Shown here: positions 1-64,000 of the stretch, piece by piece
Position numbering within the stretch: the first letter of the stretch is position 1
How the letters are laid out: every line of letters begins with the position of its first letter
IMG/VR virus record: IMGVR_UViG_2936390555_000003
Coordinates: 1 to 64,000 of that record
Source: a virus
Lineage: Duplodnaviria; Heunggongvirae; Uroviricota; Caudoviricetes
DNA: 64,000 bases
Strand: one strand, 5' to 3'
The notes under the pieces: model-generated
What the model saw: the letters and a program-made list of their open reading frames with translations, nothing else
What the model was told of the DNA's origin: nothing
Databases searched by the model: none
Program-made: the position numbers and the translations under genes

Positions 1-993
1 CTATTTGTAGGTCGGTAGCACATTAATAGCTTCAATAAGTTGCTCTTTGGTCTTATGCGTGTATACTGAATCATCTACGTCACTCCCTGCATGACCGATT
101 ATTCTTTGAATGATAACCTTGTTCACGTTAGCGTTGTTCAGCATGGTCTCGCATGTATGTCTTCCGTCATGCGGTGTATGCTTTTGGAGACATGGTATTC
201 CGCTATTCTTCCAGCGGTGCTCCCTAAAATTTGACGTTGACATACTAACGAAAAGTTCCTTATCGCTCTGGTATCTCTGGATTATTGGCTTTATGGCATC
301 ATGAATAGGGATAACCCTGTCCTTCCCAGCTTTCGTTTTAATACCACCAATCATATAGTCCTCATGTATGTTAGAGTTTTTAAGGGTAAGCAATTCGCCA
401 ATTCTCATTCCGGTGAATATCAGTATCAGAGCCATGTCAGCTGTAAAGCCTCCTTCGTGTTGCCATAGTTCATGTATTTCTTCTGGAGAGAACGGGTAAT
501 GCAATGTTGACTTGTCTACAGCCTGGGGAGTTAAGGCATCCGCAAGGTTTGTTGAGGTATAGCTATTCATCATGGCAAACTTGTATAGCCCTTTGATTGC
601 TGCCTTTAAAACCTGGGATACCGATGGAGTAGTGCTATCCATTATCAATTGCAAATCATGTGCTGTCACATGTTTAAACTTGTGCCTGTGTAATGGAGTT
701 AGTTTTCTGAGCGATGCCTTATATGATGCTGAGATATCCTTTGAAGATGCCTTGTAATCCAGGAACTCCTGAACTACTTCGCCGAATGTCTTCTTGTTGC
801 CAGCAAGATACTGTGGTTCACGGTGGTATATAGCGAGGGCATCCAATCCTTCCTGGCGTGTCCTATAGTAGCCTATAGGTTCCCTGTCCACCTTGCCTTC
901 TGCGTTGATGCCATGCGATACCACAACTATCCACGGCTTCCTGCGCTTGCCTGAGAGCTTATAGACACTTCCGTATCCATTAGGTAATCTCAT
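1..993 (-). CDS. int: phage tyrosine integrase
   Basis: 330-aa ORF with catalytic-domain motifs (FTGMRIGELLTL Arg box; HDGRHTCET H-x-x-R; GHAGSDVDDSVYTH with the Tyr nucleophile). Sits beside the Xis-like and repressor genes. Its stop codon is TAG (cta at 1-3). Confidence 0.9.
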   Translation of the reverse strand: MRLPNGYGSVYKLSGKRRKPWIVVVSHGINAEGKVDREPIGYYRTRQEGLDALAIYHREPQYLAGNKKTFGEVVQEFLDYKASSKDISASYKASLRKLTPLHRHKFKHVTAHDLQLIMDSTTPSVSQVLKAAIKGLYKFAMMNSYTSTNLADALTPQAVDKSTLHYPFSPEEIHELWQHEGGFTADMALILIFTGMRIGELLTLKNSNIHEDYMIGGIKTKAGKDRVIPIHDAIKPIIQRYQSDKELFVSMSTSNFREHRWKNSGIPCLQKHTPHDGRHTCETMLNNANVNKVIIQRIIGHAGSDVDDSVYTHKTKEQLIEAINVLPTYK

Positions 994-1038
994 GATTAAT
1001 CGCCTCCCAAAAAATCTAAAAATTTTTCATGGTTATCC

Positions 1039-1067
1039 TTGACCATACATGTAATATAATGTATCAT
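1039..1067 (+). promoter_or_regulatory. sigma70-like promoter driving the xis-like gene: -35 TTGACC (1039-1044), 17-nt spacer, -10 TATCAT (1062-1067)
   Basis: Consensus-like hexamers with 17-nt spacing, about 35 nt upstream of the RBS of ORF 1102. Confidence 0.35.
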
Positions 1068-1080
1068 GTATATAGTCAAC
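1061..1080. promoter_or_regulatory. operator-like 20-mer GTATCATGTATATAGTCAAC (copy 1)
   Basis: Near-identical copy at 1569-1588 (TGTATCATATATGTAGTCAC). Both copies overlap the -10 elements of the two rightward promoters that flank the repressor gene. Confidence 0.35.
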
Positions 1081-1101
1081 AGGGCGAAAGGAGGTGTAAA
1101 T

Positions 1102-1287
1102 ATGAAGATTTCAATAGACTATGCCGCTCACCAAATGGGAGTGAGTCCATCGTTTCTCCGGGCAGGATTGCAACGAGGGGCTTTCCCATTTGGCACAGCG
1201 TACAAGAATGATAACCGGTGGAGCTACTATATTTTCCCAGCTAAGTTCCAGGAGTATATAGGCTCCGCATGTCCTCAAGGAATTTGA
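1102..1287 (+). CDS. small HTH DNA-binding protein, excisionase (Xis)-like
   Basis: RBS AAAGGAGGTG 7 nt before ATG 1102. 61 aa with an HTH-like MGVSPSFLRAGLQRG segment. Lies between int and the repressor. Its 3' end overlaps the repressor 3' end convergently by ~47 nt. Confidence 0.5.
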   Translation: MKISIDYAAHQMGVSPSFLRAGLQRGAFPFGTAYKNDNRWSYYIFPAKFQEYIGSACPQGI

Positions 1288-1528
1288 CCATGAGGTCAAG
1301 CTCTTCTTTGGAGAAACGTTTCGCTAAATGCAGGGACTCAACATTTCTTCCCATCATATGGTCAACGGAAACCTTGAGTTCATTTGCAGTCTTCTCGATA
1401 GTAGACCACTTTGGGTCACCTTCTCCATTTTCCAACCTCTGGATGGCTGGGAGAGACACGCCAACCCTGTAAGCAAGGTCTCTCTGGGACAGTCCCTGGG
1501 CTTCACGAAGTTCTCTAATTTTTCTCAT
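1241..1528 (-). CDS. XRE-family HTH repressor (cI-like)
   Basis: Canonical XRE HTH (QGLSQRDLAYRVGVSLPAIQRLENGE). RBS GGAAAGGAGTG upstream of ATG at 1528 (internal Met of listed ORF 1241..1588). Transcribed divergently from the early operon. Confidence 0.8.
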   Translation of the reverse strand: MRKIRELREAQGLSQRDLAYRVGVSLPAIQRLENGEGDPKWSTIEKTANELKVSVDHMMGRNVESLHLAKRFSKEELDLMVKFLEDMRSLYTPGT

Positions 1529-1547
1529 AAAAATTTCACTCCTTTCC

Positions 1548-1576
1548 TTGACTACACTTATGACATGTTGTATCAT
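1548..1576 (+). promoter_or_regulatory. early rightward promoter (PR-like): -35 TTGACT (1548-1553), 17-nt spacer, -10 TATCAT (1571-1576)
   Basis: Perfect spacing, immediately upstream of the early operon. Overlapped by operator-like repeat copy 2 (1569-1588). Confidence 0.45.
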
Positions 1577-1610
1577 ATATGTAGTCACTGAGGTAAACTT
1601 CTATAGATAC

Positions 1611-1619
1611 ATTATAGCA
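1611..1619 (-). promoter_or_regulatory. extended -10 (TGcTATAAT on minus strand) candidate promoter for the repressor gene
   Basis: Reverse complement of attatagca gives TGCTATAAT, about 85 nt upstream of the repressor start and divergent from PR. Confidence 0.3.
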
Positions 1620-1673
1620 CAGTTTGTCAAGGGTGAAAAGCAGTTTTTTAAAAATTTTTTAGGAGGTCATATC

Positions 1674-2270
1674 ATGGCAAAGATTATCAAGAAGTCGTTT
1701 GACAACAAGGTTACTCCGAAGGGATTAGCCAAGTGGGTAAAAGTAAACTCCAGGTACGATGAATACGAGGGTAAGAAGAAGTACACTGTAACCCTGCGGT
1801 TCCCGAACAAGGACGATGAGGCTCGCATGAAGAAGTTCTGTGATGATACCTTGGCAGAAGCAAAGAAACTGTCTGAGTTCGAGGGGCGTACATGGAGAAG
1901 CGGTGATGACCTGCGCAATGGCTATACCGTAAACGAGGATGGCTCTCTGGACTTCAAGTTCCAGACCGCAGCATTCTATACCGACAAGGATACCGGTGAG
2001 CTGGTTCAGAAGTTCATCCCTGTATTCAATGTAGCAACCCAGTCAAAACTGCCACACGATGTAAGCATTGGTGATAACTCTGAATTGCGCATTGCATTCA
2101 TGCCGATGGCATATTGGATGACCAAAGACTCAAACGGTGTGAATCTGTACATTAACAAGATTGTCGTTGATAAACTGATTGAGTTCGGCGGTAGTGATGA
2201 TTTCAGTGAGTTCGGTATTGAGATGCCGGTGAGAGAGCCTGGCCTCGATGAGGAGGACGTTCCAATCTGA
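1674..2270 (+). CDS. first early-operon protein; possible phage ssDNA-binding protein (DUF2815-like, tentative)
   Basis: RBS TTAGGAGGTCAT before ATG 1674 (internal Met of ORF 1548..2270). Acidic C-terminus. Followed by primase-helicase and a PD-(D/E)XK-like nuclease, as in DUF2815/DUF2800 replication modules. Confidence 0.55.
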   Translation: MAKIIKKSFDNKVTPKGLAKWVKVNSRYDEYEGKKKYTVTLRFPNKDDEARMKKFCDDTLAEAKKLSEFEGRTWRSGDDLRNGYTVNEDGSLDFKFQTAAFYTDKDTGELVQKFIPVFNVATQSKLPHDVSIGDNSELRIAFMPMAYWMTKDSNGVNLYINKIVVDKLIEFGGSDDFSEFGIEMPVREPGLDEEDVPI

Positions 2271-2563
2271 TGAAAAGCTGGGATGACTGCAATAAGCCTC
2301 ACAGGCTGGCAAAGAAGTTCCTTGGAATAACAGGTGACTTCTCCAAGAAGAACTTCTTTGCTGTCTACAGCTTCTTTAAGAAGCAACAGGAGACCACTCT
2401 GAATCTGCTATATGAGTACCTTTGCTCCCTTGACGGGAAGCGAAAGATTACTATGGCAGACCTGTTTAAACAGGCGGATGAGTGGAACACGAGAAGCAAA
2501 GTAAAACACATAACTCATAGTAATGTTACTGATTATCTTGAGTTATTAGGAGGTACACGATGA
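2270..2563 (+). CDS. hypothetical protein (97 aa)
   Basis: ATG overlaps the upstream stop (TGATG). Same-strand operon context. Confidence 0.55.
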   Translation: MKSWDDCNKPHRLAKKFLGITGDFSKKNFFAVYSFFKKQQETTLNLLYEYLCSLDGKRKITMADLFKQADEWNTRSKVKHITHSNVTDYLELLGGTR

Positions 2564-2757
2564 AAGATTTCATAGGGGTTCCAAGGGTGAAGTTGAAAGA
2601 CTTCTATAAGATGGTGAAGGCTAAGGCACAGGCTGAGGCTGAGGAGCACAGGAAAGCGAGGAAGGCAAGGCATGAAGCTCAGAACGCTGATGATGACGAT
2701 GGTTCTGGTTCTGAGCCAAAGCGTGAACGCATCCGCACCAGGGCACGTTTACAGTGA
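2560..2757 (+). CDS. hypothetical small charged protein (65 aa)
   Basis: RBS GGAGGTACACG before ATG 2560. Its 3' third overlaps the start of the 3D-domain gene in another frame, so its true extent is uncertain. Confidence 0.4.
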   Translation: MKDFIGVPRVKLKDFYKMVKAKAQAEAEEHRKARKARHEAQNADDDDGSGSEPKRERIRTRARLQ

Positions 2758-3085
2758 CCTTTCTTTTTGTCGCCCCAAAGACATTATAGAAGATGTAAAA
2801 CCAACTGTAAGATACATAGCAAATGTATCATGGTATACAGCTTCTGACGATGAATGTGGAAAGTCAGATGGAATCACTGCGAGCGGTGAGCAAGCGGTTG
2901 CCGGAATTACGGTGGCCGCTGATGACCTTCCGCTGGGTACAAGAGTCCGCATTAACGGTCATGAATACATCGTTCATGACAGGTTTGGCGGTGGGTATAA
3001 AGGGCGCATAGATATTTATTGTGAAAGTAAAGAGGAGGCATTTGCTAACGGTAGGCAAATGCTAGAAGTGGAGGTACTGGAATAA
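2672..3085 (+). CDS. secreted 3D-domain (MltA/YocH-like) protein
   Basis: N-terminal signal-peptide-like MKLRTLMMTMVLVLSQSVNASA. 3D-domain motifs WYTASDDECGKSDGITASG...GITVAADDLPLGTRVRINGHEYIVHDRFGGGYKGRIDIY. RBS GAGGAAGG upstream. Confidence 0.6.
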   Translation: MKLRTLMMTMVLVLSQSVNASAPGHVYSDLSFCRPKDIIEDVKPTVRYIANVSWYTASDDECGKSDGITASGEQAVAGITVAADDLPLGTRVRINGHEYIVHDRFGGGYKGRIDIYCESKEEAFANGRQMLEVEVLE

Positions 3086-3279
3086 TGGACAATATAAGAG
3101 CAAAGATATTTATTGAAGCAGATGAAGCAGGTACAAAGGTTGAAGTTAATGGTGCCCCATCTATTATCATGTTCTTCCTTGGTCAGGTCATAGTTGACAT
3201 ATCGAAAACATCTGATGTACCACTGGAGGACATACGTGAGATGCTTGCAAAGTCTATTCAAGTATGGTCTGAGGATTAA
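3085..3279 (+). CDS. hypothetical protein (64 aa)
   Basis: ATG overlaps the upstream stop (TAATG). Operon context. Confidence 0.5.
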   Translation: MDNIRAKIFIEADEAGTKVEVNGAPSIIMFFLGQVIVDISKTSDVPLEDIREMLAKSIQVWSED

Positions 3280-3298
3280 TTGTGAGAGGACATGACAC

Positions 3299-5284
3299 AT
3301 GAATGTTAATAGCTTACTAAGGAAAAGCCTGGTGGAATATATTCCGGAGGCGCAATTGCATAGCGATGGGACATATCGGTGCGCATGTCCTATTCATAAC
3401 GGTGATAACCCAACGTCATTCACTATCTTTCCACAGGAGAATACATTCCATTGCTTCTCCTGTGGAGCCCATGGCAACATCATTAACTTTGTCATGGAGC
3501 GTGACAGCGTATGCTTCGACACCGCAGTCAAAACCCTCTGTGATGATTTCGGTGTTGAGATTGATGATCCGAAGTACAAGGAGCAGCTTGATATTACCCA
3601 GCGTAATGCAAGGTGGGCAGTGGGTATGCAGAGACAGCTCCCACGCATCATTGATTACCTGCACAAGCGCGGGCTGACCGATGAATCCATCAAGACATTT
3701 GGTCTTGGGTACAGCGAAAAGCTACAGGCTCTTTCGATTCCCATGTACGACACCTGGGGCCGGTGTGTGGCATTTCTCTATAGATACTTTGACCAGATGC
3801 CTAAGTACAAGAACAGCAAGAATATAGATGGACTCTTTGTTAAGGGTAAGTTCTTGTATGGCCTTCCACAGGCACAGCGGTTCCTGCGCAAGACGAAGAC
3901 TCTCATGCTTTGCGAGGGAGCCATGGATGCCATCAGTGCAATCCAGCAGGAGAACTGCTGTGTAGCCTACTGTGGTATCAGTGTTGGCAAGGCTCACATC
4001 GAGCAGATAAAGGAAGTCATTAAGCCAATTGGTGCCAAGGTTGTCCTGTGTCCTGACAATGATGGCAAGGCTGGCAAGTTTGTTCTGAGAGCCCGTGACT
4101 TATTCATGAAGCAAGCACCGGACACGGTTGTCAAAGTAGCCGTGATACCTGATGGGGCAAAGGACTTCAACGACATGCTTGTCCAGGGCATGGATATAGC
4201 CAACGATTGCAAGTATGAATCCGTGGACTTGTACTGTGTAAAGCAGATTGTAGCCAATGAGCCCGACAGGGATATGCAGGAAAAGCAAGTGGTCGCTTTC
4301 ATGTGTACCGTGAGGAACCCTTTGACTCGTGCTGATATAGCTGAATATCTTGCTGACGTATGGGAGCGCGATGTAGCTCTGGTTCGTGAGTTATTCAATA
4401 TCAAGCAGGATACAGCCGAGGAACAAATCAAGGACATCATGACAGTGGACGTTGGGTATCAGAGGCTGGAACATAAGAAGGTCGAGGAAACCTTCGGAGT
4501 TGGCTTTGATAACATCGACAATACCATTCAGTTCACAAGGAAGAATGTGGTTATCCTTGGAGCGTACAGTGGTTCTGGCAAGACTACCATGTTAGCCGAG
4601 TGGATATTGCACTGGTGCATCAAGTGCCACAAGAAAGTCCTGTTCTTCTCACTGGAGATGCCAGTGGAAGACATAATGAAAATCCTCATATCCAAGATTG
4701 TGCAGATACAGCAGTTCAAGGTATACGAGTATATCAAGGAGCGTCCTGATACCTATGAGCTAATCATGGATGCCCTGAAGAAATACCTGTTCATCGTGGA
4801 CAAGAACTACTTATCCTTTGATGATATGGGAAACTACATCAAGCTCCTGGCCTCACGCGATATTATGGTTGACATAGTAGCCGTGGATTACTTCCAGTAC
4901 ATGCAGGGCACTGACACGCTGGAAGGGCAGGAGAATACAGCGAAGAACATGAAAGCCTTCGCAAAAGAGAATAACGTGACATTGTTCATGCTTTCACAGC
5001 TCAATAAGGGAAGTCAAAAGGATGGCAGCGGAAAATTCAGAGAGCCGGTGCAGACTGACCTCATGGGCTCAGGTGCTATAGGCAATTCAGGTGATTACGT
5101 GGTTGCTATATGGAGACCAGCGCAGGTTCCTGGCTTATCACCGATTGACCGTGAGCATGTGAAGTACGACACGATGTTCAAGATAATCAAGGCTCGCGAG
5201 GTAAGAAGTGGTGACATCATATTTAATCTGGTGTACAACCCTGATACCTCACGATTAATGGAAAAGATTGGAGAGACAGTATAA
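3299..5284 (+). CDS. bifunctional DNA primase / DnaB-family replicative helicase
   Basis: N-terminal zinc-binding CHC2 motif (CACPIHNGDNPTSFTIF...FHCFSCGAHGN). TOPRIM motifs (LMLCEGAMDAISA...VLCPDNDGKAGK). C-terminal Walker A GAYSGSGKTT and DnaB-like VDYFQYM. Confidence 0.9.
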   Translation: MNVNSLLRKSLVEYIPEAQLHSDGTYRCACPIHNGDNPTSFTIFPQENTFHCFSCGAHGNIINFVMERDSVCFDTAVKTLCDDFGVEIDDPKYKEQLDITQRNARWAVGMQRQLPRIIDYLHKRGLTDESIKTFGLGYSEKLQALSIPMYDTWGRCVAFLYRYFDQMPKYKNSKNIDGLFVKGKFLYGLPQAQRFLRKTKTLMLCEGAMDAISAIQQENCCVAYCGISVGKAHIEQIKEVIKPIGAKVVLCPDNDGKAGKFVLRARDLFMKQAPDTVVKVAVIPDGAKDFNDMLVQGMDIANDCKYESVDLYCVKQIVANEPDRDMQEKQVVAFMCTVRNPLTRADIAEYLADVWERDVALVRELFNIKQDTAEEQIKDIMTVDVGYQRLEHKKVEETFGVGFDNIDNTIQFTRKNVVILGAYSGSGKTTMLAEWILHWCIKCHKKVLFFSLEMPVEDIMKILISKIVQIQQFKVYEYIKERPDTYELIMDALKKYLFIVDKNYLSFDDMGNYIKLLASRDIMVDIVAVDYFQYMQGTDTLEGQENTAKNMKAFAKENNVTLFMLSQLNKGSQKDGSGKFREPVQTDLMGSGAIGNSGDYVVAIWRPAQVPGLSPIDREHVKYDTMFKIIKAREVRSGDIIFNLVYNPDTSRLMEKIGETV

Positions 5285-6129
5285 TGCCAGCGATAGGTTT
5301 TAAATGTCCTAATGGGGACAAGGTTACATTCGAGCAGTGCTTTGCAGGGTGTGACCATCAGTGCATGAGCTTACCTGCACTCAAGGCTACATCGCAACCA
5401 CATTGGTTCGGTAAGCCAAGTGTTACCCAGCTCTTAGCACCGACACGCATCATGTACCTACAGATTATGAATGACTTCTACCTGAATCCGCACGGTAGCA
5501 TAGCAGCCATGATTGGCACATCAATGCACGCCATCATGGAAGACAATTGTCCCGATGGATGGATAATGGAGAAGCGTTTGGAAGATGACATTACATCGGG
5601 AGCCTTCGATGCCTACGATGCGACAACGAAAACCCTGTATGACTTCAAGAACTATGGAGCCTACAAGGTATCGCAGGTACTTGGCTACAAGGCTCGCTGG
5701 GTAAAGCGTACAGTTACCAGGGGAAAGCACGCTGGCGAAGAACGCTGGGAGCAGAAGTTTGAACCTGGTGGCGTGAGGCATGTGCATGACGTAGCATTAC
5801 AGATGAATTACTACCGCATCCTCATGGGGAAGCATGGGTATCCGGTGGAGAAAATGATGGTTCAGGTGTTTGTCCGCGGTGGTCTGGATAAGACAGCGAA
5901 AAGCTATGGAGTTACCCAGCCGACATACCTTGTGCCCATCAATCCAATATCAGACCGATGGGTGCGGAGGTACTTCGAGATGAAGTATAAGAAGCTCATG
6001 GATGCCGTGGAGAGCGGTGTCGTGCCGGAGGTATGCAAGCCGGTGGAGCGATGGAATGACCGCAGATGCAAGGACTTCTGCGAGGTTAATGAGTTGTGTC
6101 CATATTACCAGAAGAACTACATGGTGTAA
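5284..6129 (+). CDS. Cas4/RecB-like PD-(D/E)XK nuclease with Cys clusters (DUF2800-like, tentative)
   Basis: N-terminal C-x10-C-x3-C-x3-C and C-terminal C-x10-C-x3-C-x5-C clusters around a central region with nuclease-like acidic/lysine motifs. Position after primase-helicase typical of phage replication modules. Confidence 0.5.
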   Translation: MPAIGFKCPNGDKVTFEQCFAGCDHQCMSLPALKATSQPHWFGKPSVTQLLAPTRIMYLQIMNDFYLNPHGSIAAMIGTSMHAIMEDNCPDGWIMEKRLEDDITSGAFDAYDATTKTLYDFKNYGAYKVSQVLGYKARWVKRTVTRGKHAGEERWEQKFEPGGVRHVHDVALQMNYYRILMGKHGYPVEKMMVQVFVRGGLDKTAKSYGVTQPTYLVPINPISDRWVRRYFEMKYKKLMDAVESGVVPEVCKPVERWNDRRCKDFCEVNELCPYYQKNYMV

Positions 6130-6142
6130 GGAGGAAGAACAA

Positions 6143-6442
6143 ATGACTAACGAGGAATTTCTGAGAAGATTTGATGCGCATGAAAAGTTCACCAAGAGAG
6201 AAATCAGGGAAATGTGCTGGGGGGAAGTCGGCGAGTTTATTGATGAGCGTGTAGTTGATGAATTACGTTGGTTTTTATCAAAGGAGACAATATTTCAGGT
6301 AGAAGATAGGTTCTTTAGTATAAGTTGGTTTCAGGGAGCCACTGAATGCCAGGAAAATGAATATGATGATAGTTATCCAGTGGAAGTACGCAGGGTTGAA
6401 AAGGTTGCATACGATTATGTGCCAATCGAGGAGGACAACTGA
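6143..6442 (+). CDS. hypothetical protein (99 aa)
   Basis: RBS TAAGGAGGAAG before ATG 6143 (internal Met of ORF 6002..6442). Confidence 0.6.
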   Translation: MTNEEFLRRFDAHEKFTKREIREMCWGEVGEFIDERVVDELRWFLSKETIFQVEDRFFSISWFQGATECQENEYDDSYPVEVRRVEKVAYDYVPIEEDN

Positions 6443-6678
6443 TGAACAAGATGTGTGAGGTGGCGCACTTGCTTGGCCTGGAGCTGGGGCAATTCTTCAT
6501 GATAGATGTGTTCGAGGGTGTATTTTGTATCACGGAGCATGGCCTCGTAAACGTAATCCTTAAAGGGAATGTAATTAACAATGAGCAGGGTGAGATATTA
6601 CAACGCTTGCTCTTGGGTGACTTCGAGATTACTCATGTTGCCAAGTGGACAAAGATTAAGGAGGGATATCATGGCTGA
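6442..6678 (+). CDS. hypothetical protein (78 aa)
   Basis: ATG overlaps the upstream stop (TGATG). Operon context. Confidence 0.5.
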   Translation: MNKMCEVAHLLGLELGQFFMIDVFEGVFCITEHGLVNVILKGNVINNEQGEILQRLLLGDFEITHVAKWTKIKEGYHG

Positions 6679-7174
6679 TTTGTTTGATAATGTATATACG
6701 CACTGTAAGTCATTCAATAGTTCTGAATGTATAAACAATGGCGAAAGGTGTAAGTTCAGAGAAGGTGATGATGGTTGTAAAATAGAGAACATCACTGGTG
6801 AGGTACCGATACTCTGGGATGATGAAGATAGAGAGAGTATCAATAAGGTTCTCGCGGAGCACCATATCAGCATCGAAAATGACAATGGTATTGAGAACGA
6901 CAACAATGGCTACAGTACATCTCAGAAGCACTATATAGCCAAGTCTCCTATTGAGTTCATGCAGACTCTCATGAGCAAGGAGATGTTTGTTGGCTTCTGT
7001 ATTGGTAATACCGTCAAGTACCTGATGCGTGCGCCGTTCAAGGGACAGCTCAGGAGTGACCTTGATAAGGCTAGGCAGTATTCGTGGTGGGCATCGCTTG
7101 CCAGGAAAGGTAAAGTGGTTGACCCATCGGAGCCTGTACCCAAGGATTTCAAGACGAGGGTGTTTATATGTTAA
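6671..7174 (+). CDS. DUF3310-like phage protein
   Basis: RBS AAGGAGGGA before ATG 6671. Motifs YIAKSPIEFMQ...GNTVKYLMRAPFKG...DLDKARQY resemble the DUF3310 family. Confidence 0.5.
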   Translation: MADLFDNVYTHCKSFNSSECINNGERCKFREGDDGCKIENITGEVPILWDDEDRESINKVLAEHHISIENDNGIENDNNGYSTSQKHYIAKSPIEFMQTLMSKEMFVGFCIGNTVKYLMRAPFKGQLRSDLDKARQYSWWASLARKGKVVDPSEPVPKDFKTRVFIC

Positions 7175-7356
7175 GAAGTTTTATCATATTTGCAGTAATG
7201 GTTATCGCTGGTACATTTGTTTACCTGGTTGTAAATTACGCCAAGGGGTTTGGCAGATGTATCATGGATATAAAGAAGCGTTTTATGGATTCCATCTCTG
7301 ATGATGGAGTGCCGGAGAACATCAAGGTGACAAAGTTAAGGAGGACGAGAACATGA
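7168..7356 (+). CDS. small single-TM membrane protein (possible NfeD-like partner of the SPFH protein)
   Basis: 62 aa with hydrophobic N-terminus IIFAVMVIAGTFVYLVV. Overlaps the SPFH gene start by 4 nt. Confidence 0.5.
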   Translation: MLRSFIIFAVMVIAGTFVYLVVNYAKGFGRCIMDIKKRFMDSISDDGVPENIKVTKLRRTRT

Positions 7357-8213
7357 GTAACAATGGAAAAATTGGAATGACAGGTATTGCAGTGGCGATG
7401 ATGTTAGCCATCGGTCTTGGGGCAACGGCTTCATATAAGGTGGATCCTGGGTACGCCGGTGTTGTCTACAATATGGATGGTGGCCTTGAGGAGGAAACCT
7501 TGGGGCAGGGCTTTCACATGGTATTGCCATGGAAGAAGGTTATTGAGTATCCTGTAAGCACCGAGACTGTGTACTATACTAAGTCTAACGATGACGGTGA
7601 GCAGGTTGACAACAGCATTAATGTGAATACCAAGGATGGCAAGCAGGTAAATGTATCCGTGACCTACGCTTATCACATGGATGAAGCAATGCTTCCTTCG
7701 GTATTCGAGAAGTTCAGAGGTCAGAAGGCTTCCGCGATTGAGGCTGGCTACATGAAGAACGAGATGTATCAGGCGATTAACGAGGTTACCTCTCAGTATT
7801 CTCTGATGGAGCTGGTTGGCAATAAGCGGCCTCAGATTAACGAGGAGATTCTCAGGAAGTTCCGTAGTTCCCTTGAGCAGTACGGCATTATCATTGAGAC
7901 CTTCAATTTGTCCGATGTAGTTCCTGATGAGCAGACCAAGACTGCAATTCAGGCTGTGGTAGATGCGCAGAACGCACTGGAAAAGGCAAAGGTTGAAAAG
8001 GAACAGGCTGAGGTTGAAGCTGAGAAGGCAAGGGTGGCAGCTAAGGGCAAGGCTGATGCTGAAATCATTGAAGCCGAAGGTACAGCCAATGCAAATGCAA
8101 AGCTCCAGCAGAGCCTGACACCGCTTATCGTTGAACAGCGTAAGCTCGAAAAGTGGGACGGTAAACTCCCTGGTATCGTTGCCGGTAATTCAAATCTTTT
8201 GATTCAGCCATAA
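7353..8213 (+). CDS. SPFH/band-7 (prohibitin/HflKC-like) membrane protein
   Basis: N-terminal TM segment. SPFH core VDPGYAGVVYNMDGG...GFHMVLPWKKVIEYPVSTETV. C-terminal Ala/Glu/Lys-rich coiled coil. Confidence 0.8.
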   Translation: MSNNGKIGMTGIAVAMMLAIGLGATASYKVDPGYAGVVYNMDGGLEEETLGQGFHMVLPWKKVIEYPVSTETVYYTKSNDDGEQVDNSINVNTKDGKQVNVSVTYAYHMDEAMLPSVFEKFRGQKASAIEAGYMKNEMYQAINEVTSQYSLMELVGNKRPQINEEILRKFRSSLEQYGIIIETFNLSDVVPDEQTKTAIQAVVDAQNALEKAKVEKEQAEVEAEKARVAAKGKADAEIIEAEGTANANAKLQQSLTPLIVEQRKLEKWDGKLPGIVAGNSNLLIQP

Positions 8214-8219
8214 GGAGGA

Positions 8220-8441
8220 ATGTACATGAGTAAGATTATTATCAGTGTTGACGATGATGAAAAAGTCTCGGTTGAGTACGATGGTTGCGAGGATAACCTG
8301 CGTACCCTGGGAACGTTGCACTTTGCGCTTGTCAAAGAGATTGCTAAGTTCTACAACGTTGACCTGGGCGAGGCAACGTTTATCATTGGCAAGATGTCAT
8401 TCAATATTATCCGTAGCTTAATTGAGGAGGAAAACGTATGA
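8220..8441 (+). CDS. hypothetical protein (73 aa)
   Basis: RBS TAAGGAGGAATG upstream. Operon context. Confidence 0.5.
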   Translation: MYMSKIIISVDDDEKVSVEYDGCEDNLRTLGTLHFALVKEIAKFYNVDLGEATFIIGKMSFNIIRSLIEEENV

Positions 8442-8617
8442 AGGCAACAACAAAGGCAGAGATTCACATGATAGTTGAACCGCTGGAGGCACTTGTAATC
8501 TACAAGGCGTTGTCCGGCAAGAAGATGGATTCCGAGGAAGATGGTGTCCGCAAGGAGCTCTTGGAGCAGCTGAATTCAACCGTATGCTTCGGCGTTGCAG
8601 AGGAAATCCTTGGCTGA
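8438..8617 (+). CDS. hypothetical protein (59 aa; absent from the ORF track because it is under 60 aa)
   Basis: RBS TTGAGGAGGAAAAC before ATG 8438. Translates to MKATTKAEIHMIVEPLEALVIYKALSGKKMDSEEDGVRKELLEQLNSTVCFGVAEEILG. Coordinates hand-derived. Confidence 0.45.
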   Translation: MKATTKAEIHMIVEPLEALVIYKALSGKKMDSEEDGVRKELLEQLNSTVCFGVAEEILG

Positions 8618-9020
8618 CAGGCTTCATCTTGTCTTACCGCTGGTTCCAAGTGTGAACAGTATGTACATGACCACCAAGTACGGTGGTCGTGTGCGTACTA
8701 AGAAGGCAAGGGACTGGTTCGATGAGGCAGAGAGGATTACCAAGCTGGCAATAGTTGAGCAGGGATGGCAGCCTACTATTGGTGAAAAGGTTGTTCTTGA
8801 AATCATGACATACTTTCCTGACCGCAGGAAGCGTGATGTGAACAATAGCTCCAAGGCCCTCTGTGATATGCTTGAGCACGCGAGGGTGTATGACAATGAT
8901 AGGTATGCGCTCCCACGGTATATTGATTATGCAATTGACCGCGAGCATCCGAGGACAGAAGTGGTTGTGCGTAGGTTCGGGGAGGGAGACGAATGGAAGA
9001 CGATGATTCCCCATGCGTGA
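8595..9020 (+). CDS. rusA: RusA-family Holliday-junction resolvase
   Basis: PLVPSVNSMY (RusA PPSVN motif). Acidic catalytic residues DMLEHARVYDNDRY. 141 aa. Confidence 0.8.
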   Translation: MQRKSLADRLHLVLPLVPSVNSMYMTTKYGGRVRTKKARDWFDEAERITKLAIVEQGWQPTIGEKVVLEIMTYFPDRRKRDVNNSSKALCDMLEHARVYDNDRYALPRYIDYAIDREHPRTEVVVRRFGEGDEWKTMIPHA

Positions 9021-9124
9021 ACTGTATCAATAAGTGTGATGCGTGGGAGGCAGAGTATTGTTGCTTGTTATGTGAGTATCTTGGTGGTGGCAATTGTGAT
9101 GATTGTGACCCGATGGAAATCTGA
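8993..9124 (+). CDS. 43-aa Cys-rich mini-protein (10 Cys; zinc-ribbon-like), tentative
   Basis: Strong RBS GGGGAGGGAGACGA before ATG 8993. Translates to MEDDDSPCVNCINKCDAWEAEYCCLLCEYLGGGNCDDCDPMEI. Overlaps the rusA 3' end by 28 nt. Followed directly by the RBS of the next gene. Confidence 0.35.
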   Translation: MEDDDSPCVNCINKCDAWEAEYCCLLCEYLGGGNCDDCDPMEI

Positions 9125-9135
9125 GGAGGAATTGT

Positions 9136-9333
9136 ATGTTCTATGAAAGCATGATAAAACTGAAAAAGAAGAACATCGAGGCCGTAATTAAAATCCCGTT
9201 TGATACCAGGGATGAAGCGTTGGTTGGGTTCAATAGGTTACTTGATATGCTTGATGAAAGCCACGATGATACCTTGAAGGTATTGAATAGCTTTGCTGGC
9301 AATGGTGTTAAGGAGGAGTCGCATGTTTTATGA
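9136..9333 (+). CDS. hypothetical protein (65 aa)
   Basis: RBS CTGAGGAGGAATTG before ATG 9136. Confidence 0.5.
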   Translation: MFYESMIKLKKKNIEAVIKIPFDTRDEALVGFNRLLDMLDESHDDTLKVLNSFAGNGVKEESHVL

Positions 9334-10100
9334 CAATGAAATCTCCATGGGTATAATGGAGAAGAAGTATTTACAGCCAGGGGAAACCCCAGAGCAGTGG
9401 CTGGACAGGGTGGTGTCCATATTCTCCCCTGATTTGCAGGATGATATAAGGTATGCCATTAGTCAGGCTGACTTCTTGCCAGCAGGGAGAACCTTGGCTG
9501 GCGCAGGACTCAAGGGAAAGCGTAAGATGAGTACGTCTAACTGCTATATTTGTCCTTCACCAAAGGATAACATCGAATCCATATTTGATACAGCGAAAAT
9601 GGTTGCTCGCATCAGTAGCTATGGTGGTGGCTGTGGGATAGCATTGGATAACTTGAGACCGAAGGATGCACTGGTAAACAATAGTGCAAGAACATCAACG
9701 GGTGCCGTGAGCTTCCTGAATCTCTTTGATACGACAGGCTCAATTATTGGCCAGGCTGGAAGACGTGCAGCTTTGATGGTTGGTTTACGCTGTGACCATC
9801 CTGACATTTATGAGTTCCTTCGTGTCAAGGAGAATAACGAAAAACTTGCTTCCATGAACATCAGTATTAAATTCACTAATGAATTTATGGAGGCGGTGCG
9901 TGACCATAAGAAATTCCATCTTCACTTTGAATCCGTGCATGAAAACATTGAGCGTGACATTGATGCCGCTGAATTTTTTGAGGAATTCTGCAAGGTCAAT
10001 GCTGACTGGGGAGACCCAGGGTGCATCTTCATCGACAGGGTAAGGAGCTACCACTTGCTCAGTGGTTATCCTGAGTATCAGATTGATATATCCAATCCGT
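9323..10100 (+). CDS. nrdJ: class II (adenosylcobalamin-type) ribonucleotide reductase NrdJ, exon 1
   Basis: RBS AAGGAGGAG before ATG 9323. RNR motifs SYGGGCGIALDNLRP and GQAGRRAALMVGL. Exon ends ...ISNP + T at 10100, where the listed ORF hits the first intron codon TAA. Confidence 0.8.
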
Positions 10101-10309
10101 AAAGTGTATGCGGCGTTGCATGGTAACATGCAAATGAAAATCCCCTCTGAATAACTTGGAAGCCCTAACGTAAAGCCGAGGGTGACAGGGAGCAAGGGTA
10201 ATGCCAGCTTGAGAGAAGTAAGCGAGGGGACATCCCATGTGGATGGTGCGGTACTCCAGACGACAAACACTGTTATACCAGGTGTGCTATGGAAACATAG
10301 TGTCGTAGG
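10101..10309 (+). ncRNA. ORF-less group I self-splicing intron interrupting nrdJ at the NPC(thiyl-Cys) codon
   Basis: Exon 1 ends ...AAUCCGU with U before the splice site. The internal guide GCGG (10110-10113) pairs with CCGU (G·U at the splice site). P2 hairpin TTGCATG-GTAA-CATGCAA. P3-like pairing CCCCTC(10143-48)/GAGGGG(10225-30). Terminal G at 10309. Splicing T|GT restores the Cys codon and the frame (NPCAEYYGIGGNSCNLGSINL). Confidence 0.6.
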
Positions 10310-11724
10310 GTGCAGAATATTATGGTATAGGTGGTAACAGCTGCAACCTTGGTTCCATCAATCTTTATAACATGATTGATGACAAGTTCACTCGCGAAGC
10401 GCATGTGAACTATGAACGCTTGGGAACTGTCGTAAACATTGCTGTTCAGGCACTCGATGAAATCCTTACTTATGGCTATGGTATGCAGCCATTAGATCTG
10501 AATCGCAAGGTCATTGATGACTGGCGCAGCATAGGACTTGGTATCTTCGGTCTTGCGGATGCACTGGTTGCTATGGGTATACGTTATGGCAGCAAGGAGT
10601 CAATTGAATTTGTCTCTGATGTCATGGAACACATCATGCTCTATGCCTTGGAAACATCATCAGACCTGGCTCATCACTATGGCTCATTCAGAAAGTATGA
10701 TTTCGAGAAGATTTGCGAGTCTCAGATAATCAAAGCTTTCCCTTACATGAGGGATAAAATAGAAATGGATGGGCTCCGTAATGGCTCACTGATTTCCATC
10801 GCTCCAACAGGCACTATTTCCCTGTTTGCCGGGCGGTTCACTGGTGGTGTGGAGCCTATGTATCAGGTGGCATACGAGAGAACCTCCCATTCCACTGAGG
10901 ACGAAGGAAAGACCTTCTTTGTCTATGCTCGTGGCGTGGAAGACCTCCTGAAATTCCATGGGATTGACCCTCAGAAAATCACGGTGGACGAGATTAAGGC
11001 ACGGTTCCCATTTGTTATTGAGTCTCATGAGGTGCCATGGAAAGAGCGTGTGGCTCTCCAGGGTGTAATGCAGGATTACGTTGACAACTCCATCAGCTCC
11101 ACGGTAAACCTGCCTAACAGTGCAACATGGGAAGATATTCGTGACATCTACATGTTTGCATGGGAGCAGGGGCTCAAGGGAATAACCGTGTTCCGTGATG
11201 GGTGCAAGCGTGGCAATATCCTTGGCGTATCTAAGGATGAGCCAGTTGAGTCAATGTATAACATGGTTGAACCGCTGAAGCGTGGCAGTACCTATCGCGT
11301 TGATGGCTCCACATTCAAACAGCGGACAGCCTGTGTTCCTTCCATGTATGTCACGGTGAACAAGTCAGACACAGGCGACCTCATGGAGGTATTCACTAAT
11401 GCCAGCGGTGGTTGTCAGGCCAACATTAATACCATTACTCGCCTGGTTTCCCTTTTACTACGCGCTGGTGTCAAGCGTGACATTGTAATCGAGGAGCTTC
11501 GTGAGAATCAGTGTCCTGCATGTCAGGCTCTTAGAAGGCAGGGAAAATCCCTTTCCCTGAGCTGCGGTAATGCCATTGCAGATGCCATGACAGCCATGCT
11601 GGACGATGAATCTACCGTGGAGCATGATGGCTACCTGGTATGCCCTGAGTGTGGCAAGCATACCCTTAGACCAGAGGGTAAATGCTTTACATGCAGTAAC
11701 TGTGGCTACAGCAAATGTGATTGA
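10310..11724 (+). CDS. nrdJ: NrdJ exon 2
   Basis: In-frame continuation CAEYYGIGGNSCNLGSINLYNM..., with the same C-x10-CNLGSINL spacing as NrdJ active-site loops. C-terminal zinc ribbon CPECGK...CFTCSNCGYSKC. Confidence 0.8.
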
Positions 11725-11734
11725 GGTGATTTGA

Positions 11735-11905
11735 TGGGACATGTTTATAACCTAGGATTAAATGTAGCATGTGACGTTTCCGTGTATGCGGAGAACGCCA
11801 GTGAAGCCAAGGAGCAGGCAGTGAGCCAGGTTGAAAGTGGCTTGGTAGACCTTGGGTTCGATAATCCCGATGCTGATGTGGTGAGCATTGAAGCAGACGA
11901 TTGAA
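11735..11905 (+). CDS. hypothetical small protein (56 aa), tentative
   Basis: ATG 11735 lies 8 nt after the nrdJ stop. Weak RBS (GAGGTGATTTG). Confidence 0.3.
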
Positions 11906-12178
11906 GAACGCATCAAAGCACTGCGACTACAAATCATGATTCATAGCATTATCTATTATGAAATGGATAACAATATAATCAGTGATGCTGAGTGGTCAAA
12001 GCGTGCTATGGAACTCGTGGAATTGCAGAGGAAATACCCCTCTGTATCCACGGTGTTCGATGAAGCGTTCAAAGATTTTGATGGTAGCACTGGTTTCCAT
12101 TTGCTGCGCTATGCAGACGATAGAGCCAGGGGCAAAGCGAAATATTTGTTAAGAATAGAAGGGAAGTTAAGAGAATGA
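11888..12178 (+). CDS. hypothetical protein; N-terminal helical pattern faintly resembles NAD-ligase domain Ia (tentative)
   Basis: Alternative (TTG) start in the ORF track. Pattern I..L...I..H...YY..D...ISDAEW..L..EL..L. Translationally coupled (ATGA overlap) to the ThyX-like gene. Confidence 0.4.
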   Translation: MKQTIEERIKALRLQIMIHSIIYYEMDNNIISDAEWSKRAMELVELQRKYPSVSTVFDEAFKDFDGSTGFHLLRYADDRARGKAKYLLRIEGKLRE

Positions 12179-12729
12179 TTAAGACATTAGGCGTATATAA
12201 TCTTGAGGAAGCACTCGCATCCGCTGGACTTCCGATGTGCTTGCATATTGATGCGTTAAAAGCATCGGAGGGCAGGGGAAAGAAGCTTGGTCATGCCCCT
12301 GTCGGCAGTGGTCACGATAAGTTCCTTCGCGGTATCATGGTGAGCTTCAGGATACAGGCTCCACGGTATTTCTACCAGCAGCTTGATACCTACCATTTTG
12401 TTGAGAGCGTAAGCAGTCAGTCCACCATGCATTGCGTTGATGAGTTCAATCTGAATACAATGCTTGCCCCGGCTACTGACCAGATAATTGCAACGAGATT
12501 CAAGCAGCTGGTTCAGATGTACAAGGATGGCAGGATTCCATTGTCCGTGGTAAAGGCATCGCTTCCGGAGGGGCTCATGCTTTACCGTGACTGCGTGACC
12601 AATTATCAGCAGTTGAAAACCATTTACAAGCAGCGCAGGAATCACAGGCTCACTGAGTGGCAGGAGTTCTGTGATTGGATTGAGACTTTACCTATGTTTA
12701 AGGAGTTGGTATTAGATGAAATTGGGTGA
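12175..12729 (+). CDS. divergent ThyX-like (flavin-dependent thymidylate synthase fold) protein lacking the canonical RHR / S-x-R-Y residues
   Basis: Aligns by eye to the ThyX core: VSFRIQAPRYFYQQLDTYHFVESVSSQSTMH versus [31 protein letters not shown]. The C-terminal block also aligns (GRIPLSVVKASLPEGLMLYRDCVTNYQQLKTIYKQRRNHRLTEWQ versus ThyX [43 protein letters not shown]). Nucleotide-metabolism context between nrdJ and dut. Confidence 0.5.
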   Translation: MIKTLGVYNLEEALASAGLPMCLHIDALKASEGRGKKLGHAPVGSGHDKFLRGIMVSFRIQAPRYFYQQLDTYHFVESVSSQSTMHCVDEFNLNTMLAPATDQIIATRFKQLVQMYKDGRIPLSVVKASLPEGLMLYRDCVTNYQQLKTIYKQRRNHRLTEWQEFCDWIETLPMFKELVLDEIG

Positions 12730-13273
12730 TTATGTAGAGGTTACTAATGGAGATTTCGCAGGGAAGCAGGGGTGTGTTACTGCTATCGAAAGCAATAACA
12801 TGGTCCGCATTGATGACAAGTATTGGTTCGTTGCTGAAGATGTGAAGCCAATTGCTCCCATTGTTGAAGTGAAATACTTCGATAAGCGTTGCAAGCTTGA
12901 GCAAAATGGTGATTGGATTGACCTCAAGGCAGCAAAGGATTTCCATTATCATGCAGGGGATGCCCTCATGATACCGCTGGGAGTGGCAATGAAACTTCCA
13001 AAGGGGTACGAAGCTCACATGCTTCCGCGTTCCAGCACATTCAAGAGATATGGTATTATCATGACCAACTCCATGGGTATTATTGATGAAGCATACTGTG
13101 GCGATGATGACCAGTGGCATTTCCCTGCGTGGGCATTGCGTGAAGGTCGCATCAAAGCCGGTTCCAGGATTGCACAGTTCCGCGTGGTAAAGCACCAGCC
13201 AGCATTGCATTTTGCTGAGACTTCAAGGCTTGGGTATAAGAACCGCGGTGGCTTTGGGAGCACTGGCAAATGA
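12716..13273 (+). CDS. dut: dUTP diphosphatase with ~55-aa N-terminal SH3/KOW-like extension
   Basis: Trimeric dUTPase motifs AGDAL (I), PRSSTFKRYG (II), GIIDEAYCGD (III), GSRIAQF (IV), NRGGFGSTGK (V). The N-terminal KLGDYVEVTNGDFAGKQGCVTAIE resembles the GD-V-L repeat of the minus-strand paralog family. RBS AAGGAG upstream. Confidence 0.85.
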   Translation: MKLGDYVEVTNGDFAGKQGCVTAIESNNMVRIDDKYWFVAEDVKPIAPIVEVKYFDKRCKLEQNGDWIDLKAAKDFHYHAGDALMIPLGVAMKLPKGYEAHMLPRSSTFKRYGIIMTNSMGIIDEAYCGDDDQWHFPAWALREGRIKAGSRIAQFRVVKHQPALHFAETSRLGYKNRGGFGSTGK

Positions 13274-13560
13274 TTGTCCGTGTTCTCGTGGATTTGAATG
13301 ATGAGGGGTGGCTATACCTCCTCACCATTCAAACAGAGGATAAAGACAGGCTCTTTGAGTTATTGAAAGAGCATAGCCATGATGTAAGATTCATCGAAGA
13401 AAAAGAGGAGCCTTCCAAGAGGGACACAGGTGACCGCAAACTAGACGATGGAAGCATTGTCCTGCGTTGCCAGTCCTTTGGAGACAAGGTTGGTGCAATG
13501 TACGCCTTTGGCAAGAGCCAGGGCAAAATGTGCACCATAGAAAAGGCGGTGGCAGTATGA
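13270..13560 (+). CDS. hypothetical protein (96 aa)
   Basis: ATG overlaps the dut stop (ATGA). Operon context. Confidence 0.55.
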   Translation: MIVRVLVDLNDEGWLYLLTIQTEDKDRLFELLKEHSHDVRFIEEKEEPSKRDTGDRKLDDGSIVLRCQSFGDKVGAMYAFGKSQGKMCTIEKAVAV

Positions 13561-13958
13561 AAGATACCATTGCCCAGTTCATGGATGACTATAATACCGG
13601 CAAGATTTCCTTGGTAGACCTGCAACGCAGATTGGCATTTGACCAGTGGAAGCAAGACAGTAAATATACTAGACTAATAGAGTACGTTCCTAACATGAGA
13701 TGCCCGGAAGACATCGTACTCGCCAAGTATGATTACTTGGAACTCTATAGCTGTCTTATGAAGCTAAGGCACCGCGTATCCAGTACCACTTGGAAAATCC
13801 TGTGCATGGTTGCATACGGATATACCCAGGAACATATCGGTCAACGGTTGAACTTAGGTCAGCCAGCGATAAGCAAACGAATAAGCAGGGTTCTTCCCAT
13901 AGCTGAAAGGTTAAACTTGAAAGCACTGCTTCACGCGGTAATTGCATGGAAGCAATAA
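13557..13958 (+). CDS. ArpU-family phage late transcriptional regulator (sigma-70 region-4-like HTH)
   Basis: Internal ATG 13557 overlapping the upstream stop. HTH TWKILCMVAYGYTQEHIGQRLNLGQPAISKRISRV. Last gene of the early operon, followed by terminators. Confidence 0.55.
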   Translation: MKDTIAQFMDDYNTGKISLVDLQRRLAFDQWKQDSKYTRLIEYVPNMRCPEDIVLAKYDYLELYSCLMKLRHRVSSTTWKILCMVAYGYTQEHIGQRLNLGQPAISKRISRVLPIAERLNLKALLHAVIAWKQ

Positions 13959-14035
13959 AAAAGGGGGAGCATTAAAACACTTGCTTTTAGTATAACTGTG
14001 TGATATTATATAGGCAAAGATAAGGTAAGAAATGT

Positions 14036-14125
14036 CGTAGAGCCACGACGTTATAAAGAAAGCTCACTGAGAAGATGGGTCGTAGAGCCACGACCGGCAC
14101 AAAAGAAAGCTCACTGAGAAGAACC
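14036..14125. repeat. imperfect tandem direct repeat, 2 x ~45 bp (CGTAGAGCCACGAC...AAAGAAAGCTCACTGAGAAGA)
   Basis: Unit 1 is 14036-14080, unit 2 is 14081-14125. Lies between the early operon and the terminators. Confidence 0.6.
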
Positions 14126-14152
14126 CTCTTTTGAGGGCTTTTCTTGTTTTTG
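14122..14152 (+). terminator. rho-independent terminator (CCCTC-TTTT-GAGGG + U-run)
   Basis: GC stem 14124-14137 followed by CTTTTCTTGTTTTT. Confidence 0.6.
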
Positions 14153-14172
14153 GGAGTAATTATGCATTAATC

Positions 14173-14218
14173 AACCCTCTCTAATCTCTGCAAAAGAGAA
14201 AAGGGAGGGTTGTTTTTT
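14173..14218 (+). terminator. second rho-independent terminator (AACCCTC...GAGGGTT + TTTTTT)
   Basis: Long imperfect hairpin 14173-14211 followed by GTTTTTT. Confidence 0.55.
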
Positions 14219-14233
14219 ATTATTGCATGTTGT

Positions 14234-14440
14234 CTATAACTCTGTCCCATCTAAACATACTTGCGGTTCGTTTTTGTAAGAACCGTCTATTCTTTTTCTG
14301 ATAATTCTTGCACTTCGTTCTTCGCCCGCTTCCTCATATGCCTCTGCTATGAAATTAGCATAGGATAAGAATTTAACTTCATCCCCTTCCATGTGAGCAG
14401 AGATAAGAATACCTATTGTTGTTGCATTTATTACCTTCAT
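14234..14440 (-). CDS. hypothetical protein (68 aa)
   Basis: Last gene of the minus-strand block. Confidence 0.45.
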   Translation of the reverse strand: MKVINATTIGILISAHMEGDEVKFLSYANFIAEAYEEAGEERSARIIRKRIDGSYKNEPQVCLDGTEL

Positions 14441-14461
14441 TTTGTCATATCCCCCCTTTTT

Positions 14462-15067
14462 TTATCTGCCTTCCATGAAATCCTCCATTTTCTGAAGGTC
14501 TCGCTCAAGCATACGCCTGTAATTCAAAAGCTCTTTCATTTCAAGTGCAGTAAAGCAATCTTCGTTATCTTTATATGGTTTTGTTGCGGCATCCTTTATG
14601 CCAACGAGCACATCGTACAGCAATTCTTCTTCACTGAGATACACTTGCCAGGCGCGATATATAGTAGCATTGGTTGAATCGAATGAGTCATAAACAATTC
14701 CATCAATACAGCACACTGTATGGTCAGTTATTTTGAGTTTATCATTATCTACTTTTACACCCAGCAAAAACCTTCCTTTAGGATGGTTTAATGCAAACTC
14801 CTTAACTGTTTCCTGTACATCAATCATTAATCTCACAGCCTTGTTGCTCAGATATACACCAATACATCTGGATTCATTAAACATTCTTGACATTTTTATA
14901 CCAAATTCACATAAGTTACGATATGCTTTATCATAAGATATATCAAATGCTAATGCTGTAGCGCGGATAGAACAATCCAGGGAAATGTTTTTCTTTGGAT
15001 TAACATTGAACTCGCAAAACACCTCGCCATCTTTTGGTTTCGGTAAATCATATAGCATAACAATCAC
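14462..15067 (-). CDS. hypothetical protein (201 aa)
   Basis: Long ORF, tightly packed in the minus-strand operon. Confidence 0.6.
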   Translation of the reverse strand: MIVMLYDLPKPKDGEVFCEFNVNPKKNISLDCSIRATALAFDISYDKAYRNLCEFGIKMSRMFNESRCIGVYLSNKAVRLMIDVQETVKEFALNHPKGRFLLGVKVDNDKLKITDHTVCCIDGIVYDSFDSTNATIYRAWQVYLSEEELLYDVLVGIKDAATKPYKDNEDCFTALEMKELLNYRRMLERDLQKMEDFMEGR

Positions 15068-15148
15068 TCCATTGTATCGTATTTCCAGTTTTCATTTTGT
15101 CATATTTACCATTTTATCACATTAGAAAAGCGTGGGGAATACCCACGC

Positions 15149-15613
15149 TTAAACAACTTTCAATGTACGGAATATCACGGAAGAATCATCGAACCTAATT
15201 GTGTCATCGAAGCTATCAGTAACCTTGTAGCACGTCATGATAAACATAATGTTGTCAACCATATCATTGTCATCAACGTCTTTGCTGACTCCATCTTTAA
15301 CAAAGCTAAGTAAGGTTTGCAGGTACACTCTTATAGCCTCTATATACTCATCTTTAACTTGCATACAAATAGATAAATCATCGCTATTATCAATTGTTGT
15401 TATTGCATACAACGTCTTGCACTCTTTATCCTCGCATGGAAGGTTGTACAGTCTAACACTCTTGTTTCCAAGCCTTGCCATTTTACCATCTGGAAAAACA
15501 TGCATATTCCATTTCTCAGCCCATTCGGTAAAAAGTTTCCTTGCAGTTTCCAGGCTGCACGTGACAGCCTGGTCTTCCATGTACAATCCATCTAAAGCAG
15601 TGACAATATACAT
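15149..15613 (-). CDS. hypothetical protein (154 aa)
   Basis: Operon context. Confidence 0.6.
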   Translation of the reverse strand: MYIVTALDGLYMEDQAVTCSLETARKLFTEWAEKWNMHVFPDGKMARLGNKSVRLYNLPCEDKECKTLYAITTIDNSDDLSICMQVKDEYIEAIRVYLQTLLSFVKDGVSKDVDDNDMVDNIMFIMTCYKVTDSFDDTIRFDDSSVIFRTLKVV

Positions 15614-15615
15614 GA

Positions 15616-16314
15616 TTACTCAGCCCCCTTCATGAAATCTGCGATAACCTTAATTTCCTCTGGCATCCGCTCATACGGTGGTAACTTTCCAGTCTCAGCA
15701 CAGTTGTCATACAGACTGATGATTTCTTTGACTGTCTTTTTGATGAGTGCATGGTACTTATTCGTGCCGAGCAAATCCAGGAGCTTGTCGCCATACTCAA
15801 CGATACCATCATGCACCCAGTAGAAATCCGTGAAATTATCCAATGGCTTACTATTGGAACCCATCTGCAGGATTTCCAGGGCTGACAGGTTATCAACCGC
15901 ACTATCGAAATGCTTGGCGGTGCAAATGAATCCATCGAACCCATGCCTATCAAGGTCAACCACTTCCAAGTCCAGGTACTTATCGATGACATCGAACTGA
16001 GCACTTGGTTTTGAGAACTCAATGCAAGTACACAGGATGTCAAACAGCTTATCCTGCTTATCGCCGGCCAGCTCAAATACAAGCGTGTGTCTCTCGAATA
16101 CGCATTTATATTCATGGAAGCCATCGAACCTCATGACCTTAGTAATGTCATATTCACCGAATGTTCTGTGATTCAGTGTATCATCATAATAATCATGAGA
16201 AAAATCATTGAGGCTAATGCCTATCTGCCTATCACAGGACACAACAGTATCACTTGCAACCACACAGGTGTCTCCATTTTTCAGCGTAATAATATCAGCA
16301 TTCTTGAATTCCAT
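15616..16314 (-). CDS. hypothetical acidic protein, GD-V-L repeat paralog family (one repeat)
   Basis: N-terminal MEFKNADIITLKNGDTCVVASDT...ISLNDF is paralogous to ORFs 16318..16752 and 17161..17646. Confidence 0.6.
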   Translation of the reverse strand: MEFKNADIITLKNGDTCVVASDTVVSCDRQIGISLNDFSHDYYDDTLNHRTFGEYDITKVMRFDGFHEYKCVFERHTLVFELAGDKQDKLFDILCTCIEFSKPSAQFDVIDKYLDLEVVDLDRHGFDGFICTAKHFDSAVDNLSALEILQMGSNSKPLDNFTDFYWVHDGIVEYGDKLLDLLGTNKYHALIKKTVKEIISLYDNCAETGKLPPYERMPEEIKVIADFMKGAE

Positions 16315-16317
16315 AGC

Positions 16318-16752
16318 TTATTCCTCCCCACCAAGCAATTCCATTTTCCCATCAATGAGCCTATAGTGCTCACATATATCCAGGTCTTCATCCCATGTGT
16401 TCATGTACCCCTCATACTCAGTGAGCTCAATCCACTGGCAGTCCTTGGGAAATATAATGCGATTACCGGCAATTACACCCCTGTCACCATCTTTGAGTAC
16501 AACAATGTCACCGCACTCAAGGGGCTCACCACGCTTGAACACAGTGGTGTAGCACTGCTCATAGCTTTCCTTTCTCTTGATTTCCATGATGTCCCACTCG
16601 ATGCAAATCTTGCATGTGCCATTATCCCTGAAATCCTCCAGGGAAATCCAGTCCCAGTCACCGCGCTCATCGATTCTTACGATGGCATCATCAGATACCA
16701 CGCCCTCAGTCTTGTCCCTGAATACAACTATGTCTTTCTGTAAGAATTCCAT
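16318..16752 (-). CDS. hypothetical acidic protein, GD-V-L repeat paralog family (two repeats)
   Basis: Repeats KDIVVFRDKTEGVVSDDAIV and CGDIVVLKDGDRGVIAGNRII. Begins MEF...ISLEDF like ORF 15616..16314. Confidence 0.6.
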   Translation of the reverse strand: MEFLQKDIVVFRDKTEGVVSDDAIVRIDERGDWDWISLEDFRDNGTCKICIEWDIMEIKRKESYEQCYTTVFKRGEPLECGDIVVLKDGDRGVIAGNRIIFPKDCQWIELTEYEGYMNTWDEDLDICEHYRLIDGKMELLGGEE

Positions 16753-16859
16753 GATTTTTACCTCCTAAAACTATAGATTAATCCCCATTTTTGAGGGGTA
16801 TTAATTGCCTGTCCATATAATTATATAGGCAAGCAATTTTACCCCTCGAAAAACAGGCT

Positions 16860-17189
16860 TTAAACGGCTTCTATGATGCGAATATCCACGTCAATGAGAC
16901 CAATGCTCTTCTGACAGACAATGTTATCATCTATATCCACGCTGATATAGTCGCCAAATGCTTTCTCACAAAATTCCCTGAGAATTTCACGGGCACCGCT
17001 GAGGCAATACTCCCATGTCATAATCAGGTAAAAATTATGCTTATACAGTTTGGTCTTGGTGTGTGCAGAACTCATGAACTGTATGAATTTTTCATCGCGC
17101 TCATGTAACTTCATGAGCTGGGCATAGTCCTCCACAAGTAACGCAGCTTTTATCATCATATTAATCGCGCCTCCATATTTCCCTGCCAT
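16860..17189 (-). CDS. hypothetical protein (109 aa)
   Basis: Operon context. Confidence 0.5.
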   Translation of the reverse strand: MAGKYGGAINMMIKAALLVEDYAQLMKLHERDEKFIQFMSSAHTKTKLYKHNFYLIMTWEYCLSGAREILREFCEKAFGDYISVDIDDNIVCQKSIGLIDVDIRIIEAV

Positions 17190-17646
17190 CCCTTATGATA
17201 ACCATTACATCAATGTCGGAGTTTCTCTCACCGTGCTGAAGGTCATCTGTGAAATAATCCCAGTAAACAACTTCGTATGTAGCCCTGTGAACAAAGTATG
17301 GACCGGACACAATGTAATCTTTTTCATTCCTCAGCGTTACAATGTCGCCATTTTTCAACATGTAGCGTGGATCAACACGTCTCCAGATGCGCTCATATTC
17401 CCTGCTGCCCTCATGTTCATCGTCGCCCCAGTCGATACGATACACTTCCATGATGTCCAGCCCGTCATCCTGTATGTGCCTATAGTCATCAGTGTAATCT
17501 TCAAAGAGCACATAGTCATATGCATCATCATCTATATCGCTGGGAACAAATGCAATAATGTCACCAGCAATTGTGCCACGCCTGTAATCCCTCAGCACAA
17601 CGACATCTCCGTTAAACAGTTTCATGATTACATACCTCCATTTCAT
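17161..17646 (-). CDS. hypothetical acidic protein, GD-V-L repeat paralog family (two repeats)
   Basis: Repeats KLFNGDVVVLRDYRRGTIAGDII and LKNGDIVTLRNEKDYIVSG. Confidence 0.6.
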   Translation of the reverse strand: MKWRYVIMKLFNGDVVVLRDYRRGTIAGDIIAFVPSDIDDDAYDYVLFEDYTDDYRHIQDDGLDIMEVYRIDWGDDEHEGSREYERIWRRVDPRYMLKNGDIVTLRNEKDYIVSGPYFVHRATYEVVYWDYFTDDLQHGERNSDIDVMVIIRDGREIWRRD

Positions 17647-17872
17647 TTTTCGTATGCTTAACCCTCGGAATACTTGGAATTTCCGTGTATTCCTTTATCC
17701 TGAGCTGCTCACATGAATTAAATTCATACAAGAGCCTGTAGAATTTCCCTTTTTTAGCATCGTTAGCCTGCCCATCCTTGGCAACGAGGATATTTCCCAC
17801 GCAATGGCCAAGAGCCTCGAAGGTTACCGAGCGTTTTTCCTTGTGTACGCATTGGACATAGTCTATGTACAT
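17612..17872 (-). CDS. hypothetical protein (86 aa)
   Basis: Operon context. Overlaps its neighbour by 35 nt. Confidence 0.45.
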   Translation of the reverse strand: MYIDYVQCVHKEKRSVTFEALGHCVGNILVAKDGQANDAKKGKFYRLLYEFNSCEQLRIKEYTEIPSIPRVKHTKNEMEVCNHETV

Positions 17873-17876
17873 TGGT

Positions 17877-18128
17877 TCACTCCCTTATCTTATAGAATTT
17901 CACTCGCTTAAATATCTTTCCCACATGATGCTCGCATGTGAACACGAGATACCGTTCCCTCAATTGCTCAGTGGAAAAAATAGGGGAGACGGTGATACCA
18001 ATCTCCCTCAAGCCCTCAATAATGTCCTTCCGCTTCCATTTCTTCCATGGCTTTTCGCCTCTAGCATAGGCTGATATAGCATTGTTGCTCATCATCTTGT
18101 CTTTAGAGTACCCAGCCATGACAATCAC
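17877..18128 (-). CDS. hypothetical protein (83 aa)
   Basis: Operon context. Confidence 0.5.
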   Translation of the reverse strand: MIVMAGYSKDKMMSNNAISAYARGEKPWKKWKRKDIIEGLREIGITVSPIFSTEQLRERYLVFTCEHHVGKIFKRVKFYKIRE

Positions 18129-18167
18129 TCCTTTGTTTCACAATTATACGCTTTGAATTTACGTTTG

Positions 18168-19073
18168 TCAAGCTAATGTACGCTTGATATTGCAAAGACT
18201 TCTTCCATAGAAGCACCCTGCGGAGCCATGCAGGTCGCAGTCAGGACAACGCCATTCACCTGCACGCTTGATTACTCCTTTCTGTATCGTCTTTTTTCCT
18301 GAGTCAATAGGGCACATGTATTTCTCAGCCCACGCTGGGACAACTGGAATCTCCTTGCTCCCCTTGATGGGCAATACTACACCACCATACTCAAGGAACC
18401 TATCCTTAAGCTTGTCCAGCATTGGATAATCCTTGTTCTTGTATACGAAAGCCAATGGAAGGGTAGGGTAGATGTGGAGATTTTTTGCTGATGCATCGAC
18501 AGACCACATGATTACATTCATATCCCTGTCCAGCTTCTGGATAAGCTCAGGATACTTGGAAAATATCTGTGTTCTTATACCCCTTTCATTGAGGAGCTCA
18601 ATTACCTTCAGCCAATCATCGTTGATGTCACCTTTATCAAACATACGCAACGCTTCTCCGTGGCGGTGCGTTGGAGCGACATTGTACTCACAGCTAATCA
18701 TGTGAGCAACCCTGTAGGGGTCAAGGTGTGCAGCGAGAGCAATTAATTCACCCTTGATAGCCACTTTTCTCATGATGTAATGCCCAAAGCAGGCATAACA
18801 ATACTTAGCACATGCTTCCGTGGGATTGCAGTCAAGATAGCTGCCGTTCACGCAAAGCCCTGGCTTGCTTGCGTGACCGCAAATGCCCACGGAATACAGC
18901 CAATCAAAAAGCCCATCAACTCCACGCTCTTTCATGGGCTGATAGGCCGAATGTGTTTCATCGAATACGCTTTTATGCACATTTTCTTTTCCTTGCAGCA
19001 AATCGTTGGCTGTATGCCTTATTTCTGAGGCATATCCTGCCATGCGATGCCACGCTGTTCCCTTCAGGCTCAT
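18168..19073 (-). CDS. hypothetical Cys/His-rich protein (301 aa)
   Basis: Contains ICGHASKPGLCVNGSYLDCNPTEACAKYCYAC (including a C-x3-C-x2-C) and C-terminal CPDCDLHGSAGC. No radical-SAM glycine-rich motif was recognised. Confidence 0.6.
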   Translation of the reverse strand: MSLKGTAWHRMAGYASEIRHTANDLLQGKENVHKSVFDETHSAYQPMKERGVDGLFDWLYSVGICGHASKPGLCVNGSYLDCNPTEACAKYCYACFGHYIMRKVAIKGELIALAAHLDPYRVAHMISCEYNVAPTHRHGEALRMFDKGDINDDWLKVIELLNERGIRTQIFSKYPELIQKLDRDMNVIMWSVDASAKNLHIYPTLPLAFVYKNKDYPMLDKLKDRFLEYGGVVLPIKGSKEIPVVPAWAEKYMCPIDSGKKTIQKGVIKRAGEWRCPDCDLHGSAGCFYGRSLCNIKRTLA

Positions 19074-19589
19074 TTATTTCACTCCTTTTCTTGGTAAATC
19101 GTGTAATCCTACGGCATTATTGATGGATTCCACTTCTTCATCCGTGAGAATACGCTTTATCTTAATAGCTCCGCAGATATACCACTGAACCACCGCCTGA
19201 GCATTGGTTTTGTATCTGTAGAAGCCATTTTTTGGCACGTATCTCAGCATTTTATCCCGAGCACACTTCCCAGCAAGCTCAGCCTGTACCTGGTAGTCAA
19301 TTTCATCACTGAATTCTATCAGTGCCCACACCTGGTTGTCCGGGCGGTAGCTTGGGCGTGCATCCGTGGGATTTTCCTTGCTTCCAATGTGTGTAGCCAC
19401 GGGATACTCGCATACATGCCATCCAGGACGGAAGCAAAGTTCTCCAGAGGATGCCTTGACTCTCCCTGATGGCATACGCTTTCCTTCGGATGCCTCCAGC
19501 CATACCCCGATGGGGCGTGGTTCCTTTGCATCCACATAGAGGGTAAAGAGCTCTCCATGCTTTACATTGAATAACTTGTAGCCTTCCAT
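19074..19589 (-). CDS. hypothetical protein (171 aa)
   Basis: Operon context. Confidence 0.55.
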   Translation of the reverse strand: MEGYKLFNVKHGELFTLYVDAKEPRPIGVWLEASEGKRMPSGRVKASSGELCFRPGWHVCEYPVATHIGSKENPTDARPSYRPDNQVWALIEFSDEIDYQVQAELAGKCARDKMLRYVPKNGFYRYKTNAQAVVQWYICGAIKIKRILTDEEVESINNAVGLHDLPRKGVK

Positions 19590-19600
19590 AATACCCTCCC

Positions 19601-20044
19601 TTACACTGCAATATTGTTGTCAACAAGGTAATGGGCCAGCTTATTGGCAGCCTGGTATCTTGCTTCCGTGTTCCAATCATATGCTGGCATACCGTGGATT
19701 AATACGTTCCTTCCAGTGCGACTGGTGTTAGTTACATAGAACACAGTACAGTATTTTGGCGTGCTCCATGCAATAGAGCGCATTACATCGGTTACGCTTA
19801 ACCCCTTGAACACCTCATTCAACGTCCTGTCATTAAAGAACACAGGTACATCAAGGTCAATCTTCCTGTTATATACGTCCCTCAACAGGTCAAAGAAAAT
19901 CTCCTGATTTTCCATGAGCTTGTGCAACATGAACTCATACTGTCTCTCGCTTGCTTCACGCTCTGCAATCATATCCATGAGCTCATCGTACTCACGCTTC
20001 ATAATGTCTGCCCGTGCCTTCATGTCTTCAATGTTGTTCATCAT
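19601..20044 (-). CDS. hypothetical protein (147 aa)
   Basis: Operon context. Confidence 0.55.
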   Translation of the reverse strand: MMNNIEDMKARADIMKREYDELMDMIAEREASERQYEFMLHKLMENQEIFFDLLRDVYNRKIDLDVPVFFNDRTLNEVFKGLSVTDVMRSIAWSTPKYCTVFYVTNTSRTGRNVLIHGMPAYDWNTEARYQAANKLAHYLVDNNIAV

Positions 20045-20045
20045 T

Positions 20046-20831
20046 TTACTTTTCCTCCTTGTAAATCCTTTTCATGATTGCTGCTACGTCATCCTGGTCA
20101 ATATTAAGATACCTCATTGTAGTTCCAGGATTTTTATGTCTCATTGCAGTCTGAATGTACTGCAATTCAACGCCATGTTTTGACAGTGTGTTCGCAAAGT
20201 ATCTGCGGAAAGAATGTGGGTGATAGGGGAGACCACATTCCCTGCAAACCTTACTGACCATGAATTTCATACCCTCCAAGGTCATCGCTGCCTTCTGCTG
20301 GGTAACAAATAATTCATCCAGGTCATACTTGCGTGTGTCCAGGTATTCATCAAGTGACTCACGCACCCTATTATGGATAATGGGAACCACGGCATCCCGT
20401 TTCCCTTTTGTATTCCTGAGCAGGATTTTATTCCCAGATAAAATATCTCCGAGATGCAAGTTAGCAACCTCGGAGATACGGAGACCATTATATGCCATGA
20501 GGGCAAAGATTAATTTGTCTCTTGGGCGTTTCAATACACCCCATATTTTCTCAACCTCCTCATCGGTGGGGCAGGGCTCAATAGGATTATTACAACGATA
20601 ACCCTTGATTATCCTTGCCTTGTCCTTGGATAATTCACCGTAATAATCAAGCGCACTTTTGAGTACCGTGAGGTACATCTTTTTCGATGTGCCCTTGATG
20701 CTGTCGTCTGCAATGAACTCAATAATTTCCTCTTTGCTGCCTGTCTTGAATTTCTTCAAGGCATTACAGTAGTTCTCGTAAGTGTTCGGTGAACGTGTCC
20801 TCCGGATTTCCTCAAGATATTCTTTAAACAT
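20046..20831 (-). CDS. second tyrosine recombinase (short, XerC/D-like, 261 aa)
   Basis: Catalytic motifs AYNGLRISEVANL (Arg), HPHSFRRYFANTL (H-x-x-R), AMRHKNPGTTMRYL (His...Tyr). Confidence 0.85.
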   Translation of the reverse strand: MFKEYLEEIRRTRSPNTYENYCNALKKFKTGSKEEIIEFIADDSIKGTSKKMYLTVLKSALDYYGELSKDKARIIKGYRCNNPIEPCPTDEEVEKIWGVLKRPRDKLIFALMAYNGLRISEVANLHLGDILSGNKILLRNTKGKRDAVVPIIHNRVRESLDEYLDTRKYDLDELFVTQQKAAMTLEGMKFMVSKVCRECGLPYHPHSFRRYFANTLSKHGVELQYIQTAMRHKNPGTTMRYLNIDQDDVAAIMKRIYKEEK

Positions 20832-20833
20832 GC

Positions 20834-21841
20834 TTACATCTCCTCCCAGAGCATTTTCAAGGCGGTATCAAGGAGCTTGTTGCCTTCCAGGGCATCTACC
20901 ATAGGGCGTTCTGCAGAAGACTTCGTTCTCCTTACCGGTTCAGTATGATAAGCAAAGTCACTCGCTGCTGAAATAAATCCCCAGCCATCAACGAGGTTAC
21001 CATTCCAATGGTCAGCAAGGTCAGGAGCCTTGAGGCACCTCATGAACCTCACCCTATTTTCTGAGGCTCTCTGCGTTGCAATATCTCCCATGTCAGCATT
21101 GATAGGGAAGAGCCTATTGACCATCTGACATCCACGCTCAGTACCAATCTTTACATGGGCAAGAGCCTCGGCTGTATCGTTGAGAGCCTTGTTGTATTTG
21201 GTCTGCATGGCAAGAATGTTCTGACATTCTCTTACCTTGCTGGCAATGTCTCCCTTGTGAGCAAAACTCCACTTGCGAGCAGCCTTTTTCAGTGCCAGGT
21301 TCATGGTATTCTGGCAAAATACACGGACATTCGTGAAGCATACGCTCACCGCACGGGTTCCGTCGAAGCTATTGGCGAACAAGAGATAATTCTCGAACTC
21401 ATCTCCGAGAACCATGCTGTCGGGCGTTCTTGCGAGCATCCATATCACCTTGGAACCCTTGACATGACCAGCAGTTTCCAGTTGTATATCATGTTCAAGA
21501 AGCTCGTCAATAAAATCAAATGCTTCCCAGTTCTGGACAATGCGATACTTCTTTCCCACAGTTCCGAGGATTTCTCCATTGTCAGTACGATAGTTTGCCA
21601 CTGCACCCGTAGGGACCTGCACCCCATCGATGTAGCAGAACTGGTCTGCCTGGGACACGGTAAAGTCCAAGTCTGCAAGATGCAATGCATCCCGCATTTT
21701 CGTGGAGCCAGGGAAGGTGATACTTCCAAGGCTATCCCACGGATTCTTACGGGTATCATACATGCTCTTTGGTACGATATTCCTCTGATTGATTACGGTA
21801 TTCCTCTGATTCACTACTGCTAACATTTTTATTACCTCCAA
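20834..21841 (-). CDS. DUF932-family (phage/plasmid-like protein) protein
   Basis: 335 aa. Motif ANSFDGTRAVSVCFTNVRVFCQNTM matches the DUF932 NSxDGSxA...C.N core. RBS GGAGG upstream. Confidence 0.55.
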   Translation of the reverse strand: MEVIKMLAVVNQRNTVINQRNIVPKSMYDTRKNPWDSLGSITFPGSTKMRDALHLADLDFTVSQADQFCYIDGVQVPTGAVANYRTDNGEILGTVGKKYRIVQNWEAFDFIDELLEHDIQLETAGHVKGSKVIWMLARTPDSMVLGDEFENYLLFANSFDGTRAVSVCFTNVRVFCQNTMNLALKKAARKWSFAHKGDIASKVRECQNILAMQTKYNKALNDTAEALAHVKIGTERGCQMVNRLFPINADMGDIATQRASENRVRFMRCLKAPDLADHWNGNLVDGWGFISAASDFAYHTEPVRRTKSSAERPMVDALEGNKLLDTALKMLWEEM

Positions 21842-21978
21842 TTCTCTAACGTGTCCCTAAGCTGTTTTGCAAGGTTATCATAGAGCTCACCCTTGATGTG
21901 CACTCTACTGTCACCTGTGTACTCGTCAAGGAAATCCTCGATGATGTCGATGAGGCATCCAATCAGCTCTTCATCCAT
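21832..21978 (-). CDS. small acidic protein (48 aa; not in the ORF track), tentative
   Basis: Strong RBS GGAAGGAGTGACACGC before ATG (21978). Translates to MDEELIGCLIDIIEDFLDEYTGDSRVHIKGELYDNLAKQLRDTLENWR. Its stop overlaps the DUF932 RBS/start. Coordinates hand-derived. Confidence 0.4.
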   Translation of the reverse strand: MDEELIGCLIDIIEDFLDEYTGDSRVHIKGELYDNLAKQLRDTLENWR

Positions 21979-21983
21979 GCGTG

Positions 21984-22451
21984 TCACTCCTTCCATCCAT
22001 ACACTTTCTTCACTGCATCCGCGAGGCTCTCCGTGTACTTGCTAACAAACTCATCCAGCGGCATCTCATGGAGCCTATCCATATCCTTTACCTTCCTGTA
22101 CACGATGTTGTGGTGTCCGTCATGGTGATACAGGGTAGACCTCAGCTCGCCATCCTCAATAAAAAAGGTTGCATCATCGCAACCATGGAAATTGAATATG
22201 TCACTCAGTATTCCAGATGTGATTAAGTGATACCCCTGCGTTCTCCCATTCCAGAACCCAAGGTCTGCCACCTCAATAATTGGAGAACCAACGTCAATCC
22301 TGAGATTCATCCTCTCGTCATCAAGGTATTCTTTATTCAGCTCGCTGACGATATTGTACTTCTCATCATCATCGGTAACACCTGGAAAACATTCCTCCAA
22401 ATAGTCCTTGTAATCATCAATGTCGACTTCGCTGCTCCAAATTTTAATCAT
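21984..22451 (-). CDS. hypothetical protein (155 aa)
   Basis: Operon context. Confidence 0.55.
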   Translation of the reverse strand: MIKIWSSEVDIDDYKDYLEECFPGVTDDDEKYNIVSELNKEYLDDERMNLRIDVGSPIIEVADLGFWNGRTQGYHLITSGILSDIFNFHGCDDATFFIEDGELRSTLYHHDGHHNIVYRKVKDMDRLHEMPLDEFVSKYTESLADAVKKVYGWKE

Positions 22452-22827
22452 GTGTATTACCTCCTTTTAACATTGGTACTGGCTGGGCATTATCAATTGC
22501 TATCATGATTTCGGTATTGGCTTCACCGAAGCCTTCACCGAATTCCCTGTCAACAATTTCCCAATCACGGATAATATATGTACCATTGTCTCCGTTATCC
22601 GTATCCAGCCTGTCATACCGGTCAATACCGATAGACAGTGCACCGCCAAAATAGTTTGCTGCCACTTGACACAAGCGTGCCCACCCATAGCAATCACTTT
22701 CTGGCCTCCTGAAGCCAGCACGCTTACAATACTTAAGCAGGGAAGCTACGAAATCAGGATTTCCATTCCAGTGCATGTATACACCGACTTCCCTTGTCTC
22801 GGTCGTTATTACACACCTGTTTCCCAT
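22444..22827 (-). CDS. hypothetical protein (127 aa)
   Basis: Operon context. Confidence 0.55.
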   Translation of the reverse strand: MGNRCVITTETREVGVYMHWNGNPDFVASLLKYCKRAGFRRPESDCYGWARLCQVAANYFGGALSIGIDRYDRLDTDNGDNGTYIIRDWEIVDREFGEGFGEANTEIMIAIDNAQPVPMLKGGNTHD

Positions 22828-23678
22828 GATTCTTCCTCCTTTACCTCTTCGTACAATTCCTGTATAATCTCACGCCCATAGTAGGCTACGTACTCCATCA
22901 GTATATCTTTACCCATGTAGACGGAGAGCTCATCCAGCATTTCCTGTTCTTCCTGTGTGGGGATAAAGCAATCCTGCGTTTCATCGAGCCTCCAATCTTC
23001 TTTATAGGGAAAACTGGGAAGCTCATCTGATTCATTTACAATCTCAGTCACCACCTTTATCGTGTGCTCTAATTCAGGTAACACGATGTACTCATGTTCC
23101 GTGTGAGCATTGTAGTATCCACAGGACAGGTTCACAGCGGCAATTCCAAGGACAGGGGCGATGTCCACAATATCACTGTACGAACCTATGTCCGTATGGA
23201 ACCCCTTGGAAGTAATGTAATCCTCCAGTTCGGGGCAATAGCAATCGTAATACACGGCATCATTCTTGCCCTTACGGTCAAGCTCAATAATGAACTTTAT
23301 GGAACTCATTCTTTTCCTGAGCCCCTCGTTCTTGAGATATTCATTAACAAACCTGCTTGCCCCGATTCCACCGCTTTCCTCACCGCATGTAAAGAGGAGC
23401 CACGGCTTTTTCTTTGCCTTTTCACGGATGCTCACGAGAGCATACACACCACAACGGTCATCACCTCCGATACCCTGCGGAGACATCCAGATTTTACTGG
23501 ACCGACAAATGGTTTCCACTTTTTCCTTGTGAACCGTGTCCAGGTGGGCAACGAGAAGCACAGGAGCTTCACCTGGAACCAGGATATACTTGATGGCTTC
23601 GTGGATTGCATTTTCATACCTGCGAGTGAGCCGGTTGAACAACTGCAATTCGGTTTTCCTTATGATTTTACTCAGCAT
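22809..23678 (-). CDS. co-catalytic zinc peptidase-like protein (M28/M42/M20 fold)
   Basis: Metal-ligand motifs LLVAHLDTVH (H-x-D), GIGGDDRCG (Asp), FTCGEESGGIGA (Glu-Glu), and a later NAHTEHE (His). Confidence 0.5.
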   Translation of the reverse strand: MLSKIIRKTELQLFNRLTRRYENAIHEAIKYILVPGEAPVLLVAHLDTVHKEKVETICRSSKIWMSPQGIGGDDRCGVYALVSIREKAKKKPWLLFTCGEESGGIGASRFVNEYLKNEGLRKRMSSIKFIIELDRKGKNDAVYYDCYCPELEDYITSKGFHTDIGSYSDIVDIAPVLGIAAVNLSCGYYNAHTEHEYIVLPELEHTIKVVTEIVNESDELPSFPYKEDWRLDETQDCFIPTQEEQEMLDELSVYMGKDILMEYVAYYGREIIQELYEEVKEEESWETGV

Positions 23679-23680
23679 AC

Positions 23681-25255
23681 TTATGCCCTCCCTAAAGTTT
23701 CACGGCTTACCCGTGGGAAACACTCAGGACAAAGACCATCCCTAAGAGTGCTCAACGGATAGGCATCGTCACATTCTTTGCATTCCGAGAATCTGCTGTT
23801 ATAACAGTATTCACATACTGTTATACTGCTACCATCATGGTCGATTGCATCATGTGTCTCTTCCTTGTTACCATAGTTACTGCACCAGTCGCATTTTTCA
23901 TAGTTCTCGGCGCACTCATCGCATACCCTGCCAATTCCGGATAGGCATTGCGTCTGAGAACTGAATACATCTCTTTCACAGCAATTACATTCGACAACCT
24001 CTGAATCATAGCAAGCATCGCAAACTACCACCGATTCACCTGTTTCCAGGTCGTGGACTTCATTTCCATTTCCATGGTGGACAGCATCGCCACAGCAAAA
24101 GCAAATGTCATAACCCATATCTTCCAGGCAATCGTTGCAGTAGAGGTACTTATCGATTTCCTCGCCACACTTGAGACAAAGCCCTGCCTCGCCAGCAATG
24201 AAAGGACTTGCTGTTTCCATGTGAGATTTGAGTACAGATACTGTTGCTAAATTACTGAAATGCCACCAGTCAGCATATCCGCCGAATAATCCGTGCTCAT
24301 GTACCCAAGTTCTCCCCCATTGGCTTACTGTTTTCTTGGTCCAGAGATTTACCTCGCCCTCAAGGAGAGCAATTTCCCTCTGGACAAGGTCACGGTAAAG
24401 CCTGTACTCTTCCACCTCTGTATCAGTGCCTCCGTTGGTGGTATAGAGGCGAGACTGACACAAAACGCCATTCCCAGGCTCATACATGAAGAGCTGTCTT
24501 GTTGTCTTGCGGTTATTCAGCGTTTCCTTGTCGCTAGGGTCCGCCACGGTAAATGCGATGAATGTCACCGGGTCACGGGCATACCCAGTACATCCGTTGT
24601 TATACTGATATTCAGTGCATGTCAGGGAGTGGCATGAGGTGAGCATCTGTCCACGGTCATCTCCATGGGGGTTGCTCATAGTAAGAAAATGGGCTGGGTT
24701 CAAGCTGAGGAACAGCTTGTAGCTCAGCTTTCTGCTATTCATTTCATCTGCCACTTCTGCGAACTTCTTCTGGAACCATGAGCCTTTAGACTCATTGACG
24801 ATTCCAAGGCTCTTACATACTCCATGGAGTACGCGGGATAATTTCTTTCCTGGCCTCCATGCGTTTGGAGCGACCCTCTGTAATACTGGCAAGTGCTCGT
24901 TTTCATGACATGCAAAGAATCTTGCAATTTCAGCTATCTCACTAAGGCGAATGTCTTCTCCCACCTTTGCCTTCACAAGAAGGTCAACGACTCCCGAATA
25001 TACCATCCCAACAACTGGCTCATGGGTACGATTGCCATTCAATACAATCGCATCGAGTTCCTCGTCCCACGATGGGGACTTACGGAAGAGCTCACGGAGT
25101 CCCTGCTTTGCCATGGTACTGTCCTCCGCGAGCCGTTCGTAAAAAGGCTCGTCTGTGAGAATATGGTCATCAACATCGATATGTTCGTTGTAATCTATCA
25201 TGGCAAGGCGAATGTTCTGCTCTGCCATAGCAATTTTCTCTTCCATGCTAATCAT
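23681..25255 (-). CDS. large hypothetical protein (524 aa) with a C-terminal ~170-aa tail carrying more than 30 Cys in C-x-x-C / C-x-C pairs
   Basis: Single long ORF. The C-terminus is dense in CxxC (CLKCGEE...CNDCLED...CFCCGD...CDACYD...CNCCERD...CDECAEN...CDWCSNY...CEYCYN...CKECDD...CPEC). The N-terminal ~350 aa were not assigned to a family. Confidence 0.65.
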   Translation of the reverse strand: MISMEEKIAMAEQNIRLAMIDYNEHIDVDDHILTDEPFYERLAEDSTMAKQGLRELFRKSPSWDEELDAIVLNGNRTHEPVVGMVYSGVVDLLVKAKVGEDIRLSEIAEIARFFACHENEHLPVLQRVAPNAWRPGKKLSRVLHGVCKSLGIVNESKGSWFQKKFAEVADEMNSRKLSYKLFLSLNPAHFLTMSNPHGDDRGQMLTSCHSLTCTEYQYNNGCTGYARDPVTFIAFTVADPSDKETLNNRKTTRQLFMYEPGNGVLCQSRLYTTNGGTDTEVEEYRLYRDLVQREIALLEGEVNLWTKKTVSQWGRTWVHEHGLFGGYADWWHFSNLATVSVLKSHMETASPFIAGEAGLCLKCGEEIDKYLYCNDCLEDMGYDICFCCGDAVHHGNGNEVHDLETGESVVVCDACYDSEVVECNCCERDVFSSQTQCLSGIGRVCDECAENYEKCDWCSNYGNKEETHDAIDHDGSSITVCEYCYNSRFSECKECDDAYPLSTLRDGLCPECFPRVSRETLGRA

Positions 25256-25923
25256 TTTATTGCTCCTTTCTCCTTCATGGAGACAAAGCTGTCTCCACCG
25301 ATGATAATGTGGTCGAGCACGGAAATATTCATGATTTTTCCTACCTGAACCATGCGAGCGGTAACCTCAAGGTCCTCTTTGCTAGGCGTTGGGTCACCAC
25401 TTGGGTGATTGTGAACCAGGATAATCGAGGCTGCTCCTTTGATTATCGCTGGCCTAAAGACTTCCCGTGGGTGTACCACGGAAGCATCCAGGGAACCTAT
25501 TGAGATAGTTTCCCATGACAAGATATGATTCTTTACATTGAGCAGGATGATACAAAAATGCTCCCTGTTTTCATATTTCAGCCGTGAAGCTGCGTAATCC
25601 GCAGCATCCTCTGGACAGGTGATAATTTTGATATTCCTATTTTGTTGCCCCAGTCTCTTGGCGAGCTCCAGGAGAGCAAGTAGCTCCAGTGATTTCCCTT
25701 TCCCTATGCCAGGAAAGGATTCAAGATTAATATCCCTGAGCCCTGCGAGCCCATTTGCTTCCCTGAGTAATTCCTGAGCTACCTCGTAACCTGAAGTGGT
25801 GCTGGTATCTTTGATAAGCAGAGACAGGAGCTCTGCATTACTCAGAAACCCTGCCCCCAAATGCTTGAGCCTTGTGGATGGGCGTTCATCCACAGGCATT
25901 TCACGAACAAATATAGTCGCCAT
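25252..25923 (-). CDS. radC: RadC-like JAB/MPN-domain protein (UPF0758)
   Basis: JAMM motif VHNHPSGDPTPSKEDLEVT. Helix-hairpin-helix-like N-terminus. 223 aa. Confidence 0.85.
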   Translation of the reverse strand: MATIFVREMPVDERPSTRLKHLGAGFLSNAELLSLLIKDTSTTSGYEVAQELLREANGLAGLRDINLESFPGIGKGKSLELLALLELAKRLGQQNRNIKIITCPEDAADYAASRLKYENREHFCIILLNVKNHILSWETISIGSLDASVVHPREVFRPAIIKGAASIILVHNHPSGDPTPSKEDLEVTARMVQVGKIMNISVLDHIIIGGDSFVSMKEKGAIK

Positions 25924-26033
25924 TTTTCTCTCTCCTTTACCAAATTTTTCCTTTTTCCTAAGTAAAAACCAATAAAACTTTGAAACTCCAAAAATTTTCC
26001 TTTTTTTGTACAGGCTTTTAACCCAGGAAAGTC

Positions 26034-26258
26034 TTAGAATACGTCAACGATTAATACCGCTGACATAAACAAGAGCCCCATGATAAGCAACGCACTCGTT
26101 GCTATCCCAGTGTGTAACCCTAGAAGGATAACGCACCCCATGACCCCTAGAGCTATGTACTCCGCGAAATCATCGGGGTACTCTTCATATGCTGCACAGT
26201 AGGCAGCATAGAACGCAAGGGCAAGAATTGATATTATGAGAGTCCAGTCAATAAACAT
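26034..26258 (-). CDS. small membrane protein (74 aa, 2-3 TM)
   Basis: Hydrophobic segments IISILALAFYAAYCAAY, GVMGCVILLGLHTGIATSALLIMGLLFMSAVLIV. Confidence 0.5.
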   Translation of the reverse strand: MFIDWTLIISILALAFYAAYCAAYEEYPDDFAEYIALGVMGCVILLGLHTGIATSALLIMGLLFMSAVLIVDVF

Positions 26259-26584
26259 TAGAAATCCTCCTTTACAATGTCAACGCGGAGCACACGCTCC
26301 CATTTCTCAAACGGCATTTCCACAGAGCCATCGGGGAGAATAGTTCTCCCCATTTTCGCGGTAATCACAGGCTTATCCCCAGCAATCCGAAGGATGCCTG
26401 CAAGCAAATTCGGGGGAGCCACCACGGCAATAATGTCATGCGCCTCAATTTCCTGGGCTATATCCTGGGCGGACTGGATAGACTTGTTCACCTGGGTAAT
26501 ATCAACGTCACCCAGCTTATCCATGAGAGCCTGCATCTGTGCCACCTGCATGAGGTGGCGCGAAAACCATAATACTTTTGTCAT
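26258..26584 (-). CDS. hypothetical protein (108 aa; Rossmann-like pattern)
   Basis: Internal ATG (26584) with RBS GGGGAGAAAGTTGAGG. Confidence 0.5.
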   Translation of the reverse strand: MTKVLWFSRHLMQVAQMQALMDKLGDVDITQVNKSIQSAQDIAQEIEAHDIIAVVAPPNLLAGILRIAGDKPVITAKMGRTILPDGSVEMPFEKWERVLRVDIVKEDF

Positions 26585-26760
26585 AATGAACCTCAACTTT
26601 CTCCCCGTAACAAGTCGTACAAGTGTACTAAATCGAGCACACCGACATACCTTAAGCCGATAGGACAGCACAAAACTTATACTTGCTCATGCCAATTCAT
26701 GGGCAAAATAAAAGAGCCATACAAGTAAATCGCATGACTCCTCTGTTTGCCCATGACATA

Positions 26761-26964
26761 CTATAACCCCATCGCAAACTCTGTCAGCATGGCAATAATG
26801 GTAGCCTTGCTTGCACGGAATGGCAGGTGATACACAGGGAGCTGCCCTGCAACCGTGCCTCTACGATAGAATACATAGGTGGCTTGTGCCCCGCAACCGC
26901 GAAGCTCCACCTGATACCTCTTTATCTTAAGTATACTAGGCATAACTATTCCACTCCTTTGCAA
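26761..26964 (-). CDS. hypothetical small protein (67 aa), weak
   Basis: Only ORF in the minus-strand block that ends in TAG. No clear RBS. Confidence 0.3.
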   Translation of the reverse strand: MQRSGIVMPSILKIKRYQVELRGCGAQATYVFYRRGTVAGQLPVYHLPFRASKATIIAMLTEFAMGL

Positions 26965-26966
26965 TA

Positions 26967-27239
26967 TTAATTACCATACCTGGCTTCAAGCTGAAGACTG
27001 AGAAAAAGACGGATACGCCTTGGTACAGTAGGGTTGAGTATGGTTTCAACGAAATCAAGAATTACCTCGGCTTCCTTACGCTCCTTGCGATACAGTGGAC
27101 GCCGGTGCCCTTTGGTGCGCCCCTTAGTAAACCTACGTGGCTCAGTGAGCTTCCTGAGCAAACTAATGGCTTCCTGTGACTCAGGGCCACTAAAATGGTA
27201 CTCAACGAGAGTGCTTATGAGTAACTTTGTTTTGAGCAT
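26967..27239 (-). CDS. hypothetical basic protein (90 aa)
   Basis: Operon context. Arg/Lys-rich. Confidence 0.45.
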   Translation of the reverse strand: MLKTKLLISTLVEYHFSGPESQEAISLLRKLTEPRRFTKGRTKGHRRPLYRKERKEAEVILDFVETILNPTVPRRIRLFLSLQLEARYGN

Positions 27240-27245
27240 TGTTTT

Positions 27246-27629
27246 TCACCTCCTCCAGTAATTACGGTTCCAGGTGATGGCACCCCTGGCAACCTCGCCT
27301 ACACACAACTCGCCATAGGATGGCGTTTGCCCACCGCCTATGTAGTGCCTCTTATGGCTACGGTGGAGAAGCTTGTTTGTGTCGTATACCGCGACACCAT
27401 CGCTCCCCTTGTATTCCGGTGTACTCTTGATGGTAGCAGGGATAGGCGGCAACTCAAGGTTAATTCGCCCCTGAGTATCAATGAGCCACGATATATGCCG
27501 TTTGCCCCCACATGTAAACACGGCTATAGAGACGTTTTTCTCGTGGTCCCTATAGTGCTTGACGAACACGAGTGTGAACATGCCTTTTACAGTGAGCTTT
27601 TGCCCTGGCGTTAGGTCTTTGATATTCAT
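27246..27629 (-). CDS. hypothetical protein (127 aa)
   Basis: Internal ATG with RBS TGGAGGGCTACC (GGAGGG). Confidence 0.5.
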   Translation of the reverse strand: MNIKDLTPGQKLTVKGMFTLVFVKHYRDHEKNVSIAVFTCGGKRHISWLIDTQGRINLELPPIPATIKSTPEYKGSDGVAVYDTNKLLHRSHKRHYIGGGQTPSYGELCVGEVARGAITWNRNYWRR

Positions 27630-27715
27630 GGTAGCCCTCCAATTGCATAGTAAAAAAGCATAGTGTATAGTCACCATGCTTGTGAGACATAGTTTTGTGC
27701 GACACTATTTGCACG

Positions 27716-27750
27716 CATAAAAAAAGAGGCTAGGGAAAAATCCCTAGCAC
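27716..27750 (-). terminator. rho-independent terminator on the minus strand (CTAGGGA-TTTTT-TCCCTAG + U-rich tract)
   Basis: Hairpin 27731-27748. On the minus strand it is followed by CCTCTTTTTTTAT. Lies between the first and second genes of the minus-strand block. Confidence 0.45.
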
Positions 27751-27761
27751 TCTTGCAGGTA

Positions 27762-28201
27762 TCACAGACACAATTTATAAAAATAGCCGTCCTTGTCGTA
27801 CATAAAATTAGCACATGTGATAATATCTGCTTTCATAGTGTCGCCGTCAAACGTTGTAAAATCAACGGCATAACCACCAACCCCACTGCCTAGCGGATTA
27901 TGGGATATGGAAGCCCCATTTTTCGAGGCTTTCACATAAATTTTTTTAGCCGTATCACTATAAGCAATTTGTGTTTTAGTGATATAGCCTTGCATGGTGT
28001 ACGCTCTTACAATGTCAATATAAGTATTGGCAATAGTATTTTCTGTATACTCATTATCTTTAACAAGTATGCTGTCCTCGGGTATCTCGCCAAATTCCAT
28101 AGTCAACGCTGTTTTTGGAGCCCCCTGCATCTCATAGATACTATCTGTCAGCCTTGCCAACAATGCCTGTACATCTGCCACACTTGCCTTGCCTTTTGCC
28201 A
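27762..28201 (-). CDS. hypothetical protein (146 aa), first gene of the minus-strand block
   Basis: ATG (28201) with RBS GAAAGGTGG. Confidence 0.55.
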
Positions 28202-28708
28202 TGGTAAAGACCACCTTTCATTATATATAATTGTAAATGTGCTATCGCCCCTTGGCTTTTGCCTCAAGGCTTGCATATAAGGTATCATGAAATCCTATTT
28301 TCGCCTATGTATACATTAAAATATCGCTTTATAACCATAAAGCCAGGTATCAAGGATAGACCCCGGACCCCGTGCCACACAAGGGCTCCCAGGGTGCAAA
28401 AATTTTCACCAATGATAGCAAAAAAATTTATCTTCGCGCGGTATGACCCTCATATCCCGTGGCCACCAATTTTTCAAATGAAATCCCCCTCAAGCCCAGT
28501 AATATCAACGCTTCTCACTGTCATTCACCCACCGAAACACTATGTAATTCCCAGGCATCAAATGAAAAAACTCTGCTAACCCCAGTAATACCAAGGGGTG
28601 CAAGGCTCTGTACCAAAGCGAAACAATATTTTTATGGGACTAAAGTTTCATTTTTAAAAATTTGAAAATTTTTTTGGGAAACATGGAATATTATTGTGGG
28701 CTAAATAC

Positions 28709-29020
28709 ATTATATGTAGAACAGGTTTTTACGTTCTATCCTTTTCTCTTCTTTGTAAAGGAGCTGAGAAGGACATGGACTCATGAGGAAAACTTTGCGA
28801 ATCGTTAGTGTTGCATTTCCCAGTCTTTGACTTGCGACTCTTACTCATGTTGTTCATGGCTTTTTCAGAACTCGCCCATGAAGTACAGTGCAGCTTATGC
28901 TGTGAGATAGTAGTGGGAGCAACCCTATTAATCCGTCATTGGCATGGAGTGCTTCTTTAAAAGAGAAGAAAGTAGGGAATGAGGATACGACCGTCTGTGG
29001 GGGACTACAGGGGGTCAATG
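28709..29020 (+). ncRNA. candidate structured RNA / late-operon leader element, copy 1
   Basis: Shares with copy 2 (52813-53090) an ATTATATGTAGAAC box, a covarying closing helix (TTCTCTTCTTTG...AAAGAGAAGAAAG here; TTCTCTTTCTTTG...AAAGAGAAAGAAAG in copy 2), an exact 48-nt core (28871-28918) and a GGGGG-N5-GGGGG motif. Confidence 0.4.
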
Positions 29021-29500
29021 TTTAAACCATAGTTCTTATCATAGATATACATTGTATTACTATGATATATATGTATACTATGTATACAGTGTATTCGAGG
29101 GTAACTCATAACCTATGGTTCTTAACCATGGGACATCACCCCCTTGGGATAACGTTATTGTCCGATAGGACAATAAGTCACGAAGTGACTTTACCTTCTA
29201 TGGGATATATCGTACTAAGAATACGATAGTATTCCATGTAGCTCTATATGAACTATGGAGTTCCATAGAACATGAGTATATGATATACCATGAATAACTA
29301 TGACATACATGTATACTATGAATACCTTACTTACCTATAGATACTACATTGTATCTTTATGGAACTATATATTCTTTATAGTTCTATAGAAATGCAATGT
29401 ATATCATACATACAAATGTTTACAATTAATTACATTAAATTACAAACAATGTCATTAATTGTTTACATTGTTTACTATGTATTACATTGAATAACAATGT
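29021..29500. repeat. A+T-rich array of short palindromic/direct repeats (CATAG/CTATG, TTCTATAGAA, CTATGGAgTTCCATAG, TTACATTG)
   Basis: About 480 bp with dozens of CATAG-type motifs and several perfect palindromes. Directly upstream of the terS RBS. Confidence 0.6.
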
Positions 29501-29514
29501 AAAGGAGGTACATC

Positions 29515-30159
29515 ATGGCAAGAGGAAATCCAAATCCAAAACCATTAGCTCCAAGGAGGGGCAGTGCGACAAGTCCTCACATGGAAGCTCCAGGCAAGAG
29601 CATGATTCAGATATACAATCTGACTGGCATGGTAAGGGAAATGAGACTCAAAGGAAAAAGCTATAGAGCCATTGCTGATTACATTAATAGCAATAAGCTC
29701 ATACCAAATGGCTATGTCCTTTCTTATAACAGCGTGGTTCGCTGGTGTGCCAATAATGGCCTGGGCGGAACCATAGAAGCAACTTCTGATACTGAGGCCG
29801 TCAATACATACAATATCAATTGCAAGCTGTTAGCCATGTACCGCGAGGCACTTGATGGGTTGCAGCTCAGGCTCGATGAAGCCAATAGCAATCCTGGCGG
29901 TACAAAGATTTCTGAGTACAACAAGATTGTTGATGGCATAGCCAAGATGGGCTTTCAGATCCAGCAGCTCACAGCGAAAATCGGTGAGATGCAGGAGCAG
30001 GTCTATAGATATGAAACTGCTTCCAAGGTAATCGAAATCATCATGGCTAAAATAAGTGTCCTGCTTCCTCAAGAGGATTATGAGGAAATCAAGGCCAAGC
30101 TGAGGGACGACCCGATTCTCTGCGAGGCACTGAAGACAATCGCACCGAGCAACGTATGA
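29515..30159 (+). CDS. terS: terminase small subunit (HTH-containing), putative
   Basis: Strong RBS AAAGGAGGTACATC. HTH-like LKGKSYRAIADYINSN. Position immediately upstream of the terL region. No in-frame TAG. Confidence 0.55.
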   Translation: MARGNPNPKPLAPRRGSATSPHMEAPGKSMIQIYNLTGMVREMRLKGKSYRAIADYINSNKLIPNGYVLSYNSVVRWCANNGLGGTIEATSDTEAVNTYNINCKLLAMYREALDGLQLRLDEANSNPGGTKISEYNKIVDGIAKMGFQIQQLTAKIGEMQEQVYRYETASKVIEIIMAKISVLLPQEDYEEIKAKLRDDPILCEALKTIAPSNV

Positions 30160-30165
30160 GGAGGA

Positions 30166-30756
30166 ATGTGTATGCTATGGTTCATATTTTATCCGATGAA
30201 CCTGATGCTTTCCATATTGTGCTATCTCACAAATTGGTTGGCAGCGCTGTTCGCTGATGAGCGTGGTGAGCTTCATGGCTCATGGCTCTACTGGCAGACA
30301 TGGGATGATTCATTGGATGTGGAGTGGTTCGTGAAGGAAACTGTTCCCAAGATTTTCAGGTACGACTTTGACAAGCACTATGTCAGTACCAGGGAGGCTC
30401 CTGAGTACCTCAAGCACCTGGGCAGGGATAAAGGCGCTGTCAAATGCATTAATAATGAATTCACATTGAAGGAACGCATCCAGCGGTATTTCTGTCGAGT
30501 GCTTTGGCTGTACCGTAATAACGGTTATGGCTTTGCCTTCTACTGGTTTGGCAATGGGTGTGTTGGCAACCTGCTTGCAACCAGGAAATTCAAGTATGGT
30601 ACGCTGGTATACGATAGGTTCAATCCTATCTGGGGGCCATGGAAGCTGTCTGGCAAGATTGGCTGGTTTGAATTCCTTGCTGGCTGGAAACTTGCCACGG
30701 AATCCGGTGCCTTCAAATGGGCAATGATAACAGGAAGAATTTTGATTAGAAAGTAA
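30166..30756 (+). CDS. hypothetical Trp-rich membrane protein (196 aa)
   Basis: RBS GAGGAGGAATG. N-terminal hydrophobic segments. No in-frame TAG. Confidence 0.55.
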   Translation: MCMLWFIFYPMNLMLSILCYLTNWLAALFADERGELHGSWLYWQTWDDSLDVEWFVKETVPKIFRYDFDKHYVSTREAPEYLKHLGRDKGAVKCINNEFTLKERIQRYFCRVLWLYRNNGYGFAFYWFGNGCVGNLLATRKFKYGTLVYDRFNPIWGPWKLSGKIGWFEFLAGWKLATESGAFKWAMITGRILIRK

Positions 30757-30759
30757 GCT

Positions 30760-30781
30760 CTGCAAATGCAGGGCTTTTTCT
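30760..30781 (+). terminator. weak stem-loop (CTCTGCA-AAT-TGCAGGG) + CTTTTTC, possible attenuator before the tRNAs
   Basis: Short GC stem followed by a T-run. Immediately precedes the suppressor tRNA. Confidence 0.3.
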
Positions 30782-30783
30782 AT

Positions 30784-30871
30784 GGAGCCATGGCAGAGTG
30801 GTTTATTGCAGCGGTCTCTAAAACCGATGATGTTCACGCATCCGTAGGTTCAAATCCTACTGGCTCCGCCA
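30784..30871 (+). tRNA. amber-suppressor tRNA, serine type: tRNA-Ser(CUA), class II with 16-nt variable arm
   Basis: Cloverleaf: acceptor GGAGCCA/UGGCUCC; U8; D-stem GCAG/UUGC with G18G19; anticodon stem CGGU/ACCG; loop CUCUAAA (anticodon CUA at 30818-30820); variable arm UGAUGUUCACGCAUCC (GAUG/CAUC stem); T-arm GUAGG-UUCAAAU-CCUAC; discriminator G73; CCA encoded. SerRS identity elements present (G1-C72, G2-C71, A3-U70, C11-G24, long arm, G73). Anticodon loop equals bacterial tRNA-Ser(CGA) with G35 changed to U. Confidence 0.8.
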
Positions 30872-31032
30872 TAAGAACAATAAGCTGCCATGCATCCCCA
30901 TTGTCCGGGGAACCGCAAGCGCAGTACTAAAGCATAAGAGGGCATGTGAGTCATGAATCACGAATGGTAATCCATTCAGAGTATGGGTTGCAAAACGGCT
31001 ACATGAGGTTCGCCCTTACTCATGTATCACAT

Positions 31033-31107
31033 GGTTCGTTAGCTTAGTTGGTAGAGCATCTGACTTTTAATCAGAAGACCTGGGTTCAAATCCTAGACGA
31101 GCCACCA
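31033..31107 (+). tRNA. tRNA-Lys(UUU)
   Basis: Acceptor GGUUCGU/ACGAGCC; D-arm GCUU-AGUUGGUA-GAGC; anticodon stem UCUGA/UCAGA with loop CUUUUAA (anticodon UUU); T-arm CUGGG-UUCAAAU-CCUAG; discriminator A; CCA encoded. Confidence 0.8.
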
Positions 31108-31131
31108 TAAACATGCAAAAGGAGAATGACT

Positions 31132-31428
31132 ATGATTAATGCAAATGATTCTGTAAAACTCACTGGTTCTGTTGCCAGCACTGGCACCGGCTCCTTTACC
31201 GTGTCCGTAACCGAGTTTTTCGTTGATGGGGCATGGCACAAGCTGGAAACCCCTCGTGAGCTTGAGATTAACACGAGTGACTACACGAATGACTTTACAT
31301 CCCTGGAGCTCAAGTACATCAAGGAGAAGGCTGAGGCTGACAGCAAGTCTTCCACGCTCTGCGAAGATGACCTTGAGATTGTGAATTCCATTGTGAAGAA
31401 GTTTTCTTCCGCGGCTACTGACGCATGA
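31132..31428 (+). CDS. hypothetical protein (~98 aa)
   Basis: RBS AAAAGGAGAATGACT before ATG 31132 (second ATG of ORF 31126..31428). Confidence 0.55.
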   Translation: MINANDSVKLTGSVASTGTGSFTVSVTEFFVDGAWHKLETPRELEINTSDYTNDFTSLELKYIKEKAEADSKSSTLCEDDLEIVNSIVKKFSSAATDA

Positions 31429-31430
31429 GC

Positions 31431-31553
31431 ATGGAAGAAAAGAATCGCAGACCTCGCCATGTGAAAAAGGGCAAGGATCTGCGCAGACATGTGAAGGACA
31501 GGGATGACTACAGGGCAGCCAAGAAAGAAATATTTGAGCATAGAGCACGATGA
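31431..31553 (+). CDS. small basic protein (40 aa; MEEKNRRPRHVKKGKDLRRHVKDRDDYRAAKKEIFEHRAR), tentative
   Basis: ATG 3 nt after the upstream stop. Overlaps the next start (ATGAATG). Coordinates hand-derived. Confidence 0.3.
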   Translation: MEEKNRRPRHVKKGKDLRRHVKDRDDYRAAKKEIFEHRAR

Positions 31554-32506
31554 ATGACTTGGTTACAACGATAGACGATAGAGAAGCCGTGACATCCAGC
31601 CGTGTCGTGGCAACAGCCTTTGAAAAAAGGCATGACAATGTTTTGCGAGACATAAGGGGTCTCCTCAAAATTGAGGATACCCAAGGAATGTTCTACAAGA
31701 CTACATATATCAATAAGCAGAATGGACAGAAGTACACGGAGTACCTCATGAACCGCGATGGGTTTGCCATACTGGTCATGGGGTTCACGGGAGCTAAAGC
31801 CCTTGAGTGGAAAATGAAATTCCTGAATCAGTTCAACGCCATGGAATCCGTCATCAGACAGCACGGTCTCGAAGGGAAGGTGCAGAAGTCTCTTGATGCC
31901 ATATCTGACCTGCGAAAGCAATTGAAGGACTCAGGCATACTGAGGGAGTACATAGCTCCCCATCATTTCTTTGACCACCTGGCAGCTCGATGGAAGGAAG
32001 CAACGCACCGTGAGCGCATAAGGGACTTCTATGATGATATTGGTTCTTACGCTGGCGTGAATGTTCCTTATAGCAACATGATAAACATTACAGTCAAGGA
32101 TTGGCTGTTGAATCATGTTGGACTCAGTACCATTGAGGAGCTTGTGATTGGGCTGGAAACACATACGATTACATATTCTAACCGAGGCAAGCCAGTGTCA
32201 AAGCATGGTGTCTTCGGGAACAAAACTGAATGGACAAAGATTGTTAATGAGTTCGGCGGTCGATGTGCTTATTGCGGAGCTGAGGGAACGCCATTGATTG
32301 CCGAACATATCATTTCACAATCCGCGCTGTCCAAAGACCACCCTGAGAAAGTTGACTTGATAGGAAACATTATTCCTGCCTGTCAGCAATGCAACCGATA
32401 GAAATACACGACCGACTTTGAGAAATGGTTCCCAAAGCAGCCATTCTACTCAAAGGCACGGCACAAGAAGATAATAGAACACATGGAGAAGTATGAGGTG
32501 AAGTGA
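31550..32506 (+). CDS. Rha-family regulatory domain fused to HNH endonuclease; contains 1 in-frame TAG (32399-32401)
   Basis: N-terminal Rha motif TSSRVVATAFEKRHDNVLRDIRGLL. C-terminal HNH motif CAYCGAEGTPLIAEHIISQ...NIIPACQQCNR. The frame continues through TAG for 34 more codons to TGA 32504-32506. HNH next to terL is typical. Confidence 0.6.
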
Positions 32507-32507
32507 A

Positions 32508-34130
32508 TTGGCAGAGAACATCATGAGAGAAATCTTTGGCAACAAGCTTCGCAGGGATGCAGAAGTCGGCTCCATGAAAGACAAGTGCGCCCATGACTTC
32601 AAGCTGTTCTGCGAGTATTATCTGGCGGATAGCTTTGGATAGCCCTGGAGCCACAAGTTCCATGACTGGCTGATTGACAAGCTGGTGAGCATAACCTTTG
32701 ACCATAGGGATGATGAAACGAGAACAGTGGTAGCATCGCCTCGTGGTCATGCAAAGTCAACACTCATATCCTTTGGGTATGTACTTTGGCTGATAGTGTA
32801 TAACTACAAGAAGTTCATCGTTATTGTCTCGGCTACTGGCACGGTATCAAAGCAGTTCCTACTGAATATCAGGACAGCCCTTGAGACAAACCAGCGATTG
32901 CGACAGGATTTCGGTGACCTAACCAGCGATGACCTATGGAATAACACGGAGCTTCTTACGCAGAACAAAGTGTTTGTCACTGGTCGTTCGGCAGGACAGC
33001 AGATGCGAGGACTGAACTTTAATGGAACACGACCGGACATCGTTATCCTTGATGACTTGGAAACTCCTGAGCAGGTGGCAAGTCCTGCGCAAACACGTGA
33101 CCTTGAGAAATGGTTTAACTCAGATGTTCTTCCTATGGGCAGCATCAGTGCTGACTTCATTTACATTGGCACAGTGCTTTCATATGAAAGCCTTTTGTAC
33201 CACATGCTGACCAATGCTGGCTACAGCTCATGGACACGCAAGAGGTTTCAGGCGGTAATTGAATTTTCCAGGAGCCCATTGTGGGACGAATGGGAAACCA
33301 TCATTACAGACCTGGAGCGTGGCGACCATGCGTATGACGATGCGGTGGCATTTTACAATGAGCACAAGGAAGAAATGCTTGAGGGCACGGAAGTCCTCTG
33401 GCCAGACCAGCGACCTGATATGTACAGGTATCTCATGGAACGCAGGATAGCCGATGAGGAAAGCTTTGCCAGCGAGTACATGAATGACCCACAGACCGAG
33501 AACACAAGAGTCTTTAAGACCAAGTGGCTTGAGGATAACTATTATGTCGATGCGCCTGACATTCGGGAGATGTGCATTGCCATTGACCCGGCGGTATCAG
33601 CGAAGCGCAAGAATGACTATAGTGCCATTGTTGCTGTGGGGCGTGGCATGGATAACTACTTCTATGTACTGGAAGCCGATGTACAGAAGCGCACCCCTGA
33701 TAAGATTATTGAAGATGCCAAGGAGATAATCGCTAGGTACTACAAGTACAAGCCTAGCATTGTCGTGGAGACCAATCAGATGCAAGCATTCTTTAGCAGT
33801 ACCTTGAAGCGAGATATGGTTAATGCTGGAATATACCTTGACTGGATAGAAGTCTATCGTAAGTCAGGGGACAGCAAGAGCAGTCGTATAGAGAGTCTGG
33901 TACCGCACATAAAGAATGGTTACATAAAATTCAAGGCAAGTCAGAAGATATTGCTTTCACAGCTAAGGAATTATCCAAAGGGACATGATGATGCTCCCGA
34001 CTGCTTGGAGTCAGCGTTGGCTCCGATGCTGAGTACAAACAAAACATCGTTTGGCTTCAGTAGTGCAGGGGCATCTCCGAAGCACGGTGGAACTTTTGAC
34101 TTCCTCAAGAAAGCGATAGGAATGAGGTGA
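32508..34130 (+). CDS. terL: terminase large subunit; 1 in-frame TAG (32640-32642)
   Basis: RBS GAGGTGA before TTG 32508 (alternative ATG 32523). N-terminal segment MREIFGNKLRRDAEV...YYLADSFG-TAG-PWSHKFHDWLIDKL is continuous with ORF 32685..34130. Walker A ASPRGHAKST, Walker B DIVILDDLE. Nuclease domain in the C-terminus. Confidence 0.85.
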
Positions 34131-34134
34131 GAAA

Positions 34135-35427
34135 TTGTTTAACAGTGTAAGAAAGTATTTGGCAAGTGTAATCACGCCACCGTTGATGAAACTGCTTCCA
34201 ACGGACAGGTATGGGACACGGCTGCCACAGAATGTCAAAACGAAATCTGTTTTGCCAAAGAACCCTACCGTGAGGCAGCTACGGAATTTCTCACGAGAGC
34301 CTATTGTGCGCAAGGCAATCATGATTGTACAGGATGCCCTTGCCAGACAGGATTACCGCATTGATGTAATCGGTGGGCGAGGGAAATGCACAAGGCAGAT
34401 TGCAGTGCTAAAGAATATCATCGAACATCCAAACGTGATTGACAGTAAAGACTCGTTCATCAAGAGAATACTTGATGATGCGCTGGTACTCGATGCCATG
34501 ACTGTGGAAATCGCGAGGTCAGAGGATGCGAGCCATCCATTGTTCCTTTATCCGATTGATGGGAGCACCATTCAGCATCTAACTCCGTGTTGCTATTCAG
34601 ATCCGGATGCTGCAAGGTATTGCCAGCAGCAAGCGGATGGTATGAAATACTTTACAGCCAAGGAGGTTGCGTATCTTCAGCGTGAGTATTTCACTTATCA
34701 GCCTTATGGACTGAGCCCTGTCATGACCGCCTACAGGTACATTGATTACTATCTGTCAGCAGTTGACCAGAGCAATTCCAAAGCCACAAACGGCACAGCG
34801 GATTATCTGATTGACCTGAAGGATGTGTCCAATGATGAGCGTGAGAGATTCATCCAGTATTTCAATGAAGAAATTGAAGGTACTGGCAAGATACCGATTA
34901 TCAACGGTACAGAAATTGAAACCAAGCAGATACGGTCGAGCTTCGGTGAATCCAGTTATCTCAACTGGCAGGACAAGCTGACTGCGATTATCGGTGTGGC
35001 TTTTGGACTGCCACCTGAAAAACTTGGGTTGATGATTGCTAATGACAGAAGCACCGGTGAAGACCAGGAGAATACAGTGATGCAGGAATTGATTAAGCCT
35101 TATGCTTCCATGTATGAGGACTTGATTAACACGTATGTCATTGGCGCACTTGGCTGGGGAGGCATCCTTAAATTCCGATTGGTATACGAGGAATCCGAAC
35201 AGCAGAAGACCATAAAGTCCAAACGATTGATTGATGAATACTATCGCGGTGCCATTACTGAGAACGAGTTCCGTGACAATATGGGCTATCCTCAGAGCGA
35301 CAGTCCTTATGCTTCCTTGACCTATCCGGAGAAAACCGTGAAGATTAATGTGGACAACGGATTAGCTGGGGGATTCAATGGGGTTGGCAATGTAAAAGAC
35401 ACCAGCGATACCAAAAAGGATACATGA
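34135..35427 (+). CDS. portal protein
   Basis: 430 aa, immediately after terL. RBS GAGGTGAGAAA before TTG start. Portal-like size and position. Confidence 0.7.
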   Translation: MFNSVRKYLASVITPPLMKLLPTDRYGTRLPQNVKTKSVLPKNPTVRQLRNFSREPIVRKAIMIVQDALARQDYRIDVIGGRGKCTRQIAVLKNIIEHPNVIDSKDSFIKRILDDALVLDAMTVEIARSEDASHPLFLYPIDGSTIQHLTPCCYSDPDAARYCQQQADGMKYFTAKEVAYLQREYFTYQPYGLSPVMTAYRYIDYYLSAVDQSNSKATNGTADYLIDLKDVSNDERERFIQYFNEEIEGTGKIPIINGTEIETKQIRSSFGESSYLNWQDKLTAIIGVAFGLPPEKLGLMIANDRSTGEDQENTVMQELIKPYASMYEDLINTYVIGALGWGGILKFRLVYEESEQQKTIKSKRLIDEYYRGAITENEFRDNMGYPQSDSPYASLTYPEKTVKINVDNGLAGGFNGVGNVKDTSDTKKDT

Positions 35428-35442
35428 AAGGTGGTGAGATAA

Positions 35443-36462
35443 ATGGAGAAAATCAAGGCATCACTTAGTAATGTAACCCTATCCAAAGAAAAGAACCTGA
35501 TGATTATCAATGGATGCATCGCCAAAATCGGTGAGCCAAGCACTGGCGCGCCGTGCGGTTCAGGTGGCTACAACGTATGCTTCACACAGGAATCTGTTGA
35601 TGCATGTGGTAAGAGCTTCGTTGGTATGCCTGTCAACTGCGTGCTCCCTGCTGGCATATGGGGCGATGGTGCTGACGAATGTTACGCGCCAGAGGAAGTC
35701 CTGTCCGGGCATGGAGATACCATCATTGGCTTTGTTCGCAAATGCAAAGCACAGGATGACAACATCATGGCAGAGATTGTCATGTGGAAAGAAAAGTACC
35801 CGTGGCTGGCAGAGCTTACCGTCAATACGATGGACTCATTAGGTTTTAGCGTTGAGATGTACCCGACCAAGGTACACAACGATGACAAGAATAATATCCA
35901 ATACATTGATGAATTTGAGGGCGTTGGCTGTGCAATGCTATGGAGCAATGTGGCAGCGTTTTCCCAGACGTTCATCGATAAGATTGCAGCGATGAGGAGT
36001 GATAATAATATGGATGAAAAGATGAAGAATGAGATTGCGGAGCAGGTAAAGGCTTCCGTAGCAGAGACCGCAGAACAGATTCGGGTTTCCCTTGAGGAGA
36101 CTGTTAATGGCTTGGTAGAATCTGTGGCTGCCATTAGCGAGACTGTGAATAACCTGACGAAAGCACAGGCTGAACCAGAGGAGCCGGAGGTACCAGCTGA
36201 TGAGCCGGAGGAACCGGTGAAGGCTTCCGATGAGACTGAGCAGACTATTGCTGACCTGAAGGCTACCGTTGAGGCACTGAAGGCTTCCATCGAAAAGCCA
36301 AGCATCCCTGAGCCAAAGGCTGGTCAGAAGGCACAGGCAAATCCTAACCTGGATGCACCGAGCGACAAGGCTGAGAGGATTAAACAGATTAATGCATCTT
36401 CCATGTCAGCCATGGAGAAGCTGCGTGCCATTGCCCGTCTGAACATTAAGAAAGAAGGTTGA
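35443..36462 (+). CDS. prohead protease (HK97/S78-like) fused to a C-terminal coiled-coil scaffold-like region
   Basis: Protease-like segments LSGHGDTIIGFV...DSLGFSVEMY. C-terminal Ala/Glu-rich helical region. Between portal and the major capsid protein. Confidence 0.55.
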   Translation: MEKIKASLSNVTLSKEKNLMIINGCIAKIGEPSTGAPCGSGGYNVCFTQESVDACGKSFVGMPVNCVLPAGIWGDGADECYAPEEVLSGHGDTIIGFVRKCKAQDDNIMAEIVMWKEKYPWLAELTVNTMDSLGFSVEMYPTKVHNDDKNNIQYIDEFEGVGCAMLWSNVAAFSQTFIDKIAAMRSDNNMDEKMKNEIAEQVKASVAETAEQIRVSLEETVNGLVESVAAISETVNNLTKAQAEPEEPEVPADEPEEPVKASDETEQTIADLKATVEALKASIEKPSIPEPKAGQKAQANPNLDAPSDKAERIKQINASSMSAMEKLRAIARLNIKKEG

Positions 36463-36468
36463 TAAACT

Positions 36469-37494
36469 ATGTACAATAGAAAGCTTTATAGAGCATCTGA
36501 GAGCCCGATTAACTACGTAAACCAGGGGCACGTAATGATTATTGGTGATTACGACCACGTGCTGAAGGATTACCTGAAGCGTGATTTTGCGATTGACTTC
36601 AAGGTGAACCATGTCCAGGCACTTGGCTATCCGCATGTATGGAATGAGCAGAAGGCAATTCCTGAGAATACTAAGGCCGTTGACCCGCGCGCTGGCTTTG
36701 GCACTAAGGAGACCCCTTCTTATCGTCCGACTACCCTGAACGCCAACTACGACCGTGATAACTGGAAGCAGGCATTTGCCCGTTGCTATATCACTGGTAT
36801 CCGTTATGACTTCTTCGACAAGAAGTTGGAGGAGACCTATGGCGTTATGGAAGACCTGATTGCGAAGGACTACAACGATATGTTCGTTGACTTCTCCCGT
36901 AAGACTGCAAATGATTTTTGGAATGGCACTGGCACCCTCGCTGGTACCACTGAGAACGACCTTGTGTACTGCGGTGTACTGAGCCAGATTACTGACAAGA
37001 CTGCCATCGTTTCCGGCGCAAACATTGCAGATGCCCTGACCACCAAGATTACTTCCTTGATGACTCGCCTGGATTACACCAACTACCCTGATGTTATCTG
37101 CATGAACCCTGCAACCTATGACATCATCATGAAGCAGGAGCAGAACAGGGACATCTATTCCAAGCCGGTTGACATGGAGATTATCCCTGGTATTTCCGTG
37201 CCAGCGTTCTACACTCCGATGGGCAAGCTGCCAATCGTATTGACTCCGTTCATCAAGCCGGTTACCGGTAGTGGCAAGACCACTCACTCCATTGTTGCTC
37301 TGAACACTTCCATGATTGATAAGCTGTACATGTTCAATGATGGTCCTCAGACCTACGAGATTGCCAACCCTGACAATCCGCTGGCCAATGACCGTCTGCT
37401 GACTGACAAGTTTGTCATGGACTTTGCGAACTACATTGTTCACGGCGCACACACCGGTGCACACTTCATCATGACCTATGAGGTAACTGCATAA
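36469..37494 (+). CDS. major capsid protein (HK97-fold), putative
   Basis: 341 aa directly after the protease/scaffold gene. RBS upstream. Abundant-protein codon usage. The long antisense ORF 36406..37464 was rejected. Confidence 0.65.
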   Translation: MYNRKLYRASESPINYVNQGHVMIIGDYDHVLKDYLKRDFAIDFKVNHVQALGYPHVWNEQKAIPENTKAVDPRAGFGTKETPSYRPTTLNANYDRDNWKQAFARCYITGIRYDFFDKKLEETYGVMEDLIAKDYNDMFVDFSRKTANDFWNGTGTLAGTTENDLVYCGVLSQITDKTAIVSGANIADALTTKITSLMTRLDYTNYPDVICMNPATYDIIMKQEQNRDIYSKPVDMEIIPGISVPAFYTPMGKLPIVLTPFIKPVTGSGKTTHSIVALNTSMIDKLYMFNDGPQTYEIANPDNPLANDRLLTDKFVMDFANYIVHGAHTGAHFIMTYEVTA

Positions 37495-37541
37495 GCAGGG
37501 GGCTACTAAGCCTCCTGTTTATCTTATGAAGGAGAATTGAT

Positions 37542-37727
37542 ATGGCAAGAACTACTAAGGCAACCACTAAGGTTGCAGAAAAGGAAAACATCGTTACTCA
37601 GGAGTATGAACTGCTTGAGCAGTACAAGGACTTCACGCACATCATGGTGAATGGTACACTTGTCCCTGTCCATGGTGGCAAGGTTATCCTGGGTAATCCT
37701 GATATGGCAAAAGGATTATTGAAATGA
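37542..37727 (+). CDS. hypothetical small head-associated protein (61 aa)
   Basis: RBS GAAGGAGAATTGAT. Confidence 0.5.
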   Translation: MARTTKATTKVAEKENIVTQEYELLEQYKDFTHIMVNGTLVPVHGGKVILGNPDMAKGLLK

Positions 37728-38284
37728 GTTACATAAAGGAAAGCGAGATACCAATCTACTGCGGTCTTGTCCGTGGCGTGACCATGGAGCATGTGGAAGC
37801 AGCGACAACTTTGATTGATGCGTACAAAGGTACTAGCTTTCTCCCGGTTCAGCATGTGGAGCGTGTGGAGCTGAAGCAACGCCGTGGGGAATACCGTGGC
37901 AAGCTTAATCATTTCCCTCGCATCTGCATTGATAAAATCACAGCCAAGGCTCGCAGTATTTTCGGTGAACAGAAATTGGAACTCCCGGTGGATTGCATCG
38001 ACTTTGACGATGACCTTTCGTTGTACTTCACGTTTACCATGCCTCGTGAGCTGATGTTCAGGCAGGTTCCATAGAACATAAACATTGTTTATCACAGTGG
38101 CTACAATGTAATCCCTGAACAGCTCAAGAGGGCGTGTGGCATCCTTGCTTGCAATATCAAGCAGATGGGCGGTGTCATGCGGTGGAAGCAACGTGATGAC
38201 TACGACATAAAGGTTACTCTGTCAGACGAAGGCGTGTTCACAGAAGAAATAAAGGTTATGCTTAGAGGAGTTGAGATACGATGA
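37724..38284 (+). CDS. head-tail connector (gp6-like); 1 in-frame TAG (38072-38074)
   Basis: ORF 37724..38074 continues in frame after TAG: ...FRQVP-TAG-NINIVYHSGYNVIPEQLKRACGILACNIKQMGGV..., which matches the gp6-like C-terminal motif (ipe.lk.A.lll...). Ends at TGA 38282-38284, overlapping the next ATG. Confidence 0.55.
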
Positions 38285-38856
38285 GCAGTGTACTTGAATT
38301 TTACTCAGATAGACTTGAGCGATTACAGTGTGAGCGTGGCTTCATCGAGGAAGGGCTCATGCTGCGCAGAGGTAAAACTCAGAACCCATACACAATCTCT
38401 GACCACAAGAACGTCATTGTTCCTCTTGGGACGAAGATTGCAAATGGCGACCTCATAAAACGCATCGACCATGAGTTGCAAGACCAGTTTATCATCGTTG
38501 CAAAGCAGATTGGAGCTGACTGCGTATCCATGCAGGGCAAGCGTATCAATTCCTTTATTGATATTTACCAGATTAGCAACAAGCTGGATGACCATCATCG
38601 CAAGGTTGGCTTGAAGGAAGAGCTTGTTCTCAAGAATGTTCCTTCGTACTGCGAAGACCAATCAGCATACAATCAGTTCTATGATGCCGGTTATCTTCCA
38701 AAGGTTGTAAAGAAATTCTTTGTGCAGCCTGACGACAGAATAAAGGATATGCAGCGCATCAAGAGTGAAGATGGTGTATTCCAAATTGACGGTATCACCA
38801 AAGAAAAATACCGTGATGTTTGGGTAATACAGGTTTCGGAGGATGCCAGGAAATGA
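38281..38856 (+). CDS. hypothetical head/neck protein (191 aa)
   Basis: Operon context. No TAG. Confidence 0.55.
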   Translation: MSSVLEFYSDRLERLQCERGFIEEGLMLRRGKTQNPYTISDHKNVIVPLGTKIANGDLIKRIDHELQDQFIIVAKQIGADCVSMQGKRINSFIDIYQISNKLDDHHRKVGLKEELVLKNVPSYCEDQSAYNQFYDAGYLPKVVKKFFVQPDDRIKDMQRIKSEDGVFQIDGITKEKYRDVWVIQVSEDARK

Positions 38857-39722
38857 ATGAGAGGCTTTAGAAAAGAATGGAGAGATGCCTTCGCAAGTTT
38901 GCCCGTGCAAAGAAGAAGGAATTTTACCATAAGATGAACAAGACCGCAAAGCAGTACAAGAAAGATCGTGGTGAAATTCATTTTGAATCAGAGGTTTCTT
39001 CCACTATGGGTAAGGCAAAGTTATCATTAGCTGCCTATGGTCAGAGAGTATGGACATTCGAGTATGGCAAGGGTAAAGGCACTGGCACATTCGAGAAAAC
39101 GAATTATACTTTACCAACATCGTTCCATAAGACAAAAATATTCAGGCAATACACTGGTAATCCTGCGAGAAACCCAATGCGAAAAGTTTACCAGCTATAT
39201 GCCAATAGGCCTTCTAAGCGTAAAAACAAAATCACTGTTAGACGCAAGAGGGGGGATGTTGTTCAGGAATACGAAATGAGCTATCCAAAGCTTATCAGTA
39301 CACCGATTAAGAGCAATCGTGTAATGGATAAGAATGGGCTCATGAGGCTCATGACGAAGAAAGAACAACTTGCCGAAAGCAACATTGGCTGGAGACAGCA
39401 AATCATAGGATTGTTTACGATTTACTCTCGACCGGGTACTTACACCGACCTCGATGGTAAATAGCATACATCCGATGCTAAAGCTGTGTTCGACTTAGAA
39501 AAACCTAATAAGCATGGGGTACTAAAGAGGCCCAAGCTCTCTCATCCAGGTAGAGCCTATGTTACCAACTTGTTTGAATATGACTTTGTGCGAGAGAAGC
39601 CTCGGATATTCCCCGACAGGTCTAAAGCTCCTGATTGGACATTGCATGGCTTCTGCAAGCAAGCTAACGAGGAGATAAAGGAATACGCTGAAAACGTGTT
39701 TGAGGAATTAGGATTTAAATGA
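38853..39722 (+). CDS. hypothetical basic neck/tail protein; 2 in-frame TAG (38868, 39462) if started at 38853 (alternative start 38877)
   Basis: ORFs 38877..39464 and 39486..39722 share a frame and are separated only by TAG 39462-39464 plus 7 codons. RBS GGAGGATGCCAGGAA before ATG 38853. Confidence 0.45.
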
Positions 39723-40114
39723 ATGCATTTGAGTATGTAGACACACTTTGGTTCCTGTGTGCAGAAAATGAAGAACTAAGGGACCTGCTTAACATAAGCG
39801 AAGATGAGGATTACTCATTGAAGATAAGGCAAGAGGATGTATCAGCGGAGGGTTATGATGCAGACAAGCTTCCATTTATCGCAATGTATTTTTATGAAGC
39901 TTGGACGACTTATAATGACTTTGCTAATCTTGGCTACTTGTACATTGACATATATGCGCCGACACGCGAGGCTGTCCCTGCGATACGAAAGATAATCGTA
40001 GACACAATGCATGAGCATTTTAATGAGAGGGTTCGCAACGAAGGACAACAGCAAAGCGGTGTACATGCAGTGTATAAATACAGATTAGAATTTACTCCTC
40101 TGATTTCCACATAA
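39719..40114 (+). CDS. hypothetical tail-completion-like protein (131 aa)
   Basis: Operon context. ATGA overlap with the upstream stop. Confidence 0.5.
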   Translation: MNAFEYVDTLWFLCAENEELRDLLNISEDEDYSLKIRQEDVSAEGYDADKLPFIAMYFYEAWTTYNDFANLGYLYIDIYAPTREAVPAIRKIIVDTMHEHFNERVRNEGQQQSGVHAVYKYRLEFTPLIST

Positions 40115-40131
40115 GAAAGGATGATGTATAT

Positions 40132-40902
40132 ATGGCTAACGTAGCAAACATTTTGAACACCCCAGTATTGCTCCATGGTATCGGTAAGGGCGTACTCAAG
40201 ACCGTATAGGGCAAGATTCTTGAGTTCACCACTGCTCAGTCCATGAAGCTGAATGTTACCACCTCCTCCGAGGATGTATACGGTGGTGACTCCCTGTTCC
40301 CTCTGTACACCTACCTGACTCAGAAGGAAGGCACCGTTGAGATTACCAACGCTGACTTCAAGCTTTCCCAGGTTGATATTGCACAGGGTACCAAGACCAG
40401 CACTACTGGCAACAAGCGCAACTACATGGTAAAGATTACCAAGGACAGCTCCAAGCTGACCGATGATTCCGTTCCTGTAACTGGTGTTGAGGTTATTGCG
40501 ATGGTAGGTCCTGATGGTAAGAGCGTACCTGTAGCAACCGATGCTGGCGATGATGTTGTTGCAATTTCCGCTACCGGTGCGATTACCGTTGGCACTAACG
40601 TAACTCTGGATGAGGGCGAGTACAACGTATGGTTCCGTGCTGACAGCTCCGCATCCGTGGCAGCTGAGATGCTGAAGAACGCTATGCCAGAGGTATCCGA
40701 GTTCACTTGGATGTTCACCACCGAGGATGCAGATGGCAACAAGTATCAGATTGACATCTATGCCCGTCGTGTCCGTGCAAACGGTGAGCTGGCTATTGAG
40801 ACCGCACGTGATTCCGCAAGCACTCCTACCTTGACTGTCAAGATTCTTGACCCAGGCGATGGCAGGGATGACTTTGCAACCATTACTATCACTAAGCTGT
40901 GA
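40132..40902 (+). CDS. major tail protein, putative; 1 in-frame TAG (40207-40209)
   Basis: MANVANILNTPVLLHGIGKGVLKTV-TAG-GKILEFTT... runs in frame into ORF 40243..40902. Followed by a strong terminator (high-expression gene architecture). Precedes the G/GT chaperones. Confidence 0.55.
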
Positions 40903-40908
40903 GAATGA

Positions 40909-40946
40909 AAGGGGAGGGCTGACTGCTCTCCCCGTTATTTTTTTAT
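40909..40946 (+). terminator. rho-independent terminator (GGGGAGGGCTGACTGCTCTCCCC + TTATTTTTTT)
   Basis: GC-rich hairpin 40911-40933 followed by a T-run. Confidence 0.7.
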
Positions 40947-41189
40947 AGCTACTGTATTACAGCTATGAGTAATTATTATGGTGAACTATAACACAGGAGA
41001 AAGTTGCGCTGATGATGGAACAGGGTAAATCCATCCTATATTTACAGTTTCATGGAAGCTGTAGTCCACATGGGGGACTTAATGATACCCATGCCACAAG
41101 GCAGATACCGAGGCTGACAACCAGCATAAAACTCCTGTGAACATAAATAACCGAGCAGTAATTGCTGCTTTTTTATTGGAGGGATTTAT

Positions 41190-41468
41190 ATGAAGAAAAT
41201 ATTATTGATGGTAATAATGTTACTGAGCTTTAATGGCGTATGCAGTGCAAGCGATGGGAATAACATTGGCGTGGACAGGTTTGCCCACTTTGGCATTTAG
41301 TATGTCATTTGCGACCAGTTGCATCGCAATGCTGGCATGAATAAGTTCTGGGCTGGCGTGACCACGCTGGCTATCGGCGCAGCTAAGGAAGCCTTTGTGG
41401 ATGACCACTGGGATGGCGGTGACTTTGCAGCTGATTGCGCCGGTACATTTCTTTGCGTAACATTTTAA
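41190..41468 (+). CDS. small secreted/lipoprotein-like protein (92 aa); 1 in-frame TAG (41298-41300)
   Basis: Strong RBS TTGGAGGGATTTAT. Signal peptide MKKILLMVIMLLSFNGVCSA. The frame continues through TAG to TAA 41466-41468. Antisense ORFs in the track were rejected. Confidence 0.45.
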
Positions 41469-41482
41469 TCGGAGGGATTACT

Positions 41483-41848
41483 ATGGAAACAAACACTATT
41501 TCTATGTATGAAACTGTTATTGACAGGAACAACAAGAAGCACAAGGTATTTTCCGTGCGCTTCAAGGACTTACAGATTGTAACCTCTTTTACAGAGAAAT
41601 ACAATCCTGACTTTTTGACCATGTACCTTCTGGCTCCTGTAAGCGAGGATGGCGAGGTAGTCAAGGATAAGGATGGTAACATTGACTATAACAACGGCTT
41701 CAAGGATGACCTGCTGGAGATTATTGAATGCGCCTTGGATTATCGCGAGAGCCGTGAGCAGATAGAGGAATGGTTGGACATGGCAATCGCTAAGGAGATT
41801 ATCAATACTTTCCTTGGGCTTTCCCAGTTCAAAAAAAAAGCGATGTAA
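41483..41848 (+). CDS. tail assembly chaperone (gpG-like)
   Basis: RBS TCGGAGGGATTACT. Located between the major tail protein and tape measure. Ends ...QFKKKAM with an A9 slippery run in its last codons. Confidence 0.6.
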   Translation: METNTISMYETVIDRNNKKHKVFSVRFKDLQIVTSFTEKYNPDFLTMYLLAPVSEDGEVVKDKDGNIDYNNGFKDDLLEIIECALDYRESREQIEEWLDMAIAKEIINTFLGLSQFKKKAM

Positions 41849-42060
41849 AGGAAAAGACTGAATGGAGAAACCTATTTGCCTCCATTGTCCAGAACACTAG
41901 CATGACAATGGAGGATATAGGCAATCTCCGAATCAATCAGATGGAAGATTTATTGGAAGGTATGAATGAGAATGCGGAAGCATTGGAACGCGAGATGAAG
42001 GGCGAGGTAAAGCCACTGGAAGGCGATGCTGCCATTAGAAAACTTATGGGAGGGATGTAA
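41483..42060 (+). CDS. tail assembly chaperone G-T frameshift fusion product (-1 frameshift at 41831-41840)
   Basis: -1 frame reads ...KSDVKEKTEWRNLFASIVQNTSMTMEDIGNLRINQMEDLLEGMNENAEALEREMKGEVKPLEGDAAIRKLMGGM, ending just before the tape-measure ATG. Confidence 0.45.
41831..41840 (+). promoter_or_regulatory. programmed -1 ribosomal frameshift slippery site (A AAA AAA AAG)
   Basis: A9G run at the 3' end of the chaperone gene. The -1 frame is open for ~73 further codons (to TAA 42058-42060), encoding a plausible gpT-like extension. Confidence 0.5.
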
Positions 42061-42061
42061 T

Positions 42062-45000
42062 ATGGCCACAGAAAACGATAAGCCAAAACTTGGATTGGAT
42101 ATATCCATAAGCACAACGAGCGCATTTAACTAGGTTAGGCATCTGAAAGAAGAAATCCAGAAGCTCAAGAATTTAGCCGATAAAGGAATTGACTTCTCCG
42201 TAAACATTGGCAGTGTTATTAAGCAGGCGAACAGCGCACTCAAAGAGGCACGTAAATCTATTGATGACATCAAGAAGTCAGCAATGGAGGGTGGCAAACT
42301 CAAGCTTGAACTTTCAGAGACTGATATAGCAAAGATTAACCAGGGCATGACTGAGTTGCAGACTGCCATGACCAAGGCATCTACGCTGGGTATGGAGGCG
42401 TGGGCTAGAGTTGACCGCGGTATAACTAGGGCTCGCAAGAACCAGAGTGAATTTATGAGGGAAAGCTATCACACGAATTTCCAGAATTTCGCCGGTCAAT
42501 CTGAAGATCTCGTTCTGAAGACATAGAACGAAAATGTGAAGAATGCAATTGCCCATCAGATGAATAAGAAGTATTCTGAGTATGACTGGTCTGACCCGGC
42601 CAAGCTGGAAGAGGTGAGAAAAAAATTCTTTTAGCTTGTAGATTCATACAAAGATACTGCCGACCTCATGAATCCAGAGAGATTTGCAAGGTTTATTTCT
42701 GAGTATAGAGCTATAGTAGACCACGCACCTGCATCCGCGGATATAGGAGACTCCCTTAGAATATTAAAGGAGCGCAACATGGATAAAGTGTTCCAAAAGT
42801 ATTTCAAAGATACTCATATTGCAGGGATGGAAAACATTTTCAAACAGGTTGCTACGCTTGACGATAAGAACTTTGAGTCTATTAAACCGACAATAAAAGA
42901 GGCAATAGGTAATATACGTGAAGCAGGGGGTAACAGCTCTTTGTTCGCTCCACTGGCAAAGCAATACAAGGATAATCCTAGAATGCTTGATCTTTTACCA
43001 ATCTATCCTAATAAAATTATTGACTGGGACAAGATGTTATATGGCGAGGGCGCAACTAAGACCTCAGTAAATCTCGATGCACTGCATAAGGTAAGCGAGG
43101 CTTTGCGCCAGGCTATTATGGAAGTCGTTAAAAGCGTAGAGCAGATAAAGAACGCTGCTGCTACGACTGCTGTTTCAATGAATACGATAGCACCTTCATC
43201 GGCTTCTCCTGTACCGCCTGAGAAGAGCAATCTTGTAGTGCAGGTGAAGCAGGAGAACGATGAAATCCAGAAAGCCCTGAAGCAGCGTGAAGCTCTCTTG
43301 AAGCAGCTTAACGATATGAATAACCTTGTAGCTAAAAGGCCATACGAGCATCGCCTGGAAAAATTGGATAAACTGAATGCAACCCTGTCAACTAATGGCT
43401 ATGGCATACAGCTTCCAAGGTTCTATGCAAAAAGCGGTGACAAGGAAGCTACAAATGCAGCTTATGACAATTATCTCCGCGAGGCATCCGGTTACAATTC
43501 CATGCGCAAAGAGCTTACTTCCATGATGGAACGTGGTATCACGCCTACCAAGGAGCATTGGAATGAAATCAGGAATAACTATTTGTCCATGCTTGACTCC
43601 CTGAGGGAAAAGCGTTACAAGATTTCTCCGGTATCAGATGATTTTACTGGCGGAACCTATGAAAAGTTCCTTGCAAAAATGAGGGAGTTCCAGCAGACCG
43701 CAAAAGCAAATGGTATCGTACCTGTTACCGCTGATGCCCGTCAGGTCAACGAGAAAATTGCTGAGTTACGTAAAGCCTTGGCATCCCTGGAAGCATTTAG
43801 CATTAGGATTACAGCGAACACTGAGCCTATCATTAAGGCAGTTGACTCCGTGATTGCCAGATTGCAGTCTATGAAGGACGTGGCTATCACCGTAAATGCG
43901 AACACAAAGCCGTTCATAGAGGCGATAGATGCTTGCATGGCAAAGTGCAAAGAGCTCAAGCCAAATATAGAGTTCGATGCAGCAAAACTTAACACAGAGC
44001 TTGCAAAGATAAAAACTGTTCTCCCTATTGCTATTGACTTTGAGAAATATCGTGAGGAGCTTCAGAAAATCCAGAAGTACACCAATAGCTTACCACATAT
44101 GATACTCAAGGCTGGACTTGACACAAGCGAGTTCATTAAATCCGTTGAGGCTGCTAAAATTAAAGCCAAAGAAATAAAGGATATTCGTTTGAATATTGAT
44201 GCGAGCGGTGTTGAACCTGGCTATAACAAGTTCAAGGATTTCGTTGATTATGCATACAGGCACAATCCTATTGCAATTGGTGTTACAGTGAATGAAACTA
44301 GTCTCAGTGTTATTGACTTGTTGCTCAATAGGGTCCAGGCATTACAGTAGGCATCTAGGTTGCAGATTGATTTTAAGAAACTCTATGATGATATAAAGGT
44401 TCTTGAGCAGAACTGTCCTACCATTAAATTGCCTATCTCAATTGATAAAAATATGTTCAAGGAGCAGGTGGGTAAAATCGCTTCTCCAAAGATTTCCACT
44501 CAGCTCAAGATTGAACGACAGAAATTCCGTGATGAAATCAAAGATGTTGGCGAGAAACTTCCTAAGATAAAGGTGGGTATCGGAGTTGATGCAAAGGGGT
44601 TCCATGACGAAGTTAAGAACGTTGGCTCACAGCTTCCTACGGTAAAGGTTCCTGTTACAGTTGACTCGAAGTTCTTTAAGGACGAAACCGCACGCATACA
44701 GGAAATACTTGATACCATAAAACCCGTATCCATAAAGGTCAATGCTGACACACAGCAGTTCATTTCTACTATAAAGGAGTGCGTTGATGAGCTCCACAAG
44801 CTCAAGGACATAACCGTTACAGTAAAAGGTAAGAAGCCTAAAGAAAAAACAGCTGCTGTTACAGAGGATACTCCAAAGAAGGCTAAGGGGAAAGCCAAGA
44901 AGGAGATGGACTACGATGAGCTCCTTACTATGCTCAAGATAAATCAGTTTTCTGATGGTATATCGCAGAGTAAATCCACTGTAGGCGCAAGGCTCAAGAG

Positions 45001-48000
45001 CGTAAGGAACCTCCAGAGTGCAGCGATGCAAGGCGGATGGCAACCGAGCGCCGAGGATTTGGCATGGCTGGCAAATGAGCGCAATGCACTTGAACGGAAA
45101 AACGAAGCGGTCAAGCTGAACAGTACCAGACCTGGGACAAACCTTATTGACGAGTATATTCGCTTGAGAGAACAGGAGTCTAAAAGATTCTCTGAATAGC
45201 TCCGCAATCAGATGAACGAGCGTGTTAAGCAGGAAAACAAGATTACTGATGAGGAACTTGCTGCAACCAAAAGACAGCTTCGTAGAAATCTCAAGGAATG
45301 GCAAAAGAATAATACTGCAATTGCGAAGGCAAAAGAAGAAGCTCGTAAGAGAGAGTTAGCCAAGGAAGCTCAGGCTGCCAAAGAGCAGAAGGAATACAGC
45401 GACCGCACGGCAAAACTTCTTGTTCAGGAAAGATTCGCTCAAACAAAGGAACAGGAAAAGGCAGAGGAAAAAGCTCGCAAGCGTAGATTAGCTCAGGAAG
45501 CTCAGGCTACCAAAGAGCAGAAGGAGTACAGTGACCGCACGGCAAAGCTTATGACCCAGGAAACCAATAGGCTCCAGGCATTGAAGGATAAACTTGCAAA
45601 GCTTCAGAATGACATTACCATCTCCCAGCTTTCCGGCAAGAAGATTGCCATGGATTCCTGGCTGAGGAAGAGTGACAGGGAGGCCGAGCTTATCAATAGC
45701 ATCATGTCCATGGGTGGCACGGCAAGCGCGAAGTACAATGGCATCGCAGGATTCAAGGAATACGTTAAGCCTTGGAACCAGCAGGATAAACTCAAGACTG
45801 ACAATAAGGAATTGAAGGAAGCCCTTAAAACATACGAGCGTATCGAAGCCATCCTTGTACGCATCAGGAAAACAGGAATTATCCCTGATAATATCGACAA
45901 GTTGAAGCAGAAAGAATTGGAAGCAAGGTCAATCATTCAGAAGAGCTTTGGCGGAGCACTTGGTTCTCCTGCACAGCAAGCTGCCTTCAATGCAAATTAT
46001 CCGCAGGTATTGACACAGCAGAATATCGATGCTGCAAAGTCCGGCGCTGAGATAAGCAAGAGGCTCAAGGGTGAAATGCGGAGTGCCATGAGCGAGTTCA
46101 AGAGCCTCATAAAAGAGGTAAGGCGCGATGCGATAAATGGCACTGGTCGCTCTGAATACTACTTGGCAAACCGCAGTAGCAGGATTGCTGAGATACTCCA
46201 GGGAGTTGATAAGAATACCAGGAACGCTCTTTTGATGAGGTATGAGAATGATATTCATAGGGCATACGCAAACCCTGCTGACATTAACGCCAAGGCAATA
46301 GCCGAGGTAGAAAAGAGACTTGCAGAGCGTTGGCAGAAGTTTGATATGCTTGACAACGTCACTCCAAAGGCATATACAAATATGTATCAGTATCTCGTGA
46401 GAGCCGTAGAAAAAATTGGCTCCATGGGCGGCATGTACGATGGTCGCGTGCTGACCAAGACTCCGGAGGAGTACAAGGCAAGCTATGTGAGACCTTCGAC
46501 TGGTATAGATGAAGCTGCACGGAAGCAGCAGAATTTAAATGCTATTCAGGAAAGATACAACGCTGAACTTGAGAAGCAGAATGCCCTGATGACCTACGGC
46601 ACACTTCTTTCCCAGAAGCAGATTGATACTGCAATCAGGAAACTCGAAGCATTGCGCAAGAAATACGAGGAACTGGGCGGTGAGCGTAGCAAGCTTCAGC
46701 TGTCTGACATTGAAGCTGCTGGAACTACTGCTCGCGATGTGAACTCTGCAATCGTTGACCGCAATGTGAAAGCATGGAGCACGGATAATGTGGCAACCGT
46801 GTCCCAGGGCTTATCGCATCTCAGCGGAATGCAACAGGCCCAGTACAATGCATGGCTCCAGGACCCAAGCAAGAATAACCTGAAGAACCTTACGCTTACC
46901 ACAGCAGAGATGAGGAAGCTTAACAGGGAGGCCCAGCGTTATCAGCGTGTTGTCAACGACACCAATAAGACGATGGAAAGCCTTAATAATAAGATTCACA
47001 ATCATCTTTCCTGGATGACAAGCGGACTGTTCATTGGAACTATCTTTGCTATTCCTGCTGAGGTAATGAATCAGTGGAAAGAACTGGAGTATAGCCTCGC
47101 TGGTATCAGGCAGGTTATCACGGAAATCGAAAAGAACGAGGGAGGCAATGCGTTTAAAGAAGCATTTGATCTTATGGAGATTGCCAAAAAGAACGGCGTT
47201 GGCGTTGAGGAGACCATGGATGCAGCCAAGTCTATCGGTCGTATGTATGGCAAGAACCCTATCGACTCAAACGGTGTCGAAGAAAAGGGCGTTGGTATTC
47301 GCAATACAAACCTGATTACTTCACAGGCAGCGAAGATGGCAGTAGCCGATGCCTTCGATATGGAGAATGCATTCAAGGGATTGGAGGCAGCATTATCCCA
47401 GTGGAACTTGCAGACAGAGGACACAAACCAGCTTCTCATCAATACCAATCGTATACTGGAAGCATGGACTATCACAGCTCATGCCGGTGCTGCATCGGCT
47501 CAGGACATTGGGCAGGCAATTGAAATTGCTGGTACTGCCGCTGCAAATGCAGGCGTGTCATTCGAGTTCTTCAATGCCCTTGTTGCTACAGGTGTACGGC
47601 AGACTGCACGAAGCGGTAATGAAATCGGTCAGGCAATCAAGTCCATGATGGTTTCCATGCAGTCAAATAAATCCCTGAAAGCCTTGAAGGAATGGGGAAT
47701 AGAGTTGTATAATGTAAGCGAGGATGGCACGAAATCCATGCGCTCCATGGAGGACATTATTCTCGATGTATCCCTGCTCATGAACAATACGGCAAAAGAT
47801 ACCAGAGGACTGCTGACTACGCTGTCTGGTGGTAAATACCAGTATTCAAAAGTATCAGCAATGCTGGGCAATTATAAAGAATTGCTCCGCATGATGAAAC
47901 TCATTAACAACCCTAATGATAATCTCATGGAAGGCAAGCCTGGCTTATTCATCGACCAGCAGGTTGAAGTGCAGATGGACACCTTACAGAGAAAAATCAA

Positions 48001-51000
48001 TTCCATCAAAGCGGATGCACAAAACATCATATTTGACATTGGTGTAAACGCAGGTGGCTTGGATGCCCTCAAGTGGCTCGCTGACAAGATAGATGACATC
48101 ATTGTAGGTACACAGAAAATAGGGGATAAATGGGGAGAGACCGGTACTAAGATAGCTGGGGTAACAGTAGCAGTCTTGGCTTTCTATAAGGCTGTTGAAA
48201 AAATATAGGTAGCCATGAAGACATACGAGATGTACAAGGCTGCCTACAATGCTACTGGCAACACGTAGTTTTTCCAGTCACTTCTTGACAATAGAAAGAA
48301 GGAAATAGAGCTCAAGGCTTCTCAGAAAGTGGCGAGTGCCATGAGCGACAATGCTATTGTAGGTGGGAGAGCCGCTAGTACCGAAGCTAATACAATAGCA
48401 ACCAATGCTAATACAGCTGCGAGAACTGCTAATACCGCAAGCAATACTGCGAACACGGCAGCTACAGCGGAAAATACCGTGGCCAGCGCAGCGAATACAG
48501 CTAGGAGGGCAGCGAACACAGCTGCTACCGAAGCTAATACTGTAGCAACAGTTGCTAATGTCACGGCTCAAAGGTCTGCCGCTGGTGCAGCAACGGGAGC
48601 AGCCACTTCAATGGGTGTAATGGCTACCGCTGGCATGACTGCTCGTGCTGGCCTTGCTGCCCTGGGCGGCCCGCTTGGTGTTGCAATTACAGCTTTGACA
48701 ATCCTTATTCCTCTTGGAATAGAATATGCATCAACTCTGGGCGAAGAAGCAAACGCTGCAAAGAAAGCTGCGGATGCACTTGCCGAGAAGAATAATGCAG
48801 TAGACCAGGAAATTTCCAAGGCTAACCAGCGTGAGCACGCAGCTATAAGCCTGGCAAACGCTTACAATAATCTAAGTGTGCAGATAGCTAATGGCACCCT
48901 GCGCACCGAGGAGGCTCAGAAGGCCGAAGCAGAAATGGCTGACCTCAAGCATACGCTGATTGGTATAGTTGGTCAGGAAGCAGTGGCAATAGACGAAAAC
49001 GGCAGGATTAACATTGACACCATCAAGCGAATGAGTAAAGCTGAGAAACAGGCAGCTATTGATAAGCTCAGGGCTGACCGTGATAAGCTTGAGTCAGAAA
49101 AGGCTGAGACTCAGAATACTATTGAGCTGACAAAACAGCGCATTGAAGCTATCAAATCTGAGATTGAAGCCATGAGGGAGCGTGCTGGTGCCAGCAGTAC
49201 ATGGGATAAGATAGCTGCCTCCGTATACCGTGGAGCAGCTTGGTTTGCACATGCTACAGGTCAGACCACGGACGAAGAGTATGAAACCAATTTGGAAAAA
49301 GCAAACCTCCGTGAACAGGGCGTTCCCGCCGAAAAACTCGCTGAACTTGATATGGCAACCAAAAGGGTATCTGAGTTACAAGGTAATCTTGATAAGCTTA
49401 ACCCAAACATTGATACTCTGAATAATGCAATAGGAAACCTTACATCCCTTGCAGAAGAGGGAAGTCAGACGTACAACCATGGCGAAATAGAAGAGCCGGA
49501 GGAAAAAGCCTCCGCTGGTAAATCCGCTGGCTCAGACTCTCGCCAGAACAACATGCAGGACCCTCGCATCCTTGCGCATGTCAGTCGTATTGATGAAATC
49601 GCAAGCAATACCAGCAACCAGGTATCTCTGCTTAATGACATTAAGTCCCAGCAGGGTAACTCCAAGGAGCTTTCCATACAGACCTTCGATACATACCAGA
49701 GGGGCATCGACGAGCTCAAGGCTGAACGCCAGAGGCTCAACGATTACCTGTATACCAAGAACGTAAATGCGTTCAATGGTCAGTTCTCTGTAACCATTAG
49801 CGATACCGCTGCATCCGATGCGGTGGTCGAGGCTGCCATGCCGTATCTTGAGAAGACCATGGAAAATGGTACCGAGGGCTGTGTCGAGGCTGTTACCAAG
49901 ATTGGCGAAAAAACCAGCAGCTTCCTTGCGCAAGAACTCAAGAACGGTGTAGTCCGTGTGCCTGTTCTTGTATCCGATGCTGAGAACGCTGGCATACCTG
50001 TAGTTCCTTACGATGCCAATAATGTAGGTGCCGGGGATGTTATCGTGTACGACAATAATGACCATGTGGTTATGGCTGATGGCAAGGGAGGGTATGTAGG
50101 CAATAGCTCCGGACTGAATCGTGTTGTACATAGACCTGACTACACAGCTATGGGCGGTCAGGTTCCTACCCAGATTATCAAGACTGGCACCATTGCTGGC
50201 GAAAGAAAAGTCCAGTGGAGCGACAGTCTTGCCAATTATGCAATTGATAATGATGGAACCATGCTTGATGCTGGTACCTGGGATAAGGCAGGGCTCTCTG
50301 GGCAAATTAAACTCATTGAGCAGGCATTGCAGGTCAAGGGCCAGGAGAATAACGAGTTCCTCATGCAGTTCTCCAAGGTGCTACTTGTCGACCTCAAGGC
50401 TCTCAATGATGCCGATGCTAAAACCAGAAGCCTTATTACCCAACAGGCTAATCAGTGGTTCACCGACATGAACGCTGAGGTATCACAGGCAGGAACCACG
50501 GCATCCCAGAAGGGGAACCGTGAGCTGTTCATGCTTGGCTCAGGAGCTACCGAATATGACAAGGCTCGCATCGAGCTCCAGAAGAACACGGCTGAACTCA
50601 GTGCTATGAGTGAAATCGTGGAACGTAAGCAGACACAGGATCTGAAGAATACCGTTGCTGGCAAAGCGTTCCTTGACAGCTACCTGCAGAAGCAGATGAC
50701 TCAGCGCGACCTCCAGTTTAAAACCGTTGTGGCCATGTATAACGATGCAAAAGCAACCACTGACCATAATGTCAAGATGCGTGATTATGGGAACAATAAT
50801 ACCGATGACCGCATGGGTGTCAAGCGAGCCACGGATACCCTGGCAGATGCGATGGTACAGGTTGAGCTTCAGCGGAAACAGTTGGAGCTTGCGAGAGATA
50901 CGGACGAAAAGAATTACCAGGAAATCCGCAAGATGGAAGAGTCTTACAAGGATGCCCTGGAAGCACTTCGTACCGCACAGAGACAGTACAACCAGCAGGT

Positions 51001-52204
51001 GCTCGATGGATTCGAGCAGATAGCCGAGGACTTCATGTTCAACGGCAAGTCCTTCAGGGATATTATTGATAATCTCTGGCAGGACCTGGGCAAGGATGCA
51101 TTGAGGGCATTGTTCGGGCAGGATATTAGCGGTAATCATTCCTTCCTTGCAACCCTGCTTGGTATTGGAAAGCCTGATGAGGAAATGGCGAAGGCACAGG
51201 CACAGGAGGAGCTCAAGAATGTTCCGCTTATCAATAACACCAGTGCTACTGACAGGAACACCTTGGCAGTAAACCAGCTTACTCAGGCTATGCTTGGTCA
51301 GGCACTTACCCCGTTGGCTACTTCCAAGTATACGTTTGATGCTACACGAAATGCGTATGAATCCGCGAGACCATTCAGCTTGCAGGAGAACGCATGGAAC
51401 AATGCGGTAGCAACGACAGGCTTTGGCTCACAGCCTACCTACGATTTCGAGGCTGACATGAAGCAGTGGAAGCAGAGCAACGATTACCTGAACCGCACGA
51501 TGGCACAGTCGAATCGCTTGAACGCCACCGGGAACACCGAACAGAAGAAGAGCAATGATGCTCTTGGCAAGAACACCAATGCTAATCTTCAGGTGGCAAC
51601 CGGGCTCATGGGCATCGGCAATGCCTTTGCAAACGGTGACTGGCTGGGCGGTCTCCTTGGCATAGCTCAGGTGGGCATGGGCTTCGGTTGGTTCAAGGCT
51701 GACGGTGGCAAGTTTGCTGACGGTGGTGCACCAGCTGGCAAGGTCACCGGTGCTGGCACTGGTCGCAGTGATAGCATCCTTGCTTATCTTGCCAACAAGA
51801 ACAAGTTCGTATGGCTGTCCAATGGCGAATATGTCATCAACGAGAAATCAGCGAAGGCACTTGGATACGATACTCTCGATGCCCTCAATGGATATGCCAC
51901 TGGAGGCAGTCTGGATTCATCGCCTGTCAATCCAACACCGTACATTCCTACGATTAATCCGCAGGTAGCCAAGAAGGCTACAAGGATTTCCGGGAACAGT
52001 GCCACGGAAGCCCTGCTGAGAAAGCAGAATAAATACATGGCCGAGCAGAACTCCATGCTCAGGAACATGGGCGAGTCCGGGAACGGTCAGGTGGTTGTAC
52101 TGAATACCCAGGCATCCAGTGCAGATGTTATGAAAGCACTTCAGGAAAATCCTAGAGCTGTTCAGGCTATCCTTGGTCGACAGCAGAGAATGGGCTTTAG
52201 ATAA
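42062..52204 (+). CDS. tail tape measure protein, single ~3,380-codon reading frame with 7 in-frame TAG (42131, 42524, 42632, 44348, 45197, 48206, 48266)
   Basis: RBS GGAGGGATGTAAT before ATG 42062. ORF-track pieces 42284.., 42668.., 44360.., 45212.., 48329.. are all in one frame, separated only by TAG, with no RBS or credible starts. TMP features: coiled-coil repeats, ...LSWMTSGLFIGTIFAIPAEVMNQW...AGIRQV, hydrophobic GGPLGVAITALTILIPLGI, low-complexity ANTA repeats. Ends TAA 52202-52204. Confidence 0.7.
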
Positions 52205-52343
52205 GGTTTTCAGAGTATATAATGTCGCTCTAGGTATAAACTATAGGGCGACATGATTATACCCTGAAAAATGGGGCATAATGGGTACTTTTGGGTACCC
52301 AGAATTGATTGTAGATGGTATAATGATACCGAGGTGATAGCGA

Positions 52344-52732
52344 TGGAACCAAACGATATTAAAATGATCAATGCCATGGTGGAGGCACTCAAAGATCAGG
52401 TCGATGCATTTATGTTTAAACACAATCACGAATCGTTATTTGAAGATGAAGACGATAAGACCGATGCTGATTTCTTGAGGCACATGAATCAACCGCCGAC
52501 AGGGGGTGGCAAGAAAAAGAAGAAGCCCCAAGAAGTCCATTCAGACCGATATTATTCCCGTGAGCCTGATGTGGTGGGCATAGGTGACAGTATTACCTTC
52601 ATGAAGGATGGGCTCGTGCGCACCAAGGTTCTTGATGAAGACGAGAACTATCCAAGCTATCTCAAGAAGCTCCTCGGACACAGGCTGAACGAAGTTGTCG
52701 ATGGAATGAAAATAATTTCTATAGAAAAATAA
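52344..52732 (+). CDS. hypothetical protein (129 aa) with a GDSIT-like motif
   Basis: RBS CCGAGGTGATAGCG before ATG 52344. Contains VVGIGDSITFM (SGNH block-I-like) but is too short for a complete hydrolase. Confidence 0.45.
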
Positions 52733-52742
52733 TGAAATTCCC

Positions 52743-52771
52743 TTGAAGCCGTACATAGCGTATGGTATAAT
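52743..52771 (+). promoter_or_regulatory. sigma70-like promoter with extended -10: -35 TTGAAG (52743-48), 17-nt spacer, TGgTATAAT (52763-71)
   Basis: Near-consensus elements. About 40 nt upstream of structured element copy 2. Confidence 0.45.
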
Positions 52772-52812
52772 ATACTCGAAGGTCGAATGGAATATTTTTG
52801 AGCTTCAAATGT

Positions 52813-53090
52813 ATTATATGTAGAACCCCTTTTTTCTCTTTCTTTGCTAAAGGAGATAGGGTGTAGCGTGGTCAAAGAGGACACCATGGCAACATGGTAG
52901 CATCGCATAAGGATGTGACTCCTGCGTGCTCACTGGATGGCAACGTTAATTCCTAATCTCGCCCATGAAGTACAGTGCAGCTTATGCTGTGAGATAGTAG
53001 TGGGAACCTGGCTTACCTTTCTCTAAAAAAGAGAAAGAAAGTAACGCCAGGGGAGAACTCTGCCCATGAGGGGGTTTGGGGGAGTAACCA
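52813..53090 (+). ncRNA. candidate structured RNA / late-operon leader element, copy 2
   Basis: See copy 1. Exact 48-nt core at 52958-53005. Covarying closing helix 52831-52847 / 53018-53041. GGGGG-N-GGGGG motif at 53071-53083. Confidence 0.4.
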
Positions 53091-53520
53091 TGGATTTCAA
53101 TGATAAACACAGTTGTCCTAAGATACTACATAGTATCCTTGGTATATCATAGTTATACATAGTATATCAGTATATCATGGATTACATGTATACCATAGGA
53201 TAACATAGTTCTCCTTGGAACTCTATATCGTTTATACATAGAAATTCAAGGTATTCTATAGAGTTCTATAGATATTCATGTATACCATGGATAAATATAT
53301 ATTCTATAGAATAAACCTTCCTTCGGAAGGTTAATCCACTGACGTGGATTGACGTATAACAAGGCAAGGTATCTTGCATGGTATTCACTTAGATATTCCA
53401 TGGAATACTAAGTACCATAGAATCCATGTACCATAGATACCATAGTTATACATAGATACCATAGTATAACATATATATCATAGTAATCAACAAGACAAGT
53501 GATACCCTCGCTTGTCTTAT
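53091..53520. repeat. A+T-rich array of short CATAG/CTATG-type palindromic repeats (second copy of the array type at 29021-29500)
   Basis: More than 20 CATAG motifs. Palindromes TTCTATAGA, TTCCATGGAA. Embedded perfect hairpin AACCTTCC-TTCG-GAAGGTT (about 53310-53328). Confidence 0.6.
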
Positions 53521-53536
53521 TTTATTGGAGGAAAAT

Positions 53537-53965
53537 ATGCAGTACGAAGAATACATAGGCTTGCCATACAAGTTCAATGGCTCAGATGAGAATGGCGTGG
53601 ACTGCCTTGGGCTCGTAAAGATGTTCTATCGTAAGCATGGTTGGATTGATATTGACGATGGCTTACCGATAGACAAGGACACATGGATGAAATAGGCTCC
53701 CCGGCGCATCATGCGCTTCTTTGGCAAGCACTTTGACAAGACAAGGGAGCCGAAGGACATGCGACCGTCAGCAGTATGCATCATGCTCATCAATGGAGAA
53801 ATCCATTTTGGCATCTATCTTGGCTATGGTCGCATGTTATAGACACAGCTCACGACTGAGGGCTATGAGGACAGTTATACCACGATATACAGAAGGGACT
53901 TCTGGGAACCGTGGTTCAAGATTGCATTCAATAGAAGGGAGTGTGATTCTCATGGTACAGACTAA
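53537..53965 (+). CDS. NlpC/P60 (C40) peptidoglycan hydrolase; 2 in-frame TAG (53693, 53840)
   Basis: RBS TTGGAGGAAAAT. Cys motif GSDENGVDCLGLVKMFY, His motif EIHFGIYLGYGRML-TAG-TH. The frame continues through both TAGs to TAA 53963-53965. Confidence 0.55.
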
Positions 53966-54035
53966 GAAACGCCGTGGTGGCTGCAAGTGATTCGGGGGAG
54001 CTTCCATGCTCCCTCAGTAAGGAGGCATGAAAAAT

Positions 54036-54395
54036 ATGGAAACACTAAAGTTAATCCCAAGAGGTGATGTGACCAAGGCATACGACTATGGGAACAATGT
54101 TGTATAGTTTGAGAATGGCTTGCAACAGGTTCAGAGGAAATATGTGACTCCTCGCCTTACCTTGTCCATCCACGTCGAGGGTGACAAAGATATGAAGGAA
54201 TACCTGGAGGAATTCATCAATGCCAGGCATGGCAACTATGAAGCTTTCTATTGGACATACGAAGGGCACACCGATGTTTACCGTTTTGGCGAGAGTTCCA
54301 TACAGTTCACGGAAATACGTGGCTACGAGGGCGAGGGGACTGTGGGCTACAAGGCTGACATAAGCCTCCAGAGATGCAAGGAGCGTGAGTATTAA
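54036..54395 (+). CDS. hypothetical tail protein (119 aa); 1 in-frame TAG (54105-54107)
   Basis: RBS AGTAAGGAGGCATGAAAAAT before ATG 54036. In frame with ORF 54120..54395. Confidence 0.5.
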
Positions 54396-55189
54396 TGGTA
54401 CAGCTACCGGTATGCATGAATGAAATGAAGGACAAGGGCAATACCTTTTTTATTGAATTGTATACAATTGCACTTCGCACTGGTACAATTCATCTCGCTG
54501 CTTGCGATGAGGACATCGTATTCGATGGAGTGCGTTATATCGCAGTTCCTATCCAGCGAGAGTCCGTGACACGCTCCATGGACAACATTACAGACAGCTG
54601 CCAGCTCACGATAAGCGATGTTGACTATTAGCTCCTCGCTTATGTGGTGAATGGCTTTGACTTCCGCGGTGCCATGGCTACCGTGGTACGCATACAGTAT
54701 CCTGAGAGCCTCAATGACCCGAAGATATATGAATGGATATACGCTGGGACAATTGACGAGCCATCATTTGCCGAGGGAACCTTCAGCTGTAAATTGCAGA
54801 CCGTGTTCCCACAGGTGCAGTGTCCTAACCGTGGATACCAATTGGCTTGCAATAGCGAGTTCGGTGATGCCGAGTGTGGTTACAGACCAGCAACTGTGTC
54901 CGCTGTGGTCACGGGTGTCAATGGAAACATATTGTATGTGAACATGAATTTCAATAGCAACTATTGGAAGAACGGAGTAATCACGATTGCGGGGGAGTCC
55001 AGGATAATCGAAACGAATGCAGGGAACTCCCTTTAGATAAACGTGAATTTTCTTCAGGATAACATTGTAGGCAAGGTTGCAACGCTAAAACAGGGATGCG
55101 ATAAATCCCATGAGCGTTGCGCATATTATGGGAACACCATTCATTACGGTGGCTTCCCTGCGATACCGTTTGAATCAGTATGGAGGTGA
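54395..55189 (+). CDS. tail protein with C-terminal Cys/His cluster (distal-tail/gpL-like, tentative); 2 in-frame TAG (54629, 55034)
   Basis: ORFs 54395..54631 and 54644..55036, plus the downstream segment to TGA 55187-55189, share one frame. C-terminus CDKSHERCAYYGNTIHYGGFPAIP. Confidence 0.45.
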
Positions 55190-55193
55190 TTGG

Positions 55194-58100
55194 ATGCAAG
55201 GATATAACGTATTAAGCGATGAGAAGCATCGTGAAGTAATGTTTAACTTTGACCTCCAGTTGTTCGGCGGTGGAGGCGGAGGCAAGGGCGGAGGAAAACT
55301 CTTTGGTGTACTTGCTTTCGCTGCACTTGGATGGTTTTGCCCGGCAGCATTTGGGTTTGCTGCGTAGGCTCACTTTGGCGCAGCAGTCATGGGCGCAGCA
55401 TTGTTTTCCAGCGTATGGACTGCAACCCATCGCCAGGACAGCTATAACTATGACGGCGCATCTGACATACAGAGGTTCGAGCGTTCCCAGGAAACCATGA
55501 CCTCCGACGGAGACCTGCCTGTTGTCTACGGTCGCCGACAGATTTCAGGCAACCAGACATATCACAAGACCAATTCTGATTCTACGACCTTATGGAAGCA
55601 CGTTGTATTGTGCGAGGGTGGAATTGAGGGTATCGAGTCCGTGACAGCAAATGACCTGCTGATACCTACGGGCTCCCAGACTGGCAACACTGTATTCACC
55701 ATTCAGAACGTGAAGTACCCTGATGCGTGGGTAAAAAAGGAAGGGCATACGCTTACCCTGTATGCTAATGGAAATACCAAGTAGATTTACCTGTGCACCA
55801 AGGACGACTTGCAGAATCCAAATGCAAGTTTTTGGGAATATCAGGTATCTATGGGCTCGCTGATTTCCTATATCAACCGCATGGGCGAAGGCTGGCAAGC
55901 GTTTCCTATATAGAGTACCAATAAATATCCTGGGGAATTATGGGATGCATGGGGAGAGCAGGATGGTTAGTATGGATATGCGTGGTGGTTTTGGGTAGGG
56001 CCCAACGGCATACAAGTTAACAATGACCCAATCCTAAATGGTTTAAACTACCAACAGATTATGACGCTGATGAAGCTGGGGACTGGGCACACAATGGAAG
56101 CAAATGGCTGGATATATCGTTGTGTTGGCCAGGAGATAATAAAGGTCCTTACAGGGTATAAGAAAGGCTATGCTTATGTAAATGGTAAATATCAACGAGT
56201 AGATATTCCTATATACAAAGACAGGCTTGTAAATAAAATCTATCGCTATCACAAAGGTGGAGCTAGTTGTTACAGAAGTCCTGCAAACTTCCAATGCTCC
56301 ACGGTAACAGGCGGCACATCGTATACATTCCATGACTGCACGCCTCCGTAGAATTACAACGAGGTCGGTGGCTATCCTAATATGGCATGGCTGGACATGA
56401 CCTTCACGATTTCAAATGAGCTGAATGGTAATCCAAGCGTATCCTGCCTGGTCAAGGGGCGCAAGGTATACGACATAAGAACAGGCATAACCGCGTACTC
56501 CACGAATCCTGCATTGTGCCTCCGTGATTTCCTGTTGTCCAAGCGGTATGGCTTAGGCAAATGGTTCACTGCGGACATGCTCGACACGGACTCATGGATA
56601 GAAGCAGCGGACTACTGTGACGAGCAGATAACATTCCTTGATGGACAGGGAGCCAAGGTCACAGCAAAGCGTTATGAGCTGAACATGGTTATCGACAGCA
56701 AGCGCACGGGACTGGAATGGGTACAGGAGATTCTTGCGAACTTCTGTGGCTACCTCGTATACAGCGGTGGCAAGCTGAAGCTCAAGATTGAAAAGCAGAC
56801 ACCTGTATCATATAAGTTTACCGACGATAACTGCTTTGACCTGAAGATTTCACCGCTTGCTCTGTCGGAGACACCGAACCGCTATGAGGTGACGATAATT
56901 GACCCGTTGAATAACTGGGCAGCAGTGAAATGTATATGTGATGACTACGCAGACCAGAAGGAAAGACAGCGGATAGTAACGAAAGCTGTGAGCCTCGAAG
57001 GCGTAACATCGCAAAACCAGGCATTACGTTTGGCAAGGTTCTATCGTGATTATAACCTTGTGTGCCCTATTCAGCTATCGTTCACTACAGGCATGCAGGG
57101 AATGCATCTGGAACCGGGCGATGTCGTAACTGTATCATACCATGGTGTGTTCAAGGATATGCCGATACGCATCAATGAGATAAAGGAAACAAACAAGGGC
57201 ACTTTTGAGATAAGTGGTAGGCAGTACAACGATACGATTTATGGAGACATCCTGGGCGGTGGCATCCACTGGTATAACTATAGCACCATGCAGACACCGT
57301 TGGTCGGTGAAATCCCGGAGGTAATCAATCTGCAAGCGGTAGATGATACCTATGTACTAAAAGATGGGACGAAGAATTCCACCATAAAGCTCACATGGGA
57401 AAAGCCATCTGGTTACCAGTTTACCAGCAGTTATACGATAGATTATTCACTGGACGATGGAGCAACATGGATAGCAGCTGGAAGCACGAGGGAAACCAAT
57501 TTCTCTTTCCCTGCTCGCATGTACTGGACACATCTCATCAGGGTTCGCGTTGAGAATACCGTGGGACGATTGTCAGCCGGTGAGAAAACATCTGTGTATG
57601 TAAGCGGAAAGAACAATCCTCCATAGGATGTAGTGAATCTCAAGGCAGAACTTTTGAATCAGAGCATCCATCTTACCTGGGATGCCAACGCTGATCCTGA
57701 CCTTAAAGGGTACAACGTGTACATGGGGATTAACGGATGCGAGAAATCCAGTTGTGAGCTTGTAGCCAAGGCACATTCATCGAATACCATTATTATTCCG
57801 ATTGAGTCCGCGGAGGACTACATATTCTACGTTGAAGCTGTGGACACTGCCGGGAATATATCTGAGCATGCAGCGTATGTAAATGTTCACCTGGATCCAC
57901 TACCTGCGGTTACAGGGTTTTACGCTGTAAAGAATGGCGATAACATAAATTTCTATTGGGACAAGGCTGGCGATTGCAACTATGAAATCCGCTGGGGAAA
58001 TTCATGGAAGACAGGGCAGCTTGTGGCTAAAGTGAATTCAAATGTGTATACGCATTTCTTTCCGCTGATAGGCACGTATTCATTTTTCATCAAGGCATAT

Positions 58101-59006
58101 GATGGGCTTGGCTTGTACAGTCGTGATGCTTCGTATGTAAGGATTACCCTGACTCCGGCGGTAACACGCAATATCATAGCTGAGTTCGATGAAAGAGCCA
58201 ATGGATGGCGAGGGGCAAAAAACCTTACATACGTTGGAGATAACTGCTTAATCAAAGGAAGCAGTGCAGTGAGCGGAGAATACTATACGAATATAAGGCT
58301 GGACAAGGAAGTAGAGGCACGCAACTGGGTAGAGTTTGACATCATCAGCCTTGCCAGTGATTATACGTGGGTGACAGCGAATACCGATTGGCAGGACGGT
58401 GATTATGCATGGCTACAGACCGAAGGCAATTACCGCTGGTGCGATGCCGAGAAAGCGTGGACGGACTATGAATTTTCATGGAAGGAAAATGCTGACGAGT
58501 ATCCGGTGGAAGTAAGCAATTACATTGCCCAGTACAAAGGAGTCGACGATTACCTGTACACATTCGACCTGAATGAGAATACAGATGGGGCAAAGGTGGC
58601 TACTGGCATAACCTATGCTGATGGCAAGTTCAGGCAGGGGGCCGTGATAAACAATGGCGTAACCTTGGATTATGCCGTGAATATACCAGCGGAGTTCAAC
58701 CTGTCTTTCAATGCAAAGCATCATGAGATAATAGACAAGCATATTGTCTACATGACACTGGAAGGCTCTAACGGCTGGATGCGCGTAGAATACAAGGATG
58801 GCATAGTGAGTCTGCTGGATTCGGCACAGAACCGCATCGAGATACCGATGAGGAATTACGGTGAGGATGCATTGAATTTCTATATACAGCAGAAGGCTGA
58901 CGAGAGAATCCTCACGGTCAACAGCATAGCAAATGGCAAAACCATGTCAGCAAGCTTACCGCTGGGACCTATGGGGACATTTACAGAAATGAGGTTGAGA
59001 CCATGA
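55194..59006 (+). CDS. host-specificity/central tail fibre protein (gpJ-like) with FN3 domains; single 1,270-codon frame with 6 in-frame TAG (55365, 55782, 55911, 55968, 56349, 57624)
   Basis: ORF-track pieces 55110.., 55389.., 56061.., 56382.., 57633.. are contiguous in one frame, separated only by TAG. FN3-like TWEKPSGYQFTSSYTIDYSLDDGATW and LTWDANADPDLKGYNVYMG. Gly-rich N-terminal segment. Confidence 0.6.
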
Positions 59007-59066
59007 ATGAGCAGATGGATATAAAGGAAGAAGTGGAGATACATGTTATCAGAGGAGGTAATGCAA

Positions 59067-59486
59067 ATGAAGATTGATGGAGTCATGACAGTATAGGTTT
59101 ATCACAAGGATGGCAGTGTGCGCACTGTTATTCAGCATAATATGATTGTAGCCAGCGGATACGATGCTATGTGCGATGTTATTGGTAATGGTGTAATGGC
59201 ACACATGAGCAAGATTATGGTTGGTAGTGGCACCACTGATACGAATGCTTCCATGACAGCACTTGAATCCAAGGTAGCAGAGAAGGCTGCTGTGTATGCT
59301 CACGAGCAGGGCACTCGCAGCTTTTCCTTGAGCACGGATTTCTTGGAAGGCGAGGCTGTCGGCGCACTCACTGAGGCTGGCGTGTTCAACAGTGATGATG
59401 TAATGCTTGACCGTGTAACCTTCAAGCCATTGAACATTGATGCCGATGACCGCGTGAGCATGAAGTTTGACTTCACGTTCTCTTAA
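59067..59486 (+). CDS. hypothetical tail protein; 1 in-frame TAG (59094-59096)
   Basis: RBS CAGAGGAGGTAATGCAA before ATG 59067. MKIDGVMTV-TAG-VYHKDGS... continues in ORF 59118..59486. Confidence 0.45.
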
Positions 59487-59498
59487 TGGGTGGCAATC

Positions 59499-60053
59499 AT
59501 GGCTACGACACATAACTCTTATGAAGCCCAGTGGAAGAACGTAGGATTTACATGGGCAGAAAATGCGAGGGCGTGGGAACAGTGCCAGACGATTGACCAG
59601 TACGATGTTGTTACCGCTGAATAGATATAGGCTGATGATGGAAAACGTATTGCTATTCATAAGCATAGCCACGAAGACATGTCGGTTAGCTCGGAATTTG
59701 AAAAGAAAACTTTGTTTGCAAGAAGCCCTGCGGAGAAAATCGGATTCTACGATAAGCCTTCGTATTCATGGCTGAACAGCCCATTCAAATGGGGCGATGA
59801 TACCTGGGCAGAAGCCGTGATGTACCATGACAGGGACGTGGTTTTCGATGTAAGCAAGGCTCAGAGCACGGACATAAGCGTGGATGTCGTGAATAGCAAT
59901 GTGCCATCGCTACTCAAGAAGGAAGCAGTGGTAGTGCAGGAGGACGCTCGTGGCACCGTGACGTTTGTAAGGAACTTCAGCGAGAGCATAAGCATAGCCG
60001 ATGAAGCATCTAAGGATATAGCTGTGAATAATCATGAGCCGATTGTTCTTTAG
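59499..60053 (+). CDS. hypothetical tail protein; 2 in-frame TAG (59622, 59628)
   Basis: ATG 59499 is in frame with ORF 59679..60053 through ...VVTAE-TAG-I-TAG-ADDGKRIAIHKHSHED. Weak RBS (TGGGTGG). Confidence 0.4.
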
Positions 60054-60059
60054 GAGGAC

Positions 60060-60500
60060 ATGCTTAACAATAGCGGGGCCGTGGTGAGCGATATTATCGT
60101 GTCCGCCACGGAAATTCCAACGATGCTCCCAGCTGGCTATGGAGACTGGCAGCCATTCGTTAGCGGTGACTACAAGTATAGAGAGGCACTGTTGAAGTGT
60201 GTAATGAAAATAGAAGGAAACACGAATACAATTGTTCTTCCAAAGTATACCGTGTTCGTAGACCTGCCTGACATTCAGGACCATGCGGTGACAAGGATTG
60301 AGTCGGCTGAAAACACATACATTCCATTCAACCTTGATTTCTATCGTGTGCCGGAGGTGACCATTACTACCGTCGGTGGCATGGAAGTAGTGATACCGAT
60401 TATTACGAAGGTTACTGAGGACGGTTTCTGGGTTGAGCTAAGAAACCTGGATAAGGAATTGTCTACAGGTACTATTTCATGGTCGGCTTTGGGATGCTAA
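60060..60500 (+). CDS. hypothetical protein (146 aa)
   Basis: RBS TTTAGGAGGACATG. No TAG. Confidence 0.55.
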   Translation: MLNNSGAVVSDIIVSATEIPTMLPAGYGDWQPFVSGDYKYREALLKCVMKIEGNTNTIVLPKYTVFVDLPDIQDHAVTRIESAENTYIPFNLDFYRVPEVTITTVGGMEVVIPIITKVTEDGFWVELRNLDKELSTGTISWSALGC

Positions 60501-60513
60501 GGAGGAGTATTGA

Positions 60514-60882
60514 ATGACAGACTATCAAATGTTTTAGCTTGTAACCAATTGGATAAACCTGATTATCATACCGTTTGCCATTTGGCTTTACCGGTATCTC
60601 TCCAATTGGAAAAAGGAAAATGCAAAGTAGGAAAACGAAAAGGAAAAGAGGCGCAGGGCACAGCAAATGGCTATCATGGCGTTGCTGAGAGACCGCATCC
60701 TGCAGAGCGGAAGGTACTTTGTAAAACTTGGGGCTATCCCATAGGATATAAAGGTATCGTTGCTCCGCATGGGCGAGGCATATGCTGACCTTGGAGGTAA
60801 CGGTGAGGGGCATAGGATGGTAGAGCAAATCAGGGCTTTGCCAGTAGATGACCTGGTGATTGAGCATAGGAGGGATAAGTAA
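60514..60882 (+). CDS. holin-like small membrane protein; 3 in-frame TAG (60535, 60628, 60742), tentative
   Basis: RBS CTAAGGAGGAGTATTGA before ATG 60514. One TM helix LVTNWINLIIIPFAIWLYRYL followed by a charged tail. Stop TAA overlaps the next ATG (TAATG). A different frame from track ORF 60510..60788. Confidence 0.4.
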
Positions 60883-62327
60883 TGCAGAATTATACAGAGA
60901 TTTCAGAGAATCAGACATTGAGGGATTCGAGGAGCTTGCTTCTGAATAACGATAAGACTGCAATGAGCAACAGCAGTGGCGAGAGTTTTCCAACGCAGAA
61001 CCTTCAGATTGGCATGTTCTGCTATAGGACTGACGAAAAGAAACTGTATCAGCTCATGGACAACATGCCTACATGGAAGCTCGTAGTTGACATGAGTGGC
61101 GATGGGGCCAAGGTTGCTTAGGTTGATAAAGATGGCGTGAACGAGGATGCGTTGCAGGACGAGGCTGTCACTGAAAACAAAATTTTAAACAAGGCTGTTT
61201 CCACGGAAAAGCTTGCGGACGAGGCTGTCACCGGCAAAAAGGTGGACATCCTGAGCCTCAGGAGCTATATTGTTGCAGCTACTCCGCGGTACTATGCGCG
61301 CGCCGAGGTTCCGGCTGCATCAGCAAGGACTATCATTAGTATCCCGTCTGACATTTGGATAAATATCAACAATAATGGTTACGTTATTAATGGTGGAACG
61401 GATATTGACATTAACGTGAGTGACAATTGGGACAATGCAACCTATGCTACCGCATAGAATCGTAAGGGCAAGGATTTCTATATGTATGCTTGCATTGGCG
61501 ACAATGGGATAAAGCTTGTGCTTTCCGCTAATAGCACTGTTCCAACTGGGTACAATGCCAACACATCTCGTAAGATTGGCGGTTTCCATTGCCTCTGCGC
61601 TAATGTTGGCTCCATCACTGGACATACACTGTCTGGCTACGTTGCTGGTGACATTATCCCTGGCTCCGTGTGGGACCTGCTTCACAGGGCAAAGAGTGAT
61701 AACGTTGGTATGGTTTATCATGAAGGACTTGGCATATGGGCTGACATCTATGGGGCATCATGGGATGGCTCCAAGCTTACGAGCGTATACGGCGGAATCT
61801 TTGCCGACGGAGAGAGCGCAAAGAGGTTCCATGGAGAGTTGTTCGTTGAGGAGTTTGGCAAGATTGGTAAGCGTTTGATTAGCCGTGCAGAGTTCCAGGT
61901 GCTGGCAAAGGGAAGTAATGAATGTACCAATATATCTGGTTCTGCTGACCCAGGTACTACAGGTGGGCATGTTGATACCGCTGGTCGGCGCATGATTTCT
62001 AATTTTGGTCTTGAGGATTGCTGCGGAGCAATGTGGTCATGGACAAGTGATTTGCTTGAGAATTATCCTGGGAGCGTATGGAACTCCGCGAACTACTACT
62101 TGGATAGCTATGCTTGGCAAGAGAGGTCTGTGTATAATCCGGATATTGATTCCCAGAAGTATGGTTCCTGCTTTGGCTTGCTTCGTCGGTGTCTAGTCGG
62201 TGGCGATTGGAGCGTTGGTTCGTATTGCGGTTCCCGTGCGGCGGATTGTGACAATTTCTCGTCTGACCGCTTTGCCGCTTTCGGTGGGCGTGCGGTGTCG
62301 GAGCCGAGGGTTGTTCATCTCGGCTAA
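60882..62327 (+). CDS. tail fibre / receptor-binding protein, DGR target (C-terminal C-type-lectin/FGE-like variable region); 2 in-frame TAG (61119, 61455)
   Basis: ORFs 60882.., 61137.. and 61482..62327 share one frame. N-terminal tail-fibre repeats (AVTENKILNKAVSTEKLADEAVTGKKVD). C-terminal ...WSWTSD...CLVGGDWSVGSYCGSRAADCDNFSSDRFAAFGGRAV contains the variable region. Confidence 0.7.
62175..62302 (+). repeat. DGR variable region (VR)
   Basis: 128 bp aligned to the TR with 17 mismatches. Every mismatch falls at a TR adenine (G or T in VR). Confidence 0.85.
62301..62327 (+). promoter_or_regulatory. GC-rich hairpin immediately 3' of VR (GAGCCGAG-ggttgttcat-CTCGGCT), DGR IMH/hairpin-like element
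   Basis: Perfect 7-bp inverted repeat at the VR 3' boundary, as found downstream of VRs in characterised DGRs. Confidence 0.5.
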
Positions 62328-62464
62328 TCGGCTAAAAGAGTAAAACGGGACGGACGAATGGACGACGGTACTTCTGGTCGGCGGTTCGTCAAGACGATTA
62401 AAAACCGTCGCGTGAGCGACGGGCGATATATATTTTTTCTAGGTTCATAAGTCGTTCCTGCAAT

Positions 62465-62592
62465 GGCTTGCTTCGTCGGTGTCTAGTCGGTGGCAATTGG
62501 AGCAATGGTTCGTATTGCAGTTCCCGTGCAGCGAATTGTAACAATTTCTCGTCTAACCGCAATGCCACTATCAGTGGGCGTGCAGTGTCGGA
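62465..62592 (+). repeat. DGR template repeat (TR)
   Basis: Non-coding copy of the VR between the target gene and the RT. Adenines at all variable positions. Confidence 0.85.
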
Positions 62593-62715
62593 TATGGGGG
62601 TACAATGGTGTCGAGCAACCCTCAGCTGGGCTTATGAACCTTCCTGCAAAGGAAAATACACAACAGGGGAAGGAGTGTGGCTAGTAATGAAAATGAACGT
62701 CATAGAGCCTCCGTT

Positions 62716-63738
62716 ATGAAACGTCATGGCAATCTTTTTGACCTTATTGCCAGCAAGGAAAACTTATTGGTAGCATTTAATAAGGCTAAGAAGGGAAAGT
62801 CACGGCAAAGGAAGGTTAATGTGGTTGCCAGGAACTTGGATAGAATGCTTAGTGATTTGCATGAGAGCTTGGTTTCTGGTAACTACCATACCTCTCCATA
62901 TAAAACGAGGACTATATATGAGCCAAAGGAAAGGCTTATATACATATTACCATTTTATCCAGATAGAATAGTACATCATGCAATTATGAATGTACTTGAG
63001 CCGGTCTGGAATAACTTAATGTATTACCATAGCTACGCTTGTCGTAAGGGCAAGGGGATGCACCGTGGCAGTACCTTATGTATGGCGTATGTAAAGCGAT
63101 ATAAATATGTGTTGAAATGCGATGTGTCTAAATTTTATCCGAGCATTAATCATGAAGTGCTAAAGAAAATCATTAGGAAGAAAATTAAAGACGGTAGATT
63201 ACTTATGCTTCTTGACGAGATTATTGATAGCACTGGCACACCAACAAATGTACCTATAGGAAACTATCTTAGTCAGTGGTTTGGCAATCTTTATCTTAAT
63301 GAGCTCGATGAAATGGTCAAGCATAAGCTTGGTGTTAAATCGTATATTCGTTATAGCGATGATTTCGTATTGTTTAGCAACAACAAGTAGGAGCTGCATG
63401 AATGGGCGAGGAGAATAAGGGAGTTCCTTGCATCAAAGCTTTGCTTGCGCATGAGTAAGTGCGATGTATTTCCGGTGAGTAGAGGGGTTGACTTCCTTGG
63501 ATATAGGCATTTTCCAAATAAAATCCTGTGTCGCAAAAGGACGGTGAAGTCGTCCAAGAGGCATGTGAAGGAAACCATGCATCTTCTTAGAAGCGGACGT
63601 ATATCAAAGGAGCAAGCATTAAGCAAGTTGGCAAGTGTAGTCGGATGGATTAAGCACGCCCAGTGTCACAACCTGTATAATGCTATGGAGATAGACAGGA
63701 TAAAAAAGGAAGTGTTAGAATATGAAGAAATTCAGTGA
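62716..63738 (+). CDS. DGR reverse transcriptase; 1 in-frame TAG (63388-63390)
   Basis: Start MKRHGNLFDLIASKENLLVAFNKAKKGK (alternative GTG 62677). RT motifs incl. YSDDFVLF (YxDD). The frame continues after TAG (...FSNNK-TAG-ELHEWARRI...GVDFLGYRHF...) to TGA 63736-63738. Confidence 0.8.
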
Positions 63739-64000
63739 TTTTGCAAAGACGGAAGCCGGGCTTGTCGGCGATAAGCTAAAGATAAGCGAGGTTATGAATA
63801 AGAAAATCGTGGTCACAGGCTATCGTATGCTTACATAGAAGCATAATAGCAGACCATTGCTGCATCTGCAGTTTGAGCTTGAGGGCAAAACGCATACCAC
63901 GTTTACCAATAGCGTAGTGTTAATCCGTCAGTGCGAGACATATCAGGAGGAAATTCCATTTGAGACGATGATTGTCAAGCAGTCCAATTATTACACGTTT
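63722..64000 (+). CDS. hypothetical protein, partial (runs off the window); at least 1 in-frame TAG (~63836)
   Basis: RBS AAAAAGGAAGTGTTAGAAT before ATG 63722. Overlaps the RT 3' end. Confidence 0.35.

Follow-up and report, generated by a model that had tools for sequence, protein, structure and literature searches.

RadC is listed among the domains of polyvalent proteins, and solo versions of such domains have been argued to help the early invasion phase (PMC5512222). RadC itself has been proposed to be a nucleic-acid-processing enzyme. In the literature on stop-codon recoding, recoded stops concentrate in structural and lysis genes, and replication and integrase genes avoid them. Here, we describe a reverse-oriented block of genes in a 64,000-nucleotide stretch of viral DNA (Caudoviricetes; IMG/VR record IMGVR_UViG_2936390555_000003, positions 1 to 64,000; hereafter the window) in which RadC/JAB, radical-SAM-like and 171-aa domains stand alone, whereas in giant polyvalent proteins they are fused. 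On this likeness, the block may be best read as a disaggregated counterpart of polyvalent proteins and of plasmid leading regions.

Organization and coding of the block

The block (14234-28214, about 14 kb) consists of 26 consecutive minus-strand ORFs, rather than the 27 or so first estimated, and is about 97% coding. Between about 14 kb and about 29 kb, GC skew turns negative, with positive values on either side, in keeping with the tightly packed single-strand array of the original prediction. Several genes begin a few codons into their mechanical ORFs, e.g., gene 1 at the ATG at 28202. All block features below are on the minus strand unless stated otherwise.

The left boundary is formed by two plus-strand intrinsic terminators (14124..14218) that close the early (replication) operon; both had been predicted, and one was found by terminator scan (14124-14137, then a T-run) and the other, a hairpin at about 14174-14218 with T6, by reading the sequence. 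To the right, a 1.3-kb non-coding spacer (28203..29514) separates the block from the late operon and contains three 44-nt repeats (starting at 29044, 29282 and 29389) and, presumably, divergent promoters. The structured element predicted here was not borne out, as the folding of the 28.3-28.7 kb spacer equals that of shuffled sequence (z = -0.11) and an Rfam search returned no family match.

Within the block, the predicted terminator after gene 1 was recovered by the scan at 27729..27748 (GCTAGGGA-TTTT-TCCCTAGC plus T7, 8-bp stem), and it is kept in relative L001, though gene 1 is only 32% identical there. The top promoter in the scan is an internal sigma-70-type promoter (18143..18171; TTGACA-17-TATAAT, 12/12 matches), both hexamers of which are exactly kept in five relatives, even where the spacer has diverged. 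The only sizeable intergenic gap (16753..16859) holds an inverted repeat, I1, with the palindrome TTGCCTATATAATTATAT..AGGCAA between a pair of short G/C hairpins; this region is nearly identical in L001 and L107-L109 and is likely a terminator/promoter/operator junction joining sub-operons. The leftward transcription units are predicted to number at least three or four. Gene 1 and its terminator make up one; another, a long one, spans about 27.7 to 18.2 kb; and the promoter at 18171-18143 and the 16.8-kb junction drive one or two more. No operator motif common to the block and the lysogeny switch was found.

The phage is a temperate siphovirus of a gut bacterium, encoding an integrase, a Xis-like gene and an XRE repressor, and its late genes are TAG-recoded: late ORFs merge once TAG is read through, and in-frame TAG occurs in 25 of 8,892 late codons (2.8 per 1,000). 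A phage tRNA with anticodon CTA, which reads TAG, lies at the head of the late operon (30784..30871, plus strand; ARAGORN; 56.6 bits with the Rfam tRNA model) and defines a code switch that does not apply to the block. As predicted, none of the 4,512 block codons is an in-frame TAG, a triplet that the other two frames contain often (47 and 43 times). Because of this absence, the block is translatable before the code switch and by unmodified host machinery, whereas late genes need the TAG-reading tRNA. The early module, which the block resembles in TAG avoidance and Shine-Dalgarno usage, is TAG-free apart from two ORFs with one TAG each, in what is probably an N-terminal extension. These features support the block being a separately transcribed, standard-code accessory arm and uphold its transcription opposite to both flanking operons.

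Conservation and the internal recombinase

Relatives with 71-99% TerL identity carry the block at the same position and in the same orientation. Gene order is retained in five independent close relatives, with single-gene allele swaps, so within this lineage the block does not behave as a variable island, and core identity between close relatives (91-99%) equals that of the phage backbone. The original prediction had set conserved synteny with replication or morphogenesis roles against its cargo reading; the block is indeed syntenic in relatives, but none of its genes has been assigned such a role. In relatives with 71% TerL identity, only the genes for the 524-aa protein and its hydrolase neighbor (below) are kept, joined by the 127-aa gene and the recombinase in the one relative whose block is readable further. 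Those with 58-59% TerL identity lack the block genes in the 10 kb upstream of TerL, indicating that the genes are dispensable for the backbone.

The predicted short Xer-like tyrosine recombinase is a 261-aa protein (20046..20831; Pfam Phage_integrase 1e-25) that retains the R, K, HxxR, H and Y residues; its best NCBIfam model is XerA-type, at 136 bits under a cut-off of 220. A recombinase of its own, within a reversed block whose distal end has lower GC (0.39-0.42 at 14-17 kb), could mark the block as a separate small mobile element or integrative-element remnant nested in the phage, and a Vescimonas element described below offers a parallel. We consider such an origin very improbable, given that the recombinase lies mid-block rather than at an end, that position and orientation are constant across relatives, that the coding signals match those of the early module, and that a repeat search found no direct or inverted repeats flanking the block.

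Solo polyvalent-protein domains

A 301-aa protein (18168..19073), a radical-SAM-like Fe-S or metal enzyme domain, is the solo form of a domain internal to giant polyvalent proteins of 2,000-7,000 aa that bear LPD14, LPD23, MuF_C and ddrB-ParB; 34 of these giants also bear RadC domains. Its relation to Pfam GP88 is distant. What had been taken for a plain Cys/His-rich pattern is a conserved Cx5Cx3C motif plus a C-terminal four-Cys set, and the structure model has a radical-SAM-like fold, with QueE, TYW1 and spore photoproduct lyase among the closest folds. The substrates of these three enzymes are nucleobases or DNA. The 171-aa protein (19074..19589; PHROG 30118, E = 3e-56) is likewise a solo polyvalent-protein domain, matching internal domains in 7 of the 301-containing giants (E down to 2e-23); in giant P0220, the 171-like domain adjoins the 301-like one.

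The RadC/JAB and DUF932 assignments also held. The former is a 223-aa protein with a UPF0758 N-terminal domain (25252..25923; Pfam 2e-45; NCBIfam above cut-off) and the latter a 330-aa DUF932 / TIGR03299 phage/plasmid-like protein (20834..21826; Pfam 4e-40; NCBIfam above cut-off), on whose function a literature search gave nothing. The central part of the block matches 2,578 plasmid records, 1,690 of them conjugative, and RadC and DUF932 genes adjoin in a Myxococcus plasmid; of the DUF932, RadC and recombinase combination proposed as conjugative-element cargo, it is RadC and DUF932 that recur on plasmids.

The block could instead be an auxiliary set of genes with which the phage metabolizes and modifies its own DNA, serving replication and genome maintenance rather than attacking host defences, with RadC as a nuclease, the radical-SAM-like enzyme modifying DNA or nucleotides, DUF932 processing DNA and the Xer-like recombinase resolving replicon dimers or concatemers. 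The activity proposed for RadC and the folds closest to the 301-aa model agree with this, as do the retention of the Xer-like recombinase in L015 (57% identity), the backbone-level conservation of the core, and the replication and nucleotide-metabolism module adjoining the block; in other phages, too, the 524-aa and hydrolase pair borders a replication module. Nevertheless, we regard this role as unlikely. The block lies on the opposite strand with its own promoters, terminators stand between it and the replication operon, the more distant relatives lack its genes in the 10 kb upstream of TerL, and the partner genes of known DNA-modification pathways are absent. Its domains are also found in polyvalent proteins, whose proposed role is to be delivered and act on the host, and acidic, allele-swapping small proteins are ill-suited to housekeeping.

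A conserved two-gene module

The 524-aa protein (23681..25255) comprises a helical N-terminal domain, a conserved alpha/beta core (motifs SNP..D.RG..SCHS..N.GC.GYA.D, NNRK..RQ and FGGY.DW) and C-terminal CxxC zinc ribbons. The ribbon array accords with the predicted Cys-rich tail, but the Cys total of the protein is 29, short of the more than 30 first counted. It belongs to an unannotated family of at least 919 clusters. Next to it, 22809..23678 encodes a lid-less di-zinc hydrolase of the M20/M28 type, 289 aa long, whose C-terminal tail is acidic. Pfam matches are weak (M28 6e-5, M20 1e-4), and the PHROG matches (34186 and 4191; 3e-40) strengthen the earlier call of an M28-like zinc peptidase; the metal and catalytic motifs align to PepT, with metal ligands intact.

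The 524-aa family adjoins the hydrolase, with the hydrolase next downstream, in 63 of 65 genomic loci, and in L024 the pair is duplicated in tandem. With the 524-aa protein, whose family members are about 520-590 aa long, the hydrolase forms an obligate two-gene module that is widely conserved and has never been described before. In PolA/VapE phages, the pair is found close to the start of a long operon, divergent from the replication module, that contains many small genes, one with a weak Lar restriction-alleviation match; analogous arrays of other phages contain PemK toxin genes. In Vescimonas, depositor annotation places the pair beside YodL, AcrIIA9-family and PcfJ genes, inside a small element with an integrase and an excisionase at its bounds. 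The association with AcrIIA9, YodL and Lar, drawn from few loci and depositor annotation, would link the pair to these functions through guilt by association.

Acidic proteins and the role of the block

The GD-V-L acidic paralog family was confirmed as three proteins of pI 4.3-4.7 sharing a unit of about 75 aa (pairwise E 1e-4 to 9e-7): a 232-aa protein with one N-terminal unit (15616..16314), a 144-aa protein of pI 4.3 with two (16318..16752), and a 154-aa protein with two (17161..17625; also delimited as 17161-17646). The first matches the second by blastp at E about 6e-5 to 1e-4, and the family of the third is confined to this lineage, with only 32 clusters, all at least 59% identical and devoid of a Pfam domain. 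Nearby genes swap alleles: the 154-aa acidic protein (15149..15613) has two divergent alleles in relatives (46%, 84% and 47% identity), the 99-aa protein (16860..17159) also has two (66-70% or 97%), and the last gene (14234..14440; 68 aa, acidic, TAG stop) has another gene in its place in L001 and is 99% identical in L107.

PADLOC recognized no known defence system, in agreement with the original prediction, and gave only generic JAB similarity; the accompanying statement on the novelty of any such system takes for granted that there is one, and none was found. Alternatively, along the lines of the original prediction, lysogens may use the block's own promoters to express it as cargo that serves in lysogenic conversion, superinfection exclusion or a new defence system. 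The phage is temperate, the block has autonomous promoters and terminators on the opposite strand and a standard code like that of the integrase, PemK genes occur in the analogous arrays, and one small membrane protein is present (74 aa, without K or R; 26034..26258), the single clear case where several had been predicted. Even so, this alternative seems quite doubtful, and the block does not look like lysogenic-conversion cargo. Beyond the PADLOC result and the constancy of the block in its lineage, cytoplasmic enzymes and acidic proteins make up most of the products, and repressor-like, surface and toxin genes are absent; the pair's position is early-operon-like in PolA/VapE phages; and large phages of Enterococcus, Staphylococcus, Campylobacter and actinobacteria, several of them virulent, have homologs of RadC, the peptidase and DUF932. 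Among the three cargo roles originally proposed, anti-defence fits best, and nothing favors the other two.

We suggest that the block is a standard-code early establishment and counter-defence arm, a reading whose chances we judge to be about even. Its proteins would be made at the start of infection, possibly also at low level in lysogens, and would have as targets nucleic acids of the host or phage as well as host proteins or small molecules, such that the incoming genome is protected and established. The core comprises the stand-alone polyvalent domains, and the block also has DUF932, the Xer-like recombinase and the 524-aa and hydrolase module, in which one candidate effector might be paired with a subunit for targeting or regulation; the distal end supplies lineage-specific acidic proteins whose alleles swap between close relatives, the GD-V-L proteins being, with gene 1, candidate inhibitors or mimics. 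The TAG-free code, the polyvalent link, the neighborhoods of the pair, the allele swaps, the conserved promoter and terminator, the intact metal ligands and the radical-SAM-like model support this reading. Against it, the absence of TAG fits lysogenic expression equally well, and the core is conserved like the backbone, when arms-race genes typically evolve faster than its 91-99% identity. The counter-defence role of a mid-block recombinase is not obvious, the block is convergent on the early operon and outside it, with no operator motif shared with the lysogeny switch, and its proteins match no known anti-defence family in NCBIfam, Pfam or PHROGs.

Remaining genes

The block had been called mostly orphan, but at least 10 genes have family matches, and the two largest "orphans" belong to large families. 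The 198-aa protein (14462..15058; PHROG 3754, E = 6e-16; 67-73% identity in relatives) gave no match in a PDB sequence search; its Cys...His...Asp pattern suggests a possible papain-like fold. An 80-aa basic protein (17877..18119; pI about 10) is the first gene downstream of the internal promoter, and the 86-aa protein (17612..17872) is 80-100% identical in relatives. A 147-aa protein with a coiled-coil N-terminus (19601..20044) is, depending on the relative, present, replaced by a 46%-identical allele, or missing. Two acidic proteins of 48 aa (21832..21978) and 155 aa (21984..22451) follow; L107-L110 carry the latter but L001 does not, and related proteins are encoded on the large viral contigs L016, L018 and L019. 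The 127-aa gene (22444..22827), usually downstream of the peptidase in this lineage, has homologs in L015-L020. Four small basic proteins with uncertain starts (26258-26671, 26761-26964, 26967-27239 and 27246-27677) have ORFs kept in L001. The promoter-proximal gene 1 (27762..28202; 146 aa, MAKGK...), preceded by a strong Shine-Dalgarno sequence, diverges fastest in the block and bears a faint tautomerase-like similarity.

Architecture and coding of the block

The block is an almost gapless run of 26 consecutive minus-strand ORFs at 14234-28214, about 97% coding, over which the GC skew is inverted (negative from ~14 kb to ~29 kb and positive on either side). Together, the gapless run and the inverted skew argue for a real strand-coherent block rather than a chance succession of ORFs, and the reverse-oriented array described in the original prediction stands. 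So does its left edge, where the early-operon terminator found by terminator scan (14124-14137, +) is followed by a second plus-strand hairpin with a T-run at ~14174-14218. Just before these terminators lie two direct repeats of ~47 nt (14027-14122, +), each with a GTCGTAGAGCCACGAC hairpin followed by AAAGAAAGCTCACTGAGAAGA, which may act as a regulatory RNA or bind a protein. On the right, the block and the late operon lie 1.3 kb apart, with a non-coding spacer between them. The structured element that had been placed there, at 28.3-28.7 kb, did not hold up, with no match in Rfam and a folding z of -0.11. Upstream of the block, the spacer also contains two copies of CCCAGTAATA(T/C)CAA (28480-28600, ~95 nt apart), perhaps protein-binding sites in the promoter region of the block. 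Directly upstream of the late operon, an AT-rich 44-nt repeat (GATATACATTGTATTACTATGATATATATGTATACTATGTATAC) is present in three copies at 29044-29432 (+) along with related inverted copies; these repeats, also present in the close relative L001, are candidate iterons or late-activator binding sites.

Transcription signals subdivide the block. The promoter-proximal gene (gene 1; 27762..28202, -) probably starts at an ATG at 28202, with the Shine-Dalgarno sequence GAAAGGTGG, and is followed, as had been noticed, by a clean terminator in the scan (27748-27729, -) that L001 keeps despite 32% identity in gene 1. Farther downstream, a TTGACA-17-TATAAT promoter at 18171-18143 (-) is the strongest match in a 16-kb scan, and five relatives keep both of its hexamers unchanged, including where the spacer between them has diverged. 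The sole sizeable gap within the block, 16753-16859, carries a conserved palindrome. The gene 1 terminator, the inner promoter and the palindrome-bearing gap thus predict at least three or four transcription units.

PHROG scans identify the window as a temperate siphovirus-type phage. Its host is probably a gut member of the Clostridia. The early side encodes an integrase (1-993, -) with a Xis-like gene and an XRE repressor as neighbours, a Gp2.5-like SSB, primase/helicase, exonuclease, RusA, ribonucleotide reductase and dUTPase; beyond the block lie a Rha/Ant-HNH gene, TerL, portal, tail genes, a J-like tail protein and a retroelement reverse transcriptase. The ribonucleotide reductase large subunit is encoded by two ORFs (9293-10102 and 10372-11724, +) with ~270 nt between them; an intron, an intein or a recoded stop could account for the split, at which Rfam found no intron. 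DNA-level searches of GenBank phages with the block and with the packaging/head region (TerL to major capsid) gave no match, and an exact-sequence look-up of the RadC returned no record.

The late genes are written in a code in which TAG is sense. A tRNA with anticodon CTA (88 nt, with a long variable arm) lies at 30784-30871 (+), followed by a tRNA-Lys(TTT) at 31033-31107, and readthrough of TAG fuses the late ORFs (31.5-64 kb): the J-like pieces join into 1,298 aa, and the reverse transcriptase at 62677-63738 is a single 353-aa ORF only when the TAG at 63388 is read through. The late genes contain 25 in-frame TAGs in 8,892 codons. The block, as the original prediction had noted, contains none; ~13 would be expected in its 4,512 codons, and its other two frames are rich in TAG (47 and 43). 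The early module is also TAG-free but for two ORFs, each with one TAG in a probable N-terminal extension. With its complete lack of in-frame TAG, the block belongs to the genes readable by unmodified host translation, which would mean early infection, lysogeny or both. In recoded gut phages, recoded stops accumulate in structural and lysis genes and are avoided by replication genes and integrases (Borges et al., bioRxiv 10.1101/2021.08.26.457843). The phage studied here resembles them in its TAG-recoded late genes, its own suppressor tRNA and an integrase and replication genes free of in-frame TAG, but differs in that a 14-kb accessory arm is code-neutral too. A recoded temperate phage would in this case divide its genome so that a large accessory arm stays readable in the host code, consistent with the view that recoding sets apart the genes used before the switch from those used after it.

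Two other features of the late region were observed. Four tape-measure-region ORFs (560, 279, 998 and 1,291 aa) share one frame at 42026-52204 (+) when TAG is sense, and the region then holds a 3,392-aa ORF with 7 TAG. The reverse transcriptase (PHROG 1423, E = 2e-109) is part of a diversity-generating retroelement at 60882-63738 (+), downstream of a tail-associated target protein (PHROG 11262), and in-frame TAG interrupts both.

Conservation among relatives

In the closest relatives, L001 (a 76.6-kb IMG/VR contig with 99% TerL identity) and L107-L110 (independent metagenome contigs), gene order is kept from RadC to the last gene, and the DUF932, recombinase, 171-aa, 301-aa and 83-aa genes are 91-99% identical. 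The block therefore does not behave as the variable, moron-like island that comparison with related prophages might have revealed. The variation found within the lineage is mosaic, consisting of single-gene indels or allele swaps: the gene at 19601-20044 is 99, 46, 98 and 98% identical or absent across relatives, 15149-15613 is 46, 84 and 47% identical, 16860-17189 is 70, 70, 97 and 66% identical, and L001 lacks the 155-aa gene and has the divergent gene 1 (32%). Relatives at 71% TerL identity have a reversed block in the same place; the 524-aa protein and its adjacent hydrolase are kept in L004 and L005, and the contig on which the block can be read further (L005/L015) retains the 127-aa gene and the recombinase. 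At 58-59% TerL identity, these genes are absent from the 10 kb upstream of TerL. Turnover of block content was seen only at TerL identities of 71% or below.

The presence of a recombinase within the block raised the idea of an invertible segment, which was rejected because the block is not flanked by substantial repeats, inverted or direct. That the block is a nested mobile element is very improbable in our judgment, given the lack of flanking repeats and a position that is stable across relatives.

A tblastn search of GenBank phages with the concatenated block found no record with more than one block gene at one place. Four further IMG/VR contigs (L016-L019, 70-175 kb) carry, at ~10001-10669, a homolog of the 127-aa protein as the N-terminal part of a 223-aa ORF. 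Upstream of it by 2-3 kb, L016, L018 and L019 encode a homolog of the 155-aa protein, and L016 and L018 have a Xer-like recombinase 7-10 kb downstream. These genes form a second recurring set, in part shared with the block.

Protein families in the block

Family scans agree with the recombinase, DUF932, RadC and M28-type peptidase assignments made from the sequence. The 261-aa recombinase (20046..20831, -) matches Pfam PF00589 (E = 1e-25, profile positions 5-169 of 172), and its translation contains R (GLRISE), K (TKGKRD), HxxR (HPHSFRR), H (RHKN) and Y (MRYL), predicting a tyrosine recombinase with a complete catalytic set. Its best NCBIfam model is XerA-type (136.5 bits against a cut-off of 220), and the XerC/XerD models score 75-79 bits against about 330; because these scores fall below the equivalog cut-offs, the protein is Xer-like rather than an XerC, XerD or XerA equivalog. 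Profile matches assign the RadC to the RadC/JAB family (PF04002, 154 bits with a cut-off of 22; PF20582 N-terminal domain; NF000642, 211 bits with a cut-off of 180) and the DUF932 protein to DUF932/TIGR03299 (PF06067, 138.6 bits; TIGR03299, 158 bits with a cut-off of 110.7); a literature search on DUF932 returned nothing functional. The GD-V-L paralog family is real and confined to this phage lineage. The two large proteins of 524 and 301 aa, previously listed as orphans, both belong to families.

PADLOC-DB v2 finds no known defence system in the block, as anticipated, matching only generic JAB similarity (E 5e-4 to 8e-3) and, spuriously, IetA over 50 aa. Searches of the block proteins against Pfam, NCBIfam and PHROGs likewise gave no match to any described family of anti-defence proteins (Acr, Ard, Ocr and others), and PDB sequence searches with four small block proteins returned nothing significant. 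A rival explanation, that the block serves DNA metabolism and modification of the phage itself, we regard as rather unlikely.

A zinc-ribbon protein paired with a hydrolase

The 524-aa zinc-ribbon protein (23681..25255, -) belongs to a family of at least 919 protein clusters with no Pfam domain. The large subunit, ~520-590 aa across the family, has a confident predicted structure with no fold match in the PDB, and the possibility of a remote PcfJ homolog was rejected (hhalign probability 0.8%). Wherever the 524-aa family member was examined in context, the next gene encodes a homolog of the 289-aa hydrolase (22809..23678, -). Motifs HLDTVH, GGDDRCG, GEESGG and AHTEHE of the hydrolase align to those of PepT/tripeptidase, and PF04389 is matched above its cut-off (23.3 against 21.3 bits); the conserved predicted metal and catalytic residues place the protein among M20/M28 di-zinc peptidases. 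Its alignment to PepT (373-420 aa) covers the N- and C-terminal catalytic segments only, nothing in that alignment corresponds to the M20 lid/dimerisation insert, and NCBIfam PepT models score far below their cut-offs.

The pair is present in the more distant relatives L004, L005 and L015 and in mouse-gut and other PolA/VapE phage contigs (L021, L026, L027). In species-representative genomes of Lachnospiraceae, Oscillospiraceae, Selenomonadaceae, Veillonellaceae, Synergistales and others, it is adjacent in 63 of 65 testable loci, the two exceptions being fragmentary matches. In the PolA/VapE phages, one to three small genes precede the pair at the start of a long operon transcribed away from the replication module, and at least 12 small unannotated genes, including a weak Lar match and PemK matches, come after it. 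In an integrative element of Vescimonas fastidiosa (L025), it lies beside genes annotated as YodL, AcrIIA9-family, PcfJ and LigA.

A radical-SAM-like domain common to the block and polyvalent proteins

The structural model of the 301-aa protein (18168..19073, -) has the partial (beta/alpha) TIM-barrel fold of radical SAM enzymes, with three invariant cysteines at the expected place but in a Cx5Cx3C spacing. A canonical radical SAM enzyme was rejected because C95, the cysteine that would complete CX3CX2C, is conserved in 3% of homologs, and for this reason we limit the claim to a radical-SAM-like domain predicted from the fold. Pfam Radical_SAM (PF04055) does not match at E <= 0.05; the sole Pfam match is a weak one to GP88 (E = 0.029), which the homolog P0132 matches above the cut-off. 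A literature search on PF17338/GP88 found nothing relevant.

The RadC, 301-aa and 171-aa (19074..19589, -) proteins are homologous to domains within giant polyvalent proteins of 2,000-7,000 aa that carry LPD14, LPD23, MuF_C and ddrB-ParB. The radical-SAM-like domain sits in more than 150 of these giants, and is mentioned 0 times in the paper that defined polyvalent proteins (PMC5512222). Solo polyvalent-protein domains occur in phages and probably act in early invasion (Iyer et al. 2017; PMC5512222). By analogy, the block may work like a polyvalent protein without being one: its domains are separate genes in an operon rather than one polypeptide, each gene has one or two domains rather than a multi-domain giant fusion, and no MuF, zincin or LPD Pfam domain is found in the block itself. 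Because only homologs of block genes are embedded in giants, the block is not a member of the polyvalent proteins, and its zinc-ribbon/hydrolase pair had no match in the 149 giants examined.

Possible roles of the block

It is well supported that the block is an autonomous, standard-code, enzymatically rich arm, conserved within its lineage and modular beyond it. In kind, it would be a variant of the early accessory and counter-defence arrays of solo polyvalent-protein domains already known from phages and other mobile elements. As for its role, early establishment and counter-defence has, in our estimate, about an even chance of being correct. This role is favoured because three of the genes are solo polyvalent-protein domains, which are argued to act earliest in invasion, because the pair occupies early-operon-like positions beside genes annotated as anti-defence, and because alleles turn over in the small acidic proteins and gene 1. 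The original prediction had instead suggested lysogenic-conversion, exclusion or defence cargo. RadC, peptidase and DUF932 homologs are found in large Enterococcus, Staphylococcus, Campylobacter and actinobacterial phages, several of them virulent, which argues against a lysogeny-specific role and for an early one. The accessory arm itself was correctly recognized, with corrections, and we now think that lysogenic-conversion, exclusion or defence cargo is a poor candidate for its function, ahead only of a nested element.

Several points weaken the early, counter-defence reading. The family scans match no block protein to a described anti-defence family, the core of the block evolves slowly, and the recombinase has no explanation in these terms. 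An operator common to the block promoters and the lysogeny switch was also rejected, the motif TGTATCATRTATATRGTC occurring in the window only at 1060 and 1569 and no other 11-mer common to the two being meaningful. In the switch (1040-1590), two promoter-like elements, TTGACC...TGTATCATGTATATAGTC and TTGACT...TGTATCATATATGTAGTC, have a common core and flank the Xis-like gene (+) and the XRE-type repressor (-).

Two further known systems offer comparisons. In virulent phages, regions for early host takeover and anti-restriction, such as the T7 class I genes (Ocr among them) and the T5 pre-early region, are driven by promoters of their own, encode numerous small acidic proteins, include fast-evolving members and are expressed ahead of replication and morphogenesis genes. 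The block is similar in its own promoters and its small acidic, fast-evolving members, but belongs to a temperate phage and has no sequence similarity to Ocr or T5 pre-early proteins. Conjugative plasmids carry anti-defence islands in their leading region, which resemble the block as strand-coherent sets of small, mostly unannotated genes in a mobile element (Nature 2024; PMC11541004). The suspected link to conjugative elements is borne out for RadC and DUF932, homologs of both being frequent on conjugative plasmids, and the Vescimonas pair adjoins the annotated AcrIIA9-family gene. The block differs from leading regions in belonging to a phage without oriT or ssDNA promoters, and no ArdA, PsiB, SSB or Acr was detected in it by Pfam or NCBIfam. 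We speculate that, if packaging starts near the small-terminase region at ~29.5 kb and proceeds rightward, the block would be the last part to be packaged and the first to be injected, which would make it resemble a plasmid leading region.

An anonymous 14-kb block is now resolved into specific, testable objects, of which the obligate zinc-ribbon/hydrolase pair and the radical-SAM-like polyvalent-protein domain merit follow-up. Undiscovered counter-defence and host-takeover functions reside mainly in the early accessory regions of phages; proteobacterial examples dominate the anti-defence field at present, and gut Firmicutes phages have, to our knowledge, hardly been studied experimentally. 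We tentatively propose, as a joint possibility, that the pair is a new two-component effector, widespread among phages and integrative elements of Firmicutes from gut and rumen, which would act early in infection against a host immune component or signalling molecule, and that the radical-SAM-like (Cx5Cx3C) domain common to the block and the giants would provide a previously unrecognised counter-defence activity based on radical chemistry. If either were anti-defence, it would be a new class in the field.

Two loci of the pair have further features. The Vescimonas element (pMM35_02, NZ_AP023417.1, 121.7-137.8 kb) is small, lies between an integrase and an excisionase, and further carries a lambda-exonuclease, a RecD-like helicase and a sigma factor; its record is labelled a plasmid, yet is linear and contains housekeeping genes. 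On a 144-kb metagenome scaffold (L024, 10001-15283), the pair is present in two tandem copies (566+305 aa and 496+370 aa), with DUF932 and DUF5688 genes downstream.

What the first reader, a model, noticed from the sequence alone, without database searches (positions are those of the whole stretch)
28709..29020. Duplicated ~280-nt structured element with an exact 48-nt core and a covarying closing helix (copy 1), forming the leader of the terS late operon
Seen in sequence: the two copies (28709-29020 and 52813-53090) share an ATTATATGTAGAAC box.

They also share a closing helix that differs by compensatory changes. Copy 1 is TTCTCTTCTTTG...AAAGAGAAGAAAG. Copy 2 is TTCTCTTTCTTTG...AAAGAGAAAGAAAG.

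The 48-nt core CTCGCCCATGAAGTACAGTGCAGCTTATGCTGTGAGATAGTAGTGGGA is 100% identical. It contains a CAGC-UUAU-GCUG hairpin flanked by CCCA/UGGG. A GGGGG-N5-GGGGG motif lies near the 3' end. The two copies otherwise diverge internally, about 120 nt on each side of the core.

The core contains a potential mini-ORF, MKYSAAYAVR-TAG-TAG-WE..., with a double amber. It has no RBS.

Each copy sits at the 5' end of a late transcription unit (before terS, and before the NlpC/P60 / tail-tip genes). In copy 2 it follows a near-consensus promoter.

I cannot assign it to a known RNA family. Candidate roles are a processive antitermination or RNAP-modifying RNA, a leader sensing suppressor-tRNA availability through the tandem UAGs, or a ribozyme/riboregulator.
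Basis: partly seen in the sequence, partly recalled or inferred. Interest (0 to 1): 0.7.

Follow-up and report, generated by a model that had tools for sequence, protein, structure and literature searches.

The report
Phage leader RNA with triple-helix signature
The duplicated element is real and belongs to an undescribed family of structured leader RNAs in phages of Selenomonadaceae (gut and rumen bacteria), whose evolution points to a long three-stranded RNA helix of a kind so far known from eukaryotic and herpesvirus RNAs such as MALAT1, and in bacteria only as short riboswitch forms.

Summary
There is an exact 48-nt repeat (28871-28918 / 52958-53005), and each copy follows the same promoter-like box. 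No Rfam family matches.

Relatives show a modular 5' leader domain of about 130-340 nt in temperate phages of Selenomonadaceae (Mitsuokella, Anaerovibrio).

The family's one universal feature is not the 48-mer. It is three tracts on one strand:
- Y1, a 5' pyrimidine tract.
- Y2, a second pyrimidine tract.
- R, a purine tract.

In all 10 distinct variants Y1 is the perfect parallel complement of R over 13-20 nt. The antiparallel "closing helix" always keeps at least one C·A mismatch. Y2 is the Watson-Crick partner of R, and all three tracts change together. This is the signature and the strand order of a U•A-U / C+•G-C major-groove triple helix, as in MALAT1/PAN ENE+A, with 6-16 canonical triples predicted.

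The 48-mer is a lineage-specific hairpin. Its 18-nt tip is optional and was probably copied between the two copies. The double-amber mini-ORF is refuted.

Function is inferred only. My best guess is a nuclease-resistant or regulatory 5' cap on the long leaders of two predicted structural-gene operons. The triple helix has not been tested experimentally.

The parts
28683..28722 (+). Copy 1 promoter-like box. It has a weak -35-like TGGAAT (28684-28689) and a -10-like CATTAT (28708-28713). The predicted start is about 28720.
   Evidence: The box is shared with copy 2. It recurs in every relative and several times per phage, also in places without the element. Hexamer assignment and start site are inferred from sequence.
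28717..28738 (+). Copy 1 5'-terminal hairpin, UAGAAC-N10-GUUCUA.
   Evidence: Fold. Analogous but unrelated 5' hairpins occupy this position in L034, L138 and L156.
28742..28754 (+). Copy 1 Y1, the pyrimidine tract TTTTCTCTTCTTT, proposed Hoogsteen (third) strand.
   Evidence: Perfect parallel complement of R at 28959-28971.
28755..28951 (+). Copy 1 variable insert, a multi-helix domain. Its conserved blocks include GCAUUUCCCAGUC..UUGACUUGCGA and CUUAC(U/C)CAU.
   Evidence: Alignment A5 and RNAalifold show several helices with compensatory changes.
28871..28918 (+). Copy 1 '48-nt core', a hairpin. The stem is CCCA/UGGG (28875-28878 / 28914-28917). The internal loop carries GAA opposite AGUA (sarcin-ricin / loop E-like). 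The 18-nt tip hairpin (28887-28904) is optional.
   Evidence: Exact repeat. The stem changes CCCA/UGGG to CUCA/UGAG in L156/L158. The tip is absent in L013, L034, L138 and L156. The motif assignment is by eye.
28952..28958 (+). Copy 1 Y2, CTTCTTT, the Watson-Crick partner of R. It forms a hairpin with loop AAA.
28959..28972 (+). Copy 1 R, the purine tract AAAAGAGAAGAAAG.
28976..29016 (+). Copy 1 conserved GGAAUGAGG, followed by a hairpin with a G-rich loop. The stem is 28989-28998 / 29007-29016 and the loop GGGGGACU is 28999-29006.
   Evidence: The stem covaries (UGU/ACA to UUG/CAA) in L156/L158. This region matches the G-run start of leaders that lack the domain.
52743..52771 (+). Copy 2 additional near-consensus sigma-70 promoter, TTGAAG-17-TG-TATAAT.
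52787..52826 (+). Copy 2 promoter-like box. The -10-like TATTAT is at 52812-52817 and the predicted start is about 52824.
52830..52845 (+). Copy 2 Y1, TTTTTTCTCTTTCTTT, proposed Hoogsteen strand. It begins about 6 nt after the predicted start.
   Evidence: Perfect parallel complement of 53025-53040.
52958..53005 (+). Copy 2 core hairpin, identical to copy 1.
   Evidence: In the 98-99% sister strain this copy lacks the 18-nt tip.
53017..53024 (+). Copy 2 Y2, CTTTCTCT, the Watson-Crick partner of AGAGAAAG (53030-53037).
   Evidence: Perfect 8-bp hairpin extended by CUGGCUUAC/GUAACGCCAG, -18.1 kcal/mol. Eight canonical triples are predicted.
53025..53041 (+). Copy 2 R, the purine tract AAAAAAGAGAAAGAAAG.
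53068..53084 (+). Copy 2 G-run segment, GAGGGGGTTTGGGGGAG.
29020..29514 (.). Copy 1 downstream AT-rich array of degenerate, roughly 10.5-bp phased repeats (RWACWATRG). It contains two adjacent stable hairpins (29156-29189) and ends at the TerS-position gene.
   Evidence: k-mer enrichment and spacing peaks at 10-11, 19-22 and 30-33. It belongs to the same leader but not to the folded domain. Its role is unknown.
53090..53518 (.). Copy 2 downstream AT-rich phased-repeat array. It contains the hairpin pair at 53314-53350 and a terminator-like hairpin plus T-run at 53492-53518.

Best explanation
Each copy is the 5' domain of a long untranslated leader, about 300 nt from the predicted start to the G-loop hairpin. 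The leader is transcribed rightwards from a phage-specific sigma-70-type promoter, before the TerS-position gene (copy 1) and before the distal tail genes (copy 2).

The domain belongs to an undescribed, modular family of structured RNAs in temperate siphophages of Selenomonadaceae. Its defining core is three tracts on one strand, in the order 5'-Y1 ... insert ... Y2-loop-R-3'. R (A/G) pairs by Watson-Crick with Y2 as a local hairpin. Y1 (U/C) lies parallel to R, so it can occupy the major groove as a Hoogsteen strand giving U•A-U and C+•G-C triples. That is 6-8 canonical triples in the two window copies and 15-16 in the minimal relatives. The strand order matches the MALAT1/PAN ENE+A triple helix.

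The insert, which corresponds to the ENE upper stem-loop, is variable (87-218 nt). In this lineage it carries the '48-nt core' hairpin.

Shown:
- The family exists.
- It has strand-specific helices with compensatory changes.
- Y1 is always the perfect parallel complement of R.
- Y1, Y2 and R covary together.

Inferred:
- The triplex actually forms in RNA.
- What it does. My preferred reading is a compact, rigid 5' cap that buries the transcript's 5' end and purine tract. It would protect the long AU-rich leader, and hence the downstream structural-gene mRNA, from 5'-end-dependent decay (RNase J/E/Y, RppH). It may also switch with the alternative antiparallel Y1-R duplex.
For: Distribution of the Y1/R pair:
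- A scan for purine tracts that have a non-reversed complement upstream finds exactly the two window copies.
- The same scan finds one site in each relative that carries the domain: L002, L003, L005-L009, L034, L138, L156-159, L162, L163, L167 and L213.
- In 1.53 Mb of unrelated viral loci, both strands, it finds only one low-complexity mirror repeat.

Parallel versus antiparallel:
- There are ten distinct tract sequences. All are 100% parallel-complementary over 13-20 nt.
- The best antiparallel register always has 1-3 C·A mismatches.
- Given composition, the chance of a perfect parallel match is 1/286 to 1/27132 per variant.

Concerted changes between close relatives:
- L034 versus L138: CT4CTC to CTCT3C, with the matching change in R.
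- L006 versus L009: two substitutions in each tract, in parallel register.

Three-strand covariation:
- L002 versus L003 differ by a 1-nt indel in the same run of Y1, R and Y2b.
- w1 versus w2 differ as T2/T3, A2/A3 and CUUC/CUUUC.

Other support:
- With Y1 removed, R pairs with Y2 in the minimum-energy fold of nearly all variants.
- The Y2-loop-R hairpin is as stable as, or more stable than, the Y1:R duplex in 6 of 7 variants.
- 6-16 canonical triples per variant are predicted.
- Invariant G·U pairs and better + strand energies support + strand RNA.
- All instances are co-oriented with the downstream genes and follow the promoter box.
- Y1 starts about 6 nt from the predicted start in w2, L002 and L003. 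Elsewhere a 5' hairpin precedes it.
Against: - There is no experimental or transcript evidence. Promoter, start site and RNA ends are predictions.
- Nearest-neighbour folding and RNAalifold prefer an ordinary antiparallel Y1-R closing helix, which is 93.6% paired on alignment A5.
- The Watson-Crick partner Y2 covers only part of R in w1 (7 bp), w2 (8 bp) and the L005-L009 group. The parallel match is longer than the duplex it should dock on.
- C+•G-C triples need cytosine protonation. The L005-L009 group has CC/CCC runs, which are unfavourable at neutral pH.
- The domain is dispensable. Related phages L154, L210 and L212 have the same promoter, G-runs and array without it.
- Only about 10 variants from one phage clade are available, so phylogenetic independence is limited.
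- The proposed stabiliser function rests on position alone.
Confidence: 0.55

Rival explanations
1. It is a conventional multi-helix leader RNA with no triplex. Y1 and R form the ordinary antiparallel closing helix. The domain then acts like the HK022 put RNAs, as a cis-acting, promoter-proximal RNA that makes RNA polymerase resistant to pausing and termination across the long leader and operon.
For: - The minimum-energy and consensus folds use this helix, and 93.6% of its cells pair on alignment A5.
- There are two copies per genome, each just after a promoter that drives a long operon.
- The copy 2 leader contains a terminator-like hairpin at 53492-53518 that must be read through to reach the tail genes.
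- The untranslated leaders, 300-1000 nt long, would otherwise be exposed to Rho.
Against: - The antiparallel register has at least one C·A mismatch in all 10 variants, located exactly where the tracts vary. The parallel register is perfect.
- Any parallel-complementary pair automatically aligns two of three C/G positions antiparallel, so the apparent covariation of the closing helix is expected as a by-product.
- The only modules conserved between copy 1 and copy 2 at high identity (the core hairpin) are missing from other members.
- There is no put-like two-hairpin unit and no Rfam hit.
- Antitermination as a function is compatible with the triplex structure. Only the structural half of this rival is disfavoured.
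Confidence: 0.2
2. The parallel Y1/R relationship works through DNA. In one version the nascent 5' pyrimidine RNA (Y1) binds the downstream R·Y duplex as an RNA•DNA-DNA triplex. In another it clamps an R-loop formed by the purine-rich RNA. Either would anchor or prime at a transcription-activated origin or packaging site, made of promoter + purine tract/G-runs + AT-rich phased repeats. This would resemble T7/T4 origins, ColE1 RNA II or mitochondrial CSBII.
For: - Full-length perfect complementarity over 13-20 nt is what a triplex-forming strand needs on a DNA duplex, and it exceeds the RNA Y2-R duplex in several variants.
- The downstream arrays have roughly 10.5-bp helical phasing, typical of DNA-level protein-binding sites.
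- G-clusters follow R.
- The phage has a T7-like replication module.
- Copy 1 lies in the divergent region next to the TerS-position gene and an HNH/TerL cluster, where cos/pac sites usually lie.
Against: - Y2 is on the same strand and covaries with R and Y1, including matched indels. A DNA-target model does not need this.
- G·U pairs and many compensatory helices in the insert show selection on a folded single strand.
- The arrays and G-runs exist without Y1/R in L154, L210 and L212, so whatever the arrays do does not require the tracts.
- Two such 'origins' 24 kb apart, both pointing into structural genes, would be unusual.
Confidence: 0.12
3. It is a translational attenuator or sensor of amber suppression. 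A leader mini-ORF carrying UAG codons reports suppressor-tRNA availability and remodels the structure.
For: - The phage recodes TAG. It has a tRNA-CUA at 30784-30871 and in-frame TAGs in the TerL and tail genes.
- The core contains AUG...UAG UAG.
- L002/L003 have GGAG-N4-AUG UCA UAG CUA UAG ... ending in Y2a (read by eye).
Against: - The core AUG has no ribosome-binding site and lies inside a stem.
- The frame is broken by a 1-nt deletion in L001.
- The frame is also broken by loss of the 16-18-nt tip in L013, L034, L138 and L156.
- The peptides are not conserved.
- No ORF position, length or UAG placement is shared across w1, w2, L003, L034 and L006.
Confidence: 0.03
4. It is a ligand- or condition-responsive riboswitch-like domain. 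Triple-helix formation would depend on a metabolite, Mg2+ or pH, as in the SAM-II/preQ1-II pseudoknots but on a larger scale, and would gate downstream expression.
For: - The w1-type insert has highly conserved, non-helical blocks.
- Two mutually exclusive pairings for Y1, Y2 and R exist: the antiparallel duplex plus R0-Y2, or the Y2-R hairpin plus the Hoogsteen Y1.
- C+•G-C triples are intrinsically pH-sensitive.
Against: - The inserts are not conserved between subfamilies (87 nt in L003, unrelated sequence in L005-L009), so there is no common aptamer.
- No ribosome-binding site, start codon or canonical terminator is adjacent to R.
- There is no Rfam match.
Confidence: 0.08

Closest known systems
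MALAT1 / MENbeta / KSHV PAN ENE+A triple-helix RNA stability elements
   Same: - The strand order and polarity match: 5' U-rich Hoogsteen strand, intervening stem-loop(s), U-rich Watson-Crick strand, short linker, genomically encoded A-rich tract.
- U•A-U triples are interrupted by C+•G-C.
- The element is cis-acting and sits in a viral or non-coding context.
[quoted passage not shown] PMC7583470 Table 1 lists 9 U•A-U + 1 C+•G-C for MALAT1.
   Different: - The element sits at the 5' end of a bacterial-virus transcript, not at a 3' end. No 3'-end processing signal such as a tRNA-like structure follows R.
- The tracts contain 3-6 C/G positions.
- The predicted length reaches 15-16 triples.
- The 'upper stem-loop' is an 87-218-nt multi-helix insert.
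- There is no sequence or Rfam similarity.
- The function is untested.
HK022 putL/putR processive-antitermination RNAs
   Same: - Two copies per phage genome.
- Each lies promoter-proximal in a long operon, is cis-acting, and needs no ORF.
- put also contains a small triplex (PMC9378689).
   Different: - put is about 70 nt with two stem-loops, and its triplex is a short minor-groove one.
- There is no pyrimidine/purine tract architecture and no sequence similarity.
- Antitermination was not tested here.
Riboswitch pseudoknots with major-groove triples (SAM-II, SAM-V, preQ1-II/III)
   Same: They are bacterial 5'-leader RNAs in which a U-rich strand lies in the major groove of an A-rich helix.
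   Different: - They are compact H-type pseudoknots with about 2 canonical U•A-U triples plus ligand-mediated triples, and they sequester a ribosome-binding site (PMC7583470).
- Here there are 13-20-nt tracts, no adjacent start codon and no common aptamer.
Bacterial and phage 5' mRNA stabilisers (5'-terminal stem-loops such as ompA; the polypurine 5' stabiliser of Bacillus phage SP82) and viral exonuclease-resistant RNAs. These are cited from general knowledge and were not looked up here.
   Same: - A structured or purine-rich element at the extreme 5' end of a long transcript.
- The 5' nucleotides are buried in structure in every variant.
   Different: - The known stabilisers are simple hairpins or ribosome-bound Shine-Dalgarno-like sequences.
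- None uses a three-strand arrangement.
- Resistance to RNase J/E has not been shown here.

Membership tests
ENE / ENE+A triple-helix stability element (PAN, MALAT1, MENbeta, TWIFB1) | Two U-rich strands separated by a stem-loop, plus an A-rich tract that is Watson-Crick to the 3' U-rich strand and Hoogsteen (parallel) to the 5' U-rich strand. | tested here: met
   The order Y1 - insert - Y2 - loop - R is found in all members. Parallel complementarity of Y1 to R is 100% in 10 of 10 variants. Y2 is the partner of R in the minimum-energy fold. The three tracts covary. This is sequence evidence only.
ENE / ENE+A triple-helix stability element (PAN, MALAT1, MENbeta, TWIFB1) | The A-rich tract is the 3' end of the RNA (a poly(A) tail, or a blunt end made by RNase P), and the helix protects that 3' end. 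| tested here: not met
   R is followed by 300-1000 nt of leader and by genes. No tRNA-like structure follows R and no canonical terminator was found in the copy 1 leader. Processing right after R cannot be excluded without RNA data.
ENE / ENE+A triple-helix stability element (PAN, MALAT1, MENbeta, TWIFB1) | Match to a curated covariance model. | tested here: not met
   No Rfam 15 family reaches its gathering score or E<0.05 on either copy or on L003, L006, L138 or L156.
ENE / ENE+A triple-helix stability element (PAN, MALAT1, MENbeta, TWIFB1) | Physical formation of major-groove base triples. | not testable with these tools
   This needs melting/CD, N7-deaza or DMS-N7 probing, or a solved structure.
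HK022 put-type processive antitermination RNA | A unit of about 70 nt with two stem-loops, downstream of an early promoter, that renders RNA polymerase termination-resistant in cis. | tested here: inconclusive
   The promoter-proximal position and two copies per genome are met. The two-hairpin architecture is not seen. The activity is not testable here.
Riboswitch H-type pseudoknot with ligand-bound triple helix (SAM-II / preQ1-II) | A compact pseudoknot whose triple helix includes the ligand and the ribosome-binding site of the adjacent gene. | tested here: not met
   The next gene starts more than 300 nt downstream. The inserts are not conserved between subfamilies. There are no Rfam hits.
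Leader-peptide attenuator | A conserved short ORF with a ribosome-binding site, whose translation remodels the leader. | tested here: not met
   There is no ribosome-binding site. The frame and the UAG positions are not conserved.

The most novel reading that the evidence does not exclude
This would be the first long major-groove RNA triple helix of ENE+A topology found in a bacterial virus. The minimal members (L002/L003) predict 15-16 consecutive canonical U•A-U / C+•G-C triples, more than the 10 in MALAT1. The helix would sit at the 5' rather than the 3' end of an RNA. There it could act as a nuclease- or helicase-resistant cap, or as a pH/Mg-sensitive duplex-triplex switch on the phage's structural-gene operons.
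Probability: 0.5. Interest if true: 0.85.

Novelty: new variant of a known kind. Interest (0 to 1): 0.75.

Why it matters
- **Where long RNA triple helices are known.** Long, genomically encoded triple helices are known as RNA-stability devices of eukaryotic lncRNAs, herpesviruses and transposons. The bacterial examples catalogued in a 2020 review are short, ligand-bound riboswitch pseudoknots (PMC7583470). Four literature searches found no phage case.
- **What a phage family would add.** Ten naturally covarying three-strand variants would extend the structural principle to prokaryotic viruses. They would supply a ready-made mutational series for biophysics, including a 126-nt minimal form.
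- **A search method.** Non-reversed complementarity between pyrimidine and purine tracts is a simple genome-scan signature. Standard RNA-folding and covariation tools cannot see it, and here they misassign it as an ordinary helix.
- **An experimental system exists.** One member lies in a prophage of a cultured strain, Mitsuokella multacida DSM 20544, so the proposal can be tested directly.

Tried and rejected
Searches that found nothing useful:
- Rfam at gathering and E-value thresholds, on both copies and on four relatives, gave only tRNAs and chance miRNA-like hits.
- blastn of copy 1 against 50,697 GenBank phages found no match.
- The exact 48-mer is not in IMG/VR.
- One gapped pattern was wasted because its gap range was too narrow.
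- The promoter-box pattern also hit two AT-rich jumbo contigs by chance (L012, L014).
- The patterns GGGGGAYTACAGGGGG and GGAAGTCGGGCTATT gave mostly chance hits. They were useful only as a 1.5-Mb negative control.

Ideas rejected:
- TAG-as-sense translation of the elements and arrays gives no conserved ORF.
- The core mini-ORF, the AUGAGG after R and the GGAG-AUG after Y1 have no conserved frame or peptide.
- A single-subunit (T7-like) RNA polymerase promoter was considered because the boxes end in TATAG. It was set aside because the box fits a sigma-70 -10 (YATTAT) with a weak -35, and no phage RNA polymerase gene was seen in the window. About 12 kb of the genome was not examined.
- A TRAP-like (G/U)AG repeat site in the arrays does not fit, because the spacing is 10-11 nt rather than 5-6.

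Limits on diversity:
- A second (tail-side) copy was not found in other phages. L208 has none within 8 kb and L207 is too short.
- More distant relatives (TerL 41-68% identical: L010, L140, L141, L210-L212, L214) lack the domain, so no further diversity could be added.
Full report
**Observation.**
- The 48-mer is an exact two-copy repeat at 28871-28918 and 52958-53005.
- ATTATATGTAGAAC is exact at 28709 and 52813, with no other site at up to 2 mismatches. It is the 3' part of a 40-nt shared box at 28683-28722 and 52787-52826.
- The + strand folds better than shuffles (z = -3.4 and -2.8) and much better than the - strand.
- Minor corrections: the G-runs are spaced by 6 and 3 nt, not 5. The core is not centred. 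Each element is only the first third of a 0.8-1.3-kb gene-free leader.

**Context.** The window is a temperate siphophage.
- It carries integrases, a T7-like replication module, TerL, portal and tail genes, and a diversity-generating retroelement.
- Relatives are prophages or phages of Selenomonadaceae: Mitsuokella multacida DSM 20544 and an Anaerovibrio MAG.
- The phage reads TAG as sense in its structural genes. It has a tRNA-CUA at 30784-30871, and in-frame TAGs in TerL and the tail genes.
- Copy 1 lies in the divergent region before the 214-aa HTH protein that occupies the TerS position. Copy 2 lies between tail genes, behind an extra consensus sigma-70 promoter.
- The shared box fits a sigma-70 -10 (YATTAT) with a weak -35. 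It recurs several times per phage, and some copies stand directly before genes. So it is a phage promoter and not part of the folded element. This is inferred from sequence.

**The family.** Fetching loci around TerL and TerS homologues and around DNA patterns gave members in about 25 loci, which reduce to 10 distinct versions.
- Three subfamilies share no insert sequence:
  - w1-like: w1, L034, L138, L156-159, and more distantly w2.
  - A minimal form: L002/L003, 126 nt from Y1 to R.
  - The Mitsuokella type: L005-L009, L167, L213.
- Related phages L154, L210 and L212 have the same promoter followed directly by G-runs and the AT-rich array, with no domain. The G-run hairpin after R in w1 matches the start of those simple leaders. 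The domain is therefore an optional 5' insertion.
- No Rfam family matches any member. blastn of copy 1 against GenBank phages found nothing.

**The key result.** The only feature common to all members is three homopyrimidine or homopurine tracts on the + strand: Y1, then 87-218 nt later Y2, a 3-15-nt loop, and R.
- Y1 is not the reverse complement of R. It is the straight, parallel complement: T4CTCT2CT3 / A4GAGA2GA3 in copy 1, T6CTCT3CT3 / A6GAGA3GA3 in copy 2, and eight other patterns elsewhere.
- All 10 variants match 100% over 13-20 nt in parallel register. The best antiparallel register always leaves 1-3 C·A mismatches.
- The tracts are not mirror-symmetric (self-mirror identity 0.58-0.90), so this is not a trivial consequence of symmetry.
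- A parallel-complementary pair automatically aligns two of its three C/G positions antiparallel.
- The same scan over 1.53 Mb of unrelated viral DNA, both strands, gives only one low-complexity mirror repeat.
- Close relatives differ by concerted changes in both tracts: L034 versus L138 and L006 versus L009.
- Copying cannot produce a non-reversed complement, and no rotation relates the two duplex sites. Selection on parallel base-base contacts is the natural explanation.

**The third strand.** With Y1 removed, R pairs with the pyrimidine segment(s) just upstream in the minimum-energy fold of nearly every variant.
- This hairpin is at least as stable as a Y1:R duplex in 6 of 7 cases.
- Y2 covaries with the other two tracts. 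L002 and L003 differ by one nucleotide in the same run of Y1 (T5/T4), R (A5/A4) and Y2b (U5/U4). Copies 2 and 1 differ as T3/T2, A3/A2 and CUUUC/CUUC.
- All three tracts lie on one strand. Helices elsewhere contain invariant G·U pairs that would be A·C on the other strand. The folding molecule is therefore most likely the + strand RNA.
- The topology closes neatly. Y2 runs antiparallel to R through a short loop. Y1 runs parallel to R, and its 3' end meets the 5' end of Y2 through the insert. This is the ENE+A arrangement of MALAT1/PAN (PMC4824109, PMC7583470).
- Combining the parallel register with the predicted Y2 pairing gives this many canonical U•A-U / C+•G-C triples:

| Variant | Canonical triples |
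|---|---|
| w1 (copy 1) | 6 |
| w2 (copy 2) | 8 |
| L138 | 8 |
| L156 | 10 |
| L034 | 11 |
| L005, L006 | 11 |
| L009 | 13 |
| L003 | 15 |
| L002 | 16 |

**Other structure.** On the six-sequence w1-type alignment, 94% of cells pair versus 45-51% when partners are slid. Eighteen pairs change on both sides, versus 1-4.
- The '48-nt core' is a hairpin whose stem covaries (CCCA/UGGG to CUCA/UGAG).
- Its conserved internal loop places GAA opposite AGUA, which looks like a sarcin-ricin / loop E motif. I assigned this by eye and did not test it.
- Its 18-nt tip is optional. It is replaced by UU or CU in L034, L138 and L156-159, and also in copy 2 of a 98-99% identical sister strain.
- So the 100% identity of the window's two cores combines strong constraint on the flanks with a probable recent copy-1-to-copy-2 conversion of the tip.
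- After R come a conserved GGAAUGAGG and a hairpin with a G-rich loop whose stem covaries.

**What is refuted.**
- The mini-ORF with tandem ambers has no ribosome-binding site and lies in a stem. It is frameshifted in L001 and is out of frame wherever the tip is missing.
- No other leader ORF is conserved.

**Mechanism (inferred).** Y1 begins about 6 nt after the predicted start in w2, L002 and L003. Elsewhere it is preceded by a 5'-terminal hairpin. In every member the transcript's 5' end is therefore buried in structure.
- I propose that the domain is a rigid 5' cap for a long, AU-rich, untranslated leader. It would protect that leader from 5'-end-dependent decay. It could possibly toggle between the triplex and the alternative antiparallel duplex.
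- I rate an RNA triplex that actually forms at about 0.6, and the stabiliser function at about 0.3.

**Rivals.**
- An ordinary closing helix with a put-like antitermination role. The structural part is disfavoured. The functional part stays open, given the terminator-like hairpin at 53492-53518.
- A DNA-level role, as an RNA•DNA-DNA triplex or a clamped R-loop at a transcription-activated origin or packaging site. The roughly 10.5-bp phased repeat arrays, the G-clusters and the T7-like replication genes suggest it. The covarying Y2 and the fact that the arrays occur without the tracts argue against it.
- A condition-sensing switch.
- A leader-peptide sensor, which is essentially excluded.

**Novelty.** The structural principle is known, but I found no phage or bacterial example of a long ENE-type triple helix.
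- A 2020 review lists only short riboswitch triples for bacteria.
- Four full-text searches found none. The HK022 put RNA has only a short minor-groove triplex.
- The element fails the ENE criterion of a 3'-terminal A-tract and matches no curated model. I file it as a new variant of a known kind rather than a member.

**Limits.**
- Everything rests on comparative sequence analysis of one phage clade.
- Y2 covers only part of R in several members.
- The CC/CCC runs in one subfamily are awkward for a pyrimidine-motif triplex.
- There are no transcript data.

Noticed in passing
30784-30871; 32502-34130; 42011-52204; 54389-55189; 55089-59006: TAG appears to be read as sense in the structural genes. 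An 88-nt tRNA with anticodon CUA is encoded in the operon downstream of copy 1. With TAG as sense, four same-frame tail ORFs join into one frame with 7 in-frame TAGs. The tail-assembly and J-like genes are split by TAGs. TerL homologues are 540-556 aa, against the 481-aa standard-code ORF here.
   Followed up: partly
29020-29514 and 53090-53490; also L003:7500-7810, L006:4260-4807, L154:1395-1790: The AT-rich leader regions are arrays of degenerate repeats (RWACWATRG, e.g. GATACTATAGA / AATACATTGA). Spacing peaks at 10-11, 19-22 and 30-33 nt, which is helical phasing. The arrays are present in all relatives, including those that lack the triple-helix domain. They look like phased protein-binding sites (TerS/cos-pac, iterons or a regulator). 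Their role is unknown.
   Followed up: partly
29156-29189; 53314-53350; L003:~7642-7678; L006:~4311-4338: Inside every array there is a pair of directly adjacent, very stable small hairpins with UUCG, GNRA or GAA loops. The stem sequences differ completely between phages, but the pair and its position are conserved.
   Followed up: no
61482-63390: A diversity-generating retroelement. It has an Mtd-like target protein (61482-62327), a 148-nt VR/TR repeat pair at 86% identity (62164-62311 / 62454-62601), and a reverse transcriptase (62677-63390, running on).
   Followed up: partly
28683-28722, 52787-52826; L003:11501, L005:5353, L006:5912: A phage-specific promoter-like box, ACATTATATRTRRA, whose upstream half is group-specific: TGGAATATT in some phages and CCGAACAATTACCCCC in others. 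In the second group AATTACCCC / GGGGTAATT form a 9-bp inverted repeat around the -10. The box occurs two or more times per phage.
   Followed up: partly
52743-52771 and 53492-53518: A consensus extended -10 sigma-70 promoter lies 40 nt upstream of the copy 2 box. An 11-bp terminator-like hairpin with a T-run lies about 450 nt into the copy 2 leader. Copy 2 could therefore also be a separate non-coding RNA of about 700 nt.
   Followed up: no
9293-10102 and 10372-11724: The ribonucleotide reductase large subunit is split into two ORFs separated by about 270 nt. One in-frame TAG extends the second ORF to 10222. This could be recoding, an intein or intron, or a pseudogene.
   Followed up: no
L156:3472-4590; L157:3980-4846: In some relatives extra genes sit between the leader array and terS. 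L156 has an IS605-type TnpB/OrfB and L157 has a D12 methyltransferase. This shows the domain and array can be separated from terS by 2-3 kb.
   Followed up: no
L210:3794-6838; L212:5162-7571: More distant relatives have gene-free regions of 2.4-3 kb upstream of terS. One promoter box there is followed directly by GGGGGTAGGGGGTCAAAGG and the repeats. These non-coding stretches are unusually large for a phage.
   Followed up: no

Follow-up and report, generated by a model that had tools for sequence, protein, structure and literature searches.

A predicted serine-type amber suppressor tRNA precedes a late-gene block with TAG as a sense codon in a temperate phage

The window analyzed here, a stretch of 64,000 nucleotides of Caudoviricetes DNA, carries the genes of a temperate siphovirus-like genome (TerL, portal, capsid, tape measure, integrases, and a replication module), in line with the original prediction that the suppressor tRNA it contains is phage-encoded. 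The whole genome of this temperate phage is approximately 76 kb in size, and its host family is likely the Selenomonadaceae (rumen/gut). Megablast analysis of 8 kb around the tRNA retrieved only tRNA-sized matches from GenBank phages; with no close relatives in the curated collections, the relatives used for comparison were drawn from IMG/VR, ENA, and Logan. The related contig L099 was not used for assigning a host: just behind the tube gene its phage sequence ends and the GC content shifts from 46.9% to 54.5%, so that it may be a chimeric assembly. The features of the locus and of the window discussed below are compiled in Table 1.

Table 1. Coordinates of features in the window and the basis of their assignment.
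Feature	Position	Strand	Basis
Tyrosine integrase, without in-frame TAG, stop TAG at window 3-1	1..993	-	PHROG 1, E = 1.4e-47
XRE/cI-like HTH repressor candidate, ends in TAG	1241..1576	-	HTH read from sequence
Early/middle region (replication, nucleotide metabolism, second integrase)	1560..28202		no in-frame TAG
DUF7338 membrane-like protein gene	30166..30756	+	Pfam PF24027, E = 6.5e-19
Terminator-like hairpin and T-run	30755..30783	+	consensus scan and sequence itself
Predicted Ser-type amber suppressor tRNA	30784..30871	+	anticodon CUA, 88 nt, encoded CCA, G73, 16-nt variable arm
tRNA-Lys(UUU)	31033..31107	+	ARAGORN; Rfam 73.4 bits
Late-gene block with TAG as sense codon	31550..64000	+	ORF maps, family annotation, homology across TAGs
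Large terminase TerL, one TAG at codon 40 (32640-32642)	32523..34130	+	PHROG 38, E = 4e-107
Tape-measure/lysin fusion ORF, 3,392 aa, 7 in-frame TAGs	42026..52204	+	ORF map
Tail protein (Phage-tail_3), 1,298 aa, 6 in-frame TAGs	55110..59006	+	family annotation and homologs

ARAGORN placed a tRNA with anticodon CTA (= CUA) at exactly 30784-30871(+), and the Rfam tRNA model scored the same segment with 56.6 bits (gathering score 29), assigning the extra bases to the variable region; both predictors thus agree with the tRNA call of the original prediction. The name tRNA-Pyl printed by ARAGORN is taken to be its default for the CUA/CTA anticodon. As read from the sequence, the acceptor stem comprises 7 bp (GGAGCCA/UGGCUCC), U8 is present, the D-arm (GCA-GAGUGGUUUAU-UGC) contains G18G19, the anticodon loop is CUCUAAA, the 16-nt variable region (UGAUGUUCACGCAUCC) forms a stem of 4-5 bp, the T-arm is GUAGG-UUCAAAU-CCUAC, and the 3' end consists of G73 and the encoded CCA. 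The acceptor/T geometry is the canonical 7/5. The earlier statement that the cloverleaf folds cleanly has to be corrected for the anticodon stem, where positions 27 and 43 form a G·A mismatch. The fold is under selection, as follows from the sister tRNA in L002, in which A51-U63 is replaced by G-C in a compensatory manner, and from the covariation across 14 Ser-type tRNA sequences, where compensatory changes were found at 16 of 25 pairs, among them four of the five predicted pairs of the variable-arm stem.

The gene directly upstream of the tRNA ends in TAA, has no in-frame TAG, and codes for a DUF7338 membrane-like protein; DUF7338 genes adjoin amidase/lysis genes in the relatives L014 and L017. 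The assignment of terS to this position has to be withdrawn, as no recognizable terS was present there, and the preceding gene (29515-30159) gave no family match. An attenuator-like hairpin upstream of the tRNA, also part of the original prediction, was found at 30755-30776 with a 9-bp stem (five G-C pairs), a loop of four, and a following T-run. The hairpin overlaps the stop codon of the DUF7338 gene, its end lies 7 nt short of the tRNA, and it may function as a leaky or antiterminated terminator. The predicted tRNA-Lys(UUU) downstream was recovered by both ARAGORN and Rfam. Its slot is variable: related phages carry Phe-Met-Cys or Phe-Cys tRNAs, and Gln, Thr, or Tyr tRNAs occupy it in nonrecoded relatives.

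Bacterial SerRS ignores the anticodon of its tRNA and relies on the discriminator, the acceptor stem, and the long variable arm for recognition; in E. coli, its identity set comprises G1-C72, G2-C71, A3-U70, and C11-G24. All of these pairs, together with G73, are present in the CUA tRNA of the window, so that the claim of a complete set of SerRS identity elements was correct for this copy, but the 95.5% identical copy of the closest relative, L002, has U73 instead of G73. Among 14 related Ser-type sequences, C11-G24 and G1-C72 were invariant, and G73 was found in 13. In contrast, related Ser tRNAs of phages differ at pairs 2-71 and 3-70, which may therefore not act as identity determinants in the real host. 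The best full-length BLAST relatives of the CUA tRNA among the matches listed were phage tRNA-Ser genes (approximately 77% identity), and the annotated full-length relatives among the matches listed, from 549 matching GenBank phage records, were tRNA-Ser; blastn against E. coli genomes gave no match to the window tRNA. The D-arm matches that of phage Ser tRNAs, and the anticodon loop is that of the annotated E. coli tRNA-Ser(CGA) apart from G35 to U, which bears out the supD-type change proposed earlier. In E. coli supD, a change of the serU tRNA-Ser anticodon from CGA to CUA gave the classical serine-inserting amber suppressor. Judged from these sequence features, the CUA tRNA is assigned to the serine type, and it may descend from a tRNA-Ser(UGA) or tRNA-Ser(CGA) gene of a phage.

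Bacterial Tyr and Leu tRNAs have long variable arms too. The variable arm of the window tRNA, the tRNA-Pyl label, and the existence of a Leu-type CUA tRNA in the viral contig L107, a probable TAG-to-Leu phage, could therefore be taken to indicate a Tyr- or Leu-type suppressor (supF, supP) or a pyrrolysine or selenocysteine tRNA. Bacterial tRNA-Leu and tRNA-Tyr have A73, as had all Leu and Tyr tRNAs extracted here, whereas the window tRNA has G73. Sequence identity was 67-73% with tRNA-Ser(UGA) genes of phages but only 47-56% with Tyr and 43-52% with Leu tRNAs, so that the comparison with isoacceptors placed it nearest to tRNA-Ser; Tyr and Leu were also in the poorest tier of the residue likelihood test detailed below (-79.8 and -74.7, respectively). 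A tRNA-Pyl is characterized by a 3-nt variable loop, an atypical D/T loop, and the accompanying pylS/pylBCD system, and a tRNA-Sec by an 8/5 geometry and the anticodon UCA. The 7/5 geometry, the 16-nt variable arm, G18G19, and the canonical T-loop UUCAAAU of the window tRNA fit neither, and no pyl, sel, or aaRS-like genes were present among the annotated ORFs of the window and of the relative L126. A suppressor of any of these types is given a negligible probability, and a serine-type tRNA is assumed in the following.

The late block downstream includes genes for HNH/Rha, TerL, a head-tail adaptor, tube, tape measure, NlpC/P60, hub, tail protein, DGR target, and RT. Its approximately 9,800 codons contain 35-38 in-frame TAGs (38 in 9,806 codons, corresponding to 0.39%), as opposed to none in 6,103 early codons, and the late genes end in TAA or TGA. 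Thus, TAG serves as a sense codon in late genes only. Reading frame and homology to relatives run on across the TAGs, among them the one at 32399 in the HNH/Rha gene, and the in-frame stops found in relatives were TAG only, never TAA or TGA. The notion of TAG-containing late genes therefore stood up to the codon count and to alignments spanning the TAGs, as did the position of the tRNA upstream of all of them, the first one starting at 31550; this arrangement is not new, however, since a Sup-CTA at the head of a recoded block is a known feature (Mgcod preprint, 10.1101/2022.06.29.495998). In the early/middle region, 24 genes stop with TAA, 12 with TGA, and three with TAG. The bases following the in-frame TAGs (G 14, A 11, C 6, T 4) corresponded to the codon-position-1 background, and gave no signal at the +4 position. 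Relatives with three genes in the tape-measure region had suggested that the 3,392-aa ORF represents three genes fused by TAG read-through; this was rejected in view of other relatives with single TMP+SLT proteins of 2,330-2,629 aa, and of L012, which aligns continuously with the ORF at 93%.

Recoding and the CUA suppressor co-occur in one clade only, at ≥85% identity. All clade members whose tRNA slot was captured (L002/L118 and L099) carry the CUA tRNA, and 18 relatives at ≤67% identity have neither in-frame TAGs nor a CUA suppressor; the recoded clade is young. The same TAG positions recur in seven to nine relatives that were assembled independently and stem from different samples. This recurrence speaks against the view that the TAGs reflect decay or assembly errors in a defective prophage, with the tRNA as an irrelevant passenger. 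The integrases of this temperate phage and the perhaps chimeric contig L099 would be compatible with such a view, but decay or error does not account for gene interruption by TAG alone, for homology and frame unbroken across every TAG, for the confinement of TAGs to late genes, or for compensatory evolution in the tRNA, and it is considered extremely unlikely.

The residue inserted at TAG was deduced from aligned positions in nonrecoded homologs. HNH-284 corresponds to Ser in eight of eight relatives, TerL-40 to Ser in eight of eight IMG/VR relatives at 59-71% identity and in the Mitsuokella prophage L020 (Ser codons AGT, AGC, or TCC), and g53378-155 to Ser in all five diverged loci that align. 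TerL homologs at only 24-39% identity have L, R, K, or V in the TerL-40 column, which limits the use of this site to the subfamily at ≥59% identity. The Ser codons at the three sites are AGT, AGC, TCC, or TCA, none of which is one step from TAG, and Gln did not occur at any of them. Two sites of the tail protein, 414 and 839, are Ser in 77 of approximately 118 homologs each, and Gln was found in one or two of approximately 118 homologs at three tail-protein sites.

For a likelihood test, the 18 TAG sites with informative homologs, out of approximately 35, were evaluated. The log-likelihoods were -50.9 for Ser, -54.5 for Ala, -55.7 for Thr, and -60.0 for Gln; with a stricter filter, values of -41.1 (Ser), -47.0 (Ala), and -52.0 (Gln) were obtained. 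Ser thus ranked first, with approximately 4-6 nats over Ala and 9-11 nats over Gln, and Gln ranked fourth or fifth. The margin was calibrated by resampling sites of true residues: Ser came out on top with that margin in 94-97% of the true-Ser sets and in 0 of 3,000-4,000 sets for each other tested residue, and it was never top-scoring in true-Gln resamples. In TAG/sense exchanges between near-identical phages (n = 20), TAG exchanged most often with TCN Ser codons, in eight cases, and with CAR in six; five of the eight TCN exchanges involved TCA, which is two steps from TAG.

The alternative with precedent is TAG as Gln (genetic code 15), either via a mischarged CUA tRNA or via another Gln-accepting suppressor, since the TAG-recoded phages in the literature are TAG-to-Gln. 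CUA anticodons can attract E. coli GlnRS via U35. The six exchanges with CAG or CAA mentioned above and two further X/Q swaps in the L112/L117 lineage speak for Gln. CAG, however, is the sole common one-step transition neighbor of TAG and is approximately 8 times commoner than TCG in the late genes, so that CAG/TAG exchanges are to be expected under any decoding. Gln was nearly absent at TAG-aligned positions of diverged homologs, in addition to its deficit in likelihood, and the tRNA itself is type II with G1-C72. As no second suppressor candidate was detected in the approximately 76-kb genome, the CUA tRNA stands alone. With the conserved TAG-aligned sites being Ser, the Gln reading is regarded as very unlikely. 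Ser explains the TAG sites best, as the original prediction of UAG decoding as Ser had proposed.

Points against Ser include the U73 of the sister tRNA, the G27·A43 mismatch of the window copy, the six exchanges with Gln codons, the efficient suppression that genes with 6-7 TAGs need, and the outcome that a release-factor countermeasure, an aaRS, or an RF gene was not found among the annotated ORFs of the window and L126. The missing RF1 countermeasure also speaks for an alternative of mixed decoding, in which TAG is mostly read as Ser but in part by near-cognate host tRNAs or terminated by RF1, with the TAGs attenuating the yield of late proteins. The TAG sites are also more variable than ordinary Ser sites, which counts against Ser as well, with a Ser share in homologs of 23-28% versus 43-48% at true Ser sites and a Ser-versus-Gln margin at approximately the 5th percentile of true-Ser resamples. 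At several of them, the homologs have a conserved residue other than Ser (K at g37724-117, E at g54027-27, G at g54395-79, I/V at g59043-18). The recoding is also young and sparse, and in the relative L126 the integrase TAG is followed by TGT-TAG-TAG, giving three TAGs in four codons as if one TAG were leaky; no further in-frame TAA or TGA follows there for at least 165 codons. Against mixed decoding, the tape measure and the tail protein are required at full length despite their 6-7 TAGs, as only efficient decoding would allow; TerL and HNH, with their strictly conserved Ser sites, point to a defined residue, and a positive sign of a second residue was not seen. Mixed decoding is thus judged unlikely, if less so than Gln, and uniform reading as Ser is preferred.

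IMG/VR contains Ser-type CUA suppressors from at least four or five phage lineages that are unrelated to each other, on contigs of up to 110 kb. In a second lineage (L108/L112/L117), the residues aligned with TAG were S, T, N, A, and Q. The viral contigs L105, L114, and L115 have a tRNA-Ser(UGA) gene as the immediate neighbor of the CUA tRNA, and L110 carries a supD-type allele that differs from E. coli tRNA-Ser by one base. For the short L105-L120 loci, recoding could not be told from ORF coverage calculated with alternative stop sets, and unfiltered pairwise exchanges for L105/L114/L115 were dominated by spurious frames and uninformative.

Taken together, the gene at 30784 very probably represents a functional amber suppressor derived from tRNA-Ser, which would be charged by the host SerRS and cause UAG to be read as Ser in the late genes. 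As SerRS is blind to the anticodon, charging of the CUA tRNA with serine by the host enzyme is to be expected. Once made, the tRNA would have to out-compete release factor 1, and would then render the late genes with their 35-38 TAGs translatable. The early, replication, and lysogeny genes, which lack in-frame TAGs, would be translated under the standard code of the host. From its location at the 5' end of the recoded block and behind a hairpin, the suppressor is probably expressed only when transcription proceeds into the late operon, in which case the code switch would act as a translational gate on the late genes. It may act on lysogeny genes as well: the integrase and the repressor candidate both end in TAG, read-through in the latter would add 54 residues, and the suppressor may thus lengthen the two proteins, perhaps to the point of inactivation, at the time it unlocks the late genes. 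More tentatively, and with somewhat less than an even chance of being right, anticodon-blind synthetases could provide a general, overlooked route to recoding, with the present clade as a young TAG-to-Ser code near its origin and with a switch on the lysogeny genes.

A TAG-to-Ser phage would represent a second and mechanistically simpler route to recoding, an anticodon mutation in a tRNA whose synthetase ignores the anticodon. The recoded clade at ≥85% identity next to nonrecoded relatives at ≤67% offers a rare view of early TAG entry, with most of the TAG codons going back to CAG, through a transition, or to TCG, through a synonymous change. In practical terms, prodigal-gv, Pharokka-gv, and Mgcod translate recoded TAG as Gln, and would give the wrong residue at every TAG in the clade, including strictly conserved Ser positions of the terminase and HNH. 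The natural, presumably efficient Ser (possibly also Leu) amber suppressors of phages from anaerobes may serve as parts for synthetic biology, and the TAG-terminated integrase and repressor candidate give rise to a hypothesis that ties a switch of the genetic code to the lysis-lysogeny decision.

The literature on phage recoding covers TAG-to-Gln, TGA-to-Trp, and, where the host itself uses code 25, TGA-to-Gly. Only TAG-to-Gln and TGA-to-Trp were observed in phages by Borges et al., who proposed GlnRS and TrpRS as the susceptible enzymes (preprint, 10.1101/2021.08.26.457843). A Ser suppressor is accordingly as unusual as had been presumed, and a full-text literature search, with Borges et al. 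in the preprint version, retrieved no phage TAG-to-Ser code. TAG-recoded code 15 phages comprise crAss-like, Lak, and Jade/Sapphire phages as well as the temperate phages Garnet and Topaz (10.1101/2021.08.26.457843; Peters et al., PMC9523058; 10.1101/2022.06.29.495998). The present phage shares with them a phage Sup-CTA at the 5' end of the recoded block, TAGs in late/structural genes with early and lysogeny genes compatible with the standard code, an integrase that has no in-frame TAG and may terminate with TAG, a host with standard code, and the emergence of recoding over short evolutionary distances. It differs from them in the inferred residue (Ser, not Gln), in the predicted origin of the suppressor from a type II tRNA-Ser with an anticodon-blind synthetase, and in being a likely Selenomonadaceae phage, temperate, siphovirus-like, and approximately 76 kb in size, with sparse, clade-restricted recoding.

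With supD, the tRNA has in common the loop CUCUAAA, the long variable arm, G73, G1-C72, G2-C71, A3-U70, C11-G24, and the A36-A37-A38 context, although it is only approximately 67% identical overall, is phage-borne, and would serve dozens of natural TAGs rather than laboratory nonsense mutations. Ordinary phage tRNA-Ser genes (e.g., T4-like) have the same type II architecture, but are UCN readers, whereas the window tRNA is predicted to read UAG. Allo-tRNAs are natural SerRS- or AlaRS-charged tRNAs with noncognate anticodons, some of them stop-reading, and engineered CUA allo-tRNAs inserted Ser at amber codons in E. coli (Mukai et al. 2016, PMC5389517). They likewise reassign codons through anticodon-blind synthetases, but their acceptor/T geometry is an unusual 8/4 or 9/3, soil bacteria are their main source, and genome-wide recoding is not known for them (PMC5389517), whereas the CUA tRNA described here is of canonical 7/5 geometry and goes together with a block of recoded genes. 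A late program gated by a tRNA finally has an engineered counterpart in supD-gated circuits, in which a Ser amber suppressor licenses an amber-containing gene as one input (Anderson et al. 2007, PMC1964800); unlike the phage system, these circuits are artificial and have a single target gene.

ARAGORN found two tRNAs in the 64-kb window, the CUA tRNA and a downstream tRNA-Lys, with the anticodons and coordinates of the original prediction (see table); the label 'tRNA-Pyl' that it gave to the former was taken as a mere tool name for a CTA anticodon. The Rfam tRNA model (gathering score 29) matched them with 56.6 and 73.4 bits, respectively, and its alignment put the extra bases of the CUA tRNA into the variable region. 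The 88-nt cloverleaf comprises a 7-bp acceptor stem (GGAGCCA/UGGCUCC), U8, a D-arm (GCA/UGC) with G18G19, the anticodon loop CUCUAAA, a 16-nt variable region with a stem of 4-5 bp, the T-arm GUAGG-UUCAAAU-CCUAC, and G73 followed by an encoded CCA. It had been described as folding cleanly, which does not hold for the top of the anticodon stem, a G27·A43 mismatch. The hairpin expected just upstream is present, and the gene directly 5' of the tRNA, supposed to be terS, is DUF7338.

Features of the window
Feature	Position	Strand	Remark
Tyrosine integrase	1-993	-	ends in TAG, followed by TGT-TAG-TAG in L126
cI/XRE-like repressor candidate	1241-1576	-	ends in TAG
RNR large subunit, split	9302-10099; 10309-11721		parts ~200 nt apart
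Terminator-like hairpin	30755-30776		9-bp stem, T-run; ends 7 nt 5' of CUA tRNA
CUA tRNA	30784-30871	+	anticodon CTA
tRNA-Lys	31033-31107	+	anticodon TTT
HNH/Rha	31550-32506	+	1 in-frame TAG
TerL	32523-34130	+	1 in-frame TAG
Head-tail adaptor	37724-38284	+	1 in-frame TAG
Gene	38853-39722	+	2 in-frame TAGs
Tube-like	40132-40902	+	1 in-frame TAG
Tape-measure/lysin	42026-52204	+	7 in-frame TAGs
NlpC/P60		+	2 in-frame TAGs
Gene	54027-54395	+	1 in-frame TAG
Hub	54395-55189	+	2 in-frame TAGs
Tail protein	55110-59006	+	6 in-frame TAGs
Gene	59043-59486	+	1 in-frame TAG
Gene	59499-60500	+	3 in-frame TAGs
Gene	60514-60882	+	3 in-frame TAGs
Mtd-like DGR target	60882-62327	+	2 in-frame TAGs
DGR repeat, VR-like	62164-62302		139 nt, 83% identity to TR
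DGR repeat, TR-like	62454-62592		139 nt
DGR reverse transcriptase	62716-63738	+	1 in-frame TAG

The content of the tRNA slot upstream of TerL differs among the loci compared with the window (designated by L-numbers): the slot holds CUA and Lys in the window (30784-31107), CUA, Phe, Met and Cys in L002:8104-8585, CUA, Phe and Cys in L099:576-1053, and Gln(UUG), Thr(UGU) or Tyr(GUA) in non-recoded relatives including a Mitsuokella prophage (L020:6424-7887). Two non-recoded relatives carry tRNA-like genes (L005:6925-7011, 87 nt with a long arm; L015:8190-8259) to which ARAGORN gave the irregular two-base anticodons 'at' and 'tt'.

Alignment to tRNA-Ser isoacceptors agreed with the proposed serine type. 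Global identity was 67-73% to phage tRNA-Ser(UGA), above tRNA-Tyr (47-56%) and tRNA-Leu (43-52%), and full-length matches in GenBank phages were tRNA-Ser where annotated. Compared with an annotated tRNA-Ser(CGA) of E. coli, whose gene lies beside mtfA, the anticodon loop is identical except for the predicted single change G35 to U. The E. coli SerRS identity set consists of a long variable arm, G73, G1-C72, G2-C71, A3-U70 and C11-G24; as claimed, the window tRNA carries all of it. Between the window tRNA and its counterpart in the closest relative (L002, IMG/VR contig UViG_3300045988_145964) there are four differences: G10-C25 is changed to G-U, the T-stem pair A51-U63 shows a compensatory change to G-C, and the discriminator is U73. 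A pattern search of IMG/VR with this anticodon arm and a long variable arm gave 16 contigs, from which CUA tRNAs of several classes were extracted with ARAGORN. Those of class A have the D-arm and anticodon arm common to the window tRNA and phage tRNA-Ser(UGA) genes, and directly adjoin such a gene in three loci. RNAalifold folded 14 class-A and Ser(UGA) sequences into a cloverleaf with compensatory double changes in 16 of 25 pairs, including four pairs of the variable-arm stem; G1-C72 and C11-G24 were invariant, and G73 occurred in 13 of the 14.

Counting TAG as sense extended the longest ORF of the window from 1,311 to 3,397 aa. In line with the original prediction, all in-frame TAGs lie in the plus-strand block downstream of the CUA tRNA; no in-frame TAG occurs in the portal, scaffold-like or capsid genes. 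TAG accounts for 38 of 9,806 late codons, level with TCG (39), and for 0 of 6,103 early codons, against an expectation of ~24 from its frequency in late genes. Stops are nearly everywhere TAA or TGA (early region: TAA 24, TGA 12, TAG 3). The 3,392-aa ORF at 42026-52204 joins a tape measure to a C-terminal part homologous to SLT/lysin proteins of relatives, which have three separate genes or fusions of 2,330-2,629 aa. A diversity-generating retroelement (DGR, 60882-63738) combines a target gene (Pfam mtd_2nd) and a reverse transcriptase (RVT_1, YSDD motif) with a repeat pair in VR/TR-like placement; since both genes contain in-frame TAGs, the suppressor would be needed for DGR activity too.

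In-frame TAGs occurred only in the clade of at least 85% identity (63 over nine loci, in which no in-frame TAA or TGA was found), and in 0 of 18 relatives at ≤67% identity. Wherever the tRNA slot was captured, recoded members (L002/L118, L099) had a CUA tRNA and non-recoded relatives had ordinary tRNAs of the Gln, Thr or Tyr types or no tRNA. The genome of the relative L126 equals the window plus ~12.2 kb, closing to a ~76-kb circle. As this extra segment contains no tRNA, aminoacyl-tRNA synthetase or release factor, the genome has no suppressor candidate besides the CUA tRNA. The segment encodes an endolysin-like protein, Bro/ANT and DnaE, the last split with an intein-like insert (L126:13119-17659).

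The residue encoded by TAG was evaluated with relatives gathered via TerL (IMG/VR; GTDB genomes), the tail protein and genomic contexts. Serine was found at codon 284 of the HNH gene in 8/8 diverged non-recoded relatives (AGT or AGC), at TerL codon 40 in 8/8 relatives at 59-71% identity (AGT, AGC or TCC), and at codon 155 of the gene starting at 53378 in all five diverged loci that align (TCC or TCA). Other TAG sites showed S/T/N/A mixtures, and a few aligned with conserved K, E, G or I/V. The tail protein was compared with 120 homologs: Ser stood at site 414 in 77 of ~118 and at site 839 likewise, site 268 had Ala in 115 of 119, and Gln occurred once or twice per site. In the 71% relative L003, the TerL alignment breaks at codon 38, two codons before the TAG position of the window, and resumes in another frame (10001-10114 / 10113-11576), which may reflect a frameshift or faulty assembly.

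For a likelihood test, the probability of each homolog residue given the query residue was estimated for 20 amino acids from the same alignments, and TAG-aligned residues were scored at the 18 of ~35 TAG sites with informative homologs. Serine, the predicted residue, fitted best in the first set (Ser -50.2, Ala -54.3, Thr -54.6, Gln -59.6), in an enlarged set (Ser -50.9, Ala -54.5, Thr -55.7, Asn -57.7, Gln -60.0) and at the 16 sites passing a stricter filter (Ser -41.1, Ala -47.0, Thr -47.5, Gln -52.0). In calibration by resampling, the true residue was recovered in ≥99.7% of 18-site sets; Ser led by the observed margin in 94-97% of true-Ser sets and in 0 of 3,000-4,000 sets for any other residue tested. 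The Ser-versus-Gln margin lies at about the 5th percentile of true-Ser sets, so the TAG sites vary more than an average Ser site does.

Several independent, near-identical assemblies (L002/L012, L019, L099-L104) have most TAG positions in common. Between near-identical relatives, TAG exchanged eight times with TCN serine codons (TCA five times, plus TCC, TCG and TCT), six times with CAG/CAA and six times with other codons. TCA is two steps from TAG, and its predominance agrees with a synonymous route from TAG through TCG; CAG, the one-step transition neighbour, outnumbers TCG ~8-fold in late genes, so that exchange between CAG and TAG is to be expected under any decoding. The same spectrum was seen in a second lineage that carries a Ser-type CUA tRNA (L108/L112/L117): its portal motif KPXNPDGS aligns to KPSNPDGS (S = TCC), and other TAGs matched S (TCT, AGT), T, N or A, with a swap to Q in two cases.

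Ahead of the late block, the window has genes for two tyrosine integrases, a Gp2.5-like SSB, primase/helicase, exonuclease, the split RNR large subunit, dUTPase and a peptidase; the phage is temperate and siphovirus-like. By TerL (96%), the closest genome match is a contig that was assigned by binning to an Anaerovibrio sp. MAG, and the chromosome of Mitsuokella multacida DSM 20544 contains a prophage related at 59%. Both genera are Selenomonadaceae, and this binning and distant prophage make a Selenomonadaceae host likely; the record names (STEW19, GAIO21) suggest rumen and pig-gut data sets. In L099 (ENA ERZ27234167 k141_159340, ~10.7-16.9 kb), phage head and tube genes 92-98% identical to those of the window run, immediately past the terminator of the tube gene, into bacterial DNA with a higher GC content (54.5%), which encodes Sua5, PrmC, a class-I release factor, DUF1385, L31 and a ClpB-like ATPase. 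The junction could be an assembly chimera or real; its adjacency to prfA-prmC genes is curious.

From established SerRS biology, the host enzyme would charge the CUA tRNA with serine regardless of anticodon, and the tRNA keeps the A36-A37-A38 context of UCN-reading Ser tRNAs. The standard code would serve early and lysogeny genes; transcription into the late operon, possibly via read-through of the hairpin, would let the suppressor accumulate and render TAG-containing late genes translatable. The same gating model was put forward for Gln-recoded phages (Borges et al., 10.1101/2021.08.26.457843; Mgcod, 10.1101/2022.06.29.495998). TAG terminates 3 of 39 early-region genes. Suppression would conceivably extend both the integrase, whose end is followed in a relative (L126:17837 region) by ≥165 codons lacking in-frame TAA or TGA, and the cI-like repressor candidate, to which read-through would add 54 residues; the code switch may thus be linked to lysogeny genes.

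Other CUA tRNAs were seen in viral contigs. The tRNA at 7318-7407 of L110 (IMGVR_UViG_2617271071_000004), a viral contig from an isolate genome, equals E. coli tRNA-Ser(CGA) beside mtfA except for G35 to T and is, by its sequence, a supD-type amber suppressor allele. L107 (IMGVR_UViG_3300028833_005988, 80 kb) has a leucine-type CUA tRNA (8377-8461) with A73 and a GGCGGAAcUGGcAGACGC D-arm, resembling tRNA-Leu of the contig L114. Its in-frame TAGs lie in replication genes, eight in primase/helicase and others in a DnaE-like polymerase with the motif FMXEVQ (X = TAG), which corresponds to FYLELQ in bacterial DnaE; L107 may be a TAG-to-Leu phage. A further class of ~90 nt (L106/L120, L111, L113, L116, L119; contigs of 46-233 kb, mostly 144-233 kb) has a type-I-like D-arm and a long variable-region insert, often near a long-arm tRNA-Tyr(GUA).

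By its architecture, the window is a case of phage stop-codon recoding of the kind that relies on a Sup-CTA tRNA. The pattern of code 15, TAG aligned with Gln, was looked for and not found. The proposed mechanism is that of E. coli supD, and allo-tRNAs also illustrate that anticodon-blind synthetases tolerate arbitrary anticodons (PMC5389517). For phages with a code differing from that of the host, Borges et al. (10.1101/2021.08.26.457843) described TAG-to-Gln and TGA-to-Trp only. Full-text searches of the literature on phages turned up TAG-to-Gln, TGA-to-Trp and TGA-to-Gly and no TAG-to-Ser, in keeping with the view that a serine suppressor is unusual, though it may have been mentioned before. 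Recoding with a suppressor tRNA is already known; serine as the predicted meaning of TAG in phages would be new.
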